Shown: positions 1 to 64,000 of the stretch, piece by piece | How positions within the stretch are numbered: position 1 is the first letter of the stretch | How the letters are laid out: the number at the start of each line of letters is the position of its first letter | Source of the DNA: a virus | Direction: 5' to 3' (one strand) | DNA: 64,000 nucleotides | Virus record (IMG/VR): IMGVR_UViG_3300042090_000199 | Coordinates: 1-64,000 of that record | The notes under the pieces: generated by a model | The model's database searches: none | The model's input: only the letters and a program-made list of their open reading frames with translations | What the model was told of the DNA's origin: nothing | Position numbers and translations under genes: made by a program

Positions 1-26
1 AAAAAAAAACAGTAACTAAATACGTT

Positions 27-104
27 CGGAATCCTAGCAGCAAACCCGGAATCCTAGCAGCAAAACTAGGAGCGCTCACCGCGGAACAAAGTTTCTAGCA
101 GCAA
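27..104 (+). repeat. Direct repeat CGGAATCCTAGCAGCAAA x2 (27-44, 47-64) plus partial copy CTAGCAGCAA (95-104)
   Basis: Exact 18-nt repeat with 20-nt period, read directly. Confidence 0.9.
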
Positions 105-130
105 GCGCAACAGGGAGCTAGTTAGGTTCC

Positions 131-178
131 CACAATGATCGGTTACGGTCGGTCGTTGCGGGTACCTAACCCGAAGGG
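131..178 (+). repeat. Early intergenic double-hairpin repeat, copy R0
   Basis: CACAATGATCGGT-TACG-GTCGGTCGTTGCG then CGGGT..CCCG, directly before RBS GAAGGGAG. Confidence 0.7.
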
Positions 179-190
179 AGAAACGGAACA

Positions 191-355
191 ATGAACGAAA
201 TGGTCGTAACGATGTTCGTGGCGGCGACGGACACCGAGCCTGCCTACACTAAGGTCGTTCGTGTCGAGTTCGACACGCCCGAGGCCATGGGAATAGCAGC
301 CAACGTGCTGTTCAGTGCCCAAGGAGTAACGAACGCAGAGTTCCTGCACGCCTGA
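191..355 (+). CDS. Small hypothetical protein (54 aa, MNEMVVTMF...)
   Basis: RBS GAAGGGAG, ATG 191, TGA 353-355; below ORF-track cutoff. Confidence 0.7.
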   Translation: MNEMVVTMFVAATDTEPAYTKVVRVEFDTPEAMGIAANVLFSAQGVTNAEFLHA

Positions 356-360
356 ACGAT

Positions 361-412
361 CACGATGACTGATCGAGTTCGGCTCGATCAGTTGTCGCGG
401 ACATTCAGTCCG
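361..412 (+). repeat. Early intergenic double-hairpin repeat, copy R1
   Basis: CACGATGACTGATCGAG/CTCGATCAGTTGTCGCG followed by CGGAC-ATTCA-GTCCG. Confidence 0.85.
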
Positions 413-442
413 ATCAAAAAGGAACCCAGAAAGGGAACTGTC

Positions 443-787
443 ATGAGGATCCGCAGCATCATCGCCACCGGAGCTACCCTCGCTGCTGTCGCCGGAAGCG
501 CGATCGCGTTCAGCGGGACGGCAAACGCGAGCACGCTGACGACGTGCACCGACAAGGTCACGCATCACGTGTCGGCGACCAGCAACTACGTCACGCACAA
601 GTGGGGATGTGGCAAGAACTACACCGAGACCGAGGTCGGCACGACGCAGTCGGCGACCGGCGCCCACTCGACGTTCTCCTGGACCAAGTGGGAGACGTAC
701 CCGTGCTGGACCAAGATCGAGACTCGGGACGCGTGGACCGCCAAGGGCACGTACACCCATACGGTCACGCACAGCAGCGCCTGCTAG
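443..787 (+). CDS. Secreted Thr/Cys-rich protein
   Basis: RBS AAAGGGA; Sec-type signal peptide MRIRSIIATGATLAAVAGSAIAFSGTANA|; strong GC3 bias. Confidence 0.8.
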   Translation: MRIRSIIATGATLAAVAGSAIAFSGTANASTLTTCTDKVTHHVSATSNYVTHKWGCGKNYTETEVGTTQSATGAHSTFSWTKWETYPCWTKIETRDAWTAKGTYTHTVTHSSAC

Positions 788-874
788 GGTGACCTGAACG
801 AGTGAGGTGGCGCACCGAGGAGCCCAGAACCTCGGTGCGCTGCCTGATCCGTTCAGGATCAAGAAGGGAGAATC

Positions 875-1276
875 ATGACCACGAAGCTGGTCAAGAAGCA
901 CAAGCGCGGAACGGCAACGTTCGAGTTGGGCATCAACACGCAAATGTGGTGCGAATTGTACGCGGCGCCGATTCAGGGCAAGCCGGATACCTACGAAGAC
1001 GAACACAAGCAGTTCGTGTTCGATCGGATTCGTTACCAGGAGGTCAGGGCCAAGCTCCTGAAGAAGTCGCAAGAGCTTCACGGCGACATCTACAGGAACA
1101 TGGGCTACGAGGCTGCAGGCCTAACCTATAGTCAGGTCACGTGGGCCATGGGACAGATCCCGCTCGACACGGTCACCGACAACAAGTACACTGCGACCGA
1201 GGATCTGCAGTTCCTGTATCAAGCGCTCGCCGAGATCTGGGAATGTCTGTTCGAGCTCGAGTCCGTGTTCGACTGA
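875..1276 (+). CDS. Hypothetical protein
   Basis: RBS GAAGGGAG, ORF track. Confidence 0.85.
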   Translation: MTTKLVKKHKRGTATFELGINTQMWCELYAAPIQGKPDTYEDEHKQFVFDRIRYQEVRAKLLKKSQELHGDIYRNMGYEAAGLTYSQVTWAMGQIPLDTVTDNKYTATEDLQFLYQALAEIWECLFELESVFD

Positions 1277-1494
1277 TGGTCGAGGGTCGATTCGAAATCG
1301 ATGGTCTCAACTGTCAGGACGCGCACGTTCGCGAACTTCGGAGCGGTCGTCCAGGCACCTTGAGGTACGGATGGGCAGTGGCTCCTGATGGACGCAGATA
1401 TCAACACTGCTGGATCCAAACTCCGGAAGGTCAGGTTGATGACCTGTTCGGCTGGACGGAGCATGAAGACCTAGGAGAAAGATACTGGAAGTGA
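1276..1494 (+). CDS. Hypothetical protein (MVEGRFEID...)
   Basis: TGATG stop/start coupling with upstream gene. Confidence 0.7.
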   Translation: MVEGRFEIDGLNCQDAHVRELRSGRPGTLRYGWAVAPDGRRYQHCWIQTPEGQVDDLFGWTEHEDLGERYWK

Positions 1495-1569
1495 TCACGC
1501 TGACTAAGCGGCGTGGTGCACCGGATTCGTTCGGTGTGCCGCGCGGTCTAGTTAGAAGGGAAAAAGACC

Positions 1570-1866
1570 ATGACCGGAGCAATTCCTCCTTACGGAGGCG
1601 ACTTCACTCGACAGCGTGCAGGCTCGTGGTGTCGCGGCTACAGCAACACCCTATACTGCTGGAAGGGTAACACCGAGTACTACTTGCGGTCCGACGACAC
1701 TAGCAAGCGGTGGTGGATCTTCCGCAGGGACGAGATCATCAGGGACGCGAGCTGCGATGTTCAGCTCTCCGAACAGCCTTACTCGTCGCTTACGAAAGCG
1801 ATGAACGGATTCCGAGAGGCAGCCAAGGCGCTTCGTCTCACGGACGAAAGGACCAAGAAGTCATGA
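1570..1866 (+). CDS. Hypothetical protein
   Basis: RBS GAAGGGA, ORF track. Confidence 0.8.
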   Translation: MTGAIPPYGGDFTRQRAGSWCRGYSNTLYCWKGNTEYYLRSDDTSKRWWIFRRDEIIRDASCDVQLSEQPYSSLTKAMNGFREAAKALRLTDERTKKS

Positions 1867-2327
1867 GCACCGTTATCGTCATGTGGTGTCCAGACGATCG
1901 CGGAGCCAAGCCTGTCGGAACTGTCGACAACGTCGATGCAGGCAAGGAGTGGTGCCAGGCTCAAGCCAACCGCTTGGCACAAGACGTCCTGCCGCTGCTC
2001 GAGTGGCAGCATTATCTGTCACGAGGCACCGGACCAAGCACAGCACACTACGTTTCGTCCTGGGACGATCGCTACGGTGCATTCGAGATCTGGATCGTAG
2101 GGTCGCTGAAGACCGAGCGTGCGAACGACGAGGTCTACGGAACGCAGCTGCGTGTCGGCGATATTGTCCCTGGAGTAGGGACAGTCGTAGACACGGCATA
2201 CGAAGGGACGAGCTGGTACCGTGTGATTTACGAAGGCGAACACAGTCGACGAACCCTCAAGTACAAGAACGGCGACAAGGTACGAGTCAGCCTGGAGCTG
2301 GCAGCGTACATTCGGGCCAACCGTTAG
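1863..2327 (+). CDS. Hypothetical protein (MSTVIVMWC...)
   Basis: ATGA overlap with upstream stop. Confidence 0.75.
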   Translation: MSTVIVMWCPDDRGAKPVGTVDNVDAGKEWCQAQANRLAQDVLPLLEWQHYLSRGTGPSTAHYVSSWDDRYGAFEIWIVGSLKTERANDEVYGTQLRVGDIVPGVGTVVDTAYEGTSWYRVIYEGEHSRRTLKYKNGDKVRVSLELAAYIRANR

Positions 2328-2335
2328 GAGTCGAC

Positions 2336-2494
2336 ATGAGCACATGTGAAGAATGCGGCGCACGAGTCCAGGAGAACATGGACGGCGAGATCGTTCATGC
2401 ACGTGCGGGTACGATCGAGTGTCCTCCGGTACCTTTCTCTGAAGATCCCGTGCAGATGCTTCTGAACGTAATGCACGAGGTCCTCGAAGACTGA
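2336..2494 (+). CDS. Small CxxC protein (MSTCEECG...)
   Basis: RBS AGGAG, fills the gap. Confidence 0.7.
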   Translation: MSTCEECGARVQENMDGEIVHARAGTIECPPVPFSEDPVQMLLNVMHEVLED

Positions 2495-2498
2495 TATT

Positions 2499-2550
2499 CA
2501 CGGTGGTCGATCGAGTGTCGCTCGATCGGCTGCCGCGGACATTCAGTCCG
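2499..2550 (+). repeat. Early intergenic double-hairpin repeat, copy R2
   Basis: CACGGTGGTCGATCGAG/CTCGATCGGCTGCCGCG then CGGACATTCAGTCCG. Confidence 0.85.
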
Positions 2551-2566
2551 GGAAGGGAGCCAAGAA

Positions 2567-2929
2567 ATGGACAACGAGGAGCGGACTGATAGTCCGACAA
2601 CCCCGATACCGCCTGAGTGTGCCGAAGTGTGCGTGCACTTCGGATACCCTCACGGCACACGAGTGATTCGTGAAGGTGTTTCGGAGGAGCCTCAGATCGA
2701 GGACACGACCTACGGGGACGGCGACGTGATCGCAACGTTCCATAAGGTTACGTTCGTGAACGTCGAAGGTGACGCGGTCACTGCCGATATCAGGATCGTC
2801 GCCGAAGAGTTCAGCCAGCTAGTCGAGTTCGCATACGCGTGCGGAACGTGCGAGACAGTCAACTGGATCGGTGTCGGTCTAGATCCCGGCGAGTACAGGT
2901 GTGCCAGCTGCGCCTTGTGGCTCACATGA
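2567..2929 (+). CDS. Hypothetical protein with C-terminal Zn ribbon
   Basis: RBS GAAGGGAG; CGTC...CASC. Confidence 0.8.
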   Translation: MDNEERTDSPTTPIPPECAEVCVHFGYPHGTRVIREGVSEEPQIEDTTYGDGDVIATFHKVTFVNVEGDAVTADIRIVAEEFSQLVEFAYACGTCETVNWIGVGLDPGEYRCASCALWLT

Positions 2930-3042
2930 AGCGCTGGTTCCGCGAGCTCCTGCTTCGGTGGGAGCTCGCGTACGGCGGAATCCTCCTGGCAATGGAGGGC
3001 ATGAAAGAAATGGACGAAGCCTGTAAGAACCAGCAGGCCTGA
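2926..3042 (+). CDS. Small hypothetical protein (MKRWFRELL...)
   Basis: ATGA overlap. Confidence 0.6.
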   Translation: MKRWFRELLLRWELAYGGILLAMEGMKEMDEACKNQQA

Positions 3043-3046
3043 CGCC

Positions 3047-3107
3047 CACGATGGTCGATCGAGTGCCCAGATTCGATCGACTGTCGCGGACGCCAAGCTG
3101 GTGTTCG
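3047..3107 (+). repeat. Early intergenic double-hairpin repeat, copy R3 (GCCCAG loop)
   Basis: CACGATGGTCGATCGAG-TGCCCAGA-TTCGATCGACTGTCGCG then CGGACGCCA/TGGTGTTCG. Confidence 0.85.
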
Positions 3108-3119
3108 GGGAAGGGAAAA

Positions 3120-3389
3120 ATGGGAATCCAGTTCAATGCCCTCGAGGGCGCACGCGAGTTCACGGACCAAGACCGGCGCAAGGTCCTCAAGGTTCTCGCG
3201 GACGTCGTTCACGAGATCCAGGACGCGCACAGGCTCGACGGGATGTTCGAGCCTTACGCTGAGATCGTCCACATGGTTCTGACGGACGACCGCATCGCGC
3301 GGAACTTCAAGGACGCGCGAGAGGAAGAGGCGCGCGGCAGGCACGAGCGCGCGGAAGACCATCACGGAACGCGTGACCACTTCATCTGA
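3120..3389 (+). CDS. Hypothetical protein (MGIQFNALE...)
   Basis: RBS GAAGGGA. Confidence 0.8.
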   Translation: MGIQFNALEGAREFTDQDRRKVLKVLADVVHEIQDAHRLDGMFEPYAEIVHMVLTDDRIARNFKDAREEEARGRHERAEDHHGTRDHFI

Positions 3390-3393
3390 CGAT

Positions 3394-3443
3394 CACGATG
3401 GCGATCGAGCTACGGCTCGATCGTCGTCGCGGACGTCAGTCCG
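3394..3443 (+). repeat. Early intergenic double-hairpin repeat, copy R4
   Basis: CACGATGGCGATCGAGC/GCTCGATCGTCGTCGCG then CGGACGTCAGTCCG. Confidence 0.85.
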
Positions 3444-3460
3444 GAAAGAAGGGAAACAAT

Positions 3461-3745
3461 GTGACTCCCAAGGAGAAGGTCGCCATAATTGAGGCGTGCT
3501 GGCTAGGAGCTCGCTCCGGTCCGCACTGCTTCATCGATGACGACGAACACTACCCGAGCTGGTTCGAGACAGTTCATCCAGACGGGATGTTCTGGTACTA
3601 CGATCAGTACCAGAGTGCGGTCCTAGAAATGGGCGGACTGCGAATTCCGCTCACGACACGCTGGATACTCTGCCCTGAGCACGAGTATCTTGCGAAAGAA
3701 GAAGTAGAAGGGAAGGCCGAAGATGGTCAAGCCCTTGGAGTGTAA
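3461..3745 (+). CDS. Hypothetical protein
   Basis: GTG start after RBS GAAGGGA. Confidence 0.7.
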   Translation: MTPKEKVAIIEACWLGARSGPHCFIDDDEHYPSWFETVHPDGMFWYYDQYQSAVLEMGGLRIPLTTRWILCPEHEYLAKEEVEGKAEDGQALGV

Positions 3746-3965
3746 CTGGTGCGGACTAGACGAGCCAATCATGTACACGCTCCTCGAAGACGTTATCCAG
3801 TTCGAGGACGGCTCGTATCACCCGTCATGCAAGGTGTCCTACGACGGGTATGCTAAGGTACGTGACGCTATCGCAGCGTTGCCTAAGGGCGATGCTGCAG
3901 GACTTGAAGACCTCATCAGGGAGGACCTCCGGAACAAGATCGAGAAGGATGAGGAAGATGCCTGA
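3723..3965 (+). CDS. Hypothetical protein
   Basis: ORF track, RBS GGAAGG. Confidence 0.75.
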   Translation: MVKPLECNWCGLDEPIMYTLLEDVIQFEDGSYHPSCKVSYDGYAKVRDAIAALPKGDAAGLEDLIREDLRNKIEKDEEDA

Positions 3966-4143
3966 CCTTAAGGCCGGCGACAGGGCGATCTATCACGTCA
4001 AGGACGTCGAGGCACTCTCAGCACCTGTCCAGATCGACGAAGTCCTCGGCGACGACACCTACGCAGTAAGGTTCCTCGGTGACGACGAGATCTTCACCAC
4101 ATCAGGAGACCAGCTGACCGAGATGCGAGACAGGATGCACTAG
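3958..4143 (+). CDS. Small hypothetical protein, possibly an SH3-like beta-barrel
   Basis: 8-nt overlap; LKAGDRAIY...YAVRF pattern. Confidence 0.7.
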   Translation: MPDLKAGDRAIYHVKDVEALSAPVQIDEVLGDDTYAVRFLGDDEIFTTSGDQLTEMRDRMH

Positions 4144-4161
4144 GAGAGGAGGTGTCACGCG

Positions 4162-4329
4162 ATGCCTGAACAACGTGATTTGCAGTCCTTCAAAGGAAAG
4201 CACCATCACGTGTACTACTTCCAAGGACGCAGGCACGTGATATTCCGAGGGAAACTTCTCCGGTCGATGCGGGTATTCCAGTGGTTCGAGTCACAGGAGT
4301 GCTACCGGGAGATATTCGATCGGTTCTAG
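4162..4329 (+). CDS. Small hypothetical protein (MPEQRDLQ...)
   Basis: Strong RBS AGGAGGTG; 55 codons. Confidence 0.65.
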   Translation: MPEQRDLQSFKGKHHHVYYFQGRRHVIFRGKLLRSMRVFQWFESQECYREIFDRF

Positions 4330-4431
4330 GAAGTCAAGTCCTGACCACTACGGTGAGATACGTTCCGCGAGGGCGTATCTTGCCGTGGTCGCCAGAATCA
4401 GGAAGGCCAAAAAGATCTTGCTCTTGGAGAC

Positions 4432-4461
4432 TAGCTTTTGCAATGGGATGTGTAATATAAT
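4432..4461 (+). promoter_or_regulatory. Sigma70/HrdB-type phage promoter TAGCTT-N18-TATAAT
   Basis: Same geometry recurs at 7 other intergenic AT-rich sites. Confidence 0.8.
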
Positions 4462-4574
4462 AAAAAGAAACAACGCTTGCTCTTGGGTACCTTCCTTGCA
4501 GTCCGTGCTCCAGTTATCCACCCCGTTCTGGAGCACGGTCTGGAGGGAAGATCCTCCAGAAGGGAGCAAGCAAG

Positions 4575-4769
4575 ATGTCCAAGCCGTTGAAGCATCACAG
4601 CAGGGAGTTCCTGGATAAGGCTCCGTGGGAGACGCTTGAGAAGATCATGGACAATCCAGACGAGTACGTCGATGGTACTGTTCAGGTGGCCTGCCAGGTC
4701 TTCGAGCAGCGTCGGGCGGACGAGATGGCTTCGTCCGACGCGATCGCCGCATTCTTCGAGAACCTGTAA
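4575..4769 (+). CDS. Hypothetical protein
   Basis: RBS GAAGGGAG; first gene after promoter. Confidence 0.8.
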   Translation: MSKPLKHHSREFLDKAPWETLEKIMDNPDEYVDGTVQVACQVFEQRRADEMASSDAIAAFFENL

Positions 4770-4780
4770 CGGAGGGTAAC

Positions 4781-5128
4781 ATGCCTCTTCACACGCAGGT
4801 TATCAGGGACGGCGAATCGGTAAAGATTCCATGGGGAGACTTCCACGTCGCGGCTATGGCTCTAGCGGCCGCCTTCGATGCTAAGGAAGGCCCGCTAGGA
4901 GACATGACCAAGATCTATGCGGACGAACTTCACGTTCATCCGCACATGCCGTATCCGATCACGCGAGGCGTGGCCTTCATGGTAACTACCTACGGTGCAC
5001 TCGCACAGACGCCGCTGAACGCGGGCAGCTACGTCCTCAAGCACGGTCACTCGTTCATCGATCTCGTCGATGGCGAGATCTTCGAACTCCTTCCCGGAGA
5101 CGAACTAATCATGTATCGAGGCTTCTGA
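4781..5128 (+). CDS. Hypothetical protein
   Basis: RBS GGAGG. Confidence 0.8.
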   Translation: MPLHTQVIRDGESVKIPWGDFHVAAMALAAAFDAKEGPLGDMTKIYADELHVHPHMPYPITRGVAFMVTTYGALAQTPLNAGSYVLKHGHSFIDLVDGEIFELLPGDELIMYRGF

Positions 5129-5502
5129 TGGACGAGTTCGAGGAAGCCAAGGAATTCCTGGATAAGCTCTGGACCGAACACGTCGAGGAAGCAAAGCAGC
5201 ACGAACTCAATGTTCCGAAGCTGGATCCTATGGGACGTATCCAGGACTTCTTCTTGTATGTCACAAACATCTCAACGTACTGCTACATCCACAACAGAAA
5301 CGAGATAGCAAGACCTGACGGAAGGGTGTGCTTCGAATGCGAGCACAGCTACCCGAACGACGAGGCTATCAGGGAAGCTTTCCAGAAGATGCTTAAGCAA
5401 GTCGGTGAGGAAGGTCAGATTCTTCCGAACTCGATCGTGGTGCTAAAAGGTGACACGGTCGATGATATCGGGTTCTGCCCGCTCTGTCTTCACGACTGGT
5501 GA
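5128..5502 (+). CDS. Hypothetical Zn-binding protein
   Basis: TGATG coupling; CxxH, CFEC, CPLC. Confidence 0.8.
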   Translation: MDEFEEAKEFLDKLWTEHVEEAKQHELNVPKLDPMGRIQDFFLYVTNISTYCYIHNRNEIARPDGRVCFECEHSYPNDEAIREAFQKMLKQVGEEGQILPNSIVVLKGDTVDDIGFCPLCLHDW

Positions 5503-5599
5503 TGGACATTCGTGCTGAATCGCCCAGCTTCAGCACGGATGCCTGACACTAGGTCAGGTACACCGGTAACGTCCGGTCAAGGGTCGAGGAGACCAAAAA

Positions 5600-5920
5600 A
5601 TGAAGAGCATCGGCAACGACACCGTGCAGGCGATGAAGCCAGCTCCGAAGGGCATTCGTCTGCCCGCCACGACCGATCTTTTCGTCTTCATCGCCGAGAA
5701 GACGGCCCAGGTCAATCAGGCGTGGAACGACGCCGACGACATCAAGATGTTCTGGAGCTCGCTCGACGAGCTCGGGTTCATCAAGAAGATCGACGGCGAC
5801 GACGAGAAGTACGGCGAGCGCAAGTTCGTCGGCTTCCCTGTGAGGAACAACGAGTTCCGCATCTCGGTCGTCCGCAAGGGCAGCGTCGTGTCGATCGACC
5901 TGCGCGAGTGGTACCTGTAG
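5600..5920 (+). CDS. PC4/YdbC-like ssDNA-binding protein
   Basis: C-terminal RISVVRKGSVVSIDLREWY resembles the PC4 D-I/L-R-E-W-Y motif; strong codon bias. Confidence 0.5.
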   Translation: MKSIGNDTVQAMKPAPKGIRLPATTDLFVFIAEKTAQVNQAWNDADDIKMFWSSLDELGFIKKIDGDDEKYGERKFVGFPVRNNEFRISVVRKGSVVSIDLREWYL

Positions 5921-5922
5921 TC

Positions 5923-6078
5923 ATGAAGGACTTCAGGGTCACGATCTACAGTCCTGCAGACCGTCAGGAGCAGGTCCACACCATGACTGTCGATCCGAAC
6001 CAACAGCTGGCAGCTATCAAGCTCCTGATAGACAGCATGGAGCCTGGTGCCTGGTTCAAGATCGAGCGCATGTCATGA
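5923..6078 (+). CDS. Small hypothetical protein (MKDFRV...)
   Basis: Fills gap; ATGA overlap downstream. Confidence 0.65.
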   Translation: MKDFRVTIYSPADRQEQVHTMTVDPNQQLAAIKLLIDSMEPGAWFKIERMS

Positions 6079-6347
6079 ACGACCAGGATCTCCTGGCTGT
6101 AGTCCTCCGTGTCGAAGACTGGCAGCGAATTCGAGACGAACTCCTCGAAGACGCTGACTCGCAGTCCTGCGGACCTGCAGAGACGGCCTACCACGAGGAC
6201 GAGCCTCCGGATCCGGAAGGCAAGGTCCACAGAGCCGCATACGACCACGACTACCAGCGCACGCCGGCACACAGCTGCGCTGCTGGAACGCGTCGTGCTG
6301 CGGACACTATCCACCAGACCCCCCTACAGCACGGCTGGACCCAGTAG
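6075..6347 (+). CDS. Hypothetical protein
   Basis: ATGA overlap, ORF track. Confidence 0.65.
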   Translation: MNDQDLLAVVLRVEDWQRIRDELLEDADSQSCGPAETAYHEDEPPDPEGKVHRAAYDHDYQRTPAHSCAAGTRRAADTIHQTPLQHGWTQ

Positions 6348-6417
6348 GTCCTTCCATGCGGGTCGTCCTCGGTATTCCCTTCCCGAGGGCGGCTCGGAAG
6401 GAAGGAGGTGAAACGAA

Positions 6418-6720
6418 ATGGCTAGTACGTGCAATACGTGCGGAACCAAGCACAAGCCGGGAGAGTGTCCGATGGTAGACGGGAGCACAGGGCGAAAGAA
6501 GCAAAAAGGTCGGCCCAGACCAGCGGCTCCTCCAGGACCCTGTCCGAAGTCAAGAAGCGGACAGCATGTATATGGCTTTCGTGCATGGGTTTACGTAAAT
6601 CAGAGCCTGTGCTCCCGAGAGCAGTACTGCAAGGAGTGCGGAAAGACGACCGGCCGCTCAAACACCGGCCACTCGCTCGATCGAAAGAACAAGTGTCAGC
6701 AGTGCGGCCACCAGTTCTGA
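6418..6720 (+). CDS. Basic Cys/His-rich (multi Zn-finger) protein
   Basis: RBS AGGAGGTG; CxxCxxxHxxxxC, CKEC, CQQC. Confidence 0.75.
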   Translation: MASTCNTCGTKHKPGECPMVDGSTGRKKQKGRPRPAAPPGPCPKSRSGQHVYGFRAWVYVNQSLCSREQYCKECGKTTGRSNTGHSLDRKNKCQQCGHQF

Positions 6721-6803
6721 CAGGCACTTCTAGTGCAGGTCGTACTCGAACGCCCAGTCGAGTACGGCTTGGAAGAGAAGTACTCTTCCAAGAAGGGAGA
6801 ATC

Positions 6804-6971
6804 ATGGCTGACAAGACGCCGAGCGGTATCGGCAAGGCGATGAAGTTCTTTGGTCGCCTGCAGGGACAGTCGCTGAGCGCGTTCAAGGAGGAGTGGGATG
6901 CGTTGTCGGTCGAGTCGAAGGCGCAGATAACGGCCGGACTGTCCGGGGACGAGCCCTCGCTCACGTACTGA
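6804..6971 (+). CDS. Small hypothetical protein (MADKTPSG...)
   Basis: RBS GAAGGGAG. Confidence 0.75.
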   Translation: MADKTPSGIGKAMKFFGRLQGQSLSAFKEEWDALSVESKAQITAGLSGDEPSLTY

Positions 6972-7026
6972 TCTCCAGTGCGGATCGCTCTCAGGAAACT
7001 GAGAGCGGTTCGGAAAGGAGATAGGA

Positions 7027-7221
7027 ATGGCGAATAACAGTACACCTGAAGCAACAACCATTCTCCAGCGCCTACTCAGGCTGTCGGACAGCGATCTGCG
7101 CAACGCCCTAGGCATCGCGCTCGAATACTCCGACAAGTTCCATGGAAAGGGAGGTCCTCCAGGTAATCGTTTCATGGAGCAGATCAAGTTCGGGCTAGCA
7201 GAAGTCGAACCGGAGACCTGA
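7027..7221 (+). CDS. Hypothetical protein
   Basis: RBS AAGGAG. Confidence 0.75.
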   Translation: MANNSTPEATTILQRLLRLSDSDLRNALGIALEYSDKFHGKGGPPGNRFMEQIKFGLAEVEPET

Positions 7222-7222
7222 C

Positions 7223-7594
7223 GTGGAAACGTGCTATGTCGATAAAGACCATCGCGGGATAGCAGATCTGGTGCGTCCTGGCGAGCTAACGCCGAACTGG
7301 ACGATCACGCGGATCAATATCCCGTACGTACACAGAGGCAACGGTTACGGATCCGCTCTCCTCAAGCGTATCCTCGCAGATGCCGACAAGGAACAAGCAG
7401 TCCTGCAGCTAGAGGTCTTCCCCACAGGTGCCTTGAACTACGCTGAACTGGTAGCATGGTACGAGCGTAACGGCTTCGTCATGCAGGCGACAGGCTACAT
7501 GCGGAGGCCACCGCATCGTCACGATACGCGAGGAGTAGACTACTCCTGCTACGGCTGTAAAGACCCGACTAAAGCTAGCGAGTACGGCAAGTAA
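7223..7594 (+). CDS. GNAT-family acetyltransferase
   Basis: Acetyl-CoA motif HRGNGYGSALL and WYERNGF. Confidence 0.85.
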   Translation: METCYVDKDHRGIADLVRPGELTPNWTITRINIPYVHRGNGYGSALLKRILADADKEQAVLQLEVFPTGALNYAELVAWYERNGFVMQATGYMRRPPHRHDTRGVDYSCYGCKDPTKASEYGK

Positions 7595-7626
7595 GAAAGT
7601 TTATTGGGAAAACTTCAACTGGAGGC

Positions 7627-7656
7627 TAGCTTTCACCAGCGGAGCCAGCGTAAAAT
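7627..7656 (+). promoter_or_regulatory. Phage promoter TAGCTT-N18-TAAAAT
   Basis: Matches the recurring promoter geometry. Confidence 0.7.
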
Positions 7657-7773
7657 AAAAAGAAAAGGCAATTGCAAGAACCTGCGGGTGCGGTTCGTCT
7701 TCGGCTACGAAGGCGGATCGGACCACCACGGTCCAAGCGAACTAGTACGAACCACAACCTAAGGAGAGCCGAA

Positions 7774-8385
7774 ATGGCTGCTACCCGTACTGCGACTCGT
7801 AACCGCCGTCACGTCGCCGAGGAGACCCCCGAGGTCGAGACCCCCAAGGACGAGACCATCGAGGTCGAGGCCCCCAAGGACGAGACCGACGAGATCGCCT
7901 TCGACGACGGCGACGAGGTCGACGACCCCGAGGACGACGACGAGGCCGACGAGGACGAGGACGACGACGAGGACGAGGTCGACGACAAGGTCGAGACCAA
8001 GACCGAGCCTGTCAAGCCCACGCCTCACTCGCCAGTCACGCCCTTCCAGGCCTGCAAGCGTCTCAACGAGGCGCTCAAGGCCGCAGGCGTCAACAAGGTC
8101 ATCCAGGGCCCGATGATGTACACCTACGCCTCCAAGGGTAAGTTCAAGACGCGCTCGGCGACCAAGATCACCGCGAAGGGGATCTCCAAGCAGGTCCTCG
8201 AGATCGACGAGGAGTCCTTCACCGCCTGGATGACGGACTACATCGCCAGCGTCGTGGGCAAGAACGTCAACAAGGCCCAGCTCCAGAAGGTCGCCGACGA
8301 CGAGGCTGCGAAGGTCGACGTCGCCGAGGACCACGAGGACGACGGCGTCACGACGGGCGAGATCGAGGCCAGCGAGGCCGAGTGA
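7774..8385 (+). CDS. Highly acidic, probably highly expressed protein
   Basis: RBS AAGGAG; D/E tract; extreme GC3 bias. Confidence 0.85.
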   Translation: MAATRTATRNRRHVAEETPEVETPKDETIEVEAPKDETDEIAFDDGDEVDDPEDDDEADEDEDDDEDEVDDKVETKTEPVKPTPHSPVTPFQACKRLNEALKAAGVNKVIQGPMMYTYASKGKFKTRSATKITAKGISKQVLEIDEESFTAWMTDYIASVVGKNVNKAQLQKVADDEAAKVDVAEDHEDDGVTTGEIEASEAE

Positions 8386-8457
8386 TCGCGTGACGGTCAG
8401 CGGCGGGACGCCCAGCCCGCCGCTTGGCCGCCGGTGATCAATCGGAAGGGAGAAAGT

Positions 8458-8697
8458 ATGGCACTACCCATAAAACTCATAGGTCATGCTAGGAGGCTAA
8501 ACAAAGCTCTGTCGGATGCTAAGGCTAGTATTCCGGCGGAGCTTGATAATCTCCAGCGCATCGTAGATAGGATGAGAGGCCCTATGGGGTCTTGCAGTCC
8601 TGCAACTATTGCTAGCCTACGTCAAGCAATAAACCGGATAGACGCCGCGATTAGCGAAGTCGAAGGCGCGGTAGACGCAATCCAGGACGAGGCGTAG
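8458..8697 (+). CDS. Small helical hypothetical protein
   Basis: RBS GAAGGGAG. Confidence 0.7.
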   Translation: MALPIKLIGHARRLNKALSDAKASIPAELDNLQRIVDRMRGPMGSCSPATIASLRQAINRIDAAISEVEGAVDAIQDEA

Positions 8698-8724
8698 TAT
8701 GACGTTCTAGAAGGGAGAACGCGA

Positions 8725-8934
8725 ATGTGCATACACGATGGCATGAACGAAGACTGCCCAGGAAAAGGCTGTCCTTGTCCTTGCATGAACTGCCTCATGG
8801 GCCCGAAGATGTACCAAGTTAAGGTCATCGACGAGAACGGTGTTCAGCAGGGCGAAGCCAAGATGATGACCGAGGAGGAGCTCGACGATCTCGAAGACGG
8901 CCTACCAGAGGACTGGACGGTCGAGTATGTCTAG
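8725..8934 (+). CDS. Small Cys-rich protein
   Basis: RBS GAAGGGAG; CPGKGCPCPCMNC. Confidence 0.75.
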   Translation: MCIHDGMNEDCPGKGCPCPCMNCLMGPKMYQVKVIDENGVQQGEAKMMTEEELDDLEDGLPEDWTVEYV

Positions 8935-9316
8935 GGTTATCATCCTGTCGTTCCGAGACAACGATGTTGCGGAGCACTTCGCACGTCAAGTTCTCGAAGG
9001 ACAAGAGAACGCCATGTGCTCGGTCTTGCCTGCGACAGGTGTCAAGATCGAGGCACTGATCGCACGTCCTACACAGAAGTGCAAAGGACCTCATCGCGTC
9101 CCTGGTAAGCTCAGGTCGCAGATGGGCTGGAGCCGTACGAGGCGTTACGGCTGGTGGGTCTGTAGCGTCTGCAACAAGTGCGCGCCGAAGGTCGTTCGTG
9201 ACTTCATCACGAACATGATCGGTGGGTACAACAATCTCCTGACGGAGCTGACAGGCGAAAACCCAGAAGAACCAGCTCCTTGGTACCGATACAGAAGGCC
9301 ATACGGGACATTATGA
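8927..9316 (+). CDS. Hypothetical protein; last sense codon is TTA
   Basis: 8-nt overlap upstream; ends ACA TTA TGA. Confidence 0.8.
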   Translation: MSRVIILSFRDNDVAEHFARQVLEGQENAMCSVLPATGVKIEALIARPTQKCKGPHRVPGKLRSQMGWSRTRRYGWWVCSVCNKCAPKVVRDFITNMIGGYNNLLTELTGENPEEPAPWYRYRRPYGTL

Positions 9317-9651
9317 GCAAGCTCGGGACGATCTATCTTCTCCACTGGGATGGTCGTCTCGGCTCTGGTGCTCCGCGTAATCAAGCCTGGCATTACACAG
9401 GCTGGTACAGGTCTGAGAGTCGTATCGACCATCACAGAAACGGTACATCAGACGTTGCAATCGTGAACGCCTTCCTAAGAGCTGGATTCGGATTCGTTAT
9501 TGCACGGACACGAGAAGGTACTAAGGAAGACGAACGTCGAATCAAGAATGCAGGTGGGGCTCGACGATACTGCCCTATCTGTACAGAACACCCAAGGGAA
9601 GGTGTATGGGGTGTATTACACGGAAGTGTTCCTAAGAGGCATAGGCAATAG
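9313..9651 (+). CDS. GIY-YIG-like endonuclease (would end at 9618 if TTA terminates)
   Basis: TIYLL...HYTG...RIDHHRNG...ERRIK. Confidence 0.7.
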   Translation: MSKLGTIYLLHWDGRLGSGAPRNQAWHYTGWYRSESRIDHHRNGTSDVAIVNAFLRAGFGFVIARTREGTKEDERRIKNAGGARRYCPICTEHPREGVWGVLHGSVPKRHRQ

Positions 9652-9901
9652 CCTCTACTGGATGGGAATAACTGATCCTAGCCTAGCAGGCTACAACGAC
9701 GAAGACCCTGACGACCATTTCGTCTGGGTCTCCGCAGGTACCGGAGAGATCCACCTGAGCAACGAAGGTTGCTGGTGGCTCCACTGGGATCAAACGCACG
9801 GCGTCGATGACGAAAAGGAACTTACAGTGCCTGTCACAGAAGATCCTGCAGTCATAGCTCGGTGGCTTCTTGATCAGATCCCTCAGTTCGAGAAGCAGTA
9901 G
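9611..9901 (+). CDS. Hypothetical protein
   Basis: GTG start 8 nt after AGGGAAGG. Confidence 0.7.
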   Translation: MYYTEVFLRGIGNSLYWMGITDPSLAGYNDEDPDDHFVWVSAGTGEIHLSNEGCWWLHWDQTHGVDDEKELTVPVTEDPAVIARWLLDQIPQFEKQ

Positions 9902-9904
9902 ATC

Positions 9905-10168
9905 ATGGCACTCGAAGTCGTCGAAGTAGACGGCGAACACGTTACGTACTCGATTACAGAGGCTACCGACAAGTTCTCGATCGGTTATCTCGACCTCGTA
10001 TTCGAGATATGCACAGACGGAGACATGACCATTTACAACCCCCTGTCCAAGAAGCGCCTCTGGGTAGCTTCTGGTCTGGCACAAGACACGAACATCTACG
10101 ACGCTATGACACGCGTAATAAGAGTAGCCAAGGAACTGAAGTTCCTCGGCGACCCCGACGAAGACTAG
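9905..10168 (+). CDS. Hypothetical protein
   Basis: ORF track. Confidence 0.75.
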   Translation: MALEVVEVDGEHVTYSITEATDKFSIGYLDLVFEICTDGDMTIYNPLSKKRLWVASGLAQDTNIYDAMTRVIRVAKELKFLGDPDED

Positions 10169-10187
10169 CGTTGACGAAGACTAGCGT

Positions 10188-10224
10188 TAGAGACGCCGTC
10201 TGTCTCGGCAGACGGCATCTCTTT
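10188..10224 (+). terminator. Intrinsic terminator-like hairpin
   Basis: AGAGACGCCGTCTG/CAGACGGCATCTCT followed by T residues, just before the next promoter. Confidence 0.65.
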
Positions 10225-10248
10225 GCTAAAACTTTGCGATTTTTTCCC

Positions 10249-10278
10249 TTGCGTTTGCTTATCGTCATCATTTATAAT
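10249..10278 (+). promoter_or_regulatory. Phage promoter TTGCGT-N18-TATAAT
   Basis: Recurring promoter geometry. Confidence 0.8.
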
Positions 10279-10315
10279 TAAGAAAGAAAAAAGAATGAAA
10301 GGAGGTACTGGTCTC

Positions 10316-10636
10316 TTGAGGCTGTCGATGCAGGACATTTATGAAGCTGTCAATGATCCACTATGGCAGCATTTCAGGAAGTCCCTAAAAGGTGTCTCCA
10401 CGGAAGCCAAGATAGGCAAGCTCAAGGAATACCTGAAAGACGTTGGACCGTTTGATAGCAGAGACTTTGACTCGACCAAGCCTTACATTCGAGTCCAGAA
10501 CTACATTAACGCACTTTCCAGAGGCGGGCAGATAGAGCCTACAGATCGGTCGCTATCTGTCCGGAGGCAACTAGAAGAGGTAGTAATCAAAAGGTTACAG
10601 TCTCTTCCCAACGAAAATGGAAGGAGGTACCAGTGA
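10316..10636 (+). CDS. Hypothetical protein (would end at 10597 if TTA terminates)
   Basis: RBS AAGGAGG, TTG start (alternatives 10295/10328); in-frame TTA at 10595. Confidence 0.75.
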   Translation: MRLSMQDIYEAVNDPLWQHFRKSLKGVSTEAKIGKLKEYLKDVGPFDSRDFDSTKPYIRVQNYINALSRGGQIEPTDRSLSVRRQLEEVVIKRLQSLPNENGRRYQ

Positions 10637-11877
10637 CTAACACAAAGGAAATCGAAGGTCTAACCAACAACCTAGCTGCTGCATTCACTCCCAGAGAAGG
10701 TAGCAACCAAGTTCCGGCTAGGCTTCACGAAGCTGCGGTAGAGCTCGACAAGATGATGACGTCTAAAGAGCCCTGTCCGCTAGATGTCGTACGTGAATTC
10801 GTAGGACGTTTCGTCTACGCAAGCGACGCCGAGCTAGACATTCTTACTGTCTGGATCGCGCACACTTACGTGTTCCAAGCGTACTACGCGACTCCTCGTC
10901 TGGCAGTCATGGCGCCTATGAAAGAGGCAGGCAAGACAACTGTCCTCAACATGATCGCAGCCCTCGGCAAGAATGCGATCGTAACTATGAACGCGTCAGC
11001 GGCAGCGCTGTACGCGATCATCGATCAGGAGCACCCCACGATCGCTTTCGACGAGACGGACAACATGTGGGGCCCAACTGGGCAAGGTAGCAGATACCGT
11101 GAGCAACTGTCGATCCTCAACAACGGGTACACGCAGGACGGCTTCGTCCTGAGGAGTCGGAGCGGCAGCGCGTATAAGTACCCTGTCTTCGTGTGTGCTG
11201 CGTTCGCAGGTATCGGCAAGCTGCCAGACACGCTCGCGAGTCGGAGCATTCCGATCAACATGAGGCCGGTGCCAGACACTGTCGACCTGCAGGAGTACGA
11301 GCCAGATCTGTTCCGAGGCGAGGCAGCGAGGGTCGCGGAGATCCTTCAGTCCTGGCTGGCAGAACGGGGACCAGAGCTCGACCTCCAACCAGATATGCCC
11401 GAAGGTCTTAGGTCACGCAGACGTCAGATCATGAAGGTCATGATCGGAATAGGCGACCTAGCAGGACCAGACTGGAGTGCTCGAATCCGTCAGGCTTGCA
11501 GAGAGGTAGTCCTCGGCATTTCACGGACTGCCAAGGTCAGCCCTGCGGAAGAGCTCATCAGGATCGTCACGTCTGTCACAGGACAAGGGATCTTCCTACC
11601 GACAGGCGACTTGATCGCCCTACTCAAGATCCAGCGAGACCACGACAACAAGATCTCGTGGGCGACTTGGCTGGACAACCCGATTATCGCGGCGCGTCAG
11701 ATCGCCAACATTCTCAAGCCGTACGGAATCGAGACTCAGCAGAAGTGGCTCGACGGTGAAAACCGTAGAGGCTACAACACCAGTGACTTCCATATGTGGG
11801 CGCAAGCTCGCGCGGCCAAGGAAGAACCGCAGGTCGTCGTAGACGAAGATCCTGACGAGGAGGACGAAGCCGAATGA
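10633..11877 (+). CDS. DUF3631-like P-loop protein (primase-associated helicase-like)
   Basis: WIAHTY..TPRL, Walker A-like APMKEAGKTT, Walker B IAFDETD, TLASRSI, C-terminal RRGY. Confidence 0.75.
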   Translation: MTNTKEIEGLTNNLAAAFTPREGSNQVPARLHEAAVELDKMMTSKEPCPLDVVREFVGRFVYASDAELDILTVWIAHTYVFQAYYATPRLAVMAPMKEAGKTTVLNMIAALGKNAIVTMNASAAALYAIIDQEHPTIAFDETDNMWGPTGQGSRYREQLSILNNGYTQDGFVLRSRSGSAYKYPVFVCAAFAGIGKLPDTLASRSIPINMRPVPDTVDLQEYEPDLFRGEAARVAEILQSWLAERGPELDLQPDMPEGLRSRRRQIMKVMIGIGDLAGPDWSARIRQACREVVLGISRTAKVSPAEELIRIVTSVTGQGIFLPTGDLIALLKIQRDHDNKISWATWLDNPIIAARQIANILKPYGIETQQKWLDGENRRGYNTSDFHMWAQARAAKEEPQVVVDEDPDEEDEAE

Positions 11878-12032
11878 TCCAGATTCGAGTGTTCTACTCG
11901 GACAACTTCATCCACGCCTCGAATTCCTACGTAGCACCAAGGAAGGTCACTGTGGTCGACCTTGAGCGTTACTTCAAGCAGTTTAACAAATACGGCTGGT
12001 CAGCTTGGGCTGAGATCGAAGTCGTATCATGA
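11874..12032 (+). CDS. Small hypothetical protein (MIQIRVFY...)
   Basis: ATGA overlaps at both ends. Confidence 0.7.
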   Translation: MIQIRVFYSDNFIHASNSYVAPRKVTVVDLERYFKQFNKYGWSAWAEIEVVS

Positions 12033-12229
12033 GTTACGAAGCAGTAAGCAGTCCGAACGCTCCGAGACCGGACGACCCTCTGGTCATTAGCATATCGGAA
12101 GGTCTGGCTGCGATAGCACGTAACTACGTGCGAGAAGGTTCCGGCCCGGGGTCTCGCTTCGAAGGGCGCCTACTTGAGGACGTCCAGGCAGAGTGGGTCG
12201 TGAGGGGGTTCAGAAGCAATGGGGCATGA
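12029..12229 (+). CDS. Hypothetical protein
   Basis: ATGA overlap. Confidence 0.7.
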   Translation: MSYEAVSSPNAPRPDDPLVISISEGLAAIARNYVREGSGPGSRFEGRLLEDVQAEWVVRGFRSNGA

Positions 12230-12554
12230 CTATCACCAAGGGCAGCCGAACTACAACCGGAAGCAGCTGTTTCATGATGGCTGTACCGAGTGTAAGCTAC
12301 GTGCAGAGAACCCCTCGTTCCTGTTCGACCATGTCGACATGCGAGAAGCATGGGCTCGAGCCATCAAGCTAGGCAAAGGCGAACTAGAAGACCATGATCT
12401 TCCGATCAGTGACATCGAGCAGCCAGTCCTGCGGATGCTGTGGTCCATGATCATAGGTCTCGAACGCCACGGACTCCCTATCGGGTCTTATCCACCAGAT
12501 GTAGCGGTAGTTCTAGGTCGTGCACGTCAGATCCTAGAGGACATTAAGAACTAG
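12219..12554 (+). CDS. Hypothetical protein
   Basis: ORF track; HDGCTEC motif. Confidence 0.75.
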   Translation: MGHDYHQGQPNYNRKQLFHDGCTECKLRAENPSFLFDHVDMREAWARAIKLGKGELEDHDLPISDIEQPVLRMLWSMIIGLERHGLPIGSYPPDVAVVLGRARQILEDIKN

Positions 12555-12580
12555 TACGAACACACAGAAAGAACCCGGCT

Positions 12581-13048
12581 ATGGCATCAAAAGTTATCAG
12601 GATCGAATTCCGAGGAGCGCACAAGTGCTTTAACCAGCTGCGCTCGAACAACAACCGAGGCCTCATAGCGGCCTACAGGTTCGGCGAGATCATGATGGTT
12701 CTGAACAGGCAGGGCTTTACGCTCGACGAGCTCGGCGCAGAATTCGACCGCAAGGCCAGAACGATCTCCATGTACATCAAGCTGTTCAAGATGTACGAGG
12801 ACGAGCAGGCACTGCTCTCAACGGCAGACAAGATGAAGACCTGGAGCGTCTCGCGTCTCACCGGCAACACCGCGGTCGAGCTCATGGTCTTCCTCTACCA
12901 CTGCAGCAACTGCGGTGCCAAGGGCGACGACATCGTCAAGACCAAGAGGCGGAAGGACGAAGTCGAAGCCGAGAAGGAACTAGCCGACGCAGCTACCGGC
13001 GCTACTACGGTCGAGTTCAAGGCGCCCGAATACAAGCAGGCGAACTAG
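12581..13048 (+). CDS. HTH plus Zn-ribbon protein, putative regulator
   Basis: GFTLDELGAEFDRKARTISMYIK helix-turn-helix pattern; CSNC. Confidence 0.6.
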   Translation: MASKVIRIEFRGAHKCFNQLRSNNNRGLIAAYRFGEIMMVLNRQGFTLDELGAEFDRKARTISMYIKLFKMYEDEQALLSTADKMKTWSVSRLTGNTAVELMVFLYHCSNCGAKGDDIVKTKRRKDEVEAEKELADAATGATTVEFKAPEYKQAN

Positions 13049-13281
13049 TGGACTCGATTAAGGCAGCTTTCGCAGCCGACATTCAGGAGCTCGTCAAGAA
13101 GGCTGTCGAAGACAAAGATACGGCCGTTCCTGACGGGTTTCCTAGGCTCAGCGATCAGTTCACAGATGTCGTCGCAATAGAGTATCAGCGCATCTCCGAT
13201 CTTGTAGGAGTAGTGCGAATCAACGGTGTATCAGGTAGAGGGCCTCGCTACTTCGAAGTCATCGTGAAGGAACGTTACTAG
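13048..13281 (+). CDS. Hypothetical protein
   Basis: TAGTG coupling. Confidence 0.7.
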   Translation: MDSIKAAFAADIQELVKKAVEDKDTAVPDGFPRLSDQFTDVVAIEYQRISDLVGVVRINGVSGRGPRYFEVIVKERY

Positions 13282-13322
13282 AGCCGTCGAGGCAGAGGCG
13301 AAACTCGCTCGATGCCTATAAT

Positions 13323-13580
13323 TAAAGATATCCAACCACAGAACGGAAGGAGGTGAGGCTCCTAGATATCCTAATAGTCAAAGGCTAGTAGTCTCAGAAA
13401 TCCAACTAGTAACCGGAGCAACAAATCATCCCACCGCTGGAAGTATACGCGGGGATGCAGCTAGGCTCACAGGCACCGTGGCCTGTGAGGGTGCCACACG
13501 AACAAGGGTTCGCGGACACCCAAACCATGCCAGCGCTACCCGACTGGCCACGCAGCATCAACAGGAACAGGGAAGGTACA
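13323..13580 (+). ncRNA. Candidate structured RNA or long leader
   Basis: TATAAT at 13317-13322 followed by a run of hairpins and no good ORF. Confidence 0.4.
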
Positions 13581-13582
13581 TA

Positions 13583-13693
13583 ATGGTCCGAGGCGCGAGC
13601 AACTCGCAGGGCCCAGATCCCGCCCAGAGTGACTGGGAACTCCAGGAACTCCGCAAGGCTCAGACCGACACCTGGACGCTGCAGGGTCTCTAA
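13583..13693 (+). CDS. Small peptide (36 aa, MVRGASNSQ...)
   Basis: RBS GGGAAGG; coding-like GC3. Confidence 0.55.
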   Translation: MVRGASNSQGPDPAQSDWELQELRKAQTDTWTLQGL

Positions 13694-13791
13694 CCCTTAG
13701 CAGTCCTCAAGACTCCGGGGCGCCTGGAGACAGGCGTCCCGGTTTGGGGCGCAACTAGCGCCTGTAGTAACAACTGAAAGGAACCCGATCC

Positions 13792-14829
13792 ATGATTGGG
13801 AAGAAGAGGAAGCTGGTAGTAGGTGCGATCATCGCGGTCGTCATCGCTATCGTCGCTGCCGTCATCGGTTCCAACCGAGCAACTGCAGCGCCTATCTACG
13901 GCGATACGTCGGCCACGGTGAGTCCTTTCACCTTGACCGATCACGGACCTCACGTGAGTACGCCGACGCCTCTGACGACGCCAGTGACCGTCCTGCCTGC
14001 GAGCATCCAGTTTCAGGCGATCGGGACGCCGCCCTTCCTCGGGGCGGATACCTGGCAGGTCAGTCCGGCGACGCTGGATGGCTACGCACTCCAGATCAAC
14101 AGCGCAGGTCTCCTGACCCTGACGCCGATCAGTGGAGCGACGCAGACCATCGGGGCTGGTGCTATCGCGGTTTCGGCGACTGACGTCCTCGGCGCGACGG
14201 GGCTGGATACCGTCACTATCGGGTTCGTCGACGCCACACACTCCAGCCTGACACAGGTGTCACACAACCTGCTGAACAACATCTTCGGCCTGAACAACAA
14301 CGCCAACGGCCAGGTCGACTTCTCACTGGTACCGACGCCCGCTCCGGCCGTAACCTGGTCGGCAGGGAACCTGCCCAACGGCACGGCGATGGCATCGAAC
14401 GGTATCCTGACGGCGACGAGCTCGATCCCCGGCGCCTACAATGAGGTGCCTGTGAGGGCTACAGACAGTGGCGGGGCAACAGCCGTCGCGGTCGTGGACC
14501 TGACTATCAAGGGTGCGATCGTCGGTAACGATACGCCGAGGCTGTCGCATGGGTATGCGGTTGCGGGAATCAACAGTTCCCGTGAGAACGTGTTCTACGA
14601 GCAGGACGGGTCGCCGTCCTGGGACCACTTCACCATCGTGGGCCCCGGCGCGATCAACGGTCACCAGGGTTGGGTTCACGGCCAGCTCGGACTGAACGAA
14701 GCGGTCTACGGAGGCCTGCTGGCGGGTCACGGTTACACCGTGTTCTACCAGCCGGTGACCGGACCAGGCTCGACCACGCCGTGGCCGGGTGCACACTGGG
14801 GCTACGTCTACTTCATTAGCGGACGATAG
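13792..14829 (+). CDS. Secreted protein with putative Ig-like (He_PIG-type) domains
   Basis: Signal peptide KKRK + hydrophobic + ATA|A; WSAGNLPNG...GILTAT...GAY...VRATDSGG. Confidence 0.75.
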   Translation: MIGKKRKLVVGAIIAVVIAIVAAVIGSNRATAAPIYGDTSATVSPFTLTDHGPHVSTPTPLTTPVTVLPASIQFQAIGTPPFLGADTWQVSPATLDGYALQINSAGLLTLTPISGATQTIGAGAIAVSATDVLGATGLDTVTIGFVDATHSSLTQVSHNLLNNIFGLNNNANGQVDFSLVPTPAPAVTWSAGNLPNGTAMASNGILTATSSIPGAYNEVPVRATDSGGATAVAVVDLTIKGAIVGNDTPRLSHGYAVAGINSSRENVFYEQDGSPSWDHFTIVGPGAINGHQGWVHGQLGLNEAVYGGLLAGHGYTVFYQPVTGPGSTTPWPGAHWGYVYFISGR

Positions 14830-14839
14830 TTACCTGAAC

Positions 14840-14955
14840 GTCCTGTCCGAGCCGTACGGCGCGGGAACGCCTTACGAGGCGGCTCGGGCAGGGCCTTGAG
14901 GTAACTATGGCAGTTGCCTTGAATGTCCTGTTCAGTTCTGGGTGCTGAACAGGGC
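14840..14955 (+). repeat. Two GTCCTG...CAGGGC hairpin units (14840-14894, 14925-14955)
   Basis: Same termini and upstream AAC/AAT as the 16.5 kb array. Confidence 0.8.
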
Positions 14956-14988
14956 TTTGAGGGCATTCTACAAAGGGAGGAACAAATA

Positions 14989-15312
14989 ATGACTAACTAC
15001 TACCCGAATAAGGACCGTACTGTACGTCTAGGGCGTCCACCAGCCTATCCTTGGAAAGAGTGGACTGACGGCACAGAGCGTCTTCTGGTTGAAGGGAAAG
15101 ACTTCCGGTGCATGGCTGAAAGCTTCGCCCTTCTAGCACGACGTACTGCACGTGTTCGAGGACTCCATGTGACAGTTTCTACCATAGCCGTTCCGAAGAG
15201 TGCAAAGACTCCGCTAGAGGTCAAAGTGAACGACGAACCTCAAAACCTTCAGCCAGGTAACACCTACGTCCTGCTCAAGTTCGAGCGGGAAGAGACTGAT
15301 GATGAGTCATGA
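14989..15312 (+). CDS. Hypothetical protein (MTNYYPNK...)
   Basis: RBS GGGAGG; GRPPAYPWKEWTDG motif. Confidence 0.75.
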   Translation: MTNYYPNKDRTVRLGRPPAYPWKEWTDGTERLLVEGKDFRCMAESFALLARRTARVRGLHVTVSTIAVPKSAKTPLEVKVNDEPQNLQPGNTYVLLKFEREETDDES

Positions 15313-15731
15313 CCATCGAAGTAGACCAGGATAAGTTCCGAGGCACTTGCCAGAACTATCGACACGGCCTAAGTTCGGACTACACCTGCCGCGTAGTACG
15401 ACCTGAAAACGGTCCTCTGAAGGTGTGCAGTAATTGTACTACATGGAGTATTACGGACGTTATCTACGAGGACTTGTACAAGGTCAGGATAGCGCAGACC
15501 TACGACTGGTGGCGCAGTGAGTTTATCAGGACAGGGCATTCTTACGCCAAGGACCGAATGACTGACCTGTATGCGGAACCTGTCACTACAGTAGCTGTCA
15601 AGGAGCCTATGCAAGTTCCAGTTAAGAGGCAGCCACCATCGTATCTATCCGTCGAAGACTCTGTCAGGGTAATACTGCTCTTCATCATAATCGTAGCCTT
15701 GTTCGTCGGGGTGTTCGTCGCGGTACTCTAG
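15309..15731 (+). CDS. C-terminally anchored membrane protein
   Basis: ATGA overlap; terminal hydrophobic helix. Confidence 0.75.
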   Translation: MTIEVDQDKFRGTCQNYRHGLSSDYTCRVVRPENGPLKVCSNCTTWSITDVIYEDLYKVRIAQTYDWWRSEFIRTGHSYAKDRMTDLYAEPVTTVAVKEPMQVPVKRQPPSYLSVEDSVRVILLFIIIVALFVGVFVAVL

Positions 15732-15781
15732 TCACAAACACAGTCTGCGAAAATTCAAGAATTTTTCCCCTCAGTAGCCTC

Positions 15782-15811
15782 TTGCAAGCCTCTTGAGGCT
15801 GCAGCTATAAT
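15782..15811 (+). promoter_or_regulatory. Phage promoter TTGCAA-N18-TATAAT
   Basis: Recurring geometry; would also drive the downstream RNA array. Confidence 0.8.
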
Positions 15812-15861
15812 ATTAACATACGCAGAAATGTGAAGCAGACTAGGGACAACAGGAGCTGATC

Positions 15862-16473
15862 ATGGCAAGCAGGCGTAGAGCCGCTCAACAGCCTGTGTCG
15901 GCGGACGAGCAAGAAGGGACAAACGAGATGACCGAAACTGACTTCGACGAAACCGTCGCTGTCGACGAAAAGCCTGAGCCGACCTACGACGAGCTGAAGG
16001 CTCGCGTCGTCGAGCTCGAGGAGCAGCTGGCCGCGGCAACCAAGTCGAAGACCAAGAAGGACAAGCCGGAGAAGCGCAAGCCTGATCTTCCCGACGGCTA
16101 TATCTCCCCTGTAGCCTTCCGTCACAAGCTGGTGGAGCTCGGCCTGGCCAACGAGAGCATGAGCCCTGTGCAGGTTTACGGGCTGGTACGCAAGGCCTCG
16201 TCCAACGGCATGCCTGTCAAGCACTTCGACAAGGCCGGCAACGTGTACGACGAGATCCAGACGCACCCCGTCACCAACGAGACGCTCACGCGGCCCGGCC
16301 TCATCGAGGAAGACGCTCTCAAGTGGTGGAAGGACCGTCCGAAGCGTCAGCCTGGCCAGCCCAAGCCGAAGACCGAAGGTGAGTCTGCGGACGCCTCCGA
16401 GGACTCGGATCTCGAGGACGCCGCCGCGGCCGAAGACCTTGCGGCGGACGAGGATTTTGACGAGGCCGAGTAG
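15862..16473 (+). CDS. Acidic, probably highly expressed protein; possible distant paralogue of 7774..8385
   Basis: RBS AGGAG; strong GC3 bias. Confidence 0.85.
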   Translation: MASRRRAAQQPVSADEQEGTNEMTETDFDETVAVDEKPEPTYDELKARVVELEEQLAAATKSKTKKDKPEKRKPDLPDGYISPVAFRHKLVELGLANESMSPVQVYGLVRKASSNGMPVKHFDKAGNVYDEIQTHPVTNETLTRPGLIEEDALKWWKDRPKRQPGQPKPKTEGESADASEDSDLEDAAAAEDLAADEDFDEAE

Positions 16474-16478
16474 CAAAC

Positions 16479-16748
16479 GTCCTGTCTGAGTGTTCCTAGG
16501 AATGGCGAGGCTCCGCTCAGACAGGATCCAAACGTCCTGTTCGGACCTGGGGTTTACAGCGGGCACCGAACAGGACCCAGACACCCTGATCTAGAGTCCC
16601 TAATAGGGTTCGTCCCAGTGGTAGGTATCTAGGTCAGGGCCCGAACGTCCTGCTCGGGAAGTGGCAACGATCCGTCTAGGAGCTCCTAGGCGACGACCAC
16701 ACGCCCGAGCAGGACTCAAACGTCCAGCTAGGCGCGTCTAGGACACCA
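16479..16748 (+). ncRNA. Tandem array of five hairpin units with fixed 6-nt linkers (candidate small-RNA array)
   Basis: Stems start at 16479, 16534, 16583, 16647, 16722; linkers CCAAAC, CCAGAC, CCGAAC, TCAAAC; compensatory stem changes. Confidence 0.75.
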
Positions 16749-17480
16749 AGGTTTCGATAGCTCGACCATGGTGTGGAAAGAAGCGGAAGCAGGACGAAAA
16801 GGCGAAGGGGACAACGCAGGTGAAGCGCAGACCAGCAGGCGCACCAGTCACACGTCCTGCCGAGTTGAACCACACCTCTGGTGTCCCCTTCGTCGCGTCG
16901 GGACGACACATGTGGGTGTCAGCACCGAGTACGCGCTCGGAACGTGTTGCACTGGTTCGAATCCAGGTCCCGGCTCGAGGCTCCGTCGTTCTCCCGTTCG
17001 ACGGAGCCTGCCTAGGTCGACCATCCGCAAAGGGAGTACACACACGAGGATGCTTCGGTCAGACTCCACCTAGGCATTACGCCGGCCCGGCGGCGTGCGT
17101 CTTGCTTCACCCTCCAGTGGCAGACGCGAAGGGTTCACCCCACTCACCGGGACCCACAATCGTAGCTGGCAGGAACACTCAACCTCGAGGACTCTTGAGT
17201 AAGGTCCGAAGCCGAGAGCACGTTTGCCTTATTGGCCCGTGCGCTAATATCGAGCCAGCCACTCAATCACCGGGCTGTCAGATGCGTAGTCTGAACAGCT
17301 GGCGGCCCGGCCATAACCCTGGGAGCACCTCCTATGGGCGGTCGATCGCGACAAGGCAAGCCGGGCCTGCTCTGCTGATCCTGCCCATGCGTGGCGGTGC
17401 AGCGGGAGGTGCTCCCAGGCCGACTGAAGGCTGCTGGATGTGTAGGCTTAATCTACAGCATAGAGTACCTGACCAGTGTG
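16749..17480 (+). ncRNA. Candidate large structured ncRNA containing a tRNA-like domain (16897-16975)
   Basis: Many 7-15 bp helices, a possible pseudoknot, TTCGAAT T-loop; no convincing ORF. Confidence 0.6.
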
Positions 17481-17499
17481 ACGTAAGAGAGGAGCGGTA

Positions 17500-17883
17500 A
17501 TGCCTACAGCTGTTGACGCTCGTCTGTACGAGCAGTGCTGCAAGGTCTACGACGCCATGAACGAAGCCGCACAGACCCGTAACGCCGACGGAGTCGCTGT
17601 CTATCGAGGTTACACGACCTACCTTCTTGAGCAGTGCGGCTACTCGATCAGCATTTACACTCCGGTCATGCGTAGACTTCGATCCATGGGTTGCGTTCAG
17701 CAAAAGGTCCGCGGAGGCCGTGGTATTCCTAGCGAGTGGCTAGTCATTAAGCCTCCGACGCGTGCGGCCTTTGCTCAGGGTGGGCAGCGATGGATGGCAC
17801 AACAGGAGCGCATTTCGGATTTGGAAGCTCGTGTCGAGATTCTCGAGGCACGCCTGGAAGAAGTCCCAGAAGAAGCCGTATAA
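17500..17883 (+). CDS. Putative winged-helix protein with C-terminal coiled coil
   Basis: RBS GAGGAG; VMRRLRSMGCV..VRGGRG wing-like pattern. Confidence 0.7.
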   Translation: MPTAVDARLYEQCCKVYDAMNEAAQTRNADGVAVYRGYTTYLLEQCGYSISIYTPVMRRLRSMGCVQQKVRGGRGIPSEWLVIKPPTRAAFAQGGQRWMAQQERISDLEARVEILEARLEEVPEEAV

Positions 17884-18032
17884 ATAATTCAGTAATAGCC
17901 AGTTCCTTTTTTCACTATAGGCCAGTAATCCAAATACTAAATACGAAATAGTCGGGAGGTGTTAGCAATGCGTAACTGGCTACACGATCTGGTCGAGGCT
18001 CTTTGCGACCATCCGGAATTGGACGATGACCT

Positions 18033-18278
18033 GTGAAGTGGCAAACAATTCACCCTGCTACATGCGCACACTGCGGGACTCCTGTAACAGATGTGAGACA
18101 CGTATGCGAACAGGCAATCAAGGACTGGCTAGCTCTGAATGCTGAGACATCTGTCCTACCTAAGCCTGGAAGATTCGTGTACGAAATCTTCCGAGAGCTT
18201 CAGGCCAAACCTTATCGTACGCTAGACCCTGATCCGTCTATACGTCCACCGATGGAAGACGTGATCAGCGACCTATAG
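18033..18278 (+). CDS. Hypothetical Zn-binding protein
   Basis: CAHC...HVC. Confidence 0.65.
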   Translation: MKWQTIHPATCAHCGTPVTDVRHVCEQAIKDWLALNAETSVLPKPGRFVYEIFRELQAKPYRTLDPDPSIRPPMEDVISDL

Positions 18279-18289
18279 GAGACAATAGT

Positions 18290-18412
18290 ATGCCCTGGTA
18301 CTTCTGGGTCTTCGTAGGTCTCTGCGGAGCCTGTGTTCTAGTTCTCCTGGTGTTCGTCGTCTTCCTAGGTTACATGCTAAAGCATTCCGGCGAAGGAAGA
18401 GGTAGTCGATAG
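18290..18412 (+). CDS. Small membrane protein
   Basis: RBS AGGAG; single hydrophobic helix. Confidence 0.7.
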   Translation: MPWYFWVFVGLCGACVLVLLVFVVFLGYMLKHSGEGRGSR

Positions 18413-18415
18413 CAT

Positions 18416-18574
18416 ATGAACTGTCGAACTTGTGGGGCGGAACTAATTCCAGGCACAGTCTCCGAAGGCGGTAACTGGACTAAAGATCGTCAGCAGAGCC
18501 AAGCCTACGAGTGCACGCCCTGTAACGCTCCTCAGAATTGTAACTGTGTAAGTCTGTACGGAGTATTGTTGTGA
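18416..18574 (+). CDS. Small Zn-ribbon protein (MNCRTCG...)
   Basis: CxxC..CxxC; GTGA overlap with helicase. Confidence 0.6.
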   Translation: MNCRTCGAELIPGTVSEGGNWTKDRQQSQAYECTPCNAPQNCNCVSLYGVLL

Positions 18575-20061
18575 CTACGACACTATACCAGCAACTATAC
18601 AGGTTCCAACAAGAGCTCGTCGACAAGTTGGGAAGTCCTGATATTCCAGCCCGTCTCATTGGGGACGAAATGGGAACCGGCAAGACATATGAGGCTATAG
18701 CCATCGAAGACCGTCTACGACGCACACACACAGGCACCAAGATGCGCACCCTCATTGTTGCGCCTTGGAGCGTTCATGAAACCTGGAAACGTAAGCTCAT
18801 AGAGCTACTTGGTCTAAAGCCTGCTGATGTTGTTGTTATTGACCGTAAGAAGAGGACTACCTTTCTACGAGCTGTCCAGCTCGGCCAGGCCAAGTATTAT
18901 ATTGTGCACTACGAAGCTCTGCGCATTGCAGACATGCAGCCGTTGCAGCGCATCCATTGGTTCCATATCATTGCAGACGAGATTCATCGAATCAAGTCTC
19001 CTAAAGCATTGCAGACGAAAGCTTTTAAGCGTCTCAAGGCTCAGTTTAAGACAGGCATGTCTGGTTCGATTGCAGACGATCGCCCTCAGGACTTCTGGAG
19101 CCCTCTACACTGGGCTCGTCCTGATCTGTTTCCGAACGTCTCGACGAAGGACCCTACCAAACTATTCGTCAAGGACTGGTGCGAGACTGAAGAGTTCGAA
19201 GGCCGTTTTCTCGGTATCGACGACGATGGTAACGAACTCCATCAGATGCATAAGCGTGTCACAGGTATGCGTCAGGATCGTCTCGACGAGTTTCACGCGC
19301 TTATCGCGCCGTTCTATATGCGTCGGCTGAAAGAAGACGTTCTCGATCTGCCTGAGAAGGTTTTCAGTCCCGTTCACGTTACCTTGTACGCCGGACAGCA
19401 AAAGGTGTACGACCAGCTGAAGCGTGAGTTCATAGCTTGGATCGGCGAACACGAAGACGAAGAGCTACGAATCAACCGTATGTTCGTCTTCGCACAGCTC
19501 GTGCGTCTGCAGCAAGCTGCCCTAGCGTCCTTGATGTTCAGGGATACTGGCAAGGCTGACCGCTTCGGCAAGCCGATCAAGAAGGTTGCACTACGTGAAC
19601 CTTCAGCCAAACTAGATGCCTTTGTAGACTGGGCTTCTGACGTTAACAGTCCTGTCGTCGTGTTCAGTCAAAGCAGAGGCATGATAGACCTGACTGCAGC
19701 AAGACTTGATGCAGCCGGAGCTCGCGTAGGCGTTTACACAGGCGGAACTCCTGATAAAGTTCGTCAGCAAATCATAGACAACTTCAGCGCAGGCAAGCTA
19801 GACTTCTTTCTTGGCACGATCAAGGCTGGAGGAGAAGGCGTTGACGGTCTGCAACGAGCGTCTAGCACAATGGTGTTTTTTGATAGGGCCTGGGGACCGT
19901 TCAGGAATAAGCAAGCTGAAGATCGTCTGCATCGTGAAGGTCAGAAGAGTTCGGTCCAAATCGTTGACTTCTACGCTCCGAAAACTGTAGATGCAAAGGT
20001 TCGAGCGACAAATATCCGTAAGTGGCGAGACCTTCGCCAGATCCTAGGAGATGAGAGATAG
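18571..20061 (+). CDS. SNF2-family (SF2) helicase
   Basis: DEMGTGKT, ADEIH, MSGS, GGEGVDG, QAEDRLHREGQ. Confidence 0.92.
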   Translation: MTTTLYQQLYRFQQELVDKLGSPDIPARLIGDEMGTGKTYEAIAIEDRLRRTHTGTKMRTLIVAPWSVHETWKRKLIELLGLKPADVVVIDRKKRTTFLRAVQLGQAKYYIVHYEALRIADMQPLQRIHWFHIIADEIHRIKSPKALQTKAFKRLKAQFKTGMSGSIADDRPQDFWSPLHWARPDLFPNVSTKDPTKLFVKDWCETEEFEGRFLGIDDDGNELHQMHKRVTGMRQDRLDEFHALIAPFYMRRLKEDVLDLPEKVFSPVHVTLYAGQQKVYDQLKREFIAWIGEHEDEELRINRMFVFAQLVRLQQAALASLMFRDTGKADRFGKPIKKVALREPSAKLDAFVDWASDVNSPVVVFSQSRGMIDLTAARLDAAGARVGVYTGGTPDKVRQQIIDNFSAGKLDFFLGTIKAGGEGVDGLQRASSTMVFFDRAWGPFRNKQAEDRLHREGQKSSVQIVDFYAPKTVDAKVRATNIRKWRDLRQILGDER

Positions 20062-20062
20062 C

Positions 20063-20482
20063 ATGGAAGACCTACAGGACCGTATCTACACCGTCGTCGA
20101 GGAAGCCCTTCCTCTGAGTAGTACAGGTCTCAATGTCCTGGGGTTCGACGTAGTCTTCGGCAACTGGGACGTCAACGGGAATCCTACTGCAGCCTACGCC
20201 ATAATCATCGTCGCTAGGCCTACGCTACCTGGAGGCGCGGCGCTCCTGGATAACAGTCCTGCAGACGTACACGTTCAGATCATCGGTCAGGTGACTCTTG
20301 AAGGACCTGCAGGAGACTTCTATCCCTCCGACAAGACTATTCGGGCACACGTCAAGACAGCCTGCGACGCGATGCGTCTGAAGGCGACGCAGAAGCAGGC
20401 ACCTTCTAACGGTGGTGCAGTACCACCTAACCCGTTCACGGAGGCTCTCAAGCGTCATCAACAGCAGCGTGAGCAAGGATAG
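20063..20482 (+). CDS. Hypothetical protein
   Basis: ORF track (alternative start 20051). Confidence 0.75.
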   Translation: MEDLQDRIYTVVEEALPLSSTGLNVLGFDVVFGNWDVNGNPTAAYAIIIVARPTLPGGAALLDNSPADVHVQIIGQVTLEGPAGDFYPSDKTIRAHVKTACDAMRLKATQKQAPSNGGAVPPNPFTEALKRHQQQREQG

Positions 20483-20516
20483 TAACGATACCTCAAAAAG
20501 ATCTTGCTGGAGCCTC

Positions 20517-20546
20517 TAGCATTTCTGTTAGGTCTCGTGATATAAT
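20517..20546 (+). promoter_or_regulatory. Phage promoter TAGCAT-N18-TATAAT
   Basis: Recurring geometry; upstream AAAAAGATCTTGC shared with the 4432 promoter. Confidence 0.8.
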
Positions 20547-20582
20547 TAAGTAAGGAAAGAATAGTGGTGTTCGGGAGCGGCT

Positions 20583-20780
20583 GTGAGTCGTAAGTATAAC
20601 TGTAAACATCCGAACCGTGGCATTTCGAAGTACATCGATCGTCTTAGACGTAGAGGCCTTAGTAAGGCGCCCAGGATGGAACCTCTAGCAGACCTGAAGA
20701 AGCGTCAGAAGATCGAACCTATTCCCGAGTCTGAGATAGTCCGAGCAGGCTGGGGTCTCGGAGGCGAAGATGTCGGCTGA
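20583..20780 (+). CDS. Small basic protein
   Basis: RBS GGGAG. Confidence 0.65.
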   Translation: MSRKYNCKHPNRGISKYIDRLRRRGLSKAPRMEPLADLKKRQKIEPIPESEIVRAGWGLGGEDVG

Positions 20781-21066
20781 AGAAGACTTTCAGGCGTTCT
20801 GGGAAAAGAAGACAGGAACCTCCAATAGACATCCTAGAGAAGTCCTCATACGAGGTTACCAGTTTTACGATCTTCTTCTAGAGGCCTTCACAGCAGGGCG
20901 TGAAAGTGTCGAACCGGTTATCAATCCTGAATGGTGCAAGGAGATAGTTACCTTGCACAGGTCCAACTCGAACTTCTGGACCATACCAGAACTAGCCAAG
21001 CTATTCCAACTTCCAGAAGACCAAGTCAGGGAGATCCTGAATGCCAAGCAAGACGCTACTGGTTAA
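20770..21066 (+). CDS. Protein with C-terminal HTH
   Basis: WTIPELAKLFQLPEDQVREIL. Confidence 0.65.
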   Translation: MSAEEDFQAFWEKKTGTSNRHPREVLIRGYQFYDLLLEAFTAGRESVEPVINPEWCKEIVTLHRSNSNFWTIPELAKLFQLPEDQVREILNAKQDATG

Positions 21067-21829
21067 CGAAATCTTCGGTCCAACGATACAGGGTGAAGGT
21101 CCTGCAATGGGCCGACGCTGTGCTTTCGTTCGGCTAGCAATCTGCCCGTTGCGCTGCAAGTGGTGCGACACTCCTTACACGTGGGCCTTCTCGAACCCTA
21201 TTGCCGCGCACCATCAGAGTCACAAGGTGTACGACTATACCGAGGAAGTTCGCGAGATGACCGTAGGCGACGTTGTCAGCCAGGCTATCTTCTGTGCATC
21301 AGGTGCTAACCTCGTAGTCCTATCAGGTGGTGAACCGCTAGCTCAGGTCCCTGTCCCGCTACAGGATCCTGGAATCAAGCTGGAAGAGTCTTACGGCGAC
21401 CCTGTAGGGCTCCTGGTAAATACGCTGCTAGAGGCAGGTATCGAGACGCATATCGAGACTGCAGGCGTTCGTAGACCTAGCCCGTTCTTGCACGAAGCTG
21501 TAGGTGGATATGTCGTTTCGCCTAAGCTGGTCACTAGTGGTAACAGTCTCAAGGTAAGACGAGACCTAGACGTCCTGAGGTTCTTCGCGGACACGAATAA
21601 GGCGTTCTTCAAGTTCGTGATTACGGAACCGAACGACTTCTCCGAGATCAGCCAGATAGCAGCCCTATGTAGTATCCCGCCGTGGCGCATATGGGTAATG
21701 CCGGAAGGCACGACGCCCAAAGCTATCCAGGAAAAGATGACGTTCGTAGCAGACCGTGGAATTCGAGCAGGCTACAACGTCTCGTCACGTCTACACATCC
21801 TGGCTTGGGGCGACCAGAGAGCACACTGA
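21041..21829 (+). CDS. queE: 7-carboxy-7-deazaguanine synthase (radical SAM)
   Basis: EIFGPTIQGEG, CPLRCKWCDT, SGGEP, VSPKL, RLHIL. Confidence 0.95.
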   Translation: MPSKTLLVNEIFGPTIQGEGPAMGRRCAFVRLAICPLRCKWCDTPYTWAFSNPIAAHHQSHKVYDYTEEVREMTVGDVVSQAIFCASGANLVVLSGGEPLAQVPVPLQDPGIKLEESYGDPVGLLVNTLLEAGIETHIETAGVRRPSPFLHEAVGGYVVSPKLVTSGNSLKVRRDLDVLRFFADTNKAFFKFVITEPNDFSEISQIAALCSIPPWRIWVMPEGTTPKAIQEKMTFVADRGIRAGYNVSSRLHILAWGDQRAH

Positions 21830-22137
21830 TGTCTTACTCTTCCAAAGAACTATGCACTCGTGCGCGCATTACGAAACGCCAGATGGATAACTGGTATCGA
21901 ATGGGATGGCTAGAACCATTCGAACGTCGAGAGCAAGCAGGATCTGGAACGCCTCTGGAGTGGCCAACTCGGACCTTCGAGAAGGCTAAGCTAATGTCAC
22001 GTCTTATTCGTGCAGGGTTCAAGGTTCAGGAAGCTAACGAAATAGCTGACAGACTTATGAATGACACTACCGCGCGTGCGGATTCAATGCACGATATCGA
22101 CCTAGGCGATAATATACGACTCAGGCTGTTCGTATAG
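21829..22137 (+). CDS. MerR-like HTH DNA-binding protein
   Basis: TGATG coupling; ELCTRARITKRQMDNWYRMGWLEP. Confidence 0.7.
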   Translation: MSYSSKELCTRARITKRQMDNWYRMGWLEPFERREQAGSGTPLEWPTRTFEKAKLMSRLIRAGFKVQEANEIADRLMNDTTARADSMHDIDLGDNIRLRLFV

Positions 22138-22150
22138 GAGAGAAGTAATC

Positions 22151-22354
22151 ATGATGTGTCACCCTTGCAGGCAGGCTGGCGAAGTACTCAAGCTGACTCC
22201 GAGCGAAGAGCATCCTGATCCAGAGTCAGAGGCTATAGAACTACACCGGATGTGCCAAGAATCGAACTGTACTTGTCAGCACCGCACCGACAAGGACATT
22301 ATCAATCGAGAAAGGATACCTAGCAGTGACTCACAGCTACCAGGGACCGCCTGA
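22151..22354 (+). CDS. Small Cys/His protein
   Basis: CHPC...HxxC...CTCQH. Confidence 0.7.
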   Translation: MMCHPCRQAGEVLKLTPSEEHPDPESEAIELHRMCQESNCTCQHRTDKDIINRERIPSSDSQLPGTA

Positions 22355-22871
22355 AGGGTTCCAGTTCAACAATGTCCCTTACCCACCACTGGCTGGAACC
22401 TGGGGAGTAGCGCACGGTACCGGACCTTTCGCTAGCGTCATCCGTACGGCCACGCAGAGCTGGGCAGGTCATGCTGTCTTGTACGTAGGAGACGGACTAG
22501 CAGTCGAGGCTCGCTGGCCAAAGGTCAAGATGGACGCAGCTCCTCGCGAAGACGTCGTCTGGGCTAACGGGCAGCCTCTGACGAGTGAACAACGAATGAG
22601 AGCTGTCACAGCTGCTCACCTTCTCATAGGCGCGGGCTACGACATCGCTATCTACCCAGCTCTTGTCGCAGCTCTGTTCAAGGCCTCAATCACCAAGGAC
22701 ATCGAACCGTTGTTCAACAGCGACAGATGGTGGGACTGCAGTGGCCTCGTCGAACACTGCGATGTCGTAGCCGGAGCAGCGATGTTCTCTGGTACAGTCG
22801 GTAGCGAGCACTTCGTTACGCCTGCCATGATGATGAACCTCGGCGTCCAGAAGGGGTGGTTCACAAAGTGA
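22326..22871 (+). CDS. Permuted papain-like NlpC/P60 (YaeF/YiiX-type) enzyme
   Basis: GHAVLYVG..VEA precedes GYD and DCSGLV (His before Cys). Confidence 0.75.
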   Translation: MTHSYQGPPEGFQFNNVPYPPLAGTWGVAHGTGPFASVIRTATQSWAGHAVLYVGDGLAVEARWPKVKMDAAPREDVVWANGQPLTSEQRMRAVTAAHLLIGAGYDIAIYPALVAALFKASITKDIEPLFNSDRWWDCSGLVEHCDVVAGAAMFSGTVGSEHFVTPAMMMNLGVQKGWFTK

Positions 22872-23077
22872 ACTTGCCACAGTACCGTAGAGCGCTACGT
22901 CAGGCTCACGAGGAGTTCGCAGAACAGGTAGCGGCTATACGCGACAAGTTCGTCGAAGACATGCGTGAGGCAGGCGATCGACTAGAGAAGGCTCTAATGT
23001 CTGCTCACTCGCAGTTCATGGAAGACCCTGAAGAGACAGCCGAACATGCTCCAAAGCGCCTTAGGGAGCCCCACTGA
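22868..23077 (+). CDS. Small helical protein
   Basis: GTGA overlap. Confidence 0.7.
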   Translation: MNLPQYRRALRQAHEEFAEQVAAIRDKFVEDMREAGDRLEKALMSAHSQFMEDPEETAEHAPKRLREPH

Positions 23078-23091
23078 TATACGAAGAAGGC

Positions 23092-23520
23092 TTGACACCA
23101 AGTCAGATCTTCGATCGTACCATGAGGGACTTTGTCGAAGCAATGACTAGAGAGCCTACGGAAATGCCAGAACGACACTACCATGTAGACGAGCTGCTTG
23201 AACAAGACGAAGTATGGCAATCTGGTGATCGAGAGATCCTTCGTATCGTCGACATGAAAGACGATCATCTAGTCAACCTGAAAGCGTTTCTGCTCAAGCA
23301 TGCCTTCAGGTATCAATCAGCCGTTCTTCAGTCTATGTTCACCTTTGCCTCTACGCTCGGAGGCGAGATGGCGCAGGATGCTATGGAGTCAGAGATCAGT
23401 CACGTAGCTGACAAACATGCGCTTCTCTGGATGGAAGAACGTCCTCTATACAAAGCAGTGCAAAACGAAATCTTCAGACGGCAGGGATATAGCGTCTGCC
23501 GCATCATAGAACAGGAGTAG
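23092..23520 (+). CDS. Hypothetical protein
   Basis: ORF track. Confidence 0.75.
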   Translation: MTPSQIFDRTMRDFVEAMTREPTEMPERHYHVDELLEQDEVWQSGDREILRIVDMKDDHLVNLKAFLLKHAFRYQSAVLQSMFTFASTLGGEMAQDAMESEISHVADKHALLWMEERPLYKAVQNEIFRRQGYSVCRIIEQE

Positions 23521-23522
23521 CA

Positions 23523-24314
23523 ATGCTATACCGAACTAGGACAGTTCTCGTCGAGACGGAACCAGGCACTGGAGAAGAGGAAGGCTTCACCAAGATCTCG
23601 ATCGGAGAATGCTGGGCATTTATCCCGAACGCCTTGTTCGAAGTTCTGTTCGAGGAGCTAGGTCCAGGACTCCAAGCAGACATAGGCAGTTCTGAAGGCA
23701 TCGTAGACGCAGCAGGCTTCGACCTCAGCTGGTGCAAGAGCGCCGAGCCCCGCAATCTGATCAACGAGATGCTGGCAATGGAAGCCATCACGACCGACAA
23801 CACCATCGACGGCCCGTCGTGGATGTTCAAGCCCTACCCGATCAGCATCTTCGGCAAGCTTCTTACCGCTGTTATCGAAGACATGGGCTGGATATGGAAT
23901 CCTGGAGTAGACGAGTCAGCCCCTAAGTTCCTCGAAGTCGGCTGTGGACCAGGTACGAAGCTAGTCGTAGCCGAGAAGGTATTCGGTCTCGATGCAGGAG
24001 GTTTCGACTACAACCCCGACTATGTGCGAGACGCGAACGAGCTACTGCAGTCTAAAGGCTGTCAGGGTGGTGCGTTCATAGCGGACGCTCGCACAGTAAC
24101 CACCCCCTATAGTCTCGCCGACGTGATATGGCTCAATCGTCCGTTCGTTCATCTCGAGATGACAAGACGTCTGGAAGAGACAGTTCTCAACCGTATGCAC
24201 CCAGGCGCATACATCATTCTCGGTAACTACGCTACCGATCCGAAAGAGCTCGGGTGGCAAGTCATCGCCGAAGACAAGATGGCGATCGTGCTCAGGAAGC
24301 CTGTACTCAAATAA
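23523..24314 (+). CDS. Class I SAM-dependent methyltransferase
   Basis: FLEVGCGPG, GFD, ADA, DVIWLNRPF, MHPGA. Confidence 0.85.
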   Translation: MLYRTRTVLVETEPGTGEEEGFTKISIGECWAFIPNALFEVLFEELGPGLQADIGSSEGIVDAAGFDLSWCKSAEPRNLINEMLAMEAITTDNTIDGPSWMFKPYPISIFGKLLTAVIEDMGWIWNPGVDESAPKFLEVGCGPGTKLVVAEKVFGLDAGGFDYNPDYVRDANELLQSKGCQGGAFIADARTVTTPYSLADVIWLNRPFVHLEMTRRLEETVLNRMHPGAYIILGNYATDPKELGWQVIAEDKMAIVLRKPVLK

Positions 24315-24334
24315 CCGATCAGGAGAAATAGAAC

Positions 24335-24652
24335 ATGAAACTCAACAAGCGCGACCTGACCTGGGCTGGCGTCGCCAGTACTGGCATCGCAGCGGCAGCA
24401 ATCATCGCCGGCTGCGCCAGCGGAAACCCTGTCGCCGATGACCTGCAGAACGTATCACCGTCATATCCGAACTACGTTGGGCTCTACCTCAACGTCGACG
24501 GCCATCCGAACATCGTCGAGATCTGTATCAACGGTGTAGGCTTCGCCACGACGACGCGCGAAGCCGCAGGCGCGATCACGCGCATCCCTGAATGGGATGC
24601 CTTCTGTCAGACGCAAGAAGGTAAGCAGGCTACCCAGAACGGTCAGCCTTAA
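24335..24652 (+). CDS. Lipoprotein
   Basis: Signal peptide with lipobox IIAG|C. Confidence 0.75.
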   Translation: MKLNKRDLTWAGVASTGIAAAAIIAGCASGNPVADDLQNVSPSYPNYVGLYLNVDGHPNIVEICINGVGFATTTREAAGAITRIPEWDAFCQTQEGKQATQNGQP

Positions 24653-24653
24653 C

Positions 24654-24899
24654 ATGGCTGTTCATCATAACAGGCTAGTTCCGTCTTCTCCAGAGCCTCC
24701 AGCTCCGATCCGAGGTGGCACGTTCTTCTACTGCCCTTGGGGTGAGAGGAGAAAAAGCGACTGGGGCTCAATTTCGTTTCTAGCCTGCGGCATCGTCCAC
24801 GCTGGATGGGCAACCGGCACGAGATTCCGAACATGCAAGGCTTACCGGCAGCACTGGCGAAGGTATCACTCGGAGGTGCAGCATGACGATGTCCGTTAA
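24654..24899 (+). CDS. Hypothetical protein
   Basis: Fills the gap. Confidence 0.6.
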   Translation: MAVHHNRLVPSSPEPPAPIRGGTFFYCPWGERRKSDWGSISFLACGIVHAGWATGTRFRTCKAYRQHWRRYHSEVQHDDVR

Positions 24900-25113
24900 G
24901 ACAATGGAGTTCGACACAATCATCGTCATCTACGACTACACGAGCCAGACCTTGACTATCAAGTCAAAGTCTGCTCCAGAGACTAAACCAGCTACTAGGC
25001 ACAATCTTCAACCCGAAGGCGAGATCAAGCTGCCTAGCTTCAGTATTCAGGAGCTGCGAGAAGGTCTCGAAGGCATCGGTCAGCAAGTCCCATCAGGTCG
25101 ACGTTTATCTTAA
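24883..25113 (+). CDS. Hypothetical protein (ends CGT TTA TCT TAA)
   Basis: RBS GGAGGTG. Confidence 0.75.
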   Translation: MTMSVKTMEFDTIIVIYDYTSQTLTIKSKSAPETKPATRHNLQPEGEIKLPSFSIQELREGLEGIGQQVPSGRRLS

Positions 25114-25122
25114 TCAGCAACG

Positions 25123-25150
25123 AGGCCCGCCGGAACACGCCGGCGGGCCT
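25123..25150 (+). terminator. Perfect GC-rich hairpin (terminator or processing site)
   Basis: AGGCCCGCCGG-AACACG-CCGGCGGGCCT; no U tract. Confidence 0.55.
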
Positions 25151-25165
25151 GATAAGGAGAGTATC

Positions 25166-25480
25166 ATGGAAATGAGCCGTTGGACGCTAGTTGTAGAGTT
25201 CGACTCTATCCAGGAAATGATAGCCGAAGATGACTACGAAGGAGGCCTAGCTGAAGCGGAAGAGTTCTACCAGTACATACGTGAGTACTGGAACGGCATG
25301 GATGAAGATTGGCTCAACGAAGACACGAACCTGACAGGTGACACAGTAACAGTCACCTTCCCAGTTCTGGATGATATCGAAGAGCCGCTTCGATGGCTCA
25401 CTATGAAGTCTGTACCCAAGAAGATCACCTTGTCTCGTAACGATACTCGAACAGGAGGACCTGCTAGGCATGAAGACTAG
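25166..25480 (+). CDS. Acidic hypothetical protein
   Basis: RBS AAGGAG. Confidence 0.75.
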   Translation: MEMSRWTLVVEFDSIQEMIAEDDYEGGLAEAEEFYQYIREYWNGMDEDWLNEDTNLTGDTVTVTFPVLDDIEEPLRWLTMKSVPKKITLSRNDTRTGGPARHED

Positions 25481-25595
25481 GGACCGGGAGCTTCTCGTCT
25501 ACTTGATATGTATACTAGTCCTGACAGGACTAGTTGTCTTTGCTATAGTGCATGCTGTTGCAACCAACTGCGAGTACAACGCTTGTGGTCATTAG
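25470..25595 (+). CDS. Small membrane protein
   Basis: RBS AGGAGG; hydrophobic helix. Confidence 0.65.
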   Translation: MKTRDRELLVYLICILVLTGLVVFAIVHAVATNCEYNACGH

Positions 25596-25645
25596 TTGAC
25601 TAGTGTATTAAGGGAAATTTCAGAATAATTTCCTTTAAGGCTCCA

Positions 25646-25675
25646 TTGTTGTTCCCTCGATTCTTGTAGTATAAT
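25646..25675 (+). promoter_or_regulatory. Phage promoter TTGTTG-N18-TATAAT
   Basis: Recurring geometry, upstream of queC. Confidence 0.7.
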
Positions 25676-25713
25676 TATATTATACGAAAAGCGAGAATCC
25701 AGGAGCAAACATT

Positions 25714-26421
25714 ATGGGCGGTATAGCAATCGTGTCCGGCGGGCTTGACAGCACCACGATGCTGTACGATCTTGTGAATAGCGGAACAGACGTAGACGTA
25801 GTGTCCTTCAACTACGGGCAGCGTCACATCAGGGAACTGATTCAGGCAAGAGCTATCACTTCAGCTCTTCGTCTCCATCACCTGATCATAGACATTCCGT
25901 CCTATGGACGCTCGATCGTGTCCAGCGCGAGCTCTCTGGTAGACCCTAACGCTGAGGTCCCGGAAGGCAGCTACGACGCCGAAAGCATGAAAGCGACTGT
26001 TGTCCCGAACCGTAATATGGTCATGATAGCTATGGCGTCGGGAGTAGCAATCTCTACCAAGGCCCAGTTTGTCGCTACGGCAGTCCATGCAGGTGACCAC
26101 GCGATCTACCCCGACTGTAGGCCTGAGTTTATCAGGAGCCTAGAGACGGCTATCAAGATCGGTAACGAAGGGTTCATTGACCCTGGGTTCGAAATCAGGA
26201 CCCCTTACATCTACAGGACTAAGGCCGATATCGCCAGGCGAGCAGGCGAACTTCGTGTTCCTGTCGATCTCACGTGGTCGTGCTATAAGGGCGGAACTTC
26301 CCACTGCGGACGATGCGGGACCTGCGTAGAACGTCTCGAAGCCTTTCACGAGGCAGACGTGTTCGACCCTACGGTGTACATGGACACCGAATTCTGGAAG
26401 ACAGCGGTCGCGGCTAAGTAA
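25714..26421 (+). CDS. queC: 7-cyano-7-deazaguanine synthase
   Basis: SGGLDS, YGQRH, VPNRN, YPDCRPEF, TWSCY..CGRCGTCVER. Confidence 0.96.
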   Translation: MGGIAIVSGGLDSTTMLYDLVNSGTDVDVVSFNYGQRHIRELIQARAITSALRLHHLIIDIPSYGRSIVSSASSLVDPNAEVPEGSYDAESMKATVVPNRNMVMIAMASGVAISTKAQFVATAVHAGDHAIYPDCRPEFIRSLETAIKIGNEGFIDPGFEIRTPYIYRTKADIARRAGELRVPVDLTWSCYKGGTSHCGRCGTCVERLEAFHEADVFDPTVYMDTEFWKTAVAAK

Positions 26422-26435
26422 CGGCGGCAATCTCA

Positions 26436-26876
26436 ATGGACGAACAGCTGCCAGGGTCCTGCTCTTGTGCGATAGACTGTTTCCCGCCAACGACGTCTAT
26501 CATCAACTGCGCAGAGCATGGTATGCCTCAGAACCTGGGGGACACTGAATACCCGGGGACTATGCCTAAGTTCGGGCTACCGATTCACGGTTTCGGAGAA
26601 ACTGGTTACGTAGCGCCTCTGTACGATCAGCAGCAGATAGAAGAGGCCGCCCAACTAGCAAAGGCTATTGGCTACAAGGTAGGACGTCCTGTCCAGATAT
26701 GCTCTCTAGCCGACCTTAAGAGGATCGCAGCTTCCACAAGTCCTGGAAGTCCTCCTCCGAGTCTTCAGTATCATAAGCCTGGCTGCATCTATAGCACTGG
26801 TCCGCACCCTGGTGACTGTTATGTCGAGCCGCTGCCAGGGCCTAGCAGGATTCATGATGGAGACCCCAAGCAATGA
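26436..26876 (+). CDS. Pro-rich hypothetical protein
   Basis: ORF track; ATGA overlap downstream. Confidence 0.65.
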   Translation: MDEQLPGSCSCAIDCFPPTTSIINCAEHGMPQNLGDTEYPGTMPKFGLPIHGFGETGYVAPLYDQQQIEEAAQLAKAIGYKVGRPVQICSLADLKRIAASTSPGSPPPSLQYHKPGCIYSTGPHPGDCYVEPLPGPSRIHDGDPKQ

Positions 26877-28039
26877 GTGAACTCGTCCACGAGATCCATT
26901 CGTCTCAGCTTCGTGGTTACCGTACATGCAGACGTATGTGGGACTGGCGCTATCGTGACAACTGGGAGCCGATCAAGCGTCCGGCGCCTCTCGAAGATGG
27001 TACTGTCTGGCATAAGGCTCTAGAAGTCTTGTACAACCCTGAGACTTGGCGCGTTCCTCTAGCGGACTTGCACAGGTTTGCTCAGGAAGCTCTTATCGCC
27101 GAAGCTGATCGGCAACGTACGGATTATCTCCATCGTGCAGGCAAGTACCAGTTGGACGAAGAGGAAGCTCTCGACTATGGCGAGCGTCTCAGTATCCTAC
27201 GGAGCATGTTGGTCAAGCTGTGTCGTAGTCTCGACCGTTCGGCCTATAAGCCGCTATTCGTAGAGCGTGAATTCGAGTGTCCTGTTGTTGACGACGCAGG
27301 CAACCAGCTTCACTGTGTCTGCAAGGAATGCATCGCACAGTACCGAAAGCATAACGAGTTTCCGGATTCATACGACATTACAGGACAGTTTACAGGTCTT
27401 CCAGTTGTATTCAGCTGTCGCATCGATGCAGTCTTCGAAGACCGTGAAGGATTCGTCTTCGTAACCGACCACAAGTCAGCCGCCAGCTTGTACAAAGAAG
27501 ACTCAGTAATCCCAGAGCTCGAAGACCAGCTTCCTTCGTACCTGTGGTGCGTTCGTCAGAACGGTTACCCGGCTACCGGCATTATCCTCAATCAGTTCCG
27601 AAAGGCTTACCCGAAGCCTCCTAAGAGACTGCAGACTCCTGGACAGGGACGCTGGTACAGCGTCAATAAGCAGCAGCTCACGGACTACCACACAGCACGA
27701 CAAGTCTTCGAACGCAAGGACAACAGAGCTTATCGTCACGGCTTGTACAACGACTACCTAGAGTGGCTCAAGGCTCACGGTCCAGAATATTCCAGGCAGT
27801 TCGTGATCCTCAAGACTAACGAACACCTGGAAGAAGCTGGCCGTAATATACTGCTACAAGCTAAGGAGGTGATCGGCGAGCCAGCTATCTACAAGAACGC
27901 GAATCAACCGAACTGTCAGTCATGTTCATTCCAGCTACCCTGTCTTACAGCTTCTGGCGGTCTAGACCCGACAGGAGACCTTGAGGCAGGCTTCGTCAAG
28001 TCAGAACCGTACTATATACAGAGACGGCGGCAGTCATGA
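26873..28039 (+). CDS. PD-(D/E)xK Cas4/RecB-like exonuclease
   Basis: TCRR, GTVWH, RIDAV..VTDHK, QLPSY, CQSCSFQLPC. Confidence 0.85.
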   Translation: MSELVHEIHSSQLRGYRTCRRMWDWRYRDNWEPIKRPAPLEDGTVWHKALEVLYNPETWRVPLADLHRFAQEALIAEADRQRTDYLHRAGKYQLDEEEALDYGERLSILRSMLVKLCRSLDRSAYKPLFVEREFECPVVDDAGNQLHCVCKECIAQYRKHNEFPDSYDITGQFTGLPVVFSCRIDAVFEDREGFVFVTDHKSAASLYKEDSVIPELEDQLPSYLWCVRQNGYPATGIILNQFRKAYPKPPKRLQTPGQGRWYSVNKQQLTDYHTARQVFERKDNRAYRHGLYNDYLEWLKAHGPEYSRQFVILKTNEHLEEAGRNILLQAKEVIGEPAIYKNANQPNCQSCSFQLPCLTASGGLDPTGDLEAGFVKSEPYYIQRRRQS

Positions 28040-28872
28040 GCGACGTTAGCACCGCACTAGTCCCTACTATGACAGACTTCGGAGGCGTTCCCATAGCGCC
28101 TATCCGAGACAAGCCACAGTACATGAAGGCTCTGGTCTACGGTAAGCCAGGCGTCGGCAAGACAACTCTGGTAGCCCAGGCTCAGAAGATCCCAGGCATG
28201 TCACCTGTGCTCTTCATGACACCGGATCAGGCGGAGGCAGACACGCTGCGTAAGGAAGCTCCAGACGCGCAGGTAGCCTTCATCAGGAAGTTCTCACAGT
28301 TCGACCAGATCTACAAGGCAGCAGCTAAGCTGTCTGCCGCCGGTACGCCTATTCCGTTCAAGACCTTCGTGGTCGACACAGGTACCGAAGCGCAGAAGCT
28401 ATCCATGAACGACATCATGACAGCTCTTCTTATCTCGGGTCGACCTGGAGGCGGAGAGGTTAACTTCGACGTCCCGAGCATGCGTGAGTGGGGCGAATCG
28501 ATTAGCCAGATGCGGACGCTCGTTCGGCACTTCCGCGATCTACCGGTCAACTTCATCATGAACTGTCACGAAGCGGAAGCCAAGGACAACCGTTCCATCA
28601 ACTGGATCGTTCCAGACCTGCCCGGCAAGCTCAAGAACCAGGTCTGCGGTATGTTCAGTAACGTGTTCTACCTCGGAGTAGAACGTACAACAGTGACAGA
28701 AGGCCGAAGCAAGATCGTCGAAGCCGAACGTCGCATTCTCTTGACAGGCCTTACGGAAGGCTACCTAGCTAAGTCAAGAACCGGACTCTTCGAGAGGGTT
28801 GTTCAGGAACCTAAACTCGAAGACCTCTATAAGGCAATTATCAGTATGCCTGCAGAGGAGACCGCCCGATAG
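28036..28872 (+). CDS. AAA ATPase, Sak4-like recombinase
   Basis: YGKPGVGKTT, VVDT, CHE, AKSR; position between exonuclease and SSB-like gene. Confidence 0.8.
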   Translation: MSDVSTALVPTMTDFGGVPIAPIRDKPQYMKALVYGKPGVGKTTLVAQAQKIPGMSPVLFMTPDQAEADTLRKEAPDAQVAFIRKFSQFDQIYKAAAKLSAAGTPIPFKTFVVDTGTEAQKLSMNDIMTALLISGRPGGGEVNFDVPSMREWGESISQMRTLVRHFRDLPVNFIMNCHEAEAKDNRSINWIVPDLPGKLKNQVCGMFSNVFYLGVERTTVTEGRSKIVEAERRILLTGLTEGYLAKSRTGLFERVVQEPKLEDLYKAIISMPAEETAR

Positions 28873-28908
28873 GGCAAAGTAACTAGTACAGAAAGAGAAA
28901 ACGGAACT

Positions 28909-29427
28909 ATGGGTATCAAGGTAAGTCTCAGCGACCAGGAAGCTTCGTCAGGCGACCGCAGCTTCGACCCGATGCCGATCGGCAAGTACCACGCCGTGAT
29001 CCACGCCGTGGAGCTGGCGGAGTCAGAATCGGATAACAACCCTGGCAAGCCGATGCTCAACTTCGAGTTCGTCGTTCAGGACACGCCGGGACGCTGGCAG
29101 GAGTACGCCAACAGGCACGACTTCGTCAACGCGTGCCTCTGGGAAGGCGCGATGTACACCATCGTCGGCATCCTCAAGGCACTGCCTTCCCAGAAGGGCA
29201 ACAAGAACGCCTACGAGGACAACCTCGACTCTGACGGCAATCTCGAAGTCCCGACCGAGCCAGAGTACTACGAGGGTCAGGAGCTCTTCATCCGGCGCGG
29301 CAAGAACAAGCGGCAGGTCGAGAAGTTCCCTGACATGCCCGAGCGCCACATCGAGGTCCGCGGCTACGGGATGTTCTCCGAAGACCAGCTCGGGTCTCCG
29401 AAGAGCGAGACCGACGTTCCGTTCTAG
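28909..29427 (+). CDS. ssDNA-binding protein (DUF669-like)
   Basis: FDPMPIGKY, GKPMLNFEF, acidic tail ending DVPF. Confidence 0.75.
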   Translation: MGIKVSLSDQEASSGDRSFDPMPIGKYHAVIHAVELAESESDNNPGKPMLNFEFVVQDTPGRWQEYANRHDFVNACLWEGAMYTIVGILKALPSQKGNKNAYEDNLDSDGNLEVPTEPEYYEGQELFIRRGKNKRQVEKFPDMPERHIEVRGYGMFSEDQLGSPKSETDVPF

Positions 29428-29530
29428 CTAGACCATGAAGATGAAGGTTCGAGTCGCGGCGTAAGAGACTGGTACCTGTAAGAGAGCGACTAGGGCCAGA
29501 GGCCTTCATCTTCAGCACCAGGGAGACAGA

Positions 29531-29911
29531 GTGCCTAATTACGACTTCAGTTCCAGCTTTCCTCATCCACAGTGGAGTATCTGCGGCATGGAGCTTCCTG
29601 ACGGAAGAGTCCGTATTATTGCTAGCAAGGAGCTCAGTTATGCGGAACTCCGATACGAAGCGGGGTTCCACCAAGTGTTCGACGGAATCTTCCCGATTCA
29701 TGCAGGTATCACGCATACGGATCTGACACTGACGACACATATGCGCACCTGTGTCCTTATCGACGGACCCGACTACGCTACCTGTATCAAGCATCTATTC
29801 GAGACTTGGAAGCCTGACGACCTTAAGCGCAAGGCTATCGGTCCGAAGCAACTCGGTATCGAAGGTTCTCCTACCGGCCGTACACCCACGCCTCCTCCGA
29901 TCGGATACTAG
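29531..29911 (+). CDS. Hypothetical protein
   Basis: RBS AGGGAG. Confidence 0.7.
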   Translation: MPNYDFSSSFPHPQWSICGMELPDGRVRIIASKELSYAELRYEAGFHQVFDGIFPIHAGITHTDLTLTTHMRTCVLIDGPDYATCIKHLFETWKPDDLKRKAIGPKQLGIEGSPTGRTPTPPPIGY

Positions 29912-29912
29912 C

Positions 29913-30419
29913 ATGTGGCGCATCAGTAAGACATTTCAGTTCTCAGCAGCGCACTATCTCAATGATCTTGCAGAAGGCCACCCTTGTGGACGCTTGCATG
30001 GGCACAATTACGAGGTCGAACTGTATCTAGAAAGTCCTGCGCTCGACGATGTAGGCTTCGTACGTGACTACGGAGAGCTAGGACGCTTCAAGACCTGGCT
30101 GGACAACACGTTCGACCACAGGCAGATCAACGACACGATCGAACAGCCTACAGCCGAGAACATGGCGAAGATGTTCTACGAGCGAGCAGTAGTCTTGTAC
30201 CCCGAAGTCGTAGCTGTACGTGTCAGCGAGACACCGAAGACAACCGCCTGGTATTCGCCGCACTCACTACCGCCGCTAGACACCGTGCTCGATGTCATAG
30301 AGTCACTCGCAGGAGAGCCGGTTTCTAGTCCAGATCGTCAGCGCCTCATAGACGCACTAACTCAGCTTCTTCCGTTCCGGTCTATATTCGGCGTGGGAGA
30401 GCCTGGTGGAGGGAAGTAA
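29913..30419 (+). CDS. queD: 6-carboxy-5,6,7,8-tetrahydropterin synthase with C-terminal extension
   Basis: FSAAH, CGRLHGHNY, FDHR, PTAENMA, VSET. Confidence 0.93.
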   Translation: MWRISKTFQFSAAHYLNDLAEGHPCGRLHGHNYEVELYLESPALDDVGFVRDYGELGRFKTWLDNTFDHRQINDTIEQPTAENMAKMFYERAVVLYPEVVAVRVSETPKTTAWYSPHSLPPLDTVLDVIESLAGEPVSSPDRQRLIDALTQLLPFRSIFGVGEPGGGK

Positions 30420-31033
30420 TGCCTTTCGAACCTGATGGCTTGATATACAGAGATTCCGTAACAGGTCAAGAAGTTCTAGACGTTCAAACAGCTAGACCTG
30501 AGACCCTGATGAGAATCCTTCTAGAAAAGGTTCTACCAGACTTCGACTGGGACGGCGACGACGTCAGGGATACTCCGAAGCGCTTCGTCAAGATGCTACG
30601 CGAGCTAACAGATGCTAGCGAGCATTGGCAATTTACAACCTTCAAGACAGACGCTCACGAACTAGTGGTTGTCAAGAACATTCGGTTCGTAAGTCTATGC
30701 TCACACCATCTAGCGCCTTTCACAGGTATCTGCCATGTAGGCTACGTACCTGATGGACTCATTGCAGGTCTATCCAAGATAGCGCGTCAGGTTCAGACAG
30801 CAGCTAAGACTCCCGCAGTCCAGGAAGAACTAACTACAGACCTGGCAGATACGTTCAATGATATCCTGAATCCACAAGGTATCATTGTCGTCATGAAGGC
30901 GTTCCACAGCTGCATGTCGCTGCGAGGCGCACTAGCACACGAGACCGAAACGGTCACCAGCGCTGTCAGAGGCGTCTTCGTCGATAACAAGCGCCACGTC
31001 AAAGAGGAATTCTTCAAGCTGTTGGGGCTGTAA
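30419..31033 (+). CDS. folE: GTP cyclohydrolase I
   Basis: DTPKR, SLCSHHLAPF, GLSKIAR, VQEELT, HSCMSLRG. Confidence 0.95.
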   Translation: MPFEPDGLIYRDSVTGQEVLDVQTARPETLMRILLEKVLPDFDWDGDDVRDTPKRFVKMLRELTDASEHWQFTTFKTDAHELVVVKNIRFVSLCSHHLAPFTGICHVGYVPDGLIAGLSKIARQVQTAAKTPAVQEELTTDLADTFNDILNPQGIIVVMKAFHSCMSLRGALAHETETVTSAVRGVFVDNKRHVKEEFFKLLGL

Positions 31034-31869
31034 TGATTCCGATAGAAGTAGCAATTATCCCTCCAGGCGCTCTCGCACAGCGGTACTGCGAAAACCGTCG
31101 TATACAGATGGCTCTGGCAGGCGAACTCATTCATCCTAACGGAGGAGAACCTCCGAACGGTCACTATCTCGACTTCTACAACCAGGCATGGAAGAGTCAC
31201 CATGTCGAGTGGCTACTAGACAACGGCGCCTGGGAAGGTCAACGTCTGAACAACAACGACCTTCTGCGAGTCGCTGCACGCTACGGTGCAACAGAGCTAG
31301 TAGCACCTGACGTCCTAGGTGATCCTTCCGCGACGCTAGCACTCACTCAAGAGTTCCTGGGACTTCTACGAGACTCGCCGAAGCTGCCTTTCGGACAGGT
31401 CCCACGCATTGCAGTCGTAGCTCACGGGCAGAGTCTTAACGAGTCTCTGGCGTTCGTATCCGAACTGAACCACTGCGACACGAGTCATCATGTCAAGACG
31501 ATCTCTATCAGCCGAACTACCTGCTACAGGTCAGGCAACCCTACAGCTAGGTTTGAACTGGCTCTAGAAATCAAGAAGCGCTACGGTATTCGTTACGATA
31601 TTCACCTGCTAGGCTTTAGTGACCAATGGCCAACAGAGCTTCAGCACTGCGCCTCGGTATCTGGTCTAGTTCGGAGCATGGATACTATTGCGCCCTTCTC
31701 GTATGCACACAGAGGAGTAAGCATAGAAGAAGTCGGCAGAGTAGAAGTACCGCGGCCTGATAACTACTTCGAACTCACTTATGCAGACTTCGATCACGAC
31801 CTACTGCTGCACAACATCAACGTCCTCGACCAGTGGGGTCGTACTCCGATTCAGAGGTGGAAATCATGA
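31033..31869 (+). CDS. dpdA: TGT-fold DNA 7-deazaguanine transglycosylase (DpdA-like)
   Basis: LLDNGA, PDVLGD, IHLLG, RSMD motifs; coupled to queD-folE. Confidence 0.65.
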   Translation: MIPIEVAIIPPGALAQRYCENRRIQMALAGELIHPNGGEPPNGHYLDFYNQAWKSHHVEWLLDNGAWEGQRLNNNDLLRVAARYGATELVAPDVLGDPSATLALTQEFLGLLRDSPKLPFGQVPRIAVVAHGQSLNESLAFVSELNHCDTSHHVKTISISRTTCYRSGNPTARFELALEIKKRYGIRYDIHLLGFSDQWPTELQHCASVSGLVRSMDTIAPFSYAHRGVSIEEVGRVEVPRPDNYFELTYADFDHDLLLHNINVLDQWGRTPIQRWKS

Positions 31870-32435
31870 CAGAGCGTATAGTTATCATTCCACGCAACGA
31901 GAACTGGGAAACACCTTCAGGCTGGTTCGTGATAGAGTACTACGCAGGCTACGGTCTACTAGGCAGTGCTGGTATACCTTCTGCAGCACGTATCACAGAC
32001 GACCCTGAACACCATGAGCTTATACAAGTCCTACAGTCGTTTCCTTCCGAACACGTCTGTACTCAAGGTGTCTGTAACGAGCACGCAGGAATTCATCCTG
32101 AGAACATCCACATGACAGAAAGCATCGATCTACGTACTCAGGGTGAACTGCGCCCAGAGTACTACAAGACTGAGTCAGGTCTGGAACCATGGGACGTTAT
32201 TAAGGCCTTTCGTCTAGATTACTGGCGAGGCAATGCAGTTGCATATCTCCTGCGAGCAGGTCGTAAGCCTGGAGATAGCGGCGGCAACGGTGCTATATCA
32301 GACATACGGAAAGCGTATACGTTTCTAGGCGAACGTCTACGTATGCTAGACGAAGAACGATATCCACTTCATGTAGTAACTATTCAGGACGCAGAAGATG
32401 AACCGAAGCGTAGAGGACCTACTGACGTGGGGTGA
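31866..32435 (+). CDS. DUF3310-domain protein
   Basis: PEYY..EPWDVI..YWRGNAVAYLLRAGRK..DIRKA. Confidence 0.75.
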   Translation: MTERIVIIPRNENWETPSGWFVIEYYAGYGLLGSAGIPSAARITDDPEHHELIQVLQSFPSEHVCTQGVCNEHAGIHPENIHMTESIDLRTQGELRPEYYKTESGLEPWDVIKAFRLDYWRGNAVAYLLRAGRKPGDSGGNGAISDIRKAYTFLGERLRMLDEERYPLHVVTIQDAEDEPKRRGPTDVG

Positions 32436-32550
32436 AAACTGCAACGTTCGGTTGCGTGACACAGACATTTACTGCTTGCGCAACGAACATGGCGATGACA
32501 CTCCTCACCAGAACGGGGACGTAACGTGGTGGAACAATCAGGTGAACTAG
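32398..32550 (+). CDS. Small hypothetical protein (MNRSVEDL...)
   Basis: Fills the gap before the polymerase. Confidence 0.5.
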   Translation: MNRSVEDLLTWGENCNVRLRDTDIYCLRNEHGDDTPHQNGDVTWWNNQVN

Positions 32551-35500
32551 TTCAGCCGAAAGCACGTCGTCATCCTCTAGCAGCCTGCGAGACTTGTCCG
32601 CTTAACACCTCTGAATACGGATTCGTTCCTAGCTCTGGACCTGACCGAGCCAGGATCGCTCTAGTGGGTCAGAATCCTGGGCGAGCAGAGATTAGGCTAG
32701 GCAGACCATTCATTGGACCAAGTGGCAAACTCCTAGACAAGGTTCTGCAAGCCTACCGTCTGAGGCGAGATGAGATGTTCATTACGAACGCTTGTCTCTG
32801 CACGTCTAAGGACAACCCAAGCTTCACGCCTCCTCCGGGAGCGGTAACTGCTTGTCGACAAAGACTGCTAACCGAGCTTAGGCAGCACGGCGTCGAACAG
32901 ATCGTGGCCCTGGGGAACACTGCAGCACAGTCGTTGCTGAGAACTAAGATCGGTATTACTCAGCTACGCGTAGGACCGTTCCGTGAGACAGACGACCTGC
33001 CAGATGTCAAGATCATTCCGACCTTTCATCCTGCTGCATGCGTCGATCCGGCTACGAAAATTCTCAAGGCAGACCTTTCATGGATACCTGCCTCTGATAT
33101 CCAAGTAGGAGACGAACTAATAGGCTTCGACGAGAACAAGCCTCGCGAACCATACTCCCGGAGAGAATGGAAGCCTACTGCAGTCACGGAAGCTTACAAT
33201 ATAGTGACTTCTAGATACAGGATTACCCTAGAGAATGGAGATACTCTCACTTGTAGTTCGGATCATCTATGGCTCGCCTGGGATCCTAGTGACAGGTCAA
33301 TGCATTGGATGGTTCCAGAGCGTCTAAAGAAACGACTAGGTCGAGCAACTCTACAACTGTTCATGAAGCCTTGGGAACTAGCTGAAGGATCATCAGCAGG
33401 CTATATAGCAGGGTTCCTTGATGGTGAGGGAACTATCCATCCTCAAGATGGTCTACAGTGGGGTCAGAACAACGGAGCCGTAGCAGACCATATAGTCCGA
33501 CTGTTCAAGGAATACGAATTCGATATTCGCGTCAGCAAGGGATGGTCGGGAACTCACAAATATACAGGCAATAAGGAGTCAGGAGAATGCAGACATTATC
33601 ACACGCGTGGACGTAGAGAGGGGTTGCGAGCAGTCGGAATGTTTCGACCCGTTCGTCTCCTACCTAAGGCTCGCAAGATATGGGAAGGATGGGGTGTCAG
33701 AGCTGATAAGGTACTAGTAACAAACGTCGAGAAGATCGAAGACGGTGTAGTTCGTGTCATAAACACAACTGAGCGAACCTATATAGCAGACGGCTACATG
33801 TCTCATAACTGCCTACGTGCTCCTGCTGCTTTCCCTTCGATGTGCAACGACTTCCAGAAGCTTGTAGTCGCTGCTCCTCCCTGGAAGAAGCCTAAGGTAG
33901 TCGTCATTGATACTGAAAAGGGAGCGCTCCGTGCAATAGCCATTTTGCGACGGAAGTACAATAAAGCCGTAGTTGACATTGAAACCGACCTAGATAAGGA
34001 AAAGTCGTTCGACCACCCGAGCAGGTTCGCACTGCTCTGCATAGGCATATGTGTACAGAAAGGTGTAGGCATTGTATTCGGAGAACGAGCCTGTAGATCT
34101 GAAGCAGTCCTCAAATCGATGGCCGATTGGCTGCGAGGTATTGAACTCATATTTCAGAACGGGAAATTCGACGTCAGTGGCTTGTATCCTAAGGGATTCA
34201 CCGACCTTGTCATCGGACAAGACACCATGCTCAAATCCTACGTGCTGGATGAACGCTCGGGTATCCACGGACTGAAGTACAACGCCGTCGAGAAACTAGG
34301 TGCTCCCCGTTATGACGAAGATCTCGACCAATACACCGGAAAAGGGAAGAACAAGCGCTTCGGTAATATCCCAAGGTCTATCCTATACGAATACAACGGC
34401 TACGATGTCGTTTGCACCTGGGAACTCGATGAGTTCTTCGATGCCGATATCGACCGAGAAGATGGTCTACGCCTTCCGCCTATACGCGATCGCGCTGACG
34501 GTGAATGGTGGGGACTCCGACATCTGCATGACTTTCTATGCGAGGCTGCCACAGGGTTCGTCTACCTAGAACTCAACGGGTTCGCTGTAGACCTGACTTA
34601 TAATCGTCAGCTGCAAAGAGAGTACGCAATCGAAGCTAAGGGCTACGAGCGTACTATGTTCAGGATAGCAGGAGAGTTCAACCCGAAATCGCCTATGCAG
34701 GTCAAGGCTGTTCTTCACGATCTGGGTGTCAAGATACCCATGAAGAAGAACCTCAAAGGTGACATGGTTGAAACTACCGATGCCGAAGCATTGACCTTGA
34801 TGTACGAAGCTGCCAAAGCGCGTAGAGACAGAACTAAGTCAGGGAGAACAGCTCAGGCTCCGGGTCGTGTAGTTCTACAAGGCACGATCGATCATGGCGG
34901 CTCGAACCAGATCGGTCCTGAAGTCGTAGAGGTAAGTACTGAAGACAGCATCGTTACGTTTCTGGAGACGATGCTTAAGTACCGTAAGGTGGCTAAACTA
35001 GATGGTACGTATGTCACAGGACTCCGGAAATACGTTTACCGCGGTAGGGTTTATCCCACCGTAATGCTTCATAGTACTAGTACCGGAAGACTATCCCAAA
35101 AGAAGCCCTCGCTCCAGGTCATTCCTCGGGGTGATAAGCTGCGTAGACAGTACAAGGTCGCTAAGGATGATCACGTCCTTGTTGGTGCGGACTACGGTCA
35201 GCTTGAACTCCGAGTTCTAACCTGGCTAGCCCAGGAGCCATATTTTGCAGAAATCTTCCGTGATCCTTCTCGAGACCTGTTTGACGAACTACTTCCTATC
35301 GTTAGACCTGAACGATCATACAGACTAGCATCGGCTTCAGCTAAGGACAAGCGTATCATCGTTAAGGCCTTCGTATACGGTCTAGCGTACGGTCGTGAAG
35401 CCAAGTCCATTTCGGACGAACTAGATATTCCGCTTCGCGACGCACAAGCCATGTATCGTGACTTCTTCGTGGTCATTCCCCGAATCGTAGCCTTTCGCGA

Positions 35501-35960
35501 GAAGATCAAGTGGGCTGCCACGCACGGCGAAGATCTGATTACGCCTTTTGGTCGACGTCGTCGATTCAACCTCGTTACGGACGAGAACCTCAAGGACGTC
35601 CAGAACGAAGCCATGGCTTTCCTTCCGCAGTCTACAGGGTCTGATATCTGCGTTCAGGCCTTCATTAACCTGCGTAAGGAACTCAAGGGTGTCGCTTGGT
35701 GTCGTAATACCATCCATGACGCTCTGTACTTTGAGACGCATCAGGGCAACGTCGAATACGTAGGCAACCTAATGCGCCAGCGCATGGCAGAGTCCGCATA
35801 CAGGATCTGCGGCGACTACGTACCATTCATAGTCGACGTAGAAGTAGGTCGCAACTGGGGCGACATGAATCATCTCGAAGAATGGCTCAAGGGAGAACGT
35901 CCCTATCCGTGTGCAGTCGAACTCTGGAAGCCTCCTATGTTTCAGGAATACGCAGCATGA
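32526..35960 (+). CDS. polA: Family A DNA polymerase with N-terminal family-4 UDG-like domain, 3'-5' exonuclease and an intein
   Basis: UDG: CETC, VGQNPG, PFIGPSG, TNACLC, TFHPAA; Exo: VDIET, NGKFD, YNGYD; Pol: DYGQLELR, KAFVYGLAYG, IHD. Confidence 0.95.
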   Translation: MVEQSGELVQPKARRHPLAACETCPLNTSEYGFVPSSGPDRARIALVGQNPGRAEIRLGRPFIGPSGKLLDKVLQAYRLRRDEMFITNACLCTSKDNPSFTPPPGAVTACRQRLLTELRQHGVEQIVALGNTAAQSLLRTKIGITQLRVGPFRETDDLPDVKIIPTFHPAACVDPATKILKADLSWIPASDIQVGDELIGFDENKPREPYSRREWKPTAVTEAYNIVTSRYRITLENGDTLTCSSDHLWLAWDPSDRSMHWMVPERLKKRLGRATLQLFMKPWELAEGSSAGYIAGFLDGEGTIHPQDGLQWGQNNGAVADHIVRLFKEYEFDIRVSKGWSGTHKYTGNKESGECRHYHTRGRREGLRAVGMFRPVRLLPKARKIWEGWGVRADKVLVTNVEKIEDGVVRVINTTERTYIADGYMSHNCLRAPAAFPSMCNDFQKLVVAAPPWKKPKVVVIDTEKGALRAIAILRRKYNKAVVDIETDLDKEKSFDHPSRFALLCIGICVQKGVGIVFGERACRSEAVLKSMADWLRGIELIFQNGKFDVSGLYPKGFTDLVIGQDTMLKSYVLDERSGIHGLKYNAVEKLGAPRYDEDLDQYTGKGKNKRFGNIPRSILYEYNGYDVVCTWELDEFFDADIDREDGLRLPPIRDRADGEWWGLRHLHDFLCEAATGFVYLELNGFAVDLTYNRQLQREYAIEAKGYERTMFRIAGEFNPKSPMQVKAVLHDLGVKIPMKKNLKGDMVETTDAEALTLMYEAAKARRDRTKSGRTAQAPGRVVLQGTIDHGGSNQIGPEVVEVSTEDSIVTFLETMLKYRKVAKLDGTYVTGLRKYVYRGRVYPTVMLHSTSTGRLSQKKPSLQVIPRGDKLRRQYKVAKDDHVLVGADYGQLELRVLTWLAQEPYFAEIFRDPSRDLFDELLPIVRPERSYRLASASAKDKRIIVKAFVYGLAYGREAKSISDELDIPLRDAQAMYRDFFVVIPRIVAFREKIKWAATHGEDLITPFGRRRRFNLVTDENLKDVQNEAMAFLPQSTGSDICVQAFINLRKELKGVAWCRNTIHDALYFETHQGNVEYVGNLMRQRMAESAYRICGDYVPFIVDVEVGRNWGDMNHLEEWLKGERPYPCAVELWKPPMFQEYAA
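33039..33809 (+). mobile_element. Intein (257 aa) with a LAGLIDADG motif inside the UDG domain
   Basis: Starts CVDPATKIL, block B TCSSDH, YIAGFLDGEG, ends YIADGYMSHN|C. Confidence 0.92.
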
Positions 35961-36800
35961 ACCAGTTCGAACGAGATAAGTCTGAGCTCGGATGGCGAGT
36001 AGCTATGGCGCTTTGGCTCGAGAATCGCACGACCGCTCCTAGGATCATTAATTGGCAAGACCCGATGCGCATCAGGAGTACGCGGCATGAGTAGCATACC
36101 AACTTGGCTCCTAGCTGTGCTACTTCTCAACAGCTTCCTGCTTGCCTGCATGACTCTCAAGTATGGCGGCTGGTTTCGTCGGTTCAGGGACTGGTATGAG
36201 AGCAGATAGGAGAGTTTCGTGATCGAGTACTTTATCTTCCCGCTAGTTTCCTTCGTAGCCATGAGCGCTCAGGATATCCTCTGCGTATGGATGGTTCGTG
36301 CAGAAGCACAGGGACGGTCCAGCGACGCAGGAAACTGGGACATGGCGGGCGATGCTTGTCGCATGGCCTGGCTATACTGCGGTGGCGACGCCATTTTCGT
36401 CAGCAAGAACTACCTACTAGCGATCCTGTGTGTCATAGCAACCCTGGTGGCTGACAAGTGGGGTACTTACTGGGGAAGTGAACTTGCCAAGAAGATGGAA
36501 GCTCGACACGCTGAGGAGCACCTAGAACCATGATATCCATCCCGATTTGGCTCCTAGTAGTTCTTATCGTCGGGATAATCTTGGGAGCAGGAGCGGTCAT
36601 ATGGTTCCTTAACTGGATATCGCACTTCATGGACGGCTTTTGACATGAAGAGTCAAGCCCTAGACTCTTGCTTCGACATGATCTGCAAACACATGGTCTG
36701 CGCCATCTCATCTCCTGAGGACTCCTATGCTTGGAAGTGGAGATGGCAACTAGTAGAGACCTGGCTCGCAGCAGCAGCGAATATCATAGAAGCCGAATAA
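35957..36800 (+). CDS. Five small, mostly membrane genes (35957-36094, 36087-36209, 36219-36533, 36530-36643, 36645-36800)
   Basis: Tightly coupled ORFs with RBSs and hydrophobic helices. Confidence 0.65.
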
Positions 36801-36818
36801 AAACCTTGCTGTAGCCTC

Positions 36819-36848
36819 TTGCTTTAGACTATCATATTGATATATAAT
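36819..36848 (+). promoter_or_regulatory. Phage promoter TTGCTT-N18-TATAAT
   Basis: Recurring geometry. Confidence 0.8.
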
Positions 36849-36868
36849 TAAAAGAACGGAGGTGCTGA

Positions 36869-37459
36869 ATGTCAGCTTACGACTACAAGTACACGGACAG
36901 AGACGTTCGTGAGAACATTAATCTCATGAAGGCTGCTCAAGACTATCTGTTGCAGTACGGAGGAGACTTCGACTACCTAGTCAGAGCTCGACAGTACTTG
37001 GTTATTCAAGGCAGTCTACCAACAAGTATAGCGCGTGGAGTTCTCAACTGCATGCGCAGCGACCCTTACTGGGTAGGTCGAATACCTGCTCCTAGGCTCG
37101 AAAACTACTTTATGTCACCACCGGAGTCTCCCAGGAGGCTATACGCTGTCGACCTTCAACGTCCTCGGCGCATCAGGCTCAACGCTACGTTCAACAAGCC
37201 ATACGTTATGTCTCCTTGGAAGACTGCATATCTAGTTCATCTGCTAGACCAGCGAGACTCACAGCTCTGGTATCATCCGCACACAGGCACCTACGAATGT
37301 CTACTACAAGGCTGGTGCAACATCAGCTACGGCCAACGTCGAAACCTAATCATGACCGACACTATCCCAGAAGGCAGGAGAGAATGCGACCGTTGTCGGC
37401 GCGCTTTGGAGGCGTCCCAACATGATCCATCGTATAGTAGGCGTCCCCGATGGCCTTAA
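36869..37459 (+). CDS. Hypothetical protein
   Basis: RBS GGAGGTG. Confidence 0.8.
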   Translation: MSAYDYKYTDRDVRENINLMKAAQDYLLQYGGDFDYLVRARQYLVIQGSLPTSIARGVLNCMRSDPYWVGRIPAPRLENYFMSPPESPRRLYAVDLQRPRRIRLNATFNKPYVMSPWKTAYLVHLLDQRDSQLWYHPHTGTYECLLQGWCNISYGQRRNLIMTDTIPEGRRECDRCRRALEASQHDPSYSRRPRWP

Positions 37460-37551
37460 GCCGGGCGAATATGAAGTTCGCCTAGTACGTACATGTGGTG
37501 ACATCATTATGTTCGAGTACGTTGAGCCTGAAACTACAAGTGAGCAGACTA

Positions 37552-37743
37552 ATGACTGAGATCGAAACTATCAGGAAGATCGTTCGCGACATGCTTGCAA
37601 GTCACGACCTAGAAGCTGTTCTCGTAGTCAGAGACAGAAATAGTAAGGAAGTCTTGTACGAAGTAGGACATACCAATATTGGACTTGAAGATCAAGTCAC
37701 TATCAGACACGTAGTGGGCGACTTCGAAGTCTCGGAAGTCTAG
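37552..37743 (+). CDS. Small hypothetical protein (preceded by another at 37422-37559)
   Basis: 8-nt overlap coupling. Confidence 0.6.
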   Translation: MTEIETIRKIVRDMLASHDLEAVLVVRDRNSKEVLYEVGHTNIGLEDQVTIRHVVGDFEVSEV

Positions 37744-37817
37744 ACCCGTGAACTACAGTAGATACTGCCACAGATGTCGTAAGTACGTTACGCGATGGCC
37801 GCATTGGTGTAGATAAA

Positions 37818-37858
37818 GCCTGACCCTCCCTCGGGCGGACGGCGAGAGAGGGCCAGGC
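37818..37858. terminator. Hairpin at the convergence of the two transcription arms
   Basis: GCCTGACCCTC...GAGGGCCAGGC imperfect inverted repeat. Confidence 0.6.
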
Positions 37859-37866
37859 GCCTAAGG

Positions 37867-38925
37867 CTAGGTCGTAACGAACTGGACCCAGCTAGACCAG
37901 ACATGGTCCGTAGTGTTTGCCGCCACCCTCCATCTGTAAGTCGTTCGAGGTGCCAACGCCGCTATCTGCGTTAGCGCCTTAACTGTCTCGTCGATCGACA
38001 GAACCCACCCGAAGCCTGACTTATCCCACTCGACCTGCAGGTGGTATCCTTCTGCTAGAGTCACTCCCGCGACTGGCTGCCACGAGAAGATAGCCTCAGA
38101 TGCCGTCGACCGAACGGTTTGCTTCAGACCTCCTGGAGCAGACGATGGCGTCGGAACGGGGACTGGATCGGGTGCAGAAGGCTCAAGAGCCTTCCAGGTT
38201 GCAGACCCGATGACGCCATCGACTGTCAGCTTCTTGAGCGTCTGAAATGCTTCAGTCGCCGCTAGTGTGCCTTCGCCGAAAAGACCGTCGACTACTAGCC
38301 TACCTGGATACCAGGTGTTCAGAGCCTCCTGAGCAGCCCTAACCGCCGGTCCTGAAGAACCTTGCGACACTAGGTTTCCTGCGACGCCTGACTGGTCCGC
38401 CAACCATGACGTCGAGAATACATCCAGGTCGTAGGATCCTCCGCCTCCTAGGTCACTGAACTGGATAGCGATGATTGGGAACGGACCGGACGCTGTGAGA
38501 ACTTCTACGACTGCCTGCGCGTCGGTTAGATTCCAGTTCGCGATCCATAGCCCGACACCACTCGTAACGCCTGCAGCTACAAGAGCGTTGACGACGTTCG
38601 AGACGTTACTCGCTGAGCAGTAGATAGCAGGTCTGCGCTGTCCTGGCCTCTTGTTCGTTGCGAATGCCGCCTGCATCGCGATAGCCCAAGGCCCGCAGTC
38701 TGCGTAGGTGGCTGCACCGCCCTCTACGTCTAGGATATCAGGGAACGGACTTTCGTCGACCGCGAGCCCAACCGCCTGAGCGATCAGGACGACTCCAGGG
38801 TTAGCGACTAGCTCTGCAGTGCTCCAAAGAATGTCTGGAGTTCCTGTGACGTAAGCACATCGCTGGCCTGGAGGTAGTGCTCCGTAGTCCGCTGATGTTG
38901 CATCGAACGCTGGTATAACACCCAT
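37867..38925 (-). CDS. Endolysin: GH25-like muramidase + peptidoglycan-binding + FN3-like domain
   Basis: LDVE, PAIY, LWIANW, IQF..DLD; GSSGPAVRAAQ..VDGLFG..FQ..VDGVIG; TYRWRVAA. Confidence 0.85.
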   Translation of the reverse strand: MGVIPAFDATSADYGALPPGQRCAYVTGTPDILWSTAELVANPGVVLIAQAVGLAVDESPFPDILDVEGGAATYADCGPWAIAMQAAFATNKRPGQRRPAIYCSASNVSNVVNALVAAGVTSGVGLWIANWNLTDAQAVVEVLTASGPFPIIAIQFSDLGGGGSYDLDVFSTSWLADQSGVAGNLVSQGSSGPAVRAAQEALNTWYPGRLVVDGLFGEGTLAATEAFQTLKKLTVDGVIGSATWKALEPSAPDPVPVPTPSSAPGGLKQTVRSTASEAIFSWQPVAGVTLAEGYHLQVEWDKSGFGWVLSIDETVKALTQIAALAPRTTYRWRVAANTTDHVWSSWVQFVTT

Positions 38926-38943
38926 AGTTGTCCGCCTTCCTGA

Positions 38944-39141
38944 TTAAGACGTCGGCGGATTGATAACCGTGGACGTCGGAGGCTTAGGCTGGTTCGGGAC
39001 GAGGTAAACGACGATCGCTGCGATCGCAGCCACGACTGTCGACGTCAGAGGCGAGTTGTGGCCGAAGGTCGTGACTCCTGTGGAGATCGCGCCGAGAACG
39101 GCTACGATGAACTTGCTGTACTGCCCGATGTTGCTGAACAT
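38944..39141 (-). CDS. Holin
   Basis: Two TM helices ending VYLVPN; adjacent to endolysin. Confidence 0.75.
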   Translation of the reverse strand: MFSNIGQYSKFIVAVLGAISTGVTTFGHNSPLTSTVVAAIAAIVVYLVPNQPKPPTSTVINPPTS

Positions 39142-39144
39142 GAT

Positions 39145-39564
39145 CTATTCCTTCCTTTGTACCGCCTGAGCCTTGTCATCAATAATTTGCTGTGCGACAT
39201 GCAGGCGATCTGCAATCTCCTGCTCCAATCGCGAGACCTTTACCTCCGCTCCTGCCATCGCTGCATACGTTTCAGGGCTAGTAACTATACCGTTCTCCTT
39301 TTGTATCGCAACTAGCTCCTGAATCTTGAGCAGGAGCGCTTTAGTCGCACTTAGATCCGACTCGATTGATGCTGTCAGAGTAGAGTTCACTAGCGAGTGA
39401 ATGAGATCCAGCTTGCTATTAGTGTCCGCACCCTGCTTACGGATACCTGTGACTTGTCTGAAGCCTATGATTGCTGCTAGGAGCAAGAGGACTGCTGTTA
39501 CGATACTGGCTATGGAAGTGACTATGCCGGCATCAGATGAAGCTGCCACTGAAATGCTAATCAC
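39145..39564 (-). CDS. Membrane-anchored coiled-coil protein (lysis cassette)
   Basis: N-terminal TM helix; IHSLVNS motif. Confidence 0.7.
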   Translation of the reverse strand: MISISVAASSDAGIVTSIASIVTAVLLLLAAIIGFRQVTGIRKQGADTNSKLDLIHSLVNSTLTASIESDLSATKALLLKIQELVAIQKENGIVTSPETYAAMAGAEVKVSRLEQEIADRLHVAQQIIDDKAQAVQRKE

Positions 39565-40031
39565 TAACCATTACTCCTAGTCTGCAGTTGAGTTACCTGC
39601 GCTCGTAGCTCCTGAACTTCATCTAGGATAGCCTTAAGACCTCCTTCAGTATGTATATCCGTCCGATCGATAAGCACTTCAGTATCCTCGAAGGTCTTAG
39701 CAGCCCGCGCGTCGGATGCCTTCGACTGGCCATCCTGACCGACCATAATGATGGACAGCAGGACTAGCTGCAGGAAGAATGACGCCGTCCACTGGACCAT
39801 GCCATACAGTCCGCCCTGGATAGCCTGCGGCAGCGCGAGTAGGTCTAGAGCCGCGAAGACATAGGCACACCACATCGTGCCTACACCCTTAGTAATCTTC
39901 AAGGCTAGCCAGGCGTTGACCTTAGCGTACCAGGGCGCATCACTAGCAGCCCGCAGATGATCATGACCATGTAGATGTACTGCTAGGCCATGCTTCGTGT
40001 GCCCGAAGTGCGGCTTGTGGTCGTCCGCCAT
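39564..40031 (-). CDS. DUF1003-like membrane protein
   Basis: VGTMWCAYVF..LQLVLLSIIMVGQ. Confidence 0.65.
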   Translation of the reverse strand: MADDHKPHFGHTKHGLAVHLHGHDHLRAASDAPWYAKVNAWLALKITKGVGTMWCAYVFAALDLLALPQAIQGGLYGMVQWTASFFLQLVLLSIIMVGQDGQSKASDARAAKTFEDTEVLIDRTDIHTEGGLKAILDEVQELRAQVTQLQTRSNG

Positions 40032-40043
40032 AGCCTTACCTCC

Positions 40044-40376
40044 TTACTGTACGAGACCCGCCCAAAGAGGTGCGAGTGCGGTATCGTAATTGTATGCACT
40101 CGGCTGCGTAGCCGTGCCGTAGTATAGCGCGGATACAGTATTAAACAGGCCAATCATGTATGCCGCGTAGGCGGCATCAGACTGGTTACCAGGAGCGTTT
40201 GAGTTAGCGTTGTTGTATCCTGCCGCCGTCAGGATCTGTACAGGCGTCCCGCCTGCGCCGTTGTTCACGAATGTGCTCAGGCGTCGGAGCTCCTCCATGA
40301 TATTCCGCAACGACGTAGCTAGAGTGGTCAGCGTCTGGTCGATCGTCAGGTTCGTTGCTTGCATGCCGACAGGCAT
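40044..40376 (-). CDS. Hypothetical protein
   Basis: RBS GGAGG. Confidence 0.75.
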   Translation of the reverse strand: MPVGMQATNLTIDQTLTTLATSLRNIMEELRRLSTFVNNGAGGTPVQILTAAGYNNANSNAPGNQSDAAYAAYMIGLFNTVSALYYGTATQPSAYNYDTALAPLWAGLVQ

Positions 40377-40384
40377 CTTACCTC

Positions 40385-40663
40385 CTATGAAGCGTGCTCC
40401 TCCGACGGCTCGTCGATCGACAAGTCGTCCTCATCATCACTGTACATATCAGCCGCAGACAACGCTGCGACTTGTTCCTTGAGCGAATCTAGTTCCTTCA
40501 CGCAACTCTGGAATGACTCAGCTAGAATACGCTCACGCTCACGGCCTTCCTCGATCGCCACTTCCAGGATCGCCTGCTGGATAATCGCGTCCGATATCTT
40601 GTCGCGCAGCTTCCGCACGAGCACGTCTGCATTGACCTGCACATTTGCCTGGTTGTCCGCCAT
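40385..40663 (-). CDS. Coiled-coil protein
   Basis: RBS AGGAG. Confidence 0.75.
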   Translation of the reverse strand: MADNQANVQVNADVLVRKLRDKISDAIIQQAILEVAIEEGRERERILAESFQSCVKELDSLKEQVAALSAADMYSDDEDDLSIDEPSEEHAS

Positions 40664-40675
40664 ATCTGCCTGCTC

Positions 40676-42022
40676 CTAATCTAGTGGTACAATCACGTGC
40701 CAGAAGATCTCCTGTCCGGCCGTCTGAATACCAGTTATCTGCACGTTTCCTGTGGTATGGTCTATAAAGATCCATGGAGGATCGACGCTACTCGGGAAGG
40801 CTGCCCAGCCCGCTTCGCGGTTGCGGTCGTTCGGCGGAACGTATCCAGAAGGCAGTGTCATGCAGACACTGTTTCCGGTCACCCCGCCAGGGCCGACAAC
40901 ATCACCCTCAATCTCGACGGCGCCTGCAACGCCCCACGGTATACACCGATATCGAATACCGACACCACCGATCTTCGGAGAGGCGGCAGTCCAGGAATTA
41001 AGCAACGAAGCATTGTGCCAGGTCTCGGAGCCTGTAGGAGTCACTCCAGAAACAGTACCTGGTACTGTTCCGACGAGGGTATTACATGCATAGATGTTAA
41101 CTCCGGTACAGTCCAGCTGCATGTAATCATGATGTGTCTGGCCATCATCGACGAAAGTGAAGTGTAGTTTTGCGTAGAAGCCTGACGCATCGGACAGGAG
41201 TCCCATCTGGACCCAGTCTCGGTTTCCCACCTGTGACAGACTAGGTCCTGAGACGAATAGCTGTCCGGAACTGCTCGGGCTGAGCGCTCCGATGTTCGGC
41301 TGGTTCCCGAAGAATGACGTCGGAGACAACGGAAACACTAGGAGCGCCGGATTTCCAGGACCTCCAGCTGAGGGCACTAGAGCTACCTGCGGGGTGCTGC
41401 CTGAAGCGTTTCCAACATATAGGCCGGCGGGAATAGTGTTGCCAACAGAGTCGGTCGTCGTCACGTTAGATAGCGAAATAAATACATTGCCAAGCGTCGG
41501 GGCTGCAGTAGTGTAGGCTATGTAGTCCGCAAGCGGGTCTGTACTAAATGATAGGAACTCAGCCGCGCTAATCGTGGTGGCGTCAACGATGCCAGCTACA
41601 ACGATACCGGCTACTAGTAGGTTAGCAGAGATCGTGCCGGCTGCAATCGATGGTGTACCAAACTGGTACAGGTCGAATTCGGACGTACCCGCGTTATACA
41701 CCTTCATAACGGGGTAGCCACTGCTCGTGTCGAACCAGAACGTCCCGTTCGGAGGAGACACCGGAGGAGTTGGTCCGATGAATACCTGCGTGCCACCTTC
41801 GGTGAGGACTACGTCGCCGTTGACCTCACCGCTACCGTCGGCATTGAGGATCCAACCCGCAGTGCCAGGACTATAGGTGCTGGACTGAATAGATGTTCTA
41901 TTCAGCGTCGTACCAATAGCCACAGGATCATTAATGATGTTCTCAACATTGAGCATCCGACGCCGCAAGTCAGCTATCGTGCTCATAAGCCGACGATCTA
42001 GTGGAACAGGATGATCGGTCAT
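40676..42022 (-). CDS. Minor tail / receptor-binding protein
   Basis: Position; SSTYSPGTAGW, PPNGTFWFD, C-terminal LLNSW..YR..TLPSGY. Confidence 0.75.
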   Translation of the reverse strand: MTDHPVPLDRRLMSTIADLRRRMLNVENIINDPVAIGTTLNRTSIQSSTYSPGTAGWILNADGSGEVNGDVVLTEGGTQVFIGPTPPVSPPNGTFWFDTSSGYPVMKVYNAGTSEFDLYQFGTPSIAAGTISANLLVAGIVVAGIVDATTISAAEFLSFSTDPLADYIAYTTAAPTLGNVFISLSNVTTTDSVGNTIPAGLYVGNASGSTPQVALVPSAGGPGNPALLVFPLSPTSFFGNQPNIGALSPSSSGQLFVSGPSLSQVGNRDWVQMGLLSDASGFYAKLHFTFVDDGQTHHDYMQLDCTGVNIYACNTLVGTVPGTVSGVTPTGSETWHNASLLNSWTAASPKIGGVGIRYRCIPWGVAGAVEIEGDVVGPGGVTGNSVCMTLPSGYVPPNDRNREAGWAAFPSSVDPPWIFIDHTTGNVQITGIQTAGQEIFWHVIVPLD

Positions 42023-43176
42023 GTCAACGGTCCTTCCACTAGTGCACCTAGCTGCCAGCTTGTCTGCTCAGCTTGGTCCCCTGTTGGGAAGTTCAAGGTC
42101 CAACCTGTCATCTGAAACAGCTGTGTTATTCCAGGCACACCGTTAGGGCCTGCAGGATGCAAATCTGACGTCCCGATGAAGTACATCTCATCGCCGAGAA
42201 GCGTATCCTTAATCGCCGGATATTGACCTGCTCCTGCCAAGACAATCGGTGTCAGATTGCCTAGAATTGACGTCGAATACATAGACCCGATAGTGTAATT
42301 AATAATCTGCGCTTCGCTAGTAACGGTACCGTTATACGAACCGCTATTTTCCAACAACGGAAAGCCTTGTATCATCTCAGGCTCGGCAATACCAACAATA
42401 ACGAAGGCCTCTGTAGTGCCAGTCCCTGTCACAGTGAACTTATTAGCAGGATCAGTAGGCGTCCATTGCCATCCATAATCCTGCATATGTTCGCTAGGTA
42501 CTATCAATTGGAAGCCTGTCTGGTCATAAGTACGACCCATCTGTGGCAGTCCTAGTTGCGCAACCGTGTATAGGGACCCGCCGTCCGTCATTGCGGGAGC
42601 CAAGGTATATTCCATCAGATACGTCGTAACAAGGTCGCTCCAGGCGTCATAGATCTTCTTTCGCGAGGCTGACTCAGTCACGGACCCTAGGACGCCTGAG
42701 TACTCTACCGTATCAACAATGCCTGCTTGGTTCTGGAACTGACCACTGCCTGCTATGTTACCGTTCGGCTGCTTTGAGACCGCATATAGCAATTCCTGTC
42801 GAAAGATCTCGAAGATGTCCATGTTGTCATACTCTAGATCGTCGCTGATCTCACGGTGCTTAAAGAACTCCTCCATAGTGGCGCCTTGCAGAGGCAAGTT
42901 CCCACCGGACAGACTTGTGTGCGGCCAACCCGTGATCGGCCCATTCCAAATCGGATGACCATCCTGTAGAACCCACAAAATGCTCTTCCACGGAATCAAC
43001 GCATTCGTCCAGATGGCACGTTGCATGGCCGTTGCATTCTGCGGGAACGTCAAAGTGCCACTGAAAGATCCGACCGCATTGATCTGCCTCGAACAAGTCT
43101 GCCCTACGATAGGCAGACTATCGCACATCATCCGACCAGTAACTGTGTCAGTCGAGACGAACCGATACGTAGACAT
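42019..43176 (-). CDS. Minor tail (baseplate hub-like) protein
   Basis: Synteny; INAVGSFSG, PIWNGPI. Confidence 0.75.
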   Translation of the reverse strand: MSTYRFVSTDTVTGRMMCDSLPIVGQTCSRQINAVGSFSGTLTFPQNATAMQRAIWTNALIPWKSILWVLQDGHPIWNGPITGWPHTSLSGGNLPLQGATMEEFFKHREISDDLEYDNMDIFEIFRQELLYAVSKQPNGNIAGSGQFQNQAGIVDTVEYSGVLGSVTESASRKKIYDAWSDLVTTYLMEYTLAPAMTDGGSLYTVAQLGLPQMGRTYDQTGFQLIVPSEHMQDYGWQWTPTDPANKFTVTGTGTTEAFVIVGIAEPEMIQGFPLLENSGSYNGTVTSEAQIINYTIGSMYSTSILGNLTPIVLAGAGQYPAIKDTLLGDEMYFIGTSDLHPAGPNGVPGITQLFQMTGWTLNFPTGDQAEQTSWQLGALVEGPLT

Positions 43177-44264
43177 TACTGCATCACCGGCTCCACCCGC
43201 ATGTATGCGTGCTGTCCTGAACCTGCGACGACACTGACAGTCTCAGACACAGACTGCTGATTAGCTAGTGCTCGCCATGTAATCGTATGCGCTGCAGCTG
43301 ATGGAGTGTCACCAGCACCTGCTGACGTCGTGTAGATACTAGTGTTGCCTGCGACTGGATAGGTCTGACTAGTAGTCCCGATGAGGATCTCGAGCAGGTC
43401 AATCTGGGTGCTGTCCAGGAAGATCCCGAACTGTACTAGCGTCGGCGTCGGCGTAGCCATAGACATGCCTGCCCAGTGTGTCGTGATTCTGAGATCAGTA
43501 GCGCCATCAGTCGTGACTGAGGCAGACATCGACTGGGAGCCGAACACGATCGTCGACAAGGCGCCTGAACCTCCGACAACTCCTGTCAGACTAGCTGCTG
43601 CGCTACCAACAACATGCGCAGGCACGAACGGCATCGCCCTAAACGGCTTCGCCCCAGTAGCCGTTAGCATGAAGTAACGGTTATTGGTAACATCGAAGCC
43701 TAGCGTCCCCGTGTCGCCAGGCTGTAGAGAAGCCATGTTCGGGCAGACAATGACTCCGCCAGCCTCAGCAGTCCAGATTCGCTCATCGGTGATATTACCC
43801 TGATTGATCGTTACGACACTAGAACCGACGAAGACCTGTGCAAGAGCGATCGAGTTGGTCGGCAATGCCGGCGCTGAAGGGCTGGTCGCAGGCGTGCCTG
43901 CTATGATCTGAACTTCAGAGAACGAGCTAGAGTTGCCATTGTCTACGACCGTAGCGCAGACCAGGTCGATGCGCGAATTCGGACTCGAAGGCGCAGTCGA
44001 GACAGTCAGCGACGCTGCTGTAGGGTTGAACACTCTATACTGGCCGCTACCACTGCCGTTCGGGATGATCGCGGTTCCAGGGCTGACCTGAATAGTCATG
44101 CCACTGAACGCTAGTACCGCCATATCTCCAACGCCGGTTGCTAGGACCCCTCCTAGAGTCTGCGCACCGTAAGTAGTGGAATCAATATCCGCACGCCCGA
44201 TGCTATCTGACCATGTCGACCCAGCCAGCCACGGGCAATATCCTAGGTTCACACTGCTCGGCAT
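43176..44264 (-). CDS. Minor tail protein
   Basis: PNSRIDLV, PSAPALP..LAQV, ITDER. Confidence 0.75.
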   Translation of the reverse strand: MPSSVNLGYCPWLAGSTWSDSIGRADIDSTTYGAQTLGGVLATGVGDMAVLAFSGMTIQVSPGTAIIPNGSGSGQYRVFNPTAASLTVSTAPSSPNSRIDLVCATVVDNGNSSSFSEVQIIAGTPATSPSAPALPTNSIALAQVFVGSSVVTINQGNITDERIWTAEAGGVIVCPNMASLQPGDTGTLGFDVTNNRYFMLTATGAKPFRAMPFVPAHVVGSAAASLTGVVGGSGALSTIVFGSQSMSASVTTDGATDLRITTHWAGMSMATPTPTLVQFGIFLDSTQIDLLEILIGTTSQTYPVAGNTSIYTTSAGAGDTPSAAAHTITWRALANQQSVSETVSVVAGSGQHAYMRVEPVMQ

Positions 44265-44276
44265 AGCTACACCTCC

Positions 44277-45182
44277 CTAGATCCATGCCGCCTGATAAGC
44301 TGCGACTAGTTGCCCGCCAGCTGCACCTGCTATTGAAGAAACGATAACCGTATTAAATCCTGGATTGATAGTAAACCAACTTGAGCTCACATCTGCAGGT
44401 ACGTAGACGCCGTTCAAGAAAGACTGCTTAGCATCGAAGTCGATAACCATGCGGTCACCGGTCTGCAATGTGACTAGCTGATTCCACCAAGTAACAGTCT
44501 GTCCGGTCTGAACCAGCGTGATTGCAGGCCCCTTGAGCGGCCCCCAGATCGTCATCTCTGGAAACGATGGAAAGTTCCCAGGATCCATAAACTGAATCGA
44601 TCCCGGGACTACACCATTGTTCAGTGTGAAAGGAACGGTCACTGGTATCGTGATCGGGGACGCTGCGGAGGAACTAGCCGATCCAGAAGCGTAAATCGTT
44701 TGGGAGTACTTCCGCGGGTCTGGCGCGACCAGCAGAATTGAGAACACGACTTCACACAGATTGTCGTACTGCTCAGTAATCTTGCCAGAACGCCTAACGT
44801 ACGCAACCTTCGGAATCGGCTCATTGTAGTTAAACGCGCATAGGTCGTTAACCGGAATAACCTGTCCCAAGATCGACCTAGCAAGGTCCCGCGTAGCCTG
44901 GTCTGGAGCCGACGCGCGTAGCGTCAGCGTCATCATGCGAGGTCCGAAGAACTGCGCTGCTGGATACGCGCCGTGATCAGCAGCTTTCTGGATGACCTGA
45001 CCGACGACGTCTGGCCCGTCCCAGCCCTCCAGCTTCTCGATGATCCATGCAATACCGTTCGTATCTGGGCCCGCACCCATATTGAGTACCATTGGCGTAG
45101 TCATGTACGGCGCCTGATACGAGAACGACCCTGTCCAGAGACCTGTGTCCTGCGATATCGTGCCCGAGCCAGTATAAGTCAT
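44277..45182 (-). CDS. Distal tail protein (Dit-like)
   Basis: Follows tape measure; LEGWDGP, LVAPDPRKY, GP..P, WFTINPG. Confidence 0.8.
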   Translation of the reverse strand: MTYTGSGTISQDTGLWTGSFSYQAPYMTTPMVLNMGAGPDTNGIAWIIEKLEGWDGPDVVGQVIQKAADHGAYPAAQFFGPRMMTLTLRASAPDQATRDLARSILGQVIPVNDLCAFNYNEPIPKVAYVRRSGKITEQYDNLCEVVFSILLVAPDPRKYSQTIYASGSASSSAASPITIPVTVPFTLNNGVVPGSIQFMDPGNFPSFPEMTIWGPLKGPAITLVQTGQTVTWWNQLVTLQTGDRMVIDFDAKQSFLNGVYVPADVSSSWFTINPGFNTVIVSSIAGAAGGQLVAAYQAAWI

Positions 45183-48100
45183 GGGGCCACCGCCAATGCC
45201 AACGCCATGTCGCGCATCTGCTGCGCCTTCATCTCCGTAGTCGGGTACTGCGTACCGAAGTACTGGAAGTATTGATGAACTGGCTGCTTACTACCCTGAG
45301 CTGTCGGCCTGATATCAACCCCGCCGCCCGGACGTGCGCTAGCAATCTCGGTCCCCGACTCGCCTACGTAGCCCCACCGTCCCGGAGGAAGGAAGCCGCC
45401 TGCAGCATATCCATGTCCCGAGCCGATACCTGCGCCACTAGCGTTCTGCAGTGTAGGTCCATAGACATGTGCAGCATAATTAAGCGCAGCTGCAACGTTC
45501 GCCAACGGGTCATAGATGTTCATGCTCGTACCCGGAACATGGTACGCCAAAAACGTCGCCATGATCGTCTGCATCAGTCCGCGTGAAGGGTCACCCTCCT
45601 GTGCATTAATGTCCGTCAGGTTGATCGCGTTCGGATTACCTCCGGACTCAGTCTGCATCTGGAACAGTACCTTGTTCTCCAATGCTGATGCCAAATGCAG
45701 CATAGCCAAAGCCTGCAGAACAATAGGTGCCCACTGTGTAACACCTGAGCCAAGATTCATGGTCGCCGCAGCTGCGGCCACCTTCGCCGCCATGTCCGCA
45801 ATCATCTTCTGGGCTGAGCTACCCTCTGTACTCTGGCCAGCCTGGGTCATAGCAGTACCCATGAAGTCCTGTCCCACACCTGACAGAACACCGTAAGGCC
45901 CGACTAGGCCGCCAGTCGCAAATCCTGGCAGCTTACCCTTCAAGTGGTCAACGCTACCTGACGCCACCATGTCTGCCGGAACGACTAGTTCCCCAGGCAT
46001 CAACACGCCGAGCACACTGTCCCTGCCTGGCGTACCGCCCTTGATGAGACCGCCCGCGGCGTGAAACTCGAGGTATCCAGTAGCTGCATTCTTGATGTTC
46101 TGCTCTGCAAACGTGATCGTGCCTGTGCCGGAACCGACAACTGTAATCGGCAGGTTCTTGCCGTGCATGCTGTTGATCTCATTCTGCAACCCTGGCAGGT
46201 ACGTCTTCCACAGGTCATCTGCTTGAGTTTTCGTCAGACCTAGACCCTGCTCCGCATAATTCTCGAATGCCCGCTGCGCTGCTGGCAGATTATTGTTCGC
46301 CTGAATCGTCAGCTGGGTCATAACGTCGATCGCAGCTTGACGGAAGTCCTTATTACTCGTCGTGCCCTTTTCGATGTCCGTCGTGAAGGTGTTCCAGGCC
46401 TGCTGTCCACCTTGCGCCTGCCAAATAGCTACAGCCTGCATGCTCTTTAGGGACGCATTCAGCGCATCAGTAAGTCCTCCAGCCTTGACTGTTGACTGTC
46501 CGATAATCCCATTCATATTGGACAGCGATGTTGCATTCGTCCCAACCCATTGGTTCAAGGTCTTAAGTGAGACCGTACCAGGACCTAGGGCGTTGTTAAT
46601 CAGGTCGACCATCGTAGAACGAGCCGCAGTATTGCTGCCAGCATACTGCAGCATCTGCTCCGTCATCGTAGCGGTAACCTTAGTCAGGTCCCCTTGCGAA
46701 ATACTCTGTGACATGAGCGCGCTGACCACGTTCTGAGCTGCACTAATCTGTCCGTAGAAAGCTTGGTTCAGTGTATAGCTCGCCTGCGACGTGCCAGCTA
46801 TGGCGGCACCTGCCGTGGACACGCTAGATTTCAATCCATCGAACGTATGGCTAGTCGATCCCGTCGCCTGCTCTGCGGCGCTCAAGTTAGTCGTCATCGA
46901 TGCCATGTTCAGCTCAAAGGTATCGAATGTAGACTGGCCTCCCGTGATCACATTCATCAAGTCGGTTTCCGCACCGGTAATCTTCTTGATCGCAGGGACC
47001 GTTTCCTGCATATACAGGTTCGTCAACGCATTCTGAGCAGCCGCGGCCTGCCCACCCTGATATCCAGCTAGCTGCTCGGTAGCTGTTGTCAAAGCCTTAA
47101 TCTGTGTGACCTGATTCGCGAACGCAGCGGCGCTCTCAGTGGCGATCGCGCCAGCCTTAACGCCCATCGCGTTCAGGTCGGACAACGAGGCGGTCTGACT
47201 ACCAGTAATCTGGTCCAGTGTAGCCATCCGCGAAGTCAAAGTTTGCTGCTGATCACCGAACGCCTTAACATTCGACGTTAGGCCTTGCCATGCAGGGTTC
47301 AGCTCCGTCACTGTCGACGTAAGTCCATGCATCCCCGAAGTCGTTACCTTGATATATTCAGGCGTTTGAGACAGCTGATCATTGGTCTGCTTAATACCTT
47401 GTGCCAAGATAGTCTGAGCCTGTACAAACGTAGTCGCCGCATTAAGCTGCTGCTCCACAGAATTGTAAGCGTCCTGCGCAGCTGTCTTAACACTACTTAG
47501 CCATACACCTAGCGCGACGAGCGCGCCTATCGCGACAGCTGCCCAGACAAAGGGATTAACGGCTCCCAACGCAGCCATGATGCCCTCTAGCGCAGCGCTA
47601 GCCGCGGCTGCTATACCCTCCGCACCGGCCACAGCTATCAGCGACGACACATACAGTGCGACAGCCCCAGCGGCATTCATGGCCCAGCCGCCTACGGCTA
47701 GCAGCGGCCCTTGCAAGGACATAATCGCAGTCACTGCGAGCCCGCCCCACAGGACTGCACCGTGGAACCACAAACCGATGTTCAAGAGTCCTTGCACAAT
47801 CGAGTTGCCAGTAATAGCCTCGAGCGCCCCAGTTACGTCCTGTAGAGCTCCGAACAACATCTGTGCATAGCCTGGCAACGTGTGCAGGATATTACCGAAG
47901 ATACCAAATACGTTCCCGATGATATTACCGAGTGTTTGTAGGTCCTGAACTCCCTTACCGACGAGCCCGTCTAGCCCATTGCCTCCGAGGGCGTTCTCTA
48001 TACGCGCCCCAAGATTATCCATGACGCGGCCTGCACCGGTAGCCAATGTAGTGAACACACTAGCGTGGTTGTTAATAATACCCAAGGCCTCGCCAAACAG

Positions 48101-48850
48101 TACATAGACCTGAGGCTTCACTGAGTCAGTGAAGTTCTGCAGGCTACTAGTCACGCCTGGAAAGGTAGTACCCAGAGCTGTCGTGATCGTGAGGAACGCT
48201 TGCTCCGAGTGTACGATGTCGTTAACCGTCGAGCTGGCAGCTATCCCGAACGCCGTCAAGGCAATCAGTGCCGGAACAACTTCGGCAGTGACTTCCAGGA
48301 TGGCGTCCAGTAGTAGGTGCCATACCGCGACAGAGTTAACAAACGGCACACCGCTAAGTAGACCGCCGAACAGTGGAATCTTTGCGCCAAGTGCTGTTAG
48401 TGCTCCGCCAAACCCGAGAGCTGCACCAGTTAGGCCCCAGAAACCTGTGCCGCCTCCGCCTGTCGTACCCGGAGTCCCAGTAGCTGCATCAGCCGCTACT
48501 CTAATCGCGGTCAGGTCTGCCAGCGCAGCGCTAACCCCAGACACCTTCAAGTCGATACCGGTTAGTGTCTGAAGTCCTGCTAGCTTCGCCCGAATTTCAG
48601 CTATCGAAGCATCCAGCTCGGTTTGATTGATCCCACCGATCGACAGCGCCTTAACCTGCAGCGCCATGAGCTTAGTTGAGATCTCCAGAAGCGCTGCGTC
48701 GACCGCCTTCTGATCAATACCCGCCTTAATTGACAAGTCTTTAACCGCGGCTAGCTTCGCCTCAATCGAAGCAATGCCTTTATCCAACGCAGCGGCGTCT
48801 ACGTCGACTTCAAGGTATCCCTGCCCTACCTTGAACCCTCCTGCGGCCAT
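45179..48850 (-). CDS. Tape measure protein with C-terminal lytic transglycosylase domain
   Basis: 1223 aa, Ala/Gly-rich; TESGGNPNAIN..SRGLMQ; VGESGTE. Confidence 0.92.
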   Translation of the reverse strand: MAAGGFKVGQGYLEVDVDAAALDKGIASIEAKLAAVKDLSIKAGIDQKAVDAALLEISTKLMALQVKALSIGGINQTELDASIAEIRAKLAGLQTLTGIDLKVSGVSAALADLTAIRVAADAATGTPGTTGGGGTGFWGLTGAALGFGGALTALGAKIPLFGGLLSGVPFVNSVAVWHLLLDAILEVTAEVVPALIALTAFGIAASSTVNDIVHSEQAFLTITTALGTTFPGVTSSLQNFTDSVKPQVYVLFGEALGIINNHASVFTTLATGAGRVMDNLGARIENALGGNGLDGLVGKGVQDLQTLGNIIGNVFGIFGNILHTLPGYAQMLFGALQDVTGALEAITGNSIVQGLLNIGLWFHGAVLWGGLAVTAIMSLQGPLLAVGGWAMNAAGAVALYVSSLIAVAGAEGIAAAASAALEGIMAALGAVNPFVWAAVAIGALVALGVWLSSVKTAAQDAYNSVEQQLNAATTFVQAQTILAQGIKQTNDQLSQTPEYIKVTTSGMHGLTSTVTELNPAWQGLTSNVKAFGDQQQTLTSRMATLDQITGSQTASLSDLNAMGVKAGAIATESAAAFANQVTQIKALTTATEQLAGYQGGQAAAAQNALTNLYMQETVPAIKKITGAETDLMNVITGGQSTFDTFELNMASMTTNLSAAEQATGSTSHTFDGLKSSVSTAGAAIAGTSQASYTLNQAFYGQISAAQNVVSALMSQSISQGDLTKVTATMTEQMLQYAGSNTAARSTMVDLINNALGPGTVSLKTLNQWVGTNATSLSNMNGIIGQSTVKAGGLTDALNASLKSMQAVAIWQAQGGQQAWNTFTTDIEKGTTSNKDFRQAAIDVMTQLTIQANNNLPAAQRAFENYAEQGLGLTKTQADDLWKTYLPGLQNEINSMHGKNLPITVVGSGTGTITFAEQNIKNAATGYLEFHAAGGLIKGGTPGRDSVLGVLMPGELVVPADMVASGSVDHLKGKLPGFATGGLVGPYGVLSGVGQDFMGTAMTQAGQSTEGSSAQKMIADMAAKVAAAAATMNLGSGVTQWAPIVLQALAMLHLASALENKVLFQMQTESGGNPNAINLTDINAQEGDPSRGLMQTIMATFLAYHVPGTSMNIYDPLANVAAALNYAAHVYGPTLQNASGAGIGSGHGYAAGGFLPPGRWGYVGESGTEIASARPGGGVDIRPTAQGSKQPVHQYFQYFGTQYPTTEMKAQQMRDMALALAVAP

Positions 48851-48853
48851 AAG

Positions 48854-49300
48854 CTACTCCGTCGGTATCGCGATCTCAAAGATAGGCGCAAGCTCGCCAA
48901 ACATCGGCATAGGTGGACCTGCCTGGAGTAGCTCATCGAGCGTTGCGGCTCGATCTTCATGCTTCACTGTAGGCATGGGCACCTGGCTCTCTCGGACGTC
49001 CTCTACTTCGTCATACACATAACGCGGCGGTAGTCCTTCAGTTGCTTGACGCTCGATCTGCTTTCGTTCTTCCTCCTGTATGTCTTCCAACCAGCCCTCG
49101 AGGTCTACCTTAGCAGCCCCTGAATACGCTGGCAGTCGGTACGCCAAGCGGAAAAATGTCGGTCCATCTAGCTCGTAGATGTCCTCGACACGATGCAGCA
49201 CGCTCATGTCGCTGCATACGCTGTCGAGGCAATCCACGATCCATACTATCTGCGCCGTCCTGATCGCCCAGGCAGGCGGTTCTGCTGATTCCCTTTTGGG
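48854..49300 (-). CDS. Tail assembly chaperone, -1 frameshift extension
   Basis: -1 frame is open from the slippery site into VDCLDSV... Confidence 0.8.
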   Translation of the reverse strand, partial: PKRESAEPPAWAIRTAQIVWIVDCLDSVCSDMSVLHRVEDIYELDGPTFFRLAYRLPAYSGAAKVDLEGWLEDIQEEERKQIERQATEGLPPRYVYDEVEDVRESQVPMPTVKHEDRAATLDELLQAGPPMPMFGELAPIFEIAIPTE

Positions 49301-49656
49301 CGCTCGGTCTTACCTGTTGCGATCCGAAGCGCTGCCGCGAGGATGAAGTCATATTGCGGCTGTGTTAGGGCTTCATAATTCAGAAGAGCCTCGTAGCCTT
49401 CCTCGCTGAGCATGTTGTTCAGCAAGTAGTACGCCGCCTGACCTTCACCCTCTTCCTTCAGGATCTTCAAGTAGCGCAGCCCGACGGTCGGCGACGGGTT
49501 CTTCGGTACCTTGAACGCCCTATCGTCTAGCTCGAAGAGCGTAATGTACTCGATCTCCTCGCCTTCGTCCTTGGACGAGAGCTTCAGGATATCGAGATCG
49601 CCTGGAACGATATCGATCGTTCCAGACTCGTCGGGCTGCCTTCTGGTGTCCGCCAT
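49246..49656 (-). CDS. Tail assembly chaperone
   Basis: Between major tail and tape measure genes. Confidence 0.85.
   Translation of the reverse strand: MADTRRQPDESGTIDIVPGDLDILKLSSKDEGEEIEYITLFELDDRAFKVPKNPSPTVGLRYLKILKEEGEGQAAYYLLNNMLSEEGYEALLNYEALTQPQYDFILAAALRIATGKTERPKGNQQNRLPGRSGRRR
49294..49300 (-). other. Programmed -1 frameshift heptamer C CCA AAA
   Basis: XXXYYYZ in the frame of the upstream chaperone; the shift joins the two ORFs. Confidence 0.8.
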
Positions 49657-49669
49657 AGCAGTTCCTTCC

Positions 49670-50302
49670 TTATGCCGTCTGGTCGTAGATCACGAACGGT
49701 GAGATCGCAGCGCTCACGTAGAACGCTGTGAACGTGCACGCCCACACCGATTGAGTTGCCAGGTCGTACTTCGCCGTCGCCTTGACGTCGTTGAGGACCT
49801 TGCGTACGATGAAGCGCCGCCGCGCAACCGCACCGCTACCCAGGTTCGGTGCCCAGCCATCGATGAGCAACGCGCTATACGTTGGCTGGGTGATCGTCGG
49901 CGTGTTTGTCCCAGGAGCAGCAACCGCACCTCCTGGGTCGAGAGTGTTGATACCAGAGCCGACGGTTAGAATCGGCGACTGGTTCATTGCTTCCTGCAGG
50001 TTGGCCAGCGTCGCCTCGAGTAGCGACACCGTCACCGTGATTGCTCGTCCCGTGAGTCGAGCGCCGATCGGGTCGACAGACTGGTCTGCCTTGATCTGGC
50101 CGTACGTGTACGCCGCCTCCCACTGGACGCCGCCCATCGTGCCGCCGAAGTCGGTGTACCCTGCACCGCCAGCCGAGACCGGGTCTGTCTTGATCGACGT
50201 GTTAGTCACCGGAGGCTCAGTTACCGCCCCGAAGGTGCCCCAGTAGATCGTCGCAGGTCCCTGAACGACGTTACCAGGAGTGACGCCTACGTATCCTGTC
50301 AT
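49670..50302 (-). CDS. Major tail protein
   Basis: NVVQGPA, GGTMGGV, LLEATLANL; synteny; strong codon bias. Confidence 0.85.
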   Translation of the reverse strand: MTGYVGVTPGNVVQGPATIYWGTFGAVTEPPVTNTSIKTDPVSAGGAGYTDFGGTMGGVQWEAAYTYGQIKADQSVDPIGARLTGRAITVTVSLLEATLANLQEAMNQSPILTVGSGINTLDPGGAVAAPGTNTPTITQPTYSALLIDGWAPNLGSGAVARRRFIVRKVLNDVKATAKYDLATQSVWACTFTAFYVSAAISPFVIYDQTA

Positions 50303-50317
50303 GTTGTCTCACACCTC

Positions 50318-50701
50318 CTAGTAAACGCCGCCGGACTGGATAACAACGACACCCGACACGTTCGCCGGAGTACCGAAGTTGATCTGAACGGTGTTGGTAC
50401 CTGCGTTCGCGTCCACCGTATAGAATGGGCCGAGCAGGTACACGTGAGCTGGAGTCGCCTCCGTGAAGGCGATCGCAGGAATGCTCACACCCAGGATCTG
50501 AGCGCCTGGAGTGATAGTAGCTGCAGGGTCGCCTGTGACTGTCTTACAGAACACGAGCGTGAGCCCTGGAATGTTGGGAAACGTGATACCGGTGTTAGCA
50601 CCAAGTGTCGCGTATGTCATCGCGGTCGTGTCGAGCACGCCGTTTCCTACCAGCTGCTGGAACCCTGGCGAAACGCCGGGCCCGAGCGCGAGAACTGTCA
50701 T
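50318..50701 (-). CDS. Putative virion protein, paralogue of 62383..62775
   Basis: Shared motifs (see findings). Confidence 0.7.
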   Translation of the reverse strand: MTVLALGPGVSPGFQQLVGNGVLDTTAMTYATLGANTGITFPNIPGLTLVFCKTVTGDPAATITPGAQILGVSIPAIAFTEATPAHVYLLGPFYTVDANAGTNTVQINFGTPANVSGVVVIQSGGVY

Positions 50702-50949
50702 CCCCGCCTCCTACGGGTCGCTGCGGCCTTACGACCGACTGCTTTCGCCTTAGCCGTTCCGGCTCGACGATGTGACGCTCCACCAAAGTTCTTGGCGAAG
50801 TTTGCCTGACGGACTGTAGACGCGGGATACGTTCCCTTCTTAGCTGACAGAACCTTACGAGCGTAAGCCTGATTACTCATCCCAGCAGCCTTCGACTTCT
50901 TAGAGAAAGCTCCAGGATGCTTGATAGTGATCTTCATCTTCCCAGCCAC
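50698..50949 (-). CDS. Small very basic protein
   Basis: IKHPGAF...RQANFAKN; K/R-rich. Confidence 0.75.
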   Translation of the reverse strand: MAGKMKITIKHPGAFSKKSKAAGMSNQAYARKVLSAKKGTYPASTVRQANFAKNFGGASHRRAGTAKAKAVGRKAAATRRRRG

Positions 50950-50981
50950 GGTTCCTCCTCCCGAAACCAGTCCGCCATATC

Positions 50982-51479
50982 TTACTGAACCACAAGTCCT
51001 ACTTCACGCCAAGAAAACGCCATGTCCATCGAGTATGCTGCCCAGTTACGCGCGTCGCTATATATTCTCCTCGCTTCCGTATGAACCTCTGCATGTATAA
51101 CACATGCAGGCGCGTAAGCCTTTCCCCCGAAATCAATCGTCAGAGCACGTCCGAAGACACCTGGGAGCTTACTCATTGAAGCAAGCCAGATCTGCTGCAG
51201 CAGGTTGTTAGCTGCGTACCAAGGTGGCTTATTCGATCCAGGCTTAGTCGCGTAAGCCTTAACCTCAATTAGAGGCTGTGCAATCGGCATACCTACCATA
51301 GGAGTTCCTCCTACAGCGGTTACCGTAATAAAGTTAGAGATCCCGTCTAGGTTCAGAGGCCACTGCTGTTCAGCAGGAGGCTGAGTAGACACCATACCAG
51401 GATTGAAGACACCAAACTGACCCGGAATACTGCCGATCCAGGCCATAGCAACCAGTTCGCTATTGGGGTGAAGAGCCAT
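50982..51479 (-). CDS. Tail terminator-like protein
   Basis: Start MALHPNSELVA; synteny. Confidence 0.7.
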   Translation of the reverse strand: MALHPNSELVAMAWIGSIPGQFGVFNPGMVSTQPPAEQQWPLNLDGISNFITVTAVGGTPMVGMPIAQPLIEVKAYATKPGSNKPPWYAANNLLQQIWLASMSKLPGVFGRALTIDFGGKAYAPACVIHAEVHTEARRIYSDARNWAAYSMDMAFSWREVGLVVQ

Positions 51480-51913
51480 AAGCCACCCCTCTTTCTCCGC
51501 TGTTGCGAAGCACGGAGCTGGATCCACTGATCGAGAGTAGTCGGACGACCAAAGTGTTGAATACCAGGAGCTACCAACGGAGTAGTGCCCTCAGGGTCCT
51601 CTGGCGTCCTATACTTGTACAACGCAGGTCTCAAGAACGGCTCTTCAGGAACTATTTCAGGACCGACAGTATGAGTAAAGCGATGGAAGACACGGTGACC
51701 GAATTCTACATCCAACGTGTAAGCAGCCGTAGAGTAGATAATCAGTGTCAGGTTGTCTACGTAGTACTCAATTCCCGCTGCGAGTGCCCCCGTACGCTTA
51801 GGTGCATATCGTATCGCGTCTGCTGTGATCAAAGGCCCAAGAGTCACGTCGAGAAATTCTTCGACGTCAGCCTCTATATGCCCGATCGCATCGGGATCGA
51901 TATAAACACGCAC
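51353..51913 (-). CDS. HK97 gp10-like neck/tail-completion protein (would end at 51479 if TTA terminates)
   Basis: APKRTGAL, Y..DVEFG, PFLRPAL; 42-codon run-on into next gene starts at TTA. Confidence 0.75.
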   Translation of the reverse strand: MRVYIDPDAIGHIEADVEEFLDVTLGPLITADAIRYAPKRTGALAAGIEYYVDNLTLIIYSTAAYTLDVEFGHRVFHRFTHTVGPEIVPEEPFLRPALYKYRTPEDPEGTTPLVAPGIQHFGRPTTLDQWIQLRASQQRRKRGGLWLFTPIANWLLWPGSAVFRVSLVSSILVWCLLSLLLNSSGL

Positions 51914-51992
51914 TCGCCACGTCCCTCTACGTCAGTGGCACGACAAAGTTCCTAGGCGTCTACCGCCCTGCAGATTTCGTCGCTCTATTCTA

Positions 51993-52022
51993 ATAATAAC
52001 ACACAACACACTAGGAAAGCTA
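51993..52022 (-). promoter_or_regulatory. Phage promoter TAGCTT-N18-TATTAT for the tail genes
   Basis: Same geometry on the minus strand in an AT-rich gap. Confidence 0.65.
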
Positions 52023-52059
52023 GGGTAAGTCACTAAAATACTTAACGATACTAGTAAAA

Positions 52060-52392
52060 TTACAATTCCCTCCAGGTGTTCCCTTCATCGAGATAGCCAT
52101 GCCAGTAGAAAGGCGAACTACCGCAGCCTATTGATGCACGGATCTCAAGAGAGCCATCTATGCACTCACGAAACGTCCAAGGAGGTTCGTACACACCATG
52201 GAGCCCGCTATGCTCATCAGGACGATCGAACTTGTCGACACCCTTATGTGTTGGGAGCAGAAACCATACGACACGATCTTCATGGCCTCCACTTATGATC
52301 GGATGCGGGCCAGTATAGTCACCGGCCCGCTCCAGATCATCAAGCGTCGGGACTCTACGAGCTGGAGTCAGGTTCACGGATCCGGTATCCAT
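52060..52392 (-). CDS. Hypothetical protein, DUF6527-like
   Basis: WTF..GSLEIRASI..WHGYL..G.W. Confidence 0.55.
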   Translation of the reverse strand: MDTGSVNLTPARRVPTLDDLERAGDYTGPHPIISGGHEDRVVWFLLPTHKGVDKFDRPDEHSGLHGVYEPPWTFRECIDGSLEIRASIGCGSSPFYWHGYLDEGNTWREL

Positions 52393-52537
52393 CTCGCCTG
52401 AAACCAGGGTTCTTTGGATCAGGGCAGTGCCCATCCATATGGTGTAGAGTAGCTCCTTCCAGGCTTTCGTACCACGGAAGTATGAACCAGTCGAAGAACC
52501 AGTCGACTAGGAGAACGAACTTGCTCTTGTTATACAT
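52355..52537 (-). CDS. Small hypothetical protein
   Basis: Fills the gap. Confidence 0.55.
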   Translation of the reverse strand: MYNKSKFVLLVDWFFDWFILPWYESLEGATLHHMDGHCPDPKNPGFRRDGYRIREPDSSS

Positions 52538-52538
52538 G

Positions 52539-53387
52539 TCACACGATCATCTGCTTGTAGTCGACGTAGTTCCCGAGTAGGCCCAGAGTGGACGCATGAA
52601 TCAGATAATCGCCGTCTAGACCGAAGCTCGGGCTCCAGGAGTTCCGGACCTTGATGATCGTCTTCTGCAGGTCGATAGCACCGGTAGCCTTGGCCTGTGC
52701 CAGCTGGACGATACCTCGCTCGCAGGTTTCGTGACCGCCTGCCACACCTGACTCGATTGCCGCTTGAAGAGCGTCTACCGAACCGTCGCCATCGACGAAG
52801 CCATCTGAGTCGGGCTGCATCCAGGACTTGAACCATGGAGCGCCCTGAATGACCGTACCTGTCTGGAGAGCGAGCAGCGCTCCCTGAACATTGTGCGGAA
52901 CGTTGTAGTCCTTGACAAGCCCGCTAGCTACCGCGAACTCGCAGCAGTACGACCCTGTCGAACCGCAGTCTGCAGGAGGCCACTCCTGAGACTGGTCTTG
53001 AGTCTGATCGGTATCCAGGTGGTAGAACACGATAGCCCACTGCTCGTTAGCTGCGGGCGAGTTAGGCGACATACGCCAGATCTTGCCACCGAAACCGATC
53101 TCGAGCGACTCGAGATCCTTGCCTGCTGTAACCGACAGCTGAGCGATATGCGCCGTCGAAGCATTCGCAGTACAGGACCCAAGCGCGTCTACCGTAGGCG
53201 CTCCAGGAACCAAAGTCGACGTATCGATCGACTGTGCGAGTAGGTCCTCCTGGTCAAGAACCGGAATCGGGATATCCCAGTTGACTTCCTTGAGAGACTC
53301 CGTCGAGTGAAACAGAGCTCTCGGGAGCAGATGCTTCTCATCGATGCTGTACTGACCGAACTTGGTCCGTGTCGCGCCTGCGTACAT
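52539..53387 (-). CDS. Papain-like (C1) cysteine peptidase
   Basis: LDQ..GSCTANA, GGHE, VRNSWS..FG..G; start MYAGATR. Confidence 0.8.
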   Translation of the reverse strand: MYAGATRTKFGQYSIDEKHLLPRALFHSTESLKEVNWDIPIPVLDQEDLLAQSIDTSTLVPGAPTVDALGSCTANASTAHIAQLSVTAGKDLESLEIGFGGKIWRMSPNSPAANEQWAIVFYHLDTDQTQDQSQEWPPADCGSTGSYCCEFAVASGLVKDYNVPHNVQGALLALQTGTVIQGAPWFKSWMQPDSDGFVDGDGSVDALQAAIESGVAGGHETCERGIVQLAQAKATGAIDLQKTIIKVRNSWSPSFGLDGDYLIHASTLGLLGNYVDYKQMIV

Positions 53388-53827
53388 AAGGAGATCATGC
53401 CTTTCACGAATTCGTAAGCTGCCCAGTCTGACGCGCTGACGAGGTGAACTCCACCATGTCCGCGATGATGCCATACGCACAGCAACGTCAGGTTCTGGTC
53501 GGAATCGATCCATGCGCCGATTCCCTCTTGTGAAACACCTGGATAGAACTGTTCCAGGAGCTTGATATCGACGCCATTCTGGAGCGCGAACTCGATAACT
53601 GAGTGATGCGCTTCCAGAGGCTTCGTGAGATCGCACTCAGAGAAGTCAGGACGATACCTCTTAGCGAAGTCGCAGTCGTACGTACCTGCAGCTCTTCGTC
53701 GCCGCTTCCACTCCTCGAAATCGACGTGGTGAGGATCGTTTGCTCGAGGCTCGTGGGCTGGATAATGGACGGTGTAGTTATGGGCGACTGTCTGTACATG
53801 AGCAGGCACCTCCTGTGGAGTAGTCAC
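53189..53827 (-). CDS. HNH-like protein (would end at 53387 if TTA terminates)
   Basis: LEAHH..E, NLTLLCVWHHRG..GVH; 66-codon run-on into next gene starts at TTA. Confidence 0.7.
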   Translation of the reverse strand: MTTPQEVPAHVQTVAHNYTVHYPAHEPRANDPHHVDFEEWKRRRRAAGTYDCDFAKRYRPDFSECDLTKPLEAHHSVIEFALQNGVDIKLLEQFYPGVSQEGIGAWIDSDQNLTLLCVWHHRGHGGVHLVSASDWAAYEFVKGMISLCTQARHGPSSVSTASMRSICSRELCFTRRSLSRKSTGISRFRFLTRRTYSHSRSIRRLWFLERLR

Positions 53828-53842
53828 AGGTGGAGTCCTTTA

Positions 53843-54004
53843 CTAAGGCCTAGTCCAAGGCGACCAGCCCCATACTGTCTGGAGCGCGAGAAACGCGAGT
53901 CCTGCAGCGACGATCGCGATCAGGTGTGAGACGGACACTGTCTTGTCGATCCACGCCAGGATCGTTACGATGACGAAGAGTACGAATGCGATGAGACCGA
54001 ACAT
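53843..54004 (-). CDS. Small two-TM membrane protein
   Basis: RBS AGGAGG; two hydrophobic helices. Confidence 0.75.
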   Translation of the reverse strand: MFGLIAFVLFVIVTILAWIDKTVSVSHLIAIVAAGLAFLALQTVWGWSPWTRP

Positions 54005-54024
54005 GTCTAATCCTCCTAGAGATT

Positions 54025-54417
54025 CTATCCGCAACCAAACTCCTCGCGGATAGTTACGAAGCCCAAGTACAACTCATATTGCTGTTCCCGGGCTACATTG
54101 GTTGTAGGATTCGGTGGAGCAGTTACAGGAGTAGCCGTCAGTAGCCTCATAATCGAGCACCACTTAGCGTCATTGTCCAGTACTGCTTGATGCGCGGCTA
54201 TCTGTACATGCTGTGTTGCGTGAGCCTGCGCTATCACGAGATAGACGACAGCCCCGATAAGCCCTGCAATAACAAGGCCTTGACAGAACACTAGCCACCA
54301 GTATACCTTCATGCCCGCGCTTGCGAAGCGCTGCAAATCCGTCTTCGCTTGATAATGTTGATTTGGATCTGGGTGTTCAGGGAATGGTTCAGGAAGCGCG
54401 ATCGGTCCGTCCGGCAT
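54025..54417 (-). CDS. Single-TM membrane protein
   Basis: TM helix; WC...FGC Cys pair. Confidence 0.75.
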   Translation of the reverse strand: MPDGPIALPEPFPEHPDPNQHYQAKTDLQRFASAGMKVYWWLVFCQGLVIAGLIGAVVYLVIAQAHATQHVQIAAHQAVLDNDAKWCSIMRLLTATPVTAPPNPTTNVAREQQYELYLGFVTIREEFGCG

Positions 54418-54745
54418 GCGACATTCCTTCCAGTATTGTCTGTATATGTTCTACTTTCTCAAGCAGTTGACCTATGACTTGTCGACCTGTCGCTAGGTCC
54501 TTCAGCATAGAGACCTGTCCTCGAAGATCCGCTATCTCCGCAGCCTGTCCCTTATTCTGTTCCTGTAGTTCCTTAATCTGATCCGCATACGCAGCTGCTC
54601 GCTCCTGCCAAGCATTTGCCGTACCTTGATAGACCTGGATCAGTTGAGTATTCCGAGACGTCTTGAACGCAAAGTATGCTCCCGCAGCGGTTGCGAAAGC
54701 AAGAGCAGCCCCTAGAACCGCCGTGAGCACATAGACCGAGTTCAC
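54389..54745 (-). CDS. Membrane-anchored coiled-coil protein
   Basis: N-terminal TM plus heptads; TAGTG coupling. Confidence 0.75.
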   Translation of the reverse strand: MNSVYVLTAVLGAALAFATAAGAYFAFKTSRNTQLIQVYQGTANAWQERAAAYADQIKELQEQNKGQAAEIADLRGQVSMLKDLATGRQVIGQLLEKVEHIQTILEGMSHAGRTDRAS

Positions 54746-55119
54746 TAAGCCGCCTCAGTAGTAGTTACGCGCTTCAGAGTAACTAGAATGTCAGGCGTCG
54801 CCCCTGCATTTCCAAGCACAGTCACTGCATACACCTGATAGATAAGACCTGTATACTGATCAAGCACTTGATCAGTATTTCTGATATCGGTCCCCGAAGG
54901 AAGAGTACAGGCAGCTAGACGCGTCGTGCTAGGCTCAGGCATAGCAGGCTCGAAGACCTGCTGACCTAGAACGATAGGACGCAGAGGGCTCATAGTCGGA
55001 TAACTAAGGAACGCTATGATGTTCGTGTATACAGCTACAGGCGTATCGATCGTGTCGCCGAAACTGTCTGTTGACGTTCCTCTCAGGATCGTCACCAGTG
55101 TGTTAGCGATTGCATACAT
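54745..55119 (-). CDS. Head-to-tail stopper-like protein
   Basis: ILRGTSTDSFGD, TDIRNTDQV; synteny. Confidence 0.7.
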   Translation of the reverse strand: MYAIANTLVTILRGTSTDSFGDTIDTPVAVYTNIIAFLSYPTMSPLRPIVLGQQVFEPAMPEPSTTRLAACTLPSGTDIRNTDQVLDQYTGLIYQVYAVTVLGNAGATPDILVTLKRVTTTEAA

Positions 55120-55127
55120 CGCTTCTC

Positions 55128-55649
55128 CTAGTAGTCCGGACCTGAGGGAGCACCGCCGTAACCACCTATCGGGCTCCACGGGAAGATGTACTCACCGAAG
55201 TTCACACTGTTCGCAGCATACAGGTCTTCGAAGGGCGACCTGACGTGCAGCGCACGACTACGTAGCCATGAGACCCTAGACAGAGCCTTTCTAACTAGGG
55301 GCCCGACCATGAGAGCATTGTCGTTGTTCAACTTGATTGGTGCACGCATCGTCTGGATAGAATCCAGCTCGAGGCGTGTGAAGAGGTCGGGCTGCTGCTG
55401 CATCCACAGCGTCTGGTATACAACAGCCAACGTCAAGTAGTAATAGTCAGTTGCGCCGACATTTTCGAACCAGTTGTACGTGATCGCTTCCTGAGAACTC
55501 GGATCGGTCCAGGTGAATACATAAGGCCGTCCGGTAAACAGATCGACAATCGATCCTGCATACTGAACCTGGGATAGTGTAACCGTCTGGCCTGTAATGT
55601 TCAGAACATCTGAAGGCATAGCCCAGGTGTTCGAAGCGTTAGCTGCCAT
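55128..55649 (-). CDS. Head-to-tail adaptor-like protein
   Basis: WAMPSDVLNITG, LAVVYQ; synteny. Confidence 0.65.
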   Translation of the reverse strand: MAANASNTWAMPSDVLNITGQTVTLSQVQYAGSIVDLFTGRPYVFTWTDPSSQEAITYNWFENVGATDYYYLTLAVVYQTLWMQQQPDLFTRLELDSIQTMRAPIKLNNDNALMVGPLVRKALSRVSWLRSRALHVRSPFEDLYAANSVNFGEYIFPWSPIGGYGGAPSGPDY

Positions 55650-57537
55650 CTTGGTCATCATCCTCTCTAAGCTTCTGGCGCTCCTGGGCAGCCAAGCGAG
55701 CTCCCTTTATTTGCCTACGTCTAGCTGTGCGAGCCTGCTTAGCACGAGCCCAACTTGCCATAGGAATTTGCTTCTCCCTAACTAGTTGGGCTTCCAGTTG
55801 CAAGATAGGTCTAGGAACCTCCAAGACCAAGTCTCCTCGTGACTCGCATCCGAACATCTCATAGCGCGTCAATGGCAGCATCATGCTGCCACAATTCAGG
55901 AACAGAATCAGCAACACGCCGTTATGCACCACTACACCATTGAGATTCGTGGACACAGTCGGCAGATTCAGCTGCAGGGATCCCGTTTCGCGCCCAACAC
56001 GCCCCACGATGTTAGTCACTACCGTCGGGATCGTCAGCGCTAGCGCTCCCGACTCCGTTAGCTGAACGACTCCTAGCCAGTTATAGATCAAAGGCGCTGG
56101 CAAGACAATATTCAGCTGCCCATGGTAAACCTTGCCCTGCAAGTTTAGGACCGGAGGCGGCAGGTAGATATTCAGCAAACCAGATTCGAGTATACTACGA
56201 CACCCAGGAGGCAAGATGATAATTAGCGCACCTGAGTGCGTCGGGATAATTACATTGCCTGCCAGTGGCATCAGCGGCAGTGGCAACACAATTGACAATG
56301 CGCCGTAGTGAGTTACAACACCCGACAAACTCACGCTTGGAGGCGGCAAGGTCCAAGCAATGAAATTGGTCGGCGTCTTCGCTGTCTGAACGACCTGCTG
56401 CCGTCGATAATGGAAGCGCCGATAAGCTGCACCGCCAGGCTGCTGTACCGGCGAAGGTATCGTGACCAATCCAGACAATGATGTCTGGACTGTAGGTACC
56501 GTAATCGCCAGCGCGCCTGCATGACCGTCGGTTCCAGTCAATGCCGGAACGAGCGTCGGCAATAGGATCGCGAGCGAGCCTGTATGAACCGGAGCACCTG
56601 TTAGCGTCACTACAGGCTTTGGCAAGGTGATAGCCAGGGAGCCCTGGTGCGCGACCTTACCAGATATCGCTGTGACTAGTGTTGGCACCGTAACGGCAAG
56701 CGAGCCCTTATGGACAACTACACCTGTTAGGCTCGTAGTCAGCGTCGGGACTACAATCGTTAGCGATCCAGACTCACAAACCGGATTCGTAACCTGACGC
56801 TGTATTCTGTAACGGCGCCGACGATACTTCGGGCCTCCAAGCTGCTGAGGCTGCGGCGGAGGCGCGAGAGCGGCAGTAGCAAAGAACGTTGCAACGATAG
56901 CAGCATAGTCGGATGACGCAGCGAACGACCCCGAGTATGTGAATGAGCTTATTGAAGAGACAACCTGATACCCGACCAACAGACCAAAGTGCGCGCTGGC
57001 ACTAGTTTCCTGCGTCAGGTTAGTCCAGGGCGAAGTCGGCCCAGTAATCGAGCCGATACCGGACGCATTAAAACCAAGAACGCATCCGATTACTACTTCG
57101 TTCGACTGAGTAGTCGTACCTGACGCCAAAGAAGACCAAGACGAGCTGGCAGTGCCTGGCTGTCCATTCGTCTTATCGACCGGACTAGAAGGAACTATTC
57201 CAGACCATTCCATAACTATGACATCGGCCGAGCCGCTATCAGTTGTAGGAGTGATCGCTATCGAGAGGGCAGTCTGTCCGCCAGCACAGCCTGGGTCCGC
57301 CCACATGAACCCTGTGTTGCTAGCAGATGTTGGATTTCCTACAGGAGCGATAACTTGAGCAAAGTTGCCAGCCGCTCCGCCCAGGGTAATACCGCTGATC
57401 GTTGGGTTGCCTGGACTCGCGCTAGTGCCGAAACAGACAATCAAGCAGTTGCCTGGTCCTGTCGGCGCCAAGGTTACGCCGATCGGCCCGGTAAGCGTCG
57501 CTGTGGTGGCTGGAACGGCTTGGATGAGTGACGCCAT
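55639..57537 (-). CDS. Large repetitive virion (head fibre/decoration-like) protein
   Basis: ~20-aa GxLxIxLP repeats; beta-rich N-terminal domain. Confidence 0.65.
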   Translation of the reverse strand: MASLIQAVPATTATLTGPIGVTLAPTGPGNCLIVCFGTSASPGNPTISGITLGGAAGNFAQVIAPVGNPTSASNTGFMWADPGCAGGQTALSIAITPTTDSGSADVIVMEWSGIVPSSPVDKTNGQPGTASSSWSSLASGTTTQSNEVVIGCVLGFNASGIGSITGPTSPWTNLTQETSASAHFGLLVGYQVVSSISSFTYSGSFAASSDYAAIVATFFATAALAPPPQPQQLGGPKYRRRRYRIQRQVTNPVCESGSLTIVVPTLTTSLTGVVVHKGSLAVTVPTLVTAISGKVAHQGSLAITLPKPVVTLTGAPVHTGSLAILLPTLVPALTGTDGHAGALAITVPTVQTSLSGLVTIPSPVQQPGGAAYRRFHYRRQQVVQTAKTPTNFIAWTLPPPSVSLSGVVTHYGALSIVLPLPLMPLAGNVIIPTHSGALIIILPPGCRSILESGLLNIYLPPPVLNLQGKVYHGQLNIVLPAPLIYNWLGVVQLTESGALALTIPTVVTNIVGRVGRETGSLQLNLPTVSTNLNGVVVHNGVLLILFLNCGSMMLPLTRYEMFGCESRGDLVLEVPRPILQLEAQLVREKQIPMASWARAKQARTARRRQIKGARLAAQERQKLREDDDQDGS

Positions 57538-57577
57538 CAGCTCACCTCACCTCGCTAGTAGGCGCGCGCCTCCGGAG

Positions 57578-58159
57578 CTAGTTCTCGCCATACACCTTGA
57601 ACTGCTGCAGCGTCGTTGTGTTGCTCGCAGACGATGCCGACCAGGTCCCGAAGAGTTCTAGCCAGAACGGGATCTCATTGTTCAGACCTGTCAGGTTGTT
57701 CGCGAACTGTGCGGTCTGCATGCCAGTGCCCCATGCGCCAGAGGACGCTACGTTGTTCACCCTCGCAGTGCCATTGAACTGCAGCGTAGTCCCAAGGTTA
57801 CCAACAGCCTGACACGTAATGTCGCCGACTAGGTCCCACGTTGCAGTGACAGAAGCCGTAGGTGTCAGCGCGGCTGACGTGAATAGCGTCGCGCCGCCCG
57901 AGCCTGCGATCGTTCCTGCTGCAGCATCGAGACCAGCCGCGAAAATGAACGTTGCCGCACCAGTATTCGCGATCGTGCCTGCCGCCCAAAAGTGGATCGA
58001 CTTGCCAACCGCACTGAAGTACAGTGCCGGAATTAGGCATCGCGGGACTGAGCTAGACGCGATCGCCGAAATAGGCGCCTGCGTCGTGTAGGTGTTCTTG
58101 GTGACCGCAGTCGTTAGCTCGTAGTACAGCTCACCTTGCGTCAGTGTGTAACCAGACAT
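57578..58159 (-). CDS. Putative virion structural protein
   Basis: RBS GGAGG; Ala/Thr/Gly-rich. Confidence 0.75.
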   Translation of the reverse strand: MSGYTLTQGELYYELTTAVTKNTYTTQAPISAIASSSVPRCLIPALYFSAVGKSIHFWAAGTIANTGAATFIFAAGLDAAAGTIAGSGGATLFTSAALTPTASVTATWDLVGDITCQAVGNLGTTLQFNGTARVNNVASSGAWGTGMQTAQFANNLTGLNNEIPFWLELFGTWSASSASNTTTLQQFKVYGEN

Positions 58160-58171
58160 GTAACCTCCCTA

Positions 58172-58588
58172 CTACGTAGTCGTCCAGGCGATCGTCGGCG
58201 TACCAGTAATCGCCACGTTGTCGCCGGAGGTGATACCTGTAGACGACAAGTTGAAGTCTGCGCCTGACGTACCGACGGTTCCCTGCAGAAGCGCTGTACT
58301 GCCGGAGTTTAGGACACGAAAGAACGTTGCCGTGCCGGTAGCACTGGCAGTTACTGTGGTCGTCGGGATGTCTAGCGTCTCGACACCACCTGACGGCGCC
58401 GCCCAAGAGGTAGCAGCTGCGAAGGCCCACGTCGCCAGTACAGTGTTACCCGACAAGGCTTCGTTCGGGCCTGTCGGCGGGGTGCCGCTATAGACCACGA
58501 TCGATCCGCCGCCGAACTGGTCAGCAAGCGACGTGCCGCTATGCTGAAGCAGGGCGTTCGCGAACGCGTTCGAGAGGAGAATCGTCAC
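58172..58588 (-). CDS. Putative virion structural protein
   Basis: IVVYSGTPP..ATGTATFFR..QGTVGTSGAD. Confidence 0.75.
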   Translation of the reverse strand: MTILLSNAFANALLQHSGTSLADQFGGGSIVVYSGTPPTGPNEALSGNTVLATWAFAAATSWAAPSGGVETLDIPTTTVTASATGTATFFRVLNSGSTALLQGTVGTSGADFNLSSTGITSGDNVAITGTPTIAWTTT

Positions 58589-58596
58589 GATAGCTC

Positions 58597-58929
58597 CTAG
58601 GCGTAACGAACCGCAACGCGGAAGCTATTATCGTCCTTGTTGTAGGGAAGTACGTCACCATCGACGACGTAACCAGCCCTACGAACTCGGTCCTCGACGT
58701 GGTGACGTACAGCCTCGATGCTAGGCTCTATCTCACCTGGGGAAGGATACTCGAACACCGCCCAGCCACCGCCTTGATGACTAGCCCCATCTGGGTTGTA
58801 CTGATCGACGACGAGGTCCTTAGGGGGACGAGGCCTAGCAGTCCTCTTCGGGTTATCCTTGCCACCCTTGGGGTAGGAGTCGCCCTTGCCGACAGCACTC
58901 GCCGACAGTTCCTCTTCGTTCTCGGCCAT
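58597..58929 (-). CDS. Hypothetical protein
   Basis: RBS AGGAG. Confidence 0.75.
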   Translation of the reverse strand: MAENEEELSASAVGKGDSYPKGGKDNPKRTARPRPPKDLVVDQYNPDGASHQGGGWAVFEYPSPGEIEPSIEAVRHHVEDRVRRAGYVVDGDVLPYNKDDNSFRVAVRYA

Positions 58930-58946
58930 TGAAGGTCTCCTCTCTA

Positions 58947-58986
58947 GGCGGGGACGGACGGTCTTCCATACCGCCCGTCCCCCGCC
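58947..58986 (-). terminator. GC-rich hairpin after the major capsid gene
   Basis: GGCGGGGACGG...CCGTCCCCCGCC inverted repeat. Confidence 0.65.
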
Positions 58987-58989
58987 GAA

Positions 58990-60027
58990 CTAGTTGCAGG
59001 CCTCGAACGCGGCGAACGCGTACTCGACACCCATCGAGAACGCACGCCTCATGCGACCACGCAGGATGGTCGTGTCTGTACCGCTGTACATGGGCGGCAC
59101 GATCTGGAACTCAGGCGTGGCCTGTGGGTTGTTCGGGTTCGTGGTTCTCTTACCCGCGAGCAGGTACAGGCGGTTGCAGAAGATGAGAAGACGGTTACCC
59201 GCCGTACCAGCCGCCGCGGAGCCTGTCGAGCCTGAGTAGTTCGGCACCGCGAACGTCGAAGCAGGAGCGGTCGTGACCGTCGCACCCAGACTCCAGAACA
59301 CCGGGATGCGGAAGATCAGGTCCGGAGTCGGACCCTGGCCGCCGCCGGGGAACCCGCCAGACGACTCCTGGAAGATCGGTCGGCTCTGCCCGTCCACGAT
59401 ACCTCGCAGCTGCTGCCGGAAGTACGGGTGGGCAATGCAGATCATGTCCTCCTCGTTGAAGTAGTCACCCTGTTCGACCTGTCCTAGCGTCGTCGAGAGC
59501 TGTGCGTACGTGACCGCTCCGTGCGACAGCGCTGCACCCGAAGTCAGGTTCGCACCACCGGTGTACCCGTCAGACGCATTGGTGTGACCCAAGCCGTAGT
59601 AGACCGACGTGGTCTGCGCGTTCGTAGCACCCGGCGCCGCGTTGACTCCGAGAGCCGCGTTGTCATAGACCTTGGCGAGAGCCGTACCGATCGCGTTGGA
59701 CTTGGAGTTGATGATGTCAGCGAGGGAGTCCATGATGTCTTCCTCGGCGATGTCAACTTCCGTACCCCACTTGCCGGCGGTCAGAAGCACCGCGTCTTCA
59801 GCGTCGTCGTTGGTACCGAAGCCCTGCGAACCGCCGCCGACCGCGTACGTGCTGCCCTTAGTCACAAGGCCAGCCTGGACACCCTGGTCACGCGACACGT
59901 AGCGTGAATTGGACGTCATCATGATCTGCTGACCGAACGACTCAACAGCGCTGTGCTGGGTGACCCTCTGGATCACCTGGGCCCCGTATTCAACCGGGAT
60001 CCAGTTGGTAAACGTGGACTGAGCCAC
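58990..60027 (-). CDS. Major capsid protein
   Basis: WIPVEY, LAKVYDNAALG, LRGIVDGQSRPIF; strong codon bias; synteny. Confidence 0.9.
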   Translation of the reverse strand: MAQSTFTNWIPVEYGAQVIQRVTQHSAVESFGQQIMMTSNSRYVSRDQGVQAGLVTKGSTYAVGGGSQGFGTNDDAEDAVLLTAGKWGTEVDIAEEDIMDSLADIINSKSNAIGTALAKVYDNAALGVNAAPGATNAQTTSVYYGLGHTNASDGYTGGANLTSGAALSHGAVTYAQLSTTLGQVEQGDYFNEEDMICIAHPYFRQQLRGIVDGQSRPIFQESSGGFPGGGQGPTPDLIFRIPVFWSLGATVTTAPASTFAVPNYSGSTGSAAAGTAGNRLLIFCNRLYLLAGKRTTNPNNPQATPEFQIVPPMYSGTDTTILRGRMRRAFSMGVEYAFAAFEACN

Positions 60028-60074
60028 GCTTCACCTCCTTTATCAAAGTCGTCACACAGCGGTGGCCGACTTAC

Positions 60075-60815
60075 CTATCTGCGTACTACGCCCTGGCCTA
60101 TGGGCTCAGCCCCCATGACCTGGTCTGCAAGAAGCTGGGCGAAGCCCTTTGGCTCCTGGCGATCCTGCTTGTCCTTCGTCCGCCCGTTACCGGCGCCGCC
60201 GTTCACGTTCGGTGCTCTAGTTCCGCTACCGTTCGCAGGCGCGAACAGATTCGGGAATTCAGTCTTGAGCTCGTCGACCTGGTCGTCGAGACCGATAACC
60301 TCGCCCTCAGCGTCCAGGTCGATCTTGTCGAGATCCAACAGTCTTACGAGCCTAGGAGTATTCGTGCCCTGGACTCCGGCCGCTTCCAGCTTCGCAGCTA
60401 CGAGAGCCTTTACTAGAGGCTCTCGAGTATTGGTTCTGCCTTCTTCGATACCCTGTTCCTTGGCGTCGAGTAGCGCACGCTCTTCTGCCGACGCGTGTTG
60501 GCGCTGAAGCGCCTTAAGATCGGCTGTAGCCTTGCGTGCATCCTGCCTAGCAGCCTGCAACGCCTTCCTCAGACCCGCTGTCGGATCGTCAGGGTCCTGC
60601 TTGGACTGACTCTGCTGCGTGCGGGGCTTAGGCTTCCTGCCCTGGCCCTGCTGAGTGTCGTCCTGGACATCGTCCTGCTGGTCCTGACTATCCGCGCTGT
60701 CGTCCGTAGCGTCGTCGGTTGCGTCGTCAGTAACATCGTCACCAGAAGTATCGTCGGTAACGTCGTCGTCTGTGACATCGTCGTTAACGTCGTCGTTCTG
60801 CGGCCTACCAGGCAT
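60075..60815 (-). CDS. Capsid scaffolding protein
   Basis: Acidic DD repeats, coiled coil, LKTEFPNLF; between portal and capsid. Confidence 0.85.
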   Translation of the reverse strand: MPGRPQNDDVNDDVTDDDVTDDTSGDDVTDDATDDATDDSADSQDQQDDVQDDTQQGQGRKPKPRTQQSQSKQDPDDPTAGLRKALQAARQDARKATADLKALQRQHASAEERALLDAKEQGIEEGRTNTREPLVKALVAAKLEAAGVQGTNTPRLVRLLDLDKIDLDAEGEVIGLDDQVDELKTEFPNLFAPANGSGTRAPNVNGGAGNGRTKDKQDRQEPKGFAQLLADQVMGAEPIGQGVVRR

Positions 60816-60836
60816 CTCGCCCTCCTATTGGAAGCA

Positions 60837-62363
60837 TCACACTTCCTCGCTAGTTCCCGGCTCACCGGTATCAGACTCCGTAGAGAAGCCCTGACCGGTA
60901 TTAGCCGTCCTAAACTCGATCGTGACTCCCCACGTGTCGAGCTGCTCAGGTGTGTATCCCTGCTCCTCCAAGAGTTGCCGCGGAGGCACCCCGAGCTGTT
61001 CCTTTATTGCCTGTCCCTGCAAGGTATTCAGGTCGTTGACAGTAGCTGCCGGAACCCAGTGGATAGTTACATCCGCAGGAATCGCTTGGCCACGAATCTT
61101 CAACACGAACCTGAAAATGTCTCGCCAAGTCGCACCAAACGACATCTGACGATTGCGCACCTTCTTCGCGAAAGGCGCTTCTAGTACCCTGAGGGACTCT
61201 CCCGACACATTTGACACGATTGGATCGAGGAAATGCATCGGAGTCTGTGAGATAACCGCCATCGCATGCACGTACTGCATGAACGGGTTAAGAAATGCCG
61301 TTGGGTCGCCTACAGGGAACTGTCCATAAGACGTGATGCCCTTCATGAACCAGACCGAAGCAGGATCAGCCGTTAGTTGCGACTTCGGGTCCATGCCCTG
61401 ATCAAGCGTAGCGCCTGAGTCGATCGAGAACGCGAACTCGCCCTCGTCTCCCATAGCCGCTTCGGACGTGTCGTACGCGGGGTCCATGATCGCGTATCGC
61501 TGCGGAAACGCATTGTAGTCGACCGAGGCCATGTGGCTGACGACTAGCTTGTGGATCGCATCCTGCGGCCCATAAGCATTGACATGCTCTGGTACTCCGT
61601 AAGGGTACTCATTACGGAAGTGGAAAACAGGAACTTCGCCGAATGGGTTGACAACAGGCCACTCACCGTTGTCGCTGCTGTCTAGACGCTTCTCCCACTT
61701 AGGCTTTTCACCTGACTGTGGCAGAGGCGCCAGCATGTACTTCTCAACGCGATCCGGGTAGTACAGGTTAGCAAACGTAAAACCACTGTTCGGGTCCTGC
61801 CACCGCTTGATCGCATAACGCTTACGGTTCTCGTTCTCGTCGTCGTAGAACACCCGCATGACACGAGGCGACTGATAAAAGATGTCTACCGATAGCTGGT
61901 TGCCTTCGGAATCCGTCTGACTATCAACATTCGGCCAGACGAACATATAAGCGTCACCGAGCTTGCAGGCCTTCTTCATCACGTCTGGTGCGTGGAGGTC
62001 TAGCTGGTTGTCCTTCCAAGCCTGCCGAATAATGCCAACAGCAGCTTCGTCATCGGAAAAGATCGATGCTACTTCGAGACGTTCAGCAACAGCATCTACA
62101 GGCAGCTTAGCGAAGTTGAAGTTGAACACAACACCGGTCGCACCCATCGCAATGCGCAGGCGTAGCGAGGCGAAGAACTCTGGCATAGACCCGTTGTAGT
62201 ACTGGATAGCCTTCACGAAGTCTGGCTGGGCTTCGTCAAGACTCAAGATCCCGTTGCGTAGATCGGCACCCGGGTCATCGTAAGGCTCAGGAGCCGGACG
62301 AGGTATCGCCATGCCGAGGAACGTATTGCCTGGCATCATCTGACCATGCATGATATCAGTCAT
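60837..62363 (-). CDS. Portal protein (SPP1-like)
   Basis: YYNG, NFAKLPVD, NPFGEVPVFHF, AFPQRY, SGESLR. Confidence 0.9.
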   Translation of the reverse strand: MTDIMHGQMMPGNTFLGMAIPRPAPEPYDDPGADLRNGILSLDEAQPDFVKAIQYYNGSMPEFFASLRLRIAMGATGVVFNFNFAKLPVDAVAERLEVASIFSDDEAAVGIIRQAWKDNQLDLHAPDVMKKACKLGDAYMFVWPNVDSQTDSEGNQLSVDIFYQSPRVMRVFYDDENENRKRYAIKRWQDPNSGFTFANLYYPDRVEKYMLAPLPQSGEKPKWEKRLDSSDNGEWPVVNPFGEVPVFHFRNEYPYGVPEHVNAYGPQDAIHKLVVSHMASVDYNAFPQRYAIMDPAYDTSEAAMGDEGEFAFSIDSGATLDQGMDPKSQLTADPASVWFMKGITSYGQFPVGDPTAFLNPFMQYVHAMAVISQTPMHFLDPIVSNVSGESLRVLEAPFAKKVRNRQMSFGATWRDIFRFVLKIRGQAIPADVTIHWVPAATVNDLNTLQGQAIKEQLGVPPRQLLEEQGYTPEQLDTWGVTIEFRTANTGQGFSTESDTGEPGTSEEV

Positions 62364-62382
62364 CGCTGTTCACCTCCGCACA

Positions 62383-62775
62383 TCAGTAAACCGCCGGCAA
62401 TTGAAATAGTGCTACAACTAGTCCAGTATTCGAGCTAAAGTCAATCTGGATCGTCTTCGTGCCCGACTGCTGTACAATTGAATGAAACGCAGCGATGACG
62501 CCAATTGCGCTCGTCGGCAGGACAATCGGATACGTTGTGGGGCTCAGGCCGGGCAAACCTTGCATACCAACCTGTACAGTCGCAGTACAAGCAGTTGCGC
62601 CAAGGCTAACTCCGAACTGGATCAGACCCGCAACGTTATTGAACTGCACTCCGTTACCCGCGCCTGCGCTCGGCACTACCGCATTAGGGTTACCGCCGGT
62701 AGTCAGCAACGTAGTCAGGTTCGAGATCGCATTGTCTCCGGACAGGAGCGTCGGTGTCAGCGTCACCCTAGTCAT
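62383..62775 (-). CDS. Putative virion protein, paralogue of 50318..50701
   Basis: 8-nt overlap with TerL stop; shared motifs. Confidence 0.7.
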   Translation of the reverse strand: MTRVTLTPTLLSGDNAISNLTTLLTTGGNPNAVVPSAGAGNGVQFNNVAGLIQFGVSLGATACTATVQVGMQGLPGLSPTTYPIVLPTSAIGVIAAFHSIVQQSGTKTIQIDFSSNTGLVVALFQLPAVY

Positions 62776-64000
62776 CGCTGCTCACCCCTACAGGTGTCCT
62801 ACGGCCGTAGCTGTAAGTTCCGCCTTTAAGGATCTTAGGAACAGTTATGAAGTGCCTAACGCCTATCTCGACAGCGTCCAGGATGTCCTTGTCTTCGCTA
62901 CCGTCATAAGAACACTGATTCTGTTCCAGCCTAGGCAGCCGCATCGAGTGAGTTACTCGACCACGCTGATACAGATTCAGAAGTCGTACCTGACGGACAG
63001 ACTTCTTGAGACCGCTCCAGGAAAGCTTCATCCTGACAGGCATGTGGTGAAACACCATAGTCCAGGTGTCACCACCCTGGTTCGACTCTACGACAACTTC
63101 GCCGATTTCAGGCCACTGCTCGAGATACCACATGACAGTGTCACGCAGCTGCTTCGGAGGTAGCTTCACGATAGTTGCGAACTTGACTACAACCTTTGGC
63201 TGCAGCATGTTGCCTTGAAGGCTGGGCGGGAGAGGAAAGTCATCAAGAGACAATCCAGCTCTAGGGTGCCAGAGGCCTATAATCGCGATACCAGTATCGT
63301 GAGAGTTCTCGTGCGACGTAACCGCAGGGTCAATCGCCAGCGCTGTTCGAACACAAGGCAAGTCGGCGTAAACGTAGTCGTCTTCAGACCAGTATGTACC
63401 GTTCGCCGAGACAGGCTGGTTCTTGAACTCCTTCTTGTACTCACGCGTGTGCTCATGCTTCTTGAGGTACTCCAACGACCACTTGCCGGGCCAACAAGAG
63501 CGCTCAGTACCGTCGTCGTTCAGGAGAATAGGTTCGTAGTAATGAACCTGAATGTTCTGATCATCGATCCAGGGATCTTCGACCGTTTCAGGGTGCAGCT
63601 CCGATTCAACCATCTGGTGCATGATCGATCCAGGAGCTGTTACAGTCCCGACGATAATGACGCGTGCGAATTCGTTCAGGTGAAAAACAGTCTCAAGCAT
63701 CCACCTAAGGCGCTGACGCATTAGCGTCGGGCTGTACTTTTCCTCACCAGGTTCGATGTCATCGAGCACGATCAGGTCAGGGCGCTGCTTACCAACCTTC
63801 AGACCTCGTGCAGCCGTGCCAGATCCCTTAGCCATCATGACGAAGCCGTTACGCTGCTCGATCATGTCAACTCGGCTCGCGACTAGCTTCTTACCGACTG
63901 GCCCACCCTGACGACGCACCTTAGGTTCACACAGGTCTGGGAAGTCCTGAATAAGAAGGTCGTTCATGTCGAACTCGCCACGAATCGTAGCAAGGTGGTT
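62768..64000 (-). CDS. terL: Terminase large subunit (5'-truncated by the window edge)
   Basis: ARG..RPDLIVLDDIE, IVGT, AIDPA, VESNQGG, DILDA; frame open to the window end. Confidence 0.9.
   Translation of the reverse strand, partial: NHLATIRGEFDMNDLLIQDFPDLCEPKVRRQGGPVGKKLVASRVDMIEQRNGFVMMAKGSGTAARGLKVGKQRPDLIVLDDIEPGEEKYSPTLMRQRLRWMLETVFHLNEFARVIIVGTVTAPGSIMHQMVESELHPETVEDPWIDDQNIQVHYYEPILLNDDGTERSCWPGKWSLEYLKKHEHTREYKKEFKNQPVSANGTYWSEDDYVYADLPCVRTALAIDPAVTSHENSHDTGIAIIGLWHPRAGLSLDDFPLPPSLQGNMLQPKVVVKFATIVKLPPKQLRDTVMWYLEQWPEIGEVVVESNQGGDTWTMVFHHMPVRMKLSWSGLKKSVRQVRLLNLYQRGRVTHSMRLPRLEQNQCSYDGSEDKDILDAVEIGVRHFITVPKILKGGTYSYGRRTPVGVSSDD

Follow-up and report, generated by a model that had tools for sequence, protein, structure and literature searches.

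Does the codon UUA end translation in this virus? The window, meaning the whole stretch of DNA analysed, covers the first 64 kb of a 77.7-kb record in IMG/VR from a ~78-kb uncultured wetland siphovirus (labelled G000), which has 54.5% G+C and an actinobacterial-type gene set. A preliminary description had noted that in-frame TTA is missing from gene bodies and appears at gene ends, and had interpreted this as termination at UUA. We compared the record with its relatives G001, G002, G003, G004, G006, G007, G008 and G415 (a further clade member of 79.6 kb), and also with L067, L068, L153 and L154. The peptidase-like gene at 52539-53387 served as query for fetching relatives, and the homologous proteins P0015, P0016 and P0017 were compared with the product of gene 10328-10636. 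Genes were called in this analysis with a caller that treated TTA as neutral. We found that TTA is depleted, is restricted to gene ends, aligns exactly with stop codons in relatives and is followed by unconstrained continuations. On this comparative evidence, UUA most likely ends translation in G000 and its relatives.

In-frame TTA is depleted from gene bodies

The high-confidence genes of G000 contain 3 in-frame TTA codons in 19,746, where about 130 are expected (129 from position-specific base frequencies and 136 from TTG x CTA / CTG; Poisson P ~3e-51), which bears out the claim that gene bodies lack this codon. CTA (363), TTG (174), ATA (168) and AGA are used freely, and the next rarest sense codon after TTA, AAA, occurs 71 times. 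TTA is found 37 times out of frame and never in frame in the tape measure gene, with corresponding counts of 19 and 0 in the polymerase gene. Pooling 12 clade records gave 30 TTA codons in 112,307, together with 2,028 CTA and 1,103 TTG, while the other two frames held 1,600 and 634 TTA triplets. G415 has 1 in-frame TTA vs 106 expected. A control phage of 54.9% G+C that went through the identical pipeline (G416) has 18 vs 29 expected, spread along its genes. The Streptomyces phages KimJongPhill and Lizz (~64% G+C) were uninformative as controls, with an expectation of ~1-2 TTA codons and 1 and 0 observed.

The genome-wide positional distribution, which the preliminary description had proposed as a check, shows that, of 16 unique TTA sites, 15 fall within the final third of their open reading frame (p = 4e-7). 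The credible in-frame TTAs of the clade lie near gene ends, with the exceptions of one in a G001 fibre linker and one in the tail of G415 QueD. The six in-frame TTAs originally listed proved to be all those present in credible genes of the window. Two further TTA-bearing open reading frames, 4348-4536(-) and 14789-14899(+), are conserved stretches without three-base periodicity and were rejected as genes. The remaining ones are shadows or carry TTA upstream of the true start, as the apparent 5' cases do.

Two TTA codons overlap the start of the next gene

The TTA sites of the window and the features beside them are as follows.

53387-53389, minus strand: TTA in a TTATG junction, predicted end of the 146-codon HNH-like gene 53387-53827
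52539-53387, minus strand: peptidase-like gene, 282 aa, PHROG 16701; its ATG overlaps the TTA at 53387-53389
52060-52062, minus strand: TAA that ends gene 52060-52434; G001, the closest relative, has TTA at the aligned position
51479-51481, minus strand: TTA in a TTATG junction, predicted end of the 144-codon Neck1/tail-completion gene 51479-51913
50982-51479, minus strand: tail-terminator gene, PHROG 123 (weak match); its ATG overlaps the TTA at 51479-51481
10595-10597, plus strand: TTA, codon 90 of 102 of gene 10328-10636; aligns with stops of homologues
9311-9313, plus strand: TTATGA at the end of gene 8927-9316, with TTA as its last codon and the following start in an ATGA overlap
9616-9618, plus strand: TTA, codon 102 of 112 of gene 9313-9651; TTA retained in G001
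25105-25107, plus strand: TTA, codon 75 of 76 of gene 24883-25113 (TTA TCT TAA); identical in G001

The TTATG arrangement had been described at three sites and likened to five stop-start pentamers of the same genome. These pentamers (at 1274, 5126, 13046, 21827 and 30417) read as claimed, and the arrangement holds at 51481 and 53389; 9311 differs, being an ordinary 4-nt ATGA overlap in which TTA is the last sense codon. Under the standard code, the HNH-like gene would be extended by 66 codons to 53189, and the neck gene, whose protein matches PHROG 5 over residues 17-101, by 42 codons to 51353, with a 127-nt overlap with the next gene. The 127-nt and 199-nt overlaps, whose tails had been called implausible, are real and are outliers, as the other same-strand overlaps measure 1, 4 or 8 nt, with a maximum of 29 nt. 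For the two downstream genes, identities in relatives are 70-89% (peptidase-like gene) and 68-92% (tail terminator).

Reading the TTA at 10595 as a stop leaves a 35-nt spacer that contains the GGAAGGAGG ribosome-binding site of the gene starting with GTG at 10633. The sites at 9311, 9616 and 25105 are compatible with termination at TTA and discriminate nothing. At 9311, where G001 has TCA TGA at the corresponding place, ending one codon early would be harmless; at 9616, the C-terminal tails of homologues vary in length and sequence beyond a conserved GVW; and at 25105, the only homologue found, that of G001, is identical. The reduction of a 41-nt overlap to 8 nt that had been proposed for the 9616 gene hinges on a putative GTG start at 9611.

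TTA exchanges with stop codons among relatives

We found that stop codons occupy the aligned position in relatives at three of the six window sites. The codon aligned to 53389 is TAA in G002 and L067, TAG in G003, and TTA in G001 and G006, with continuations of 3 and 19 codons. At 51481, G007 and G003 have TAA in the aligned position, G004 and L068 have TGA, and G002 has a TGA four codons downstream of it; G001 has TTA followed by TAG after 9 codons. At 10595, the G415 protein ends in ...AEIIR followed by TGA, where the window has ...VVIKR followed by TTA, and the L153, L154, P0016 and P0017 proteins likewise terminate on the R aligned before the TTA. P0015, which is 70% identical to the window protein, carries the post-TTA tail, and this counts against TTA as a stop. 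The reverse case occurs at 52060, where G000 has TAA and G002, G003 and L068 have TAG or TAA; here, G001 reads ...GAA GTG TTA TTT TAT TAG. Altogether, TTA exchanges with TAA, TAG or TGA at the three window sites (53389, 51481 and 10595) and at three sites in relatives, in at least six events, and at one exchange site TTA is present in two separate subclades. The suggested comparison with homologues that stop at the TTA position was therefore positive.

Across 1,040 alignments of ortholog C-termini, a stop faced another stop 981 times. The commonest non-stop codon was TTA (11 times), and other sense codons occurred at most 6 times each. Continuations behind TTA span 3-66 codons with a mean of 19, where chance predicts a mean of 21.5. 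When another sense codon aligns with a stop, the continuation has a median length of 1 codon and never exceeds 8 (Mann-Whitney p = 5e-6 vs TTA). TTA is the only sense codon with long, random-length continuations after stop replacement. Tail lengths in G000 vs G001 are 42 vs 9 codons at 51481 and 66 vs 3 at 53389, and the tails look random, unconserved and unconstrained. A conserved middle T between the two genomes was not significant given their four-fold-site divergence of 28-41%.

Together, depletion, alignment with stops and random tails argue that UUA works as a nonsense or terminator codon, with ~3-5% of genes ending on it. The original interpretation gains support from the aligned stops at half of the window sites and from the lack of conservation in the tails.

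Some observations argue for a weak or leaky stop

Two relatives carry TTA in places where it may be read through. In G001, codon 117 of the 282 codons of a tail-fibre-like gene is TTA; it lies in a linker, at a variable position, and the C-terminal domain continues in frame. In G415, QueD has a TTA 24 codons before its end that aligns with CTA, CTC or ATA of relatives, and a related tail is recognisable after it. These two possible read-through cases argue for a weak or leaky stop. Moreover, TTA closes 3-5% of genes and TAA ~23%, which counts against full equivalence because a fully equivalent stop should be commoner.

A proposed mechanism and its alternatives

We consider it probable that UUA acts as a weak fourth terminator during infection by this clade, through a mechanism based in the host. 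UUA would not be decoded as leucine while a clade phage infects, and a ribosome reaching it would terminate. Selection would have purged TTA from every gene body, and TTA would survive where termination is harmless or intended, namely at stop-start junctions (replacing TAA, TAG or TGA), in the last one or two codons and in dispensable C-terminal tails. Up to six genes of the window, or ~4%, would be closed in this way. No tRNA or tmRNA genes were found in 14 clade or related records, G000 included, and G000 and G001 showed no RF-1 (GGQ) release-factor domain; the effect therefore probably rests on the host. A search of ~50 proteins against Pfam returned replication, 7-deazaguanine, lysis and structural families and no phage factor for UUA, and an Rfam search gave nothing above threshold. 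A weak tRNA-like element at 16897-16974 was rejected as a UUA decoder, since its loop of 6 nt lacks UAA. The host, presumably a member of Actinomycetota, would supply no or insufficient charged tRNA-Leu(UAA) during phage growth, and with the A site empty, a host factor could free the peptide, the candidates being an RF2 that reads the second codon base loosely or a rescue factor of the ArfB type. Tagging by tmRNA seems unlikely, since the proteins must stay intact. More tentatively, UUA could be a true fourth stop in infected cells, read by such a relaxed host RF2 or by an unrecognised phage factor. This would represent an early stage of a sense-to-stop code change in the bacterial and phage world, with the codon fully purged and a few percent of genes closed by it.

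Weak termination has to be weighed against decoding of UUA as leucine by a scarce, perhaps growth-phase-dependent bldA-type tRNA. The codon would then be purged from gene bodies, and the TTAs at gene ends would either be tolerated, having arisen by stop-loss or CTA-to-TTA mutation, or act as conditional stops, with extended proteins being made if the tRNA is present. The actinobacterial gene content (an Rpf-LysM protein, NlpC/P60, actinophage portals and Rpf homologues in high-G+C MAGs) fits this explanation, as UUA is the rare bldA-dependent codon of Streptomyces, where the upstream open reading frame of adpA ends close to a UUA that lies 5-6 nt ahead of the main start (PMC10732093). Some Actinomycetota genera show weak 3'-end enrichment of UUA (PMC13072593), and the G001 fibre TTA and the G415 QueD TTA aligned to Leu would suit occasional decoding. 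However, UUA in Streptomyces clusters at 5' ends (PMC10732093, PMC13072593), whereas here it lies at 3' ends. Slow decoding would also append 42 or 66 junk residues to the neck and HNH-like proteins and leave ribosomes sitting on the start codon of the gene that overlaps downstream, and the tails behind TTA are unconstrained. Furthermore, other sense codons make up ~92% of one-step stop-loss mutations, and none of them gives a long continuation. We regard this explanation as unlikely.

A hungry UUA could instead induce a frameshift or short bypass that joins the upstream and downstream gene products into one protein, in line with a proposal for the phiHau3 terminase. At three sites, which read TTATG, the downstream gene lies in the -1/+2 frame, and experiments on one Streptomyces phage support bypassing linked to UUA (PMC10732093). 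However, neither a slippery heptamer nor matching take-off and landing codons are present at GGC-TTA-TGG or TCC-TTA-TGT, relatives, which have an ordinary stop in that position, encode two separate proteins, and sites such as TTA TTT TAT TAG of G001 have no downstream frame to enter. The frameshift, which had been put forward as the alternative in the preliminary description, is accordingly very improbable. We saw no conserved gene split by UUA and a short frame-breaking insert, as in phiHau3. A +1 slip at U-UAG or U-UAA, an idea in PMC10732093, fits the G006/G008 site only, and the TTATG sites would yield UAU. An assembly error, a gene-calling bias or DNA-level avoidance of the trinucleotide has to be considered for metagenome assemblies with gene calls made in this analysis, but we give such an origin hardly any weight. 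The letters are identical in contigs of four further runs, the sites are common to independently assembled relatives, the gene caller was TTA-neutral, TTA is common in the two other frames, and the control phage of equal G+C showed normal TTA use in the same pipeline. Both TTATG sites are covered by contigs of three further DNA runs with zero letter differences (runs X3, X4 and X6 agree at 53387-53389, and X3, X4 and X5 at 51479-51481); an RNA run covers the 53387-53389 site only, likewise without a letter difference.

Relation to known codes

Large phages are known in which TAG or TGA is recoded to an amino acid by phage suppressor tRNAs. They share with the present clade a non-standard code in a phage genome, but the change runs in the opposite direction, from stop to sense, and suppressor tRNAs are absent here. 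Work from the Osawa group reportedly described unassigned codons in Micrococcus luteus and Mycoplasma capricolum, for which no tRNA exists and translation halts; their loss is said to follow extreme G+C or A+T pressure, and the peptide reportedly stayed on the ribosome in vitro. There, too, the codon vanished from genes. However, those codons were not reported to replace stops, and our phage has 54.5% G+C with CTA, ATA and AGA in free use. In vertebrate mitochondria, the unassigned codons AGA and AGG terminate two genes, and a specialised release-factor paralogue is known. The likeness lies in a decoder-less sense codon that closes a small number of genes without serving as a general stop, although codon and system differ.

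UUA is a stop in labyrinthulean (Thraustochytrium) mitochondria (NCBI table 23), UUA and UCA are stops in peDinoflagellate plastids, and UUA and UUG are stops in mitochondria of Marsupiomonadales and Pseudoscourfieldia (PMC12574857). As in our phages, these organelles have no conserved internal UUA, place UUA only opposite stops of homologues and carry no cognate tRNA gene in the genome (PMC12574857). They differ in that their release factor is their own and is mutated (RF2 Ser204 or RF1a changes), and in that up to half of their genes end on the codon (PMC12574857), whereas no tRNA gene was found in the phages and no release factor in G000 or G001, the share is 3-5% of genes, and two possible read-through cases occur. 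The bldA, adpA and phiHau3 cases resemble ours in the actinobacterial setting, the same rare codon and the position of UUA at the end of a reading frame by the next start. In Streptomyces, however, UUA is decodable and 5'-enriched, and no replacement of stops has been described.

In the literature searched, sense-to-stop changes were found published only for mitochondria and plastids. Termination at UUA, if true, would extend them to phages, with a plausible intermediate stage in which a codon is first unassigned and then becomes a terminator. Standard gene callers would yield wrongly extended proteins and spurious overlaps of 127-199 nt in these phages. TTA use could also serve as a read-out of the host tRNA pool or termination machinery during infection, and as a handle on phage-host translation conflicts.

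Gene content and host searches

A search of 185,579 species genomes with a portal profile turned up no relative, and the profile gave nothing in the five MAGs with the closest Rpf homologues; a sample of 401 genomes from the same phylum as the Streptosporangiaceae MAG yielded remote prophage portals only (best E = 5e-29). The actinobacterial-type genes include those for the Rpf-LysM protein and NlpC/P60, and the portal matches only actinophages. The closest cellular Rpf homologues, which do not amount to a host assignment, come from Streptosporangiaceae and Trebonia MAGs of 67-72% G+C at ~40% identity. The endolysin matches cultured phages via its peptidoglycan-binding domain only.

In-frame TTA is nearly absent from gene bodies

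The source record (G000), of which the window is the first 64 kb, is a 77,744-bp IMG/VR entry of 54.5% G+C with a completeness estimate of 83%. Gene calling on this record relied on a codon model neutral towards TTA, so the depletion result is not circular. High-confidence genes across G000 contain only 3 in-frame TTA in 19,746 codons, compared with 129 expected from position-specific base frequencies or 136 from TTG x CTA / CTG, bearing out the preliminary description of a codon avoided inside gene bodies. No other sense codon occurs fewer than 71 times (CTA 363, TTG 174, ATA 168). TTA is absent in frame from the tape-measure and polymerase genes and plentiful out of frame in both (37 and 19 occurrences, respectively). 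Therefore, the avoidance is bound to the reading frame rather than to the DNA. Codon usage across the record is atypical: CTA is a major leucine codon, AAA is strongly avoided (71 uses, against 677 of AAG), and TAG is the commonest stop (41, with 34 TGA and 26 TAA).

With TTA-neutral calls, six sites already described proved to be all the in-frame TTAs in credible window genes:

9311 (+), in-frame TTA
9616 (+), in-frame TTA
10595 (+), in-frame TTA in gene 10328-10636
25105 (+), in-frame TTA
51481-51479 (-), end of the neck gene, TTATG junction
53389-53387 (-), end of an HNH-like gene, TTATG junction with the peptidase-like gene 52539-53387 (-), which encodes a 282-aa protein

At both TTATG sites, contigs from further sequencing runs were letter-for-letter identical to the record. 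TTA-bearing ORFs at 4348-4536 and 14789-14899 were rejected as genes, being conserved non-coding stretches; the remaining TTA-bearing ORFs were antisense shadows or 5' extensions preceding the true start.

IMG/VR searches with the 282-aa protein and the portal yielded these relatives:

G001, 78,994 bp, 85% nucleotide identity to the window phage
G005 and G415, about 79 kb each, more distant than G001
G002-G004, G006-G009, L018 and L025, nine fragments

The first 12 records retrieved, G000 among them, together hold 30 TTA in 112,307 called codons, against 2,028 CTA and 1,103 TTG in the same genes and 1,600 and 634 TTA in the other two frames. G415, counted separately, has one in-frame TTA where 106 were expected. 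As a control, an unrelated 47-kb phage of 54.9% G+C (G416), linked to the studied clade by one small protein family in common, carries 18 in-frame TTA, dispersed over the length of its genes, where 29 would be expected. More distant metagenome relatives mostly have 65-73% G+C, a range in which TTA absence carries no information. One of them, a distant relative from the 282-aa protein family (L126, Ga0070741_10002628; 65% G+C), uses TTA internally despite the high G+C, with five in-frame occurrences over roughly 5 kb, the opposite of the studied clade.

TTA occupies the position of stop codons in homologues

We found stops aligned with TTA at 53389, 51481 and 10595, as well as at three more sites in relatives. 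All compared relatives share one junction at 53389, ...KG[ML]I[SA]-xxx-TG, in which the variable codon is TTA in G001 and G006, TAA in G002 and the related contig L067, and TAG in G003. At 51481, the aligned codon is TTA in G001, TAA in G007 and G003, and TGA in G004 and contig L068; G002 has TGA four codons downstream. Homologues of the protein with TTA at 10595 (from G415, L153 and L154, and proteins P0016 and P0017) have as their last residue the one that aligns with the R preceding TTA. Moreover, gene 52060-52434 stops with TAA in the window, a position occupied by TTA in G001, a further junction reads TTATGG in G002, TAATGG in G005 and TAGTGG in G003, and another site has TTA in G006 and G008 where G000, G001 and G002 have TAG. 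A phylogeny of the 282-aa protein places TTA at 53389 in two separate subclades, so at least six TTA/stop exchanges took place overall.

Ortholog C termini were compared in 1,040 alignments: a stop faced another stop in 981 cases and TTA in 11, with no other sense codon seen more than 6 times. Where a non-TTA sense codon stood opposite a stop, the median distance to the next stop was 1 codon and the maximum 8, whereas continuations after TTA ran for 3, 3, 6, 8, 9, 15, 19, 42 and 66 codons (Mann-Whitney p = 5e-6). Of the sense codons one step away from the stops in use, TTA represents only about 8%, but it is the source of all long continuations. Their mean of 19 codons equals the chance continuation calculated from off-frame stop frequency (21.5 codons), and tails differ between G000 and G001 (42 versus 9 and 66 versus 3 codons); by these comparisons, the post-TTA tails are free of selection. 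Gene overlaps in G000 normally measure 1, 4 or 8 nt and never exceed 29 nt; the standard code would give 127 and 199 nt at the TTATG sites. If TTA is treated as a stop, it ends 5 of 119 genes in G000, 6/114 in G001, 2/108 in G005 and 2/45 in G006.

UUA as a probable, imperfect stop

Together, our analysis shows that UUA behaves as nonsense. The rival reading is that UUA still means leucine and is read by a scarce working tRNA. This would account for the purge of TTA from genes, but it leaves unexplained the 3' location of the remaining TTAs, the random tails, and why other sense codons are missing from these junctions. Neither a UUA-driven frameshift, previously raised as an alternative, nor a bypass that enters the following gene was supported.

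Several observations argue against a perfect stop. A tail-fibre-like gene of G001 (20365-21213; L010:365-1213) has TTA at codon 117 of 282, within a P-x-[AI]-QPG linker motif, at a place where V, A or P is found in homologues. The linker joins a conserved N-terminal domain to a swapped C-terminal one of receptor type, which continues in frame past the TTA; several homologues are short proteins ending soon past the linker. This TTA might act as a leaky stop controlling the balance between short and long forms. In G415 QueD, TTA lies 24 codons from the end, past the catalytic domain, where relatives have CTA, CTC or ATA, and protein-level comparison showed that homologue P0015 shares the tail beyond the 10595 site. 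TTA-closed genes are also far fewer than TAA-closed ones. These results suggest either that UUA is a weak or leaky terminator or that it lacks any reader, with the consequences tolerated near gene ends only.

Nonsense behavior of UUA is presumably supplied by the host, because the clade lacks tRNA genes (searches of G000 returned no tRNA or tmRNA genes) and searches of G000 and G001 revealed no release-factor domain. Its likely basis would be a charged tRNA-Leu(UAA) that is absent or insufficient during phage growth, comparable to the bldA tRNA of actinomycetes (PMC10732093). The peptide would then be released by a host factor, for which RF2 is the first candidate because organellar UUA termination goes with RF2 or RF1a substitutions (PMC12574857). 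A tmRNA route is disfavoured, since it would tag and destroy virion-essential proteins.

The signature in the phage clade is the same as that of organellar UUA-to-stop codes. Our literature searches found no bacterial or phage UUA-to-stop case. The nearest actinobacterial precedents are the adpA upstream ORF, in which UUA is terminal, the proposed phiHau3 bypass (PMC10732093), and the weak 3' enrichment of UUA that some genera show (PMC13072593). What is new here is a small clade of actinophage type, in which the TTA stop takes a low-usage and possibly early or leaky form.

Gene content and setting of the phage

G000 has the gene set of a siphovirus-type phage:

Minus strand, terminase, portal, capsid, neck, tape-measure and lysis block
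Plus strand, replication and 7-deazaguanine genes
Window 21041-21829, 25714-26421, 29913-30419 and 30419-31033, preQ0/7-deazaguanine genes
Outside the window, further along the record, Rpf-LysM transglycosylase and NlpC/P60 peptidase

Among cultured phages, the portal matched actinophages only, Streptomyces phages being best (30-37% identity). The closest clusters and cellular homologues of the Rpf-LysM and NlpC/P60 proteins are likewise actinobacterial (Streptosporangiaceae, Trebonia and uncultured Actinomycetes MAGs; 67-72% G+C; about 40% identity). Several metagenomes from wetlands contain this DNA, as does a single metatranscriptome. Contigs from a wetland metatranscriptome run (X6) span much of the neck region (window 50900-53900) with zero differences, so the phage may have been active at the sampling site, with carried-over DNA as an alternative source of these contigs.

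Within the intergenic stretch 4340-4564, identity to G001 is 94.7%, against 85% genome-wide, without coding periodicity. With its promoter-like TTGCAA...TATAAT pair and GC-rich hairpin, this stretch probably represents conserved regulatory sequence. A tRNA-like element at 16897-16974, within the non-coding stretch 16474-17499, combines an acceptor stem of 8 bp with a perfect T arm (CTGG-TTCGAAT-CCAG) and an 'anticodon' loop of 6 nt; it matches tRNA-Sec weakly (17 bits), ARAGORN makes no call, and no connection of the element to UUA is apparent. Absent from the gene-caller output, a 100-aa protein with many CxxC motifs is encoded at 6418-6720; third-position substitutions relative to G001 back its coding status, and it is a probable zinc ribbon.

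The preQ0/7-deazaguanine pathway is complete in the phage, comprising a QueE-like radical-SAM protein, QueC (E = 2e-57), QueD/PTPS and GTP cyclohydrolase I. In phages, the usual role of this pathway is DNA modification. The adjoining unassigned 278-aa gene, 31033-31869, could encode the transglycosylase.

What the first reader, a model, noticed from the sequence alone, without database searches (positions are those of the whole stretch)
16475..16748. Tandem array of covarying hairpins with constant 6-nt linkers and CCA-like 3' ends: candidate new small-RNA system
Seen: five back-to-back units starting a few nt after a stop codon: GTCCTGTCTGAGTG/CGCTCAGACAGGAT, GTCCTGTTCGG/CCGAACAGGAC, ACCCTGATCTAGA/TCTAGGTCAGGGC, GTCCTGCTCGGG/CCCGAGCAGGAC and a short degenerate GTCC..GGAC. 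Stems of the first four are 11-14 bp with compensatory substitutions, and their enclosed loops (about 21-45 nt) all differ. Linkers are exactly six nt (CCAAAC, CCAGAC, CCGAAC, TCAAAC); the last unit ends ACCA. It is not CRISPR, because the variable part lies inside the inverted repeat. Inference: a precursor cut into discrete RNAs. These may be (a) constant-scaffold/variable-loop guide or antisense RNAs, or (b) tRNA acceptor-minihelix mimics (~12 bp + CCA) that decoy tRNA-targeting defences or interfere with translation. Candidate partners are the flanking proteins 15862..16473 and 17500..17883.
Basis: partly seen in the sequence, partly recalled or inferred. Interest (0 to 1): 0.85.

Follow-up and report, generated by a model that had tools for sequence, protein, structure and literature searches.

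The report
Hairpin row opening a giant phage RNA
The tandem hairpins are real, transcribed RNA structures, but they are the changeable front end of a roughly 1-kb module-built RNA of an uncultivated wetland phage that also holds a tRNA look-alike, not a CCA-ended guide or small-RNA system, and its function is still unknown.

Summary
Four perfect 11-14 bp hairpins (16479-16715) follow the stop codon of gene 15862-16473.

They belong to one hairpin family, (R)AAC-GUCCUG...CAGGRC. The family also occurs singly at three gene boundaries of this phage and in related phages. Of 156 arm cells, 154 pair, and all G.U pairs lie on the + strand, so the structure is RNA-level.

In relatives the unit count is 4, 2, 3, 1 or none recognised. 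Loops are replaced wholesale, linkers are 0, 5, 6 or 8 nt, and CCA is not kept. The loops have no above-chance targets in the phage genome.

The "fifth unit" is better read as the 5' arm of a long-range stem enclosing a conserved ~700-nt structured RNA. That RNA has 37 pairs with double compensatory changes and an 8/4 tRNA-like cloverleaf. Nothing in the window or the related loci reaches an Rfam gathering score, except an ordinary tRNA in L017.

Wetland metatranscriptome contigs cover the locus from a sigma-70-like promoter.

My best reading (0.45) is that these are stem "clamp" modules that punctuate and stabilise a GOLLD-like giant modular phage RNA. Cleavage itself is not tested.

Oddly, one frame across the big RNA stays open without any coding signature.

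The scan met the same kind of locus before on other DNA (e1-6035073, e1-6035067).

The parts
15782..15811 (+). sigma-70-like promoter (TTGCAA, 18-nt spacer, TATAAT) of the transcription unit
   Evidence: RNA-library contigs begin at 15834/15835 in two runs, and nothing is laid on 14904-15809.
15862..16473 (+). Upstream gene, 203 aa. It has a conserved core at about residues 66-170 and an acidic tail ending in EAE.
   Evidence: Third-position substitution bias of 18/13/40. 14 homologues. Weak likeness to the MerR/excisionase fold, Z 5-5.7.
16479..16527 (+). Hairpin unit 1: 14-bp clamp stem GTCCTGTCTGAGTG/CGCTCAGACAGGAT, 21-nt loop
16534..16576 (+). Hairpin unit 2: 11-bp clamp stem, 21-nt loop. 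L002 keeps the same stem with an unrelated 43-nt loop.
16583..16640 (+). Hairpin unit 3: variant stem ACCCTG.../...CAGGGC with one G.U pair, 32-nt loop
16647..16715 (+). Hairpin unit 4: 12-bp clamp stem with a structured 45-nt loop. Its orthologue in L002 has compensatory changes in the apical helix.
16722..17440 (+). Large conserved structured RNA, enclosed by the family-type long-range stem GTCCAGC (16722-28) / GCTGGAT (17434-40). In L007 the matching stem is CTCCTGGTAGA/TCTACAGGAG.
   Evidence: RNAalifold on 4 sequences gives 183 pairs, 37 with double compensatory changes. Stem coordinates. No Rfam match.
16897..16974 (+). tRNA-like cloverleaf: 8-bp acceptor stem, 5-bp D stem, an arm with a 4-nt loop in place of an anticodon loop, and a 4-bp T stem with loop TTCGAAT
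   Evidence: (tRNA-Sec, 17 bits, below threshold). Compensatory changes against L002. ARAGORN finds nothing.
17318..17419 (+). 3' module closed by a 15-16 bp clamp-like stem (AAC-CCUGGGAGCACCUCC / GGAGGUGCUCCCAGG-CC)
   Evidence: columns 622-725, with G-C to A-U covariation in L007. Homologous stems in L016 and L017.
16820..17500 (+). Open frame of 226 codons over the structured RNA. It is kept free of stops but shows no coding signature.
17500..17883 (+). Downstream gene, 127 aa. A winged-helix (HTH_36/DnaD_N/RepL-like) lead plus a coiled coil.
   Evidence: Third-position substitution bias of 8/3/30. Atlas feature scores of 0.82-0.88 are leads only.
14840..14894 (+). Solitary family copy A: inner stem GTCCTGTCCGAGCCGT..., inside an outer stem with a GAAC/CUUG internal loop, directly after the stop of gene 13792-14829
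   Evidence: Identical in the relative G001.
14925..14955 (+). Solitary family copy B: GTCCTGTTCAGT/GCTGAACAGGGC, 7-nt loop

Best explanation
The four hairpins are RNA 'clamp' modules. Each has a conserved stem, (R)AAC-GUCCUG-N5-10 ... N5-10-CAGGRC-Y, closing a loop that is free to vary.

They form the evolutionarily labile 5' part of a ~1-kb polycistron of stem-closed RNA modules (16479-17440). This polycistron is transcribed with the 203-aa gene from the promoter at 15782-15811. It continues into a conserved ~700-nt structured RNA that holds a tRNA-like cloverleaf. In outline it resembles GOLLD-type giant phage RNAs: variable 5' part, tRNA-like element in the middle, conserved 3' part.

I infer that the hairpins work through their stems, not their loops. 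They would mark module and gene boundaries, act as substrates for a double-strand-specific or hairpin-specific endonuclease, and block exonucleases. On that view the structured RNA outlives the coding part of the transcript.

Shown here:
- RNA-level structure conservation.
- Membership of a dispersed family.
- Turnover of the array between relatives.
- Presence in RNA libraries.

Inferred only:
- Cleavage, the enzyme responsible, and stabilisation.
- The function of the large RNA, which remains unknown.
For: - Structure and strand: 154 of 156 arm cells pair in 13 distinct family members, and the ten G.U cells are all on the + strand.
- Fold stability: z = -6.4.
- Dispersed family: solitary copies sit right after stop codons at 14840, 14925 and G000:75622. 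Between G000 and G001 one shows an A-U to G-C compensation. A solitary-type copy is the whole inter-gene gap in the distant relative L018.
- Loops unconstrained: the same stems carry unrelated loops in relatives, and loops have no targets in the phage genome.
- Long-range stem: a family-type stem encloses the big RNA in the window, L002 and L005. L007 has a different inner sequence at the matching place.
- Big RNA: 37 pairs with double compensatory changes among 4 sequences.
- RNA libraries: contigs run 15835-16985 and 16397-16880, while 14904-15809 and 17773-18800 are empty in all four runs.
- Literature: about 11 bp is the minimal RNase III substrate length, single-strand cuts leave stabilising 3' hairpins, and T7 early mRNA is punctuated by five such signals (PMC3867540).
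Against: - No cleavage site or discrete small RNA has been seen. The contigs cannot show ends.
- The tandem units lack the lower stem and internal loop that the solitary copies and the T7 signals have.
- No RNase III gene was found in the 83%-complete phage record, so a host enzyme must be assumed, and the host is unknown.
- High copy number and rapid loop replacement would also fit a protein-binding array or a selfish repeat.
- The recurrence of tRNA-like elements at this locus points towards tRNA-processing enzymes rather than RNase III.
Confidence: 0.45

Rival explanations
1. The units are tRNA-mimic minihelices: acceptor/T-stack look-alikes. On this reading they are processed by RNase P, RNase Z and the CCA-adding enzyme. 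They would then act as decoys or competitors for tRNA-directed enzymes, such as host anticodon nucleases or tRNA-dependent defences.
For: - Stems of 11-14 bp are near the 12-bp acceptor/T stack.
- Unit 1 of L005 carries a canonical T arm (GTCGG-TTCAAGT-CCGAC) right next to the 3' strand of its clamp.
- Four relatives with a large gap have a T-loop-bearing tRNA-like element by the motif scan; L007 and L016 have T-loop-like variants seen only by eye; L018 has none.
- L017 has a real tRNA (44 bits, anticodon UUA) and a look-alike of the tmRNA tRNA-like domain (21.5 bits) at the same locus.
- L005 and L007 show G3.U70 plus A73.
- Irregular 8/4 tRNA-like polycistrons are known from soil metatranscriptomes (PMC5389517).
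Against: - CCA is not conserved, and solitary copies end in CUUG or UUUG.
- The four units in the window have no T loop.
- ARAGORN and Rfam call nothing in them.
- Loops of 21-45 nt of unrelated sequence are not tRNA-like.
- No CCA-adding enzyme gene was found in the phage record.
Confidence: 0.2
2. The units are a multi-site binding array or scaffold. The repeated stem base would be the binding site of a phage or host RNA-binding protein, acting as a sponge or assembly platform. Alternatively it would be a contact surface for multimerisation of the large RNA, like the variable 5' region of GOLLD.
For: - A conserved 6-bp stem base plus the AAC flank is repeated 4-5 times.
- The general plan resembles GOLLD, which has a variable 5' part, tRNAs in the linker and a conserved 3' part, and forms RNA-only cages (bioRxiv 10.1101/2024.12.08.627333).
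- A palindromic loop CCUCGAGG at 17183-17190 is conserved in 4 relatives.
Against: - No RNA-binding protein was identified. The flanking proteins look DNA-binding.
- The GOLLD and ROOL models do not match even at E of 10 or less.
- The unit count falls to one in L007, and no family-type array was recognised in L016 or L017, so the array is dispensable for the large RNA.
Confidence: 0.17
3. The units are selfish or neutral palindromic repeats (REP/BIME- or MITE-like). They would spread and recombine in intergenic DNA, and the array would simply be an accumulation site.
For: - The family is both dispersed and clustered, and sits after stop codons.
- Copy number differs between close relatives.
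Against: - Copies share only the stem, not the interior.
- Inner stem positions covary, which points to selection for pairing.
- Solitary copies are orthologous and stable between G000 and G001.
- No target-site duplication was seen at solitary copies.
Confidence: 0.08
4. The element works at the DNA level. The junction palindromes CAGGAC-N6-GTCCTG would be operators or iterons for the dimeric winged-helix protein encoded downstream, as at an origin or a regulatory region. Alternatively, hairpins in single-stranded DNA could serve at an origin.
For: - The downstream 127-aa protein has winged-helix/replication-initiator-like leads and a coiled coil.
- A 23-nt direct repeat is found five times.
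- Replication genes follow, including an SNF2 helicase at 18571-20061.
Against: - Half-site spacing is 0, 5, 6 or 8 bp in relatives.
- Solitary copies have no junction palindrome.
- Complementarity extends 5-8 bp beyond the hexamer and covaries.
- G.T pairs occur on one strand only.
- The region is abundant in RNA libraries.
Confidence: 0.07

Closest known systems
GOLLD (Rfam RF02032) and ROOL (RF03087): giant ornate RNAs of phages and prophages
   Same: A large (0.7-1 kb), densely paired phage RNA of unknown function. It has a variable 5' part, a tRNA or tRNA-like element inside or beside it, and a conserved 3' part. It is expressed from the phage.
   Different: Neither covariance model matches at E of 10 or less. 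Here the RNA is built from stem-closed modules that share a clamp motif, and one frame through it is kept open. Multimer formation is unknown.
Polycistrons of irregular and allo-tRNA-like (8/4) sequences from forest and peat soil metatranscriptomes (Mukai et al. 2017, PMC5389517)
   Same: Soil or wetland origin, polycistronic RNA, and a cloverleaf with an 8-bp acceptor and a 4-bp T stem. The best Rfam neighbour is tRNA-Sec. G3:U70 variants occur in relatives.
   Different: The window's cloverleaf has a 4-nt loop where the anticodon loop should be, and neither ARAGORN nor Rfam calls it. The four hairpins have no tRNA arms. Sequences from the paper could not be compared, because no supplement is held.
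RNase III processing signals of the phage T7 early polycistronic mRNA
   Same: Hairpins at gene boundaries of a phage polycistron. The solitary copies have lower stem, internal loop and upper stem. Stem length is at or above the ~11-bp minimal substrate. Hairpins left at the 3' end stabilise RNA.
   Different: The tandem units lack a lower stem. There is no sequence likeness. Cleavage is untested, and the host and its RNase III are unknown.
REP/BIME intergenic palindromes of enterobacteria
   Same: Imperfect palindromes after stop codons, both solitary and in clusters. They are able to stabilise upstream mRNA.
   Different: REP copies are near-identical throughout and alternate in orientation. 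Here only the stem is shared, all copies face the same way, and the loops are unrelated.

Membership tests
tRNA acceptor minihelix with 3' CCA (RNase P / CCA-enzyme model substrate) | Stem of about 12 bp | tested here: met
   Stems are 11-14 bp in the array and 12-16 bp in solitary copies.
tRNA acceptor minihelix with 3' CCA (RNase P / CCA-enzyme model substrate) | Single-stranded NCCA directly 3' of the stem, conserved among members | tested here: not met
   The 3' flanks are CCA, CCA, CCG, TCA (window); TAA, CCA (L002); none, CCC, CCG (L005); CTA (L007); CTT and TTT (solitary copies).
tRNA acceptor minihelix with 3' CCA (RNase P / CCA-enzyme model substrate) | T-loop (UUCRANY) closing the stack | tested here: not met
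   None in the four window units. Only unit 1 of L005 has one.
tRNA acceptor minihelix with 3' CCA (RNase P / CCA-enzyme model substrate) | Cleavage by RNase P, or CCA addition | not testable with these tools
   Needs enzyme assays or end-mapping reads.
CRISPR array | Constant repeats separated by variable spacers, with the variable part outside the repeat hairpin | tested here: not met
   The variable part lies inside the inverted repeat, and the constant linker is 0-8 nt.
GOLLD RNA (RF02032) | Match to the covariance model of the conserved 3' domain | tested here: not met
   No match at E of 10 or less in the whole phage record or in 16300-17600.
GOLLD RNA (RF02032) | Architecture: variable 5' region, tRNA in the linker, conserved 3' region | tested here: met
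   This is a resemblance of plan only.
ROOL RNA (RF03087) | Match to the covariance model | tested here: inconclusive
   No match, but the control genomes did not ring either.
allo-tRNA (8/4 or 9/3 tRNA) | 12-bp acceptor branch split 8/4 | tested here: met
   In 16897-16974 the acceptor stem is 8 bp and the T stem 4 bp.
allo-tRNA (8/4 or 9/3 tRNA) | 7-nt anticodon loop and detection as a tRNA | tested here: not met
   The loop is 4 nt. ARAGORN finds nothing. tRNA-Sec scores 17 bits against a gathering score of 47.
T7-type RNase III processing hairpin | Roughly two turns of dsRNA with an internal loop, at a gene boundary | tested here: inconclusive
   Solitary copies fit: outer stem of 7-8 bp, a 4x4 internal loop, and an inner stem of 12-16 bp. 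The tandem units are single 11-14 bp stems.
T7-type RNase III processing hairpin | Cleavage by RNase III | not testable with these tools
   No raw reads were available, and the host is unknown.
Iteron / operator array (DNA) | Fixed spacing of half-sites | tested here: not met
   Spacing is 0, 5, 6 or 8 bp among relatives.
REP/BIME elements | Near-identical copies including the interior; an associated RAYT transposase | tested here: not met
   Interiors are unrelated. RAYT was not searched for.

The most novel reading that the evidence does not exclude
The locus is a new class of giant modular phage RNA. It would be a transcribed row of clamp-closed cassettes: small hairpins, tRNA mimics, and in one relative a real ochre-reading tRNA. 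These cassettes are exchanged between related phages and cut out at the clamp stems into separate RNAs. Some of those RNAs would mimic tRNA to decoy or feed host tRNA-directed enzymes. Meanwhile a 'dummy' reading frame is kept open through the array, so that ribosomes escort the polymerase across it.
Probability: 0.15. Interest if true: 0.85.

Novelty: new variant of a known kind. Interest (0 to 1): 0.6.

Why it matters
Large structured RNAs of phages such as GOLLD and ROOL are few and have no known function. A further, unrelated example could show what such RNAs have in common, because it has three useful properties:
- It is built from recognisable stem-closed modules.
- It has tRNA look-alikes at a fixed place.
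- It is demonstrably present in environmental RNA.

The shared clamp motif gives a concrete handle for finding the enzyme or protein that reads it. The stop-free but non-coding frame raises a testable question about how phages carry long non-coding RNA inside an operon.

For the finding as it was written, the result is sobering. The eye-catching 6-nt linkers and CCA ends are local accidents, not conserved features.

Tried and rejected
**Database searches that found nothing**
- Rfam at gathering scores over the whole window found nothing. At E of 10 or less on 16300-17600 it gave only chance-level hits. The relatives L005 and L007 gave nothing.
- ARAGORN found no tRNA in the window, L002, L005 or L007.
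- blastn against 50,697 phage records found no match.
- Pfam and PHROGs gave nothing useful for the neighbouring genes.
- The phage record has no TROVE/Ro60, RNase III or CCA-adding enzyme gene. The record is 83% complete.
- The supplement of PMC5389517 is not held.

**Searches for more relatives**
- DNA-pattern scans of viral contigs returned only the known relative.
- The first genome-contig scan returned nothing. The second returned two chance 20-mer hits inside coding genes of MAGs.
- My first loose pattern search in G001 was no better than its control.

**Tests of specific ideas**
- Loop complementarity to the phage genome was no better than shuffled loops.
- I called RF01998 by mistake; it is a group II intron domain, not GOLLD.
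- The MAFFT alignment of whole units misplaces U3 and L005_U2, so pair counts were made by script from the stem ends. Alignment A5 contains a stray 2-nt row and should be ignored.

**RNA contigs**
- Parts without cover: 16881-16986 in three runs, 17170 onward in three runs, and the solitary hairpins. These say nothing firm.
- The higher depth of the array contigs (27, 27.5 and 14.5, against 2-6 for the ORF contigs) is one figure per contig. It is only a hint.
- Contigs of three runs stop at 16860-16880 and resume at 16987-16996. Adapter-bearing ends lie at 16996 and 17138. Together these are a weak hint of RNA ends flanking the tRNA-like element.

**Structure of the 203-aa protein**
- Foldseek against the PDB gave nothing below E of 0.1.
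- VIA-align gave only Z 5-5.7 to MerR/excisionase-type domains.

Full report
**Where the window comes from**

The window is part of a 77.7-kb IMG/VR virus record, estimated 83% complete. It has about 55% G+C. Near-identical DNA occurs in wetland metagenomes.

**1. The observation**

The stop codon of gene 15862-16473 is at 16471-16473. Four hairpins follow head to tail:
- 16479-16527: 14-bp stem.
- 16534-16576: 11-bp stem.
- 16583-16640: 13 positions, with one A.C mismatch and one G.U pair.
- 16647-16715: 12-bp stem.

The loops are 21, 21, 32 and 45 nt, and the linkers are six nt each. As RNA, 16470-16780 folds at -147 kcal/mol. The z-score is -6.4, and none of 100 dinucleotide shuffles is as stable.

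**2. A hairpin family, not just an array**

The same stem occurs singly at three other places in this phage:
- 14840-14894 and 14925-14955, directly after gene 13792-14829.
- G000:75622-75675, after a 385-aa gene.

The family stem is 5' flank (R)AAC, then GUCCUG, then 5-10 variable but paired positions. In the solitary copies the hairpin sits inside an outer stem, separated from it by a GAAC/CUUG internal loop. In copy C the outer stem contains the GGAGG of the next gene.

I took 13 distinct members from four genomes and counted pairs from the stem base.
- 154 of 156 cells form standard pairs.
- Shuffling the 3' arms among members gives a mean of 124 and never more than 144 in 5000 trials.
- Positions 7-12 carry most of the covariation.
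- Ten cells are G.U on the + strand. On the other strand they would be A.C mismatches.

The structure is therefore selected for, and it belongs to the sense RNA (or the + DNA strand).

**3. Relatives**

Using the flanking proteins and an ORF call that covers the gap, I found six related loci. All share the gene order: 203-aa homologue, then gap, then 127-aa homologue.

| Locus | Recognised family-type units before the large RNA | Linkers |
|---|---|---|
| Window | 4 | 6, 6, 6, 6 nt |
| L002 / G001 | 2 | 5 and 6 nt |
| L005 | 3 | 0, 8 and 6 nt |
| L007 | 1 | n/a |
| L016 and L017 | none | n/a |
| L018 | gap of about 150 nt that is a single solitary-type clamp hairpin | n/a |

L016 and L017 carry other stem-closed modules with 12-18 bp stems instead.

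Three points follow.
- The three bases after the stem are CCA, CCG, TCA, TAA, CCC, CTA, CTT or TTT. The constant linker and the CCA-like end do not survive comparison.
- Stems are kept while loops are replaced. Unit 2 of the window and the first unit of L002 share the stem GTCCTGTTCGG but have unrelated loops of 21 and 43 nt.
- Unit 4 is orthologous in L002, with compensatory changes in its apical helix.

None of the four loops has a longer identity or complement elsewhere in the phage genome than shuffled loops do. The host genome could not be tested.

**4. What the array is attached to**

The whole gap 16474-17499 is structured.

An RNAalifold consensus of four relatives over 16716-17502 has 183 pairs. 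Of these, 37 keep the pair through changes on both sides.

The 5' arm of the supposed fifth unit is GTCCAGC at 16722-16728. It can pair with GCTGGAT at 17434-17440. The same pair of arms is present in L002 and L005. L007 has CTCCTGGTAGA/TCTACAGGAG at the matching places.

Inside it, 16897-16974 folds as a cloverleaf:
- an 8-bp acceptor stem;
- a 5-bp D stem;
- a 4-bp T stem with loop TTCGAAT;
- compensatory changes against L002.

The arm in the anticodon position has a 4-nt loop. ARAGORN calls nothing, and the best Rfam neighbour is tRNA-Sec at 17 bits.

Related loci carry other tRNA-like elements.
- L005 and L007 carry a different one at the same place, with G3.U70 and A73.
- L005 unit 1 has a canonical T arm inside a clamp.
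- L017 has a real tRNA (Rfam 44 bits, ARAGORN anticodon UUA).
- L017 also has a look-alike of the tmRNA tRNA-like domain, at 21.5 bits and below threshold.

Apart from that tRNA, nothing reaches a gathering score in Rfam. GOLLD and ROOL do not match even at E of 10 or less.

The plan nevertheless recalls GOLLD: a variable 5' part, a tRNA-like element in the middle, and a conserved 3' part. It also recalls the tRNA-island neighbourhood of GOLLD and ROOL. The 8/4 cloverleaf recalls the allo-tRNA-like polycistrons described from soil metatranscriptomes.

**5. Expression**

Four wetland metatranscriptome runs hold the stretch at 99% identity or more. Their contigs begin at 15834/15835. That is about 23 nt downstream of a TTGCAA-18-TATAAT promoter-like site.

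The contigs bridge the end of the ORF, the whole array and the first part of the large RNA (15835-16985 and 16397-16880). The neighbouring 14904-15809 and 17773-18800 are empty in all four runs, which argues against DNA carry-over.

Only contigs were available, so starts, ends and levels cannot be read. The higher per-contig depth of the array pieces, and the recurring contig stops on both sides of the cloverleaf, are hints only.

**6. How it most likely works**

Three observations guide the reading.
- The conserved part is the stem base and its flank.
- The loops are free to change.
- The motif marks gene ends elsewhere in the phage and encloses the large RNA.

I therefore read the hairpins as clamp stems that act as boundary signals. 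They would be sites for a structure-specific endonuclease and/or blocks to exonucleases. They would punctuate the transcript and let the structured RNA persist.

Known RNase III behaviour makes this plausible. The minimal substrate is about 11 bp, single cuts leave stabilising 3' hairpins, and T7 early mRNA carries five such signals. Nothing here shows cleavage, and I give this reading 0.45.

The rivals, with their evidence listed in the Rival explanations section, are:
- tRNA-mimic minihelices: 0.2.
- A protein-binding or assembly array: 0.17.
- Selfish palindromes: 0.08.
- DNA operators, iterons or an origin: 0.07.

The two flanking proteins give only weak leads to winged-helix DNA-binding folds. 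The leads are HTH_36/DnaD_N/RepL features for the 127-aa protein and MerR/excisionase-like Z 5-5.7 for the 203-aa protein. I found no sign that they are RNA partners.

**7. An unexplained feature: the open frame**

One forward frame across the large RNA is free of stops in every relative. In the window it is 16820-17500, 226 codons, ending in TAATG with the next gene. The other frames have 2-14 stops.

The frame shows no coding signature.
- Substitutions fall evenly on the three codon positions (32/44/45, 36/32/34 and 73/71/66). The flanking genes give 18/13/40 and 8/3/30.
- Indels against L002 keep the frame.
- Random substitutions would leave it open in only 2-5% of trials.
- The product has no family.
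- It has no predicted fold: pLDDT is 35.
- In L017 the frame runs through a real tRNA.

The invariant block GGGGACAACGCAGGTGAAGCGC could be a ribosome-binding site with a GTG start. A frame kept open only so that ribosomes follow the polymerase is one idea. It is untested.

Two earlier follow-ups of this scan reported the same combination on another genome.

**8. Verdict**

- The hairpins are one visible part of a larger, uncatalogued, expressed phage RNA locus.

I rate it a new variant of known kinds: giant ornate phage RNAs, irregular tRNA-like polycistrons, and boundary hairpins. Interest is 0.6.

Noticed in passing
window 16820-17500 (also L002 4802-5521, L005 1549-2208, L007 2698-3147, L016 2761-3375, L017 2799-3506): One frame over the structured RNA is kept free of stop codons in all relatives. 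It has no codon-position bias, no protein family and no predicted fold. In L017 it runs through a real tRNA.
   Followed up: partly
window 16897-16974: A tRNA-like cloverleaf with an 8/4 acceptor/T split and a 4-nt loop in place of an anticodon loop. L005, L007 and L016 carry a different tRNA-like element at the same place.
   Followed up: partly
L017 3001-3081 and 3421-3492: In a distant relative the gap starts with a tRNA that has anticodon UUA (ochre-reading; Rfam 44 bits). It ends with a look-alike of the tmRNA tRNA-like domain carrying G3.U70 and A73. The upstream gene there ends in TAA.
   Followed up: no
window 14829-14965 and G000:C1:75609-75688 (L019): Solitary clamp hairpins sit inside outer stems with GAAC/CUUG internal loops, right after stop codons. 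In the copy at 75622 the 3' strand of the outer stem contains the GGAGG before the next ATG.
   Followed up: partly
window 17183-17190: The palindromic loop sequence CCUCGAGG is invariant in four relatives. It could pair between molecules.
   Followed up: no
window 15782-15811: A strong sigma-70-like promoter (10 of 12 matches). RNA-library contigs start 23-24 nt after it, while the genes just upstream (14989-15731) are not seen in the same runs.
   Followed up: partly
window 16474-17500: CTAG and CCTAGG are unusually frequent in the gap (16 TAG trinucleotides in 1026 nt), often in loops or helix ends such as TTCCTAGGAA at 16493-16502.
   Followed up: no
L013 780-1100: A chance 20-mer hit landed in a Dehalococcoidia MAG, beside a TnpB/Cas12-like gene followed by a repeat array (GTCGTGCCCACGCGCGCGGGGAGTGAAGG). 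It is unrelated to this finding.
   Followed up: no

What the first reader, a model, noticed from the sequence alone, without database searches (positions are those of the whole stretch)
16749..17480. ~730-nt highly paired noncoding region, candidate large ncRNA
Seen helices: 16770-76/16870-76; 16789-96/16853-60; 16801-13/16882-94 (crosses the previous two, so a pseudoknot or alternative fold); 16979-88/16999-17008; 17009-17/17068-76; 17270-81/17299-310; and a perfect 15-bp helix 17318-32/17405-19. The genome is otherwise densely coding, and ORFs here lack an RBS and coding bias. Established: phages carry large structured RNAs such as GOLLD and ROOL. I cannot assign this one to a known class.
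Basis: partly seen in the sequence, partly recalled or inferred. Interest (0 to 1): 0.75.

Follow-up and report, generated by a model that had tools for sequence, protein, structure and literature searches.

The report
Phage structured-RNA array threaded by ORF
A 1-kb gap between two early genes of an uncultivated wetland phage is a transcribed row of independently folding RNA hairpins plus a tRNA look-alike, matches no catalogued RNA family, and is oddly kept free of stop codons in one frame although the encoded peptide is not conserved.

Summary
All seven helices exist. The region folds better than shuffles (z -4.7), and five helices are kept in related phages with compensatory changes. The gap is really 16474-17499.

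It is not one large GOLLD/ROOL-like RNA. It is a mosaic of modules that come and go among relatives: 4-5 tandem GUCCUG...CAGGAC hairpins, a conserved long hairpin (M1), an 8/4 tRNA-like element (16897-16974), further hairpins, a multi-helix domain (M6), and a ~105-nt hairpin (M8). M8 has 18 of 36 pairs covarying and sits upstream of the next gene in eight loci.

G.U pairs outnumber A.C 51 to 5, so the + strand RNA is what folds. Four wetland metatranscriptomes hold the stretch while neighbouring genes are silent. Rfam and ARAGORN find nothing above threshold.

One + frame (16820-17500) is stop-free in nearly all relatives (P<=0.002-0.018). Yet it shows no codon-position bias, dN/dS like the other frames, and no codon usage, and the same RNA motif is read in all three phases. 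My best reading is a coupling ORF that carries ribosomes to the next gene.

This scan found the same combination earlier in a related phage on other DNA.

The parts
15782..15811 (+). sigma-70-like promoter, TTGCAA-18-TATAAT (context)
   Evidence: 10 of 12 matches. RNA-library contigs begin at 15834/15835 in two runs.
15862..16473 (+). Upstream gene p203 (context): MerR/excisionase-like HTH core with an acidic tail
   Evidence: Homologues lie upstream of the gap in all relatives. AF2 core pLDDT is about 90; the best fold matches are weak, Z 4-5, to Xis/BldC/MerR-type domains. This is a lead only.
16479..16527 (+). Array hairpin 1 (GUCCUG... / ...CAGGAU, 12-14 bp stem)
   Evidence: (I9).
16534..16576 (+). 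Array hairpin 2 (11-bp stem, 21-nt loop)
   Evidence: (I8).
16585..16640 (+). Array hairpin 3 (CCCUGAUCUAGA / UCUAGGUCAGGG, 12 bp, degenerate base)
   Evidence: Read from the sequence; repeat family D1.
16647..16715 (+). Array hairpin 4 (12-bp stem, 45-nt loop)
   Evidence: (I7). Conserved in L002 at 3161-3230.
16722..16795 (+). Possible fifth, imperfect array unit (GUCCAGC ... GCAGGAC, 6 of 7 pairs)
   Evidence: Read from the sequence, with the same 6/7 pairing in L002. Inference.
16801..16894 (+). M1: long hairpin with outer helix 16801-13/16882-94 and inner helix 16818-22/16873-77. It holds SD-like AAGGGG (16805-10) and GTG 16820.
   Evidence: 13/13 pairs in 4 of 5 sequences and 11/13 in L004, with G.U-making single changes. 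The inner helix is 5/5 in all. The apical part is variable or deleted.
16897..16974 (+). tRNA-like element, 8/4 type. Acceptor 16897-904/16967-74 (8 bp); D arm 16905-20; irregular anticodon-like arm 16925-40 with a 6-nt loop; T arm 16952-66 (4 bp + UUCGAAU); no encoded CCA.
   Evidence: Weak tRNA-Sec cmscan hit at 17 bits, E 3.3. ARAGORN calls it only at 90% threshold. Three pairs have double compensatory change versus L002. L004, L008 and L006 carry a different tRNA-like element at the same site, with 6 covarying pairs.
16979..17008 (+). M3 hairpin directly after the tRNA-like element
   Evidence: 10/10 pairs in window, L002 and L004 with different sequences; 5 pairs with double change.
17009..17076 (+). 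M4 hairpin, present only in window, L002 and L004
17078..17097 (+). M5 G+C-rich hairpin, terminator-like (tail CGUCUUGCUU)
   Evidence: The stem is compensated in L008 and L006 (GGGCUGU...AGCCU).
17165..17259 (+). M6 multi-helix domain closed by GCUGGC/GCCAGC; conserved core CUUGAGUAAGGUCCGAAG
   Evidence: The closing helix is compensated (GCCGGC/GCCGGC in L002 and L004). It is 89% identical over 112 nt in L008 and 97% over 61 nt in L007, where the neighbouring protein is only 68-70% identical. The core also occurs in L009 and L011.
17270..17310 (+). M7 hairpin
   Evidence: 12/12 pairs, compensated in L002 and L006.
17318..17419 (+). M8: ~105-nt irregular hairpin. It has a 15-16-bp outer helix, a 15-nt 3'-side internal loop (..GGCG..), an 8-bp second helix, and a conserved GUCGAUC / CUGAUCC core.
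   Evidence: 36 pairs, 18 with changes on both sides versus 6.4 +/- 1.8 in shuffles (0/500), and 96% of cells paired. Model R1 also finds it in L007, L011 and L009. The + strand scores 126 bits against 23 for the - strand.
16820..17500 (+). Stop-free frame (226 codons from GTG; open from 16742) that ends in TAATG on the start of the next gene
   Evidence: P = 0.002 versus dinucleotide shuffles. P = 0.011 of staying open after the 122 observed substitutions. There is no coding signature.
17500..17883 (+). Downstream gene p127 (context): winged helix plus C-terminal coiled coil
   Evidence: 26 homologues. AF2 pLDDT 86; weak PadR/MarR/RepA_N-type matches.

Best explanation
The gap 16474-17499 is a + strand, transcribed array of independently folding RNA modules. 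It sits in the leader between two HTH-protein genes of a phage early/replication operon.

Shown:
- The modules fold as RNA on the + strand.
- They covary, and they are gained, lost and swapped among related phages.
- One of them is an 8/4 tRNA-like element.
- The stretch is present in RNA libraries while neighbouring genes are not.
- One frame through M1-M8 is kept free of stop codons without any constraint on the peptide.

Inferred mechanism:
(1) The array is co-transcribed with p203 from the promoter at 15782-15811.
(2) The tRNA-like element, and perhaps the 11-12-bp minihelix-like hairpins, are recognised by host tRNA-processing enzymes (RNase P, RNase Z). These cut the transcript and leave stable structured RNAs.
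(3) The stop-free frame is a coupling ORF. Ribosomes that start at GTG 16820, whose SD is masked in M1, or right after the p203 stop in the short-gap relatives, must run through the structured leader. They end on or just before the p127 start (TAATG, ATGA, or a stop beside the SD).
(4) Only RNA insertions that keep the frame open are therefore tolerated. The peptide itself is irrelevant.
For: Structure:
- Helices verified; z -4.7.
- Pairs with double compensatory change: M1 3, tRNA-like A 3, tRNA-like B 6, M3 5, M5-M6 4, M7 3, M8 18 of 36.
- Strand: 51 G.U against 5 A.C cells in the helices; R1 scores 126 bits on + and 23 on -.

Modularity:
- The gap is 1026, 914, 933, ~924, 707, 457, ~500 and ~190 nt in relatives, with different module sets.
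- M8 lies 16-80 nt before the p127 start in 7 loci.

RNA:
- Four metatranscriptome runs from four studies hold the stretch at >=99% identity.
- Contigs cover 15834-17155 (X3 to 17649).
- Nothing is laid on 17678-21685 or 15006-15673 in any run, so this is not DNA carry-over.
- One contig bridges p203, the array, M1 and the tRNA-like element (15835-16985).

Open frame:
- The longest + frame is 182-280 codons in window, L002, L004, L006 and L008, and 207-232 in L011 and L012, against a shuffle mean of 100-126. P is 0.000-0.018.
- Indels versus L002 and L004 sum to multiples of 3.

No peptide constraint:
- Substitutions by codon position are 32/44/45, and 22/25/28 and 34/35/40 for the distant pairs.
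- dN/dS is 0.66, against 0.65-1.25 in the other five frames.
- Codon LLR is 0.007 per codon, against 0.25-0.49 in nine of ten test genes (one at 0.09); GC2 is 0.62.
- The M8 anchor GUCGAUC is read in phase 2, 1 or 0 in different lineages.
- Only 5 protein homologues exist, against 26 for p127.

Coupling geometry:
- The ORF stop overlaps or abuts the p127 start in 9 loci.
- In L013-15 the stop lies between SD and ATG, and the SD is paired in a CCACCCUCC/GGGAGGAGG hairpin.
- An in-frame ATG lies 7-21 nt after the p203 stop in L009, L011, L012 and L013.
Against: - No direct evidence of translation, of RNase P/Z cleavage, or of RNA ends. The RNA data are contigs without strand information.
- A 226-codon coupling ORF through 15-bp G+C-rich helices is unusually long, and p127 has its own strong SD (AAGAGAGGAG).
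- The SD-like site for GTG 16820 is buried in a 13-bp helix.
- The M6 core (LSK.RS) is read in the same phase in four lineages, so a short conserved peptide is not excluded.
- L007 breaks the open-frame rule, though that contig looks chimeric.
- The close relatives are few: three near-identical lineages plus about five distant ones.
Confidence: 0.5

Rival explanations
1. The stretch is one large ornate non-coding RNA, a new GOLLD/ROOL-like class, that folds as a single unit and acts in trans. The first reader proposed this.
For: About 730-1000 nt with very dense pairing, z -4.7, in a phage, with a tRNA-like element inside or beside it as is common for GOLLD and ROOL (established knowledge). 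RNA-library contigs cover it.
Against: No Rfam hit even at E<=10. Relatives delete or replace M4, M7, the array units and the tRNA-like element, and L008, L006, L011 and L013 keep only subsets. Every conserved helix is local. The only long-range helices proposed are not conserved.
Confidence: 0.1
2. The array is chiefly a polycistronic precursor of trans-acting small RNAs. These would be tRNA mimics and hairpin RNAs released by RNase P/Z, for example decoys for host tRNA-directed enzymes or defences. Under this reading the open frame is secondary.
For: - An 8/4 tRNA-like element, with swapped or additional tRNA-like genes in relatives: L006 tRNA(GCG) with a long variable arm, and L012 tRNA-like (UUA).
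- The array stems are 11-12 bp, the length of a tRNA acceptor/T minihelix.
- The L006 tRNA acceptor stem GGUCCUG/CAGGACC has the sequence of the array hairpin base.
- Polycistrons of irregular and allo-tRNA-like sequences were reported from forest and peat metatranscriptomes (PMC5389517).
- A short RNA-library contig at 16990-17138/17155 carries Illumina adapter letters at 16996 (X6) and 17138 (X7).
Against: It does not explain the stop-free frame. It also does not explain why the most widely kept module (M8) always abuts the p127 start. The tRNA-like element has no 7-nt anticodon loop and no CCA, and its 'anticodon' differs between close relatives. No targets are known.
Confidence: 0.2
3. ORF 16820-17500 is a real gene for a fast-evolving, Arg/Pro/Gly-rich basic protein, and the RNA pairing is secondary.
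For: The frame is open in nearly all relatives. Indels preserve the frame. An SD-like site lies 9 nt before GTG. There is a TAATG overlap with the next gene. The LSK.RS stretch is read in the same phase in four lineages, with AGU/AGC changes.
Against: - dN/dS equals that of non-coding frames, and there is no third-position excess.
- There is no codon usage signal, and GC2 is 0.62.
- Conserved RNA motifs are read in three phases.
- tRNA-like genes lie inside the frame.
- No Pfam or PHROG family matches.
- Only 5 homologues exist among 5.8 billion clusters, and all conservation tracks nucleotide identity.
Confidence: 0.08
4. The stretch is a DNA-level element. It could be a replication origin or operator region, with iterons CAAACGTCCTG x5 and inverted repeats, for the adjacent winged-helix protein and helicase. 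Alternatively it could be an attP site carrying a tRNA 3' end.
For: Five direct 11-nt repeats. p127 gives weak winged-helix/RepA_N/DnaD_N-type leads. A helicase gene lies at 18571-20061. The T-arm/acceptor-like sequence resembles attP cores.
Against: G.U outnumbers A.C 51 to 5, and the strand-specific model score points to single-stranded + RNA. The repeats are the bases of covarying hairpins at irregular spacing (55, 49, 64, 75 nt). No integrase was seen nearby. The conserved M1 22-mer was not found in 185,579 species genomes. The tRNA-like element is a complete, covarying cloverleaf-like fold, not a 3' fragment. An origin function could still co-exist.
Confidence: 0.1

Closest known systems
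Polycistrons of irregular and allo-tRNA-like sequences from forest and peat soil metatranscriptomes (Mukai et al. 2017, NAR 45:2776, PMC5389517)
   Same: Soil or wetland metatranscriptome origin. tRNA-like elements with a 12-bp acceptor branch split 8/4. Irregular D and anticodon regions. Several structured units in one transcript. GCG and UUA anticodons in relatives' elements, as among published allo-tRNAs.
   Different: This locus lies in a phage operon. Most modules are not tRNA-like at all. The window's element has a 6-nt anticodon-like loop and no long variable arm. A stop-free frame threads the array. Sequence identity with the published polycistrons could not be tested because the supplement is not held.
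GOLLD and ROOL RNAs (large ornate RNAs of phages and prophages, in Rfam)
   Same: Hundreds of nucleotides of dense, conserved RNA structure in a phage, associated with tRNA-like sequence, function unknown.
   Different: No match to either covariance model even at E<=10. There is no conserved global architecture: modules are lost and swapped. It is threaded by an open frame.
Phage T4 tRNA-cluster stable RNAs (species 1 and 2) and phage tRNA gene clusters (established knowledge, not tested here)
   Same: Phage-encoded tRNA-like or hairpin RNAs in one early transcript, matured by host RNase P.
   Different: There is no canonical tRNA anywhere in this 77.7-kb record. The modules lie in the leader of a protein gene, inside an open frame.
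Translational coupling through structured RNA (MS2 coat-replicase long-distance interaction; leader ORFs that open a masked RBS) and in-frame palindromic elements (Rickettsia palindromic elements). Established knowledge, used as analogies.
   Same: An upstream ORF ends on or beside the downstream start. In the short relatives the downstream SD is masked in a hairpin. Structured insertions are tolerated only if they keep the frame, and the peptide sequence is unconstrained.
   Different: The coupling ORF is 150-280 codons long and made almost wholly of conserved RNA modules, including tRNA-like elements. Neither translation nor coupling is shown.

Membership tests
GOLLD / ROOL (Rfam covariance models) | Match to the family covariance model at or near the gathering score | tested here: not met
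   cmscan of the whole window at gathering gave 0 hits. cmscan of 16300-17700 at E<=10 gave only five chance-level hits, none to GOLLD or ROOL. Ten related loci gave 0 hits.
GOLLD / ROOL (Rfam covariance models) | One conserved multi-domain architecture shared by homologues | tested here: not met
   Modules M4, M7, the array units and the type of tRNA-like element differ among relatives, and the gap ranges from 190 to 1026 nt.
Canonical tRNA (RF00005 / ARAGORN) | Cloverleaf that reaches model thresholds, with a 7-nt anticodon loop | tested here: not met
   ARAGORN finds 0 genes. RF00005 gives no hit at E<=1 in the whole 77.7-kb record, while the controls are positive. The loop is 6 nt (or 4 or 8), and it differs between window and L002.
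Canonical tRNA (RF00005 / ARAGORN) | Acceptor stem plus T arm with a UUCGAAU-type loop | tested here: met
   8-bp acceptor 16897-904/16967-74 and T arm CUGG-UUCGAAU-CCAG, with compensatory changes in L002.
allo-tRNA / irregular tRNA polycistrons (Mukai 2017) | 12-bp acceptor branch split 8/4 or 9/3 | tested here: met
   8 + 4 bp in window and L002. An A.G mismatch prevents a fifth T-stem pair, and the eighth acceptor pair C-G is formed. The type-B element of L004, L008 and L006 reads as 8/5 or 9/4.
allo-tRNA / irregular tRNA polycistrons (Mukai 2017) | Long variable arm and long anticodon stem with a 7-nt loop | tested here: not met
   The window element has an 11-nt variable region without a stem and a 6-nt loop. 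Only the extra L006 element has a long variable arm.
allo-tRNA / irregular tRNA polycistrons (Mukai 2017) | Sequence similarity to the published polycistron units (tRNA0/1/2) | not testable with these tools
   No supplementary sequences are held for PMC5389517.
tmRNA | tRNA-like domain formed by the 5' and 3' ends, plus a tag ORF and pseudoknots | tested here: not met
   ARAGORN tmRNA search finds none, and there is no Rfam tmRNA hit.
Protein-coding gene (ORF 16820-17500) | Open frame maintained among relatives | tested here: met
Protein-coding gene (ORF 16820-17500) | Purifying selection on amino acids (third-position excess, dN/dS below the other frames) and host-like codon usage | tested here: not met
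   32/44/45 substitutions by codon position. dN/dS is 0.66, like the other frames. LLR is 0.007 per codon. Conserved motifs are read in three phases.

The most novel reading that the evidence does not exclude
The locus represents an undescribed arrangement: mobile or duplicating structured-RNA cassettes, including allo-tRNA-like elements, that colonise a translated leader ORF of a phage operon. They persist only if they keep the frame open, so the same RNA serves two roles. It is a ribosome track that gates the downstream replication or regulator gene, and it is a source of stable tRNA-like and hairpin RNAs. Ribosome transit and RNA folding or processing would compete with each other.
Probability: 0.25. 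Interest if true: 0.8.

Novelty: new variant of a known kind. Interest (0 to 1): 0.6.

Why it matters
Phage non-coding RNAs are poorly charted. This locus adds several covarying motifs that are absent from Rfam (M1, M6, M8), and it gives a phage context for the puzzling 8/4 'irregular tRNA' polycistrons seen in soil metatranscriptomes.

The combination of strong RNA-level conservation with a stop-free but peptide-indifferent frame appears in at least five lineages. If it is real, it would show selection on translatability itself. That would be a mechanism linking RNA cassette insertion, RNA processing and translational coupling, and it can be tested directly with reporters. It also warns that gene callers annotate such arrays as 'hypothetical proteins'.

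Tried and rejected
- **Known RNA families.** Rfam at gathering and at E<=10 gave nothing usable. ARAGORN at default found nothing in the window.

- **Similar DNA elsewhere.** blastn against 50,697 phage records gave no match. The M1 22-mer pattern found only the known relative in viral contigs and nothing in genome contigs. The p127 family was not found in genome contigs, so no host or prophage is known.

- Contigs of a further 15 or so p127 homologues and of P0030 could not be fetched.

- **ORF as a protein.** Pfam and PHROGs give nothing for the ORF, p203 or p127.

- **RNA-contig gaps.** In three of four runs, contigs stop at 16860-16880 and resume at 16987-16996, so the tRNA-like element is uncovered. 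I first read this as excision. A part without cover is no finding, because contigs are filtered, no DNA run was laid, and X3 bridges the element. I treat it as at most a weak hint.

- **Contig depths.** Depths were 27x for 16.4-16.9 kb against 3.5-5.7x for p203 pieces. They cannot rank expression and are not used as evidence.

- **Resemblances checked and dropped.**
  - RNase P RNA and SRP RNA (GAGUAAGGUCCG, GUAGCUGGCAGG) have no model support.
  - Pairing of array linkers CAAACG with the M6 loop CGUUUG is absent in L002 and L004.
  - The anti-SD-like CACCUCCU in M8 is not conserved in L006, L007, L009 or L011.
  - A programmed frameshift from p203 into the ORF is excluded by stops in all frames within the array.

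- **Neighbouring proteins.** Fold searches for p127 and p203 gave only weak HTH matches.
Full report
**Source and setting.** The window is the first 64 kb of a 77.7-kb IMG/VR phage contig. Sequencing runs that hold the stretch come mostly from wetland metagenomes. The reported stretch lies in a larger gap, 16474-17499. Upstream is ORF 15862-16473 (p203) and downstream is ORF 17500-17883 (p127), which is followed by a helicase gene at 18571-20061.

**Observation.**
- The 732 nt fold at -328 kcal/mol against -289 +/- 8 for dinucleotide shuffles, z -4.7. The minus strand gives z -4.0.
- Rfam gives nothing at gathering. At E<=10 there are only chance-level hits, the most telling a 17-bit tRNA-Sec match at 16897-16974. 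ARAGORN finds no tRNA or tmRNA.

**Relatives.**
- The two flanking proteins led to one close phage, IMGVR_UViG_3300021478_000216, held as L002, L003, L005 and L010.
- An alignment of 24 p127 homologues led to L004, L006-L009 and L011-L015.
- The p203-p127 gap is 1026 nt here. It is 914 nt in L002, 933 in L004, about 924 in L006, 707 in L008, 457 in L011, about 500 in L012 and about 190 in L013-15. L009 has a real-looking protein gene in part of the gap.
- blastn shows that only pieces of the window's gap recur in the more distant loci.

**Modules.** Alignment A3, cut into blocks, shows the following.
- **Hairpin array.** There are 4-5 hairpins with a conserved base GUCCUG.../...CAGGAC and 11-14-bp stems. 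Loops are unrelated, 21-45 nt, and linkers are YCAAAC. Copy number differs among relatives.
- **M1 (16801-16894).** The two strands are invariant in five sequences. The apical part is variable or deleted.
- **tRNA-like element (16897-16974).** It has an 8-bp acceptor stem and a 5-bp D stem. The anticodon-like arm is irregular, with a 6-nt loop. The T arm is CUGG-UUCGAAU-CCAG, and no CCA is encoded.
  - L002 keeps this element with three doubly compensated pairs.
  - L004, L008 and L006 carry a different tRNA-like element at the same place, with 6 covarying pairs.
  - L006 has in addition an ARAGORN tRNA(GCG) with a long variable arm.
  - L012 has a tRNA-like (UUA) element right after the p203 stop.
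- **M3.** This hairpin follows the tRNA-like element in all five sequences, with 5 doubly compensated pairs.
- **M4.** Found in only three sequences.
- **M5.** A G+C-rich hairpin.
- **M6.** Closed by GCUGGC/GCCAGC, compensated to GCCGGC/GCCGGC. It is more conserved than the neighbouring proteins: 89% over 112 nt in L008 and 97% over 61 nt in L007.
- **M7.** A compensated hairpin.
- **M8 (17318-17419).** Described in the next section.

CAGGAC at 16790 fits better as the 3' arm of an imperfect fifth array unit.

**M8.**
- RNAalifold on five sequences gives 36 pairs, 18 with changes on both sides.
- The pair count gives 96% of cells paired. It gives 18 doubly changed pairs against 6.4 +/- 1.8 in shuffles (0/500) and 1-3 in slid controls.
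- Covariance model R1 also finds M8 in L007 (48 bits), L011 (44 bits) and L009 (26 bits). Each has a different but perfectly complementary 14-15-bp outer helix.
- M8 ends 16-80 nt before the p127 start. In L009 one gene lies between them.
- It scores 126 bits on the + strand and 23 on the - strand.

**RNA, not DNA.** Over all modelled helices there are 51 G.U cells against 5 A.C cells. This asymmetry is expected only if the + strand folds as a single strand.

**Expression.**
- Four metatranscriptomic runs from four studies, probably one campaign, hold the stretch.
- Laid on 12000-22000, their contigs are >=99% identical. They cover 13.4-14.8 kb and 15834-17155, and X3 reaches 17649.
- Nothing lies on 15006-15673 or 17678-21685 in any run. 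This argues against DNA carry-over.
- A sigma-70-like promoter sits at 15782-15811, and contigs begin at 15834/15835.
- One contig runs from p203 through the array, M1 and the tRNA-like element.
- Contigs cannot show strand, ends or levels. I treat the uncovered tRNA-like element in three runs, and the adapter-flanked 16990-17138/17155 piece, as weak hints only.

**The open frame.** ORF 16820-17500 is open in every close relative. An equivalent + frame spans the gap in L006, L008, L011, L012 and L013.
- Against dinucleotide shuffles, the longest + frame has P = 0.002, 0.000, 0.002, 0.002, 0.010, 0.018 and 0.008 in seven loci. Minus-strand frames look like the shuffles.
- Placing the 122 observed window-L002 substitutions at random keeps the frame open in 1.1% of trials. 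For L004 the figure is 7%.
- Indels sum to multiples of three.

Nothing else about the frame looks like a protein.
- Substitutions by codon position are 32/44/45. In conserved blocks of distant pairs they are 22/25/28 and 34/35/40.
- dN/dS is 0.66-0.67, against 0.65-1.25 in the other five frames.
- Codon log-likelihood is 0.007 per codon, against 0.25-0.49 for nine of ten test genes and 0.09 for the tenth. GC2 is 0.62, against 0.38-0.54.
- Amino-acid identity is 68% where p127 shows 92%.
- Only five homologues exist in 5.8 billion clusters, against 26 for p127.
- tRNA-like genes lie inside the frame.
- The conserved M8 anchor GUCGAUC is read in phase 2, 1 or 0 in different lineages.
- One exception is noted: the M6 core reads LSK.RS in the same phase in four lineages.

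**Why keep it open?** The geometry points to translational coupling.
- The ORF stop overlaps the p127 ATG as TAATG in window, L002 and L004, and as ATGA in L006 and L011.
- In L008, L012 and L013 the stop lies just before the SD or between SD and ATG.
- In L013-15 the SD is paired in a CCACCCUCC/GGGAGGAGG hairpin whose loop alone varies.
- In L009, L011, L012 and L013 an in-frame ATG lies 7-21 nt after the p203 stop.
- In the expanded loci, the array has stops in all frames. Entry would be at GTG 16820, 9 nt after AAGGGG, and both are invariant and masked in M1.

I infer that an ancestral short coupling ORF has been invaded by RNA modules, and that only frame-keeping insertions survive. This is inference: no translation data exist.

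**Neighbours.**
- p127 is a winged helix with a C-terminal coiled coil. AF2 pLDDT is 86, with weak PadR/MarR/RepA_N-type matches.
- The p203 core resembles MerR/excisionase-type HTH domains at Z 4-5.

Neither protein suggests an RNA-binding partner. A replication-origin role for the DNA cannot be excluded, but it does not explain the RNA signals.

**Comparison with known systems.**
- The closest published parallel is the set of 'polycistrons of irregular and allo-tRNA-like sequences' in forest and peat metatranscriptomes, with 8/4 acceptor branches (PMC5389517; review PMC7609411).
- The 8/4 feature is met here. The long variable arm and the 7-nt anticodon loop are not. Sequences could not be compared.
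- GOLLD and ROOL membership fails on both model score and architecture.

**Earlier notes of this scan.** Notes on a related phage genome (e1-6035073, e1-6035067) reached the same 'structured array kept translatable' reading. I had found the open frame independently. I took from those notes the lead to the allo-tRNA paper.

**Verdict.** The feature is real, expressed and conserved. It is a modular structured-RNA array with a tRNA-like element, not a single large RNA. It is a new variant among phage tRNA-like and structured-RNA loci. The selected but peptide-indifferent open frame is genuinely unexplained, and coupling is my best account of it.

Noticed in passing
window 14827-14965: Two more GUCCUG...CAGGGC hairpins (14840-14894, 16-bp stem; 14925-14955, 12-bp stem) lie right after the stop of ORF 13792-14829. 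The first sits inside a 9-bp outer stem (AUAGUUACC/GGUAACUAU) across a UGAAC/CUUGA internal loop. RNA-library contigs of that gene end at 14774-14823, before the hairpins.
   Followed up: partly
L007:374-1185: This 2-kb metagenome contig joins an RND (AcrB-like) transporter fragment directly to a 61-nt stretch 97% identical to window 17206-17266. M8 (1061-1160) and a p127 homologue follow. It may be a chimeric assembly or a captured host fragment. It is the only locus where the open frame does not span M8.
   Followed up: partly
L006:618-707: An extra ARAGORN tRNA-Arg(GCG) with a long variable arm is inserted between M1 and the tRNA-like element. Its acceptor stem GGUCCUG/CAGGACC has the same sequence as the base of the array hairpins, which hints that the hairpins derive from tRNA-like acceptor stems.
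   Followed up: partly
L012:2484-2564 and about 2900-2975: A tRNA-like element with anticodon UUA (ochre-reading) starts 6 nt after the p203 stop. A second T-arm plus acceptor-like 3' half (GCGGGUUCGAAUCCCGUCCGGUCCAC) lies just before the p127 SD. Both are inside the open frame.
   Followed up: no
L013:2880-2990, L014:2880-2990: About 110 nt of the short (190-nt) gap is 100% identical between two phages whose neighbouring p203 proteins are about 76% identical. It ends in an SD-masking hairpin CCACCCUCC-NNN-GGGAGGAGG in which only the loop varies (UAC, CGU, CAU).
   Followed up: partly
window 17071-17080 and 17497-17506: Ten-nt perfect complementarity exists between the end of M4 (UAGGCAUUAC) and the p127 start region (GUAAUGCCUA, containing the ATG). 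L002 keeps it through a G.U pair. About 0.5 such matches are expected by chance in 1 kb, so this is unproven.
   Followed up: partly
whole record G000 (77.7 kb): The phage record has no canonical tRNA gene (RF00005 at E<=1; ARAGORN on the window), although it carries a tRNA-like element and a preQ0/DpdA-type gene set (QueE-like at 21041-21829).
   Followed up: partly
window 17318-17332 / 17405-17419: In the window, L002, L004 and L008 the M8 outer helix pairs CACCUCCU, identical to the 16S rRNA 3' end (anti-SD), with GGGAGGUG. Other lineages have unrelated helix sequences, so this is probably incidental.
   Followed up: yes
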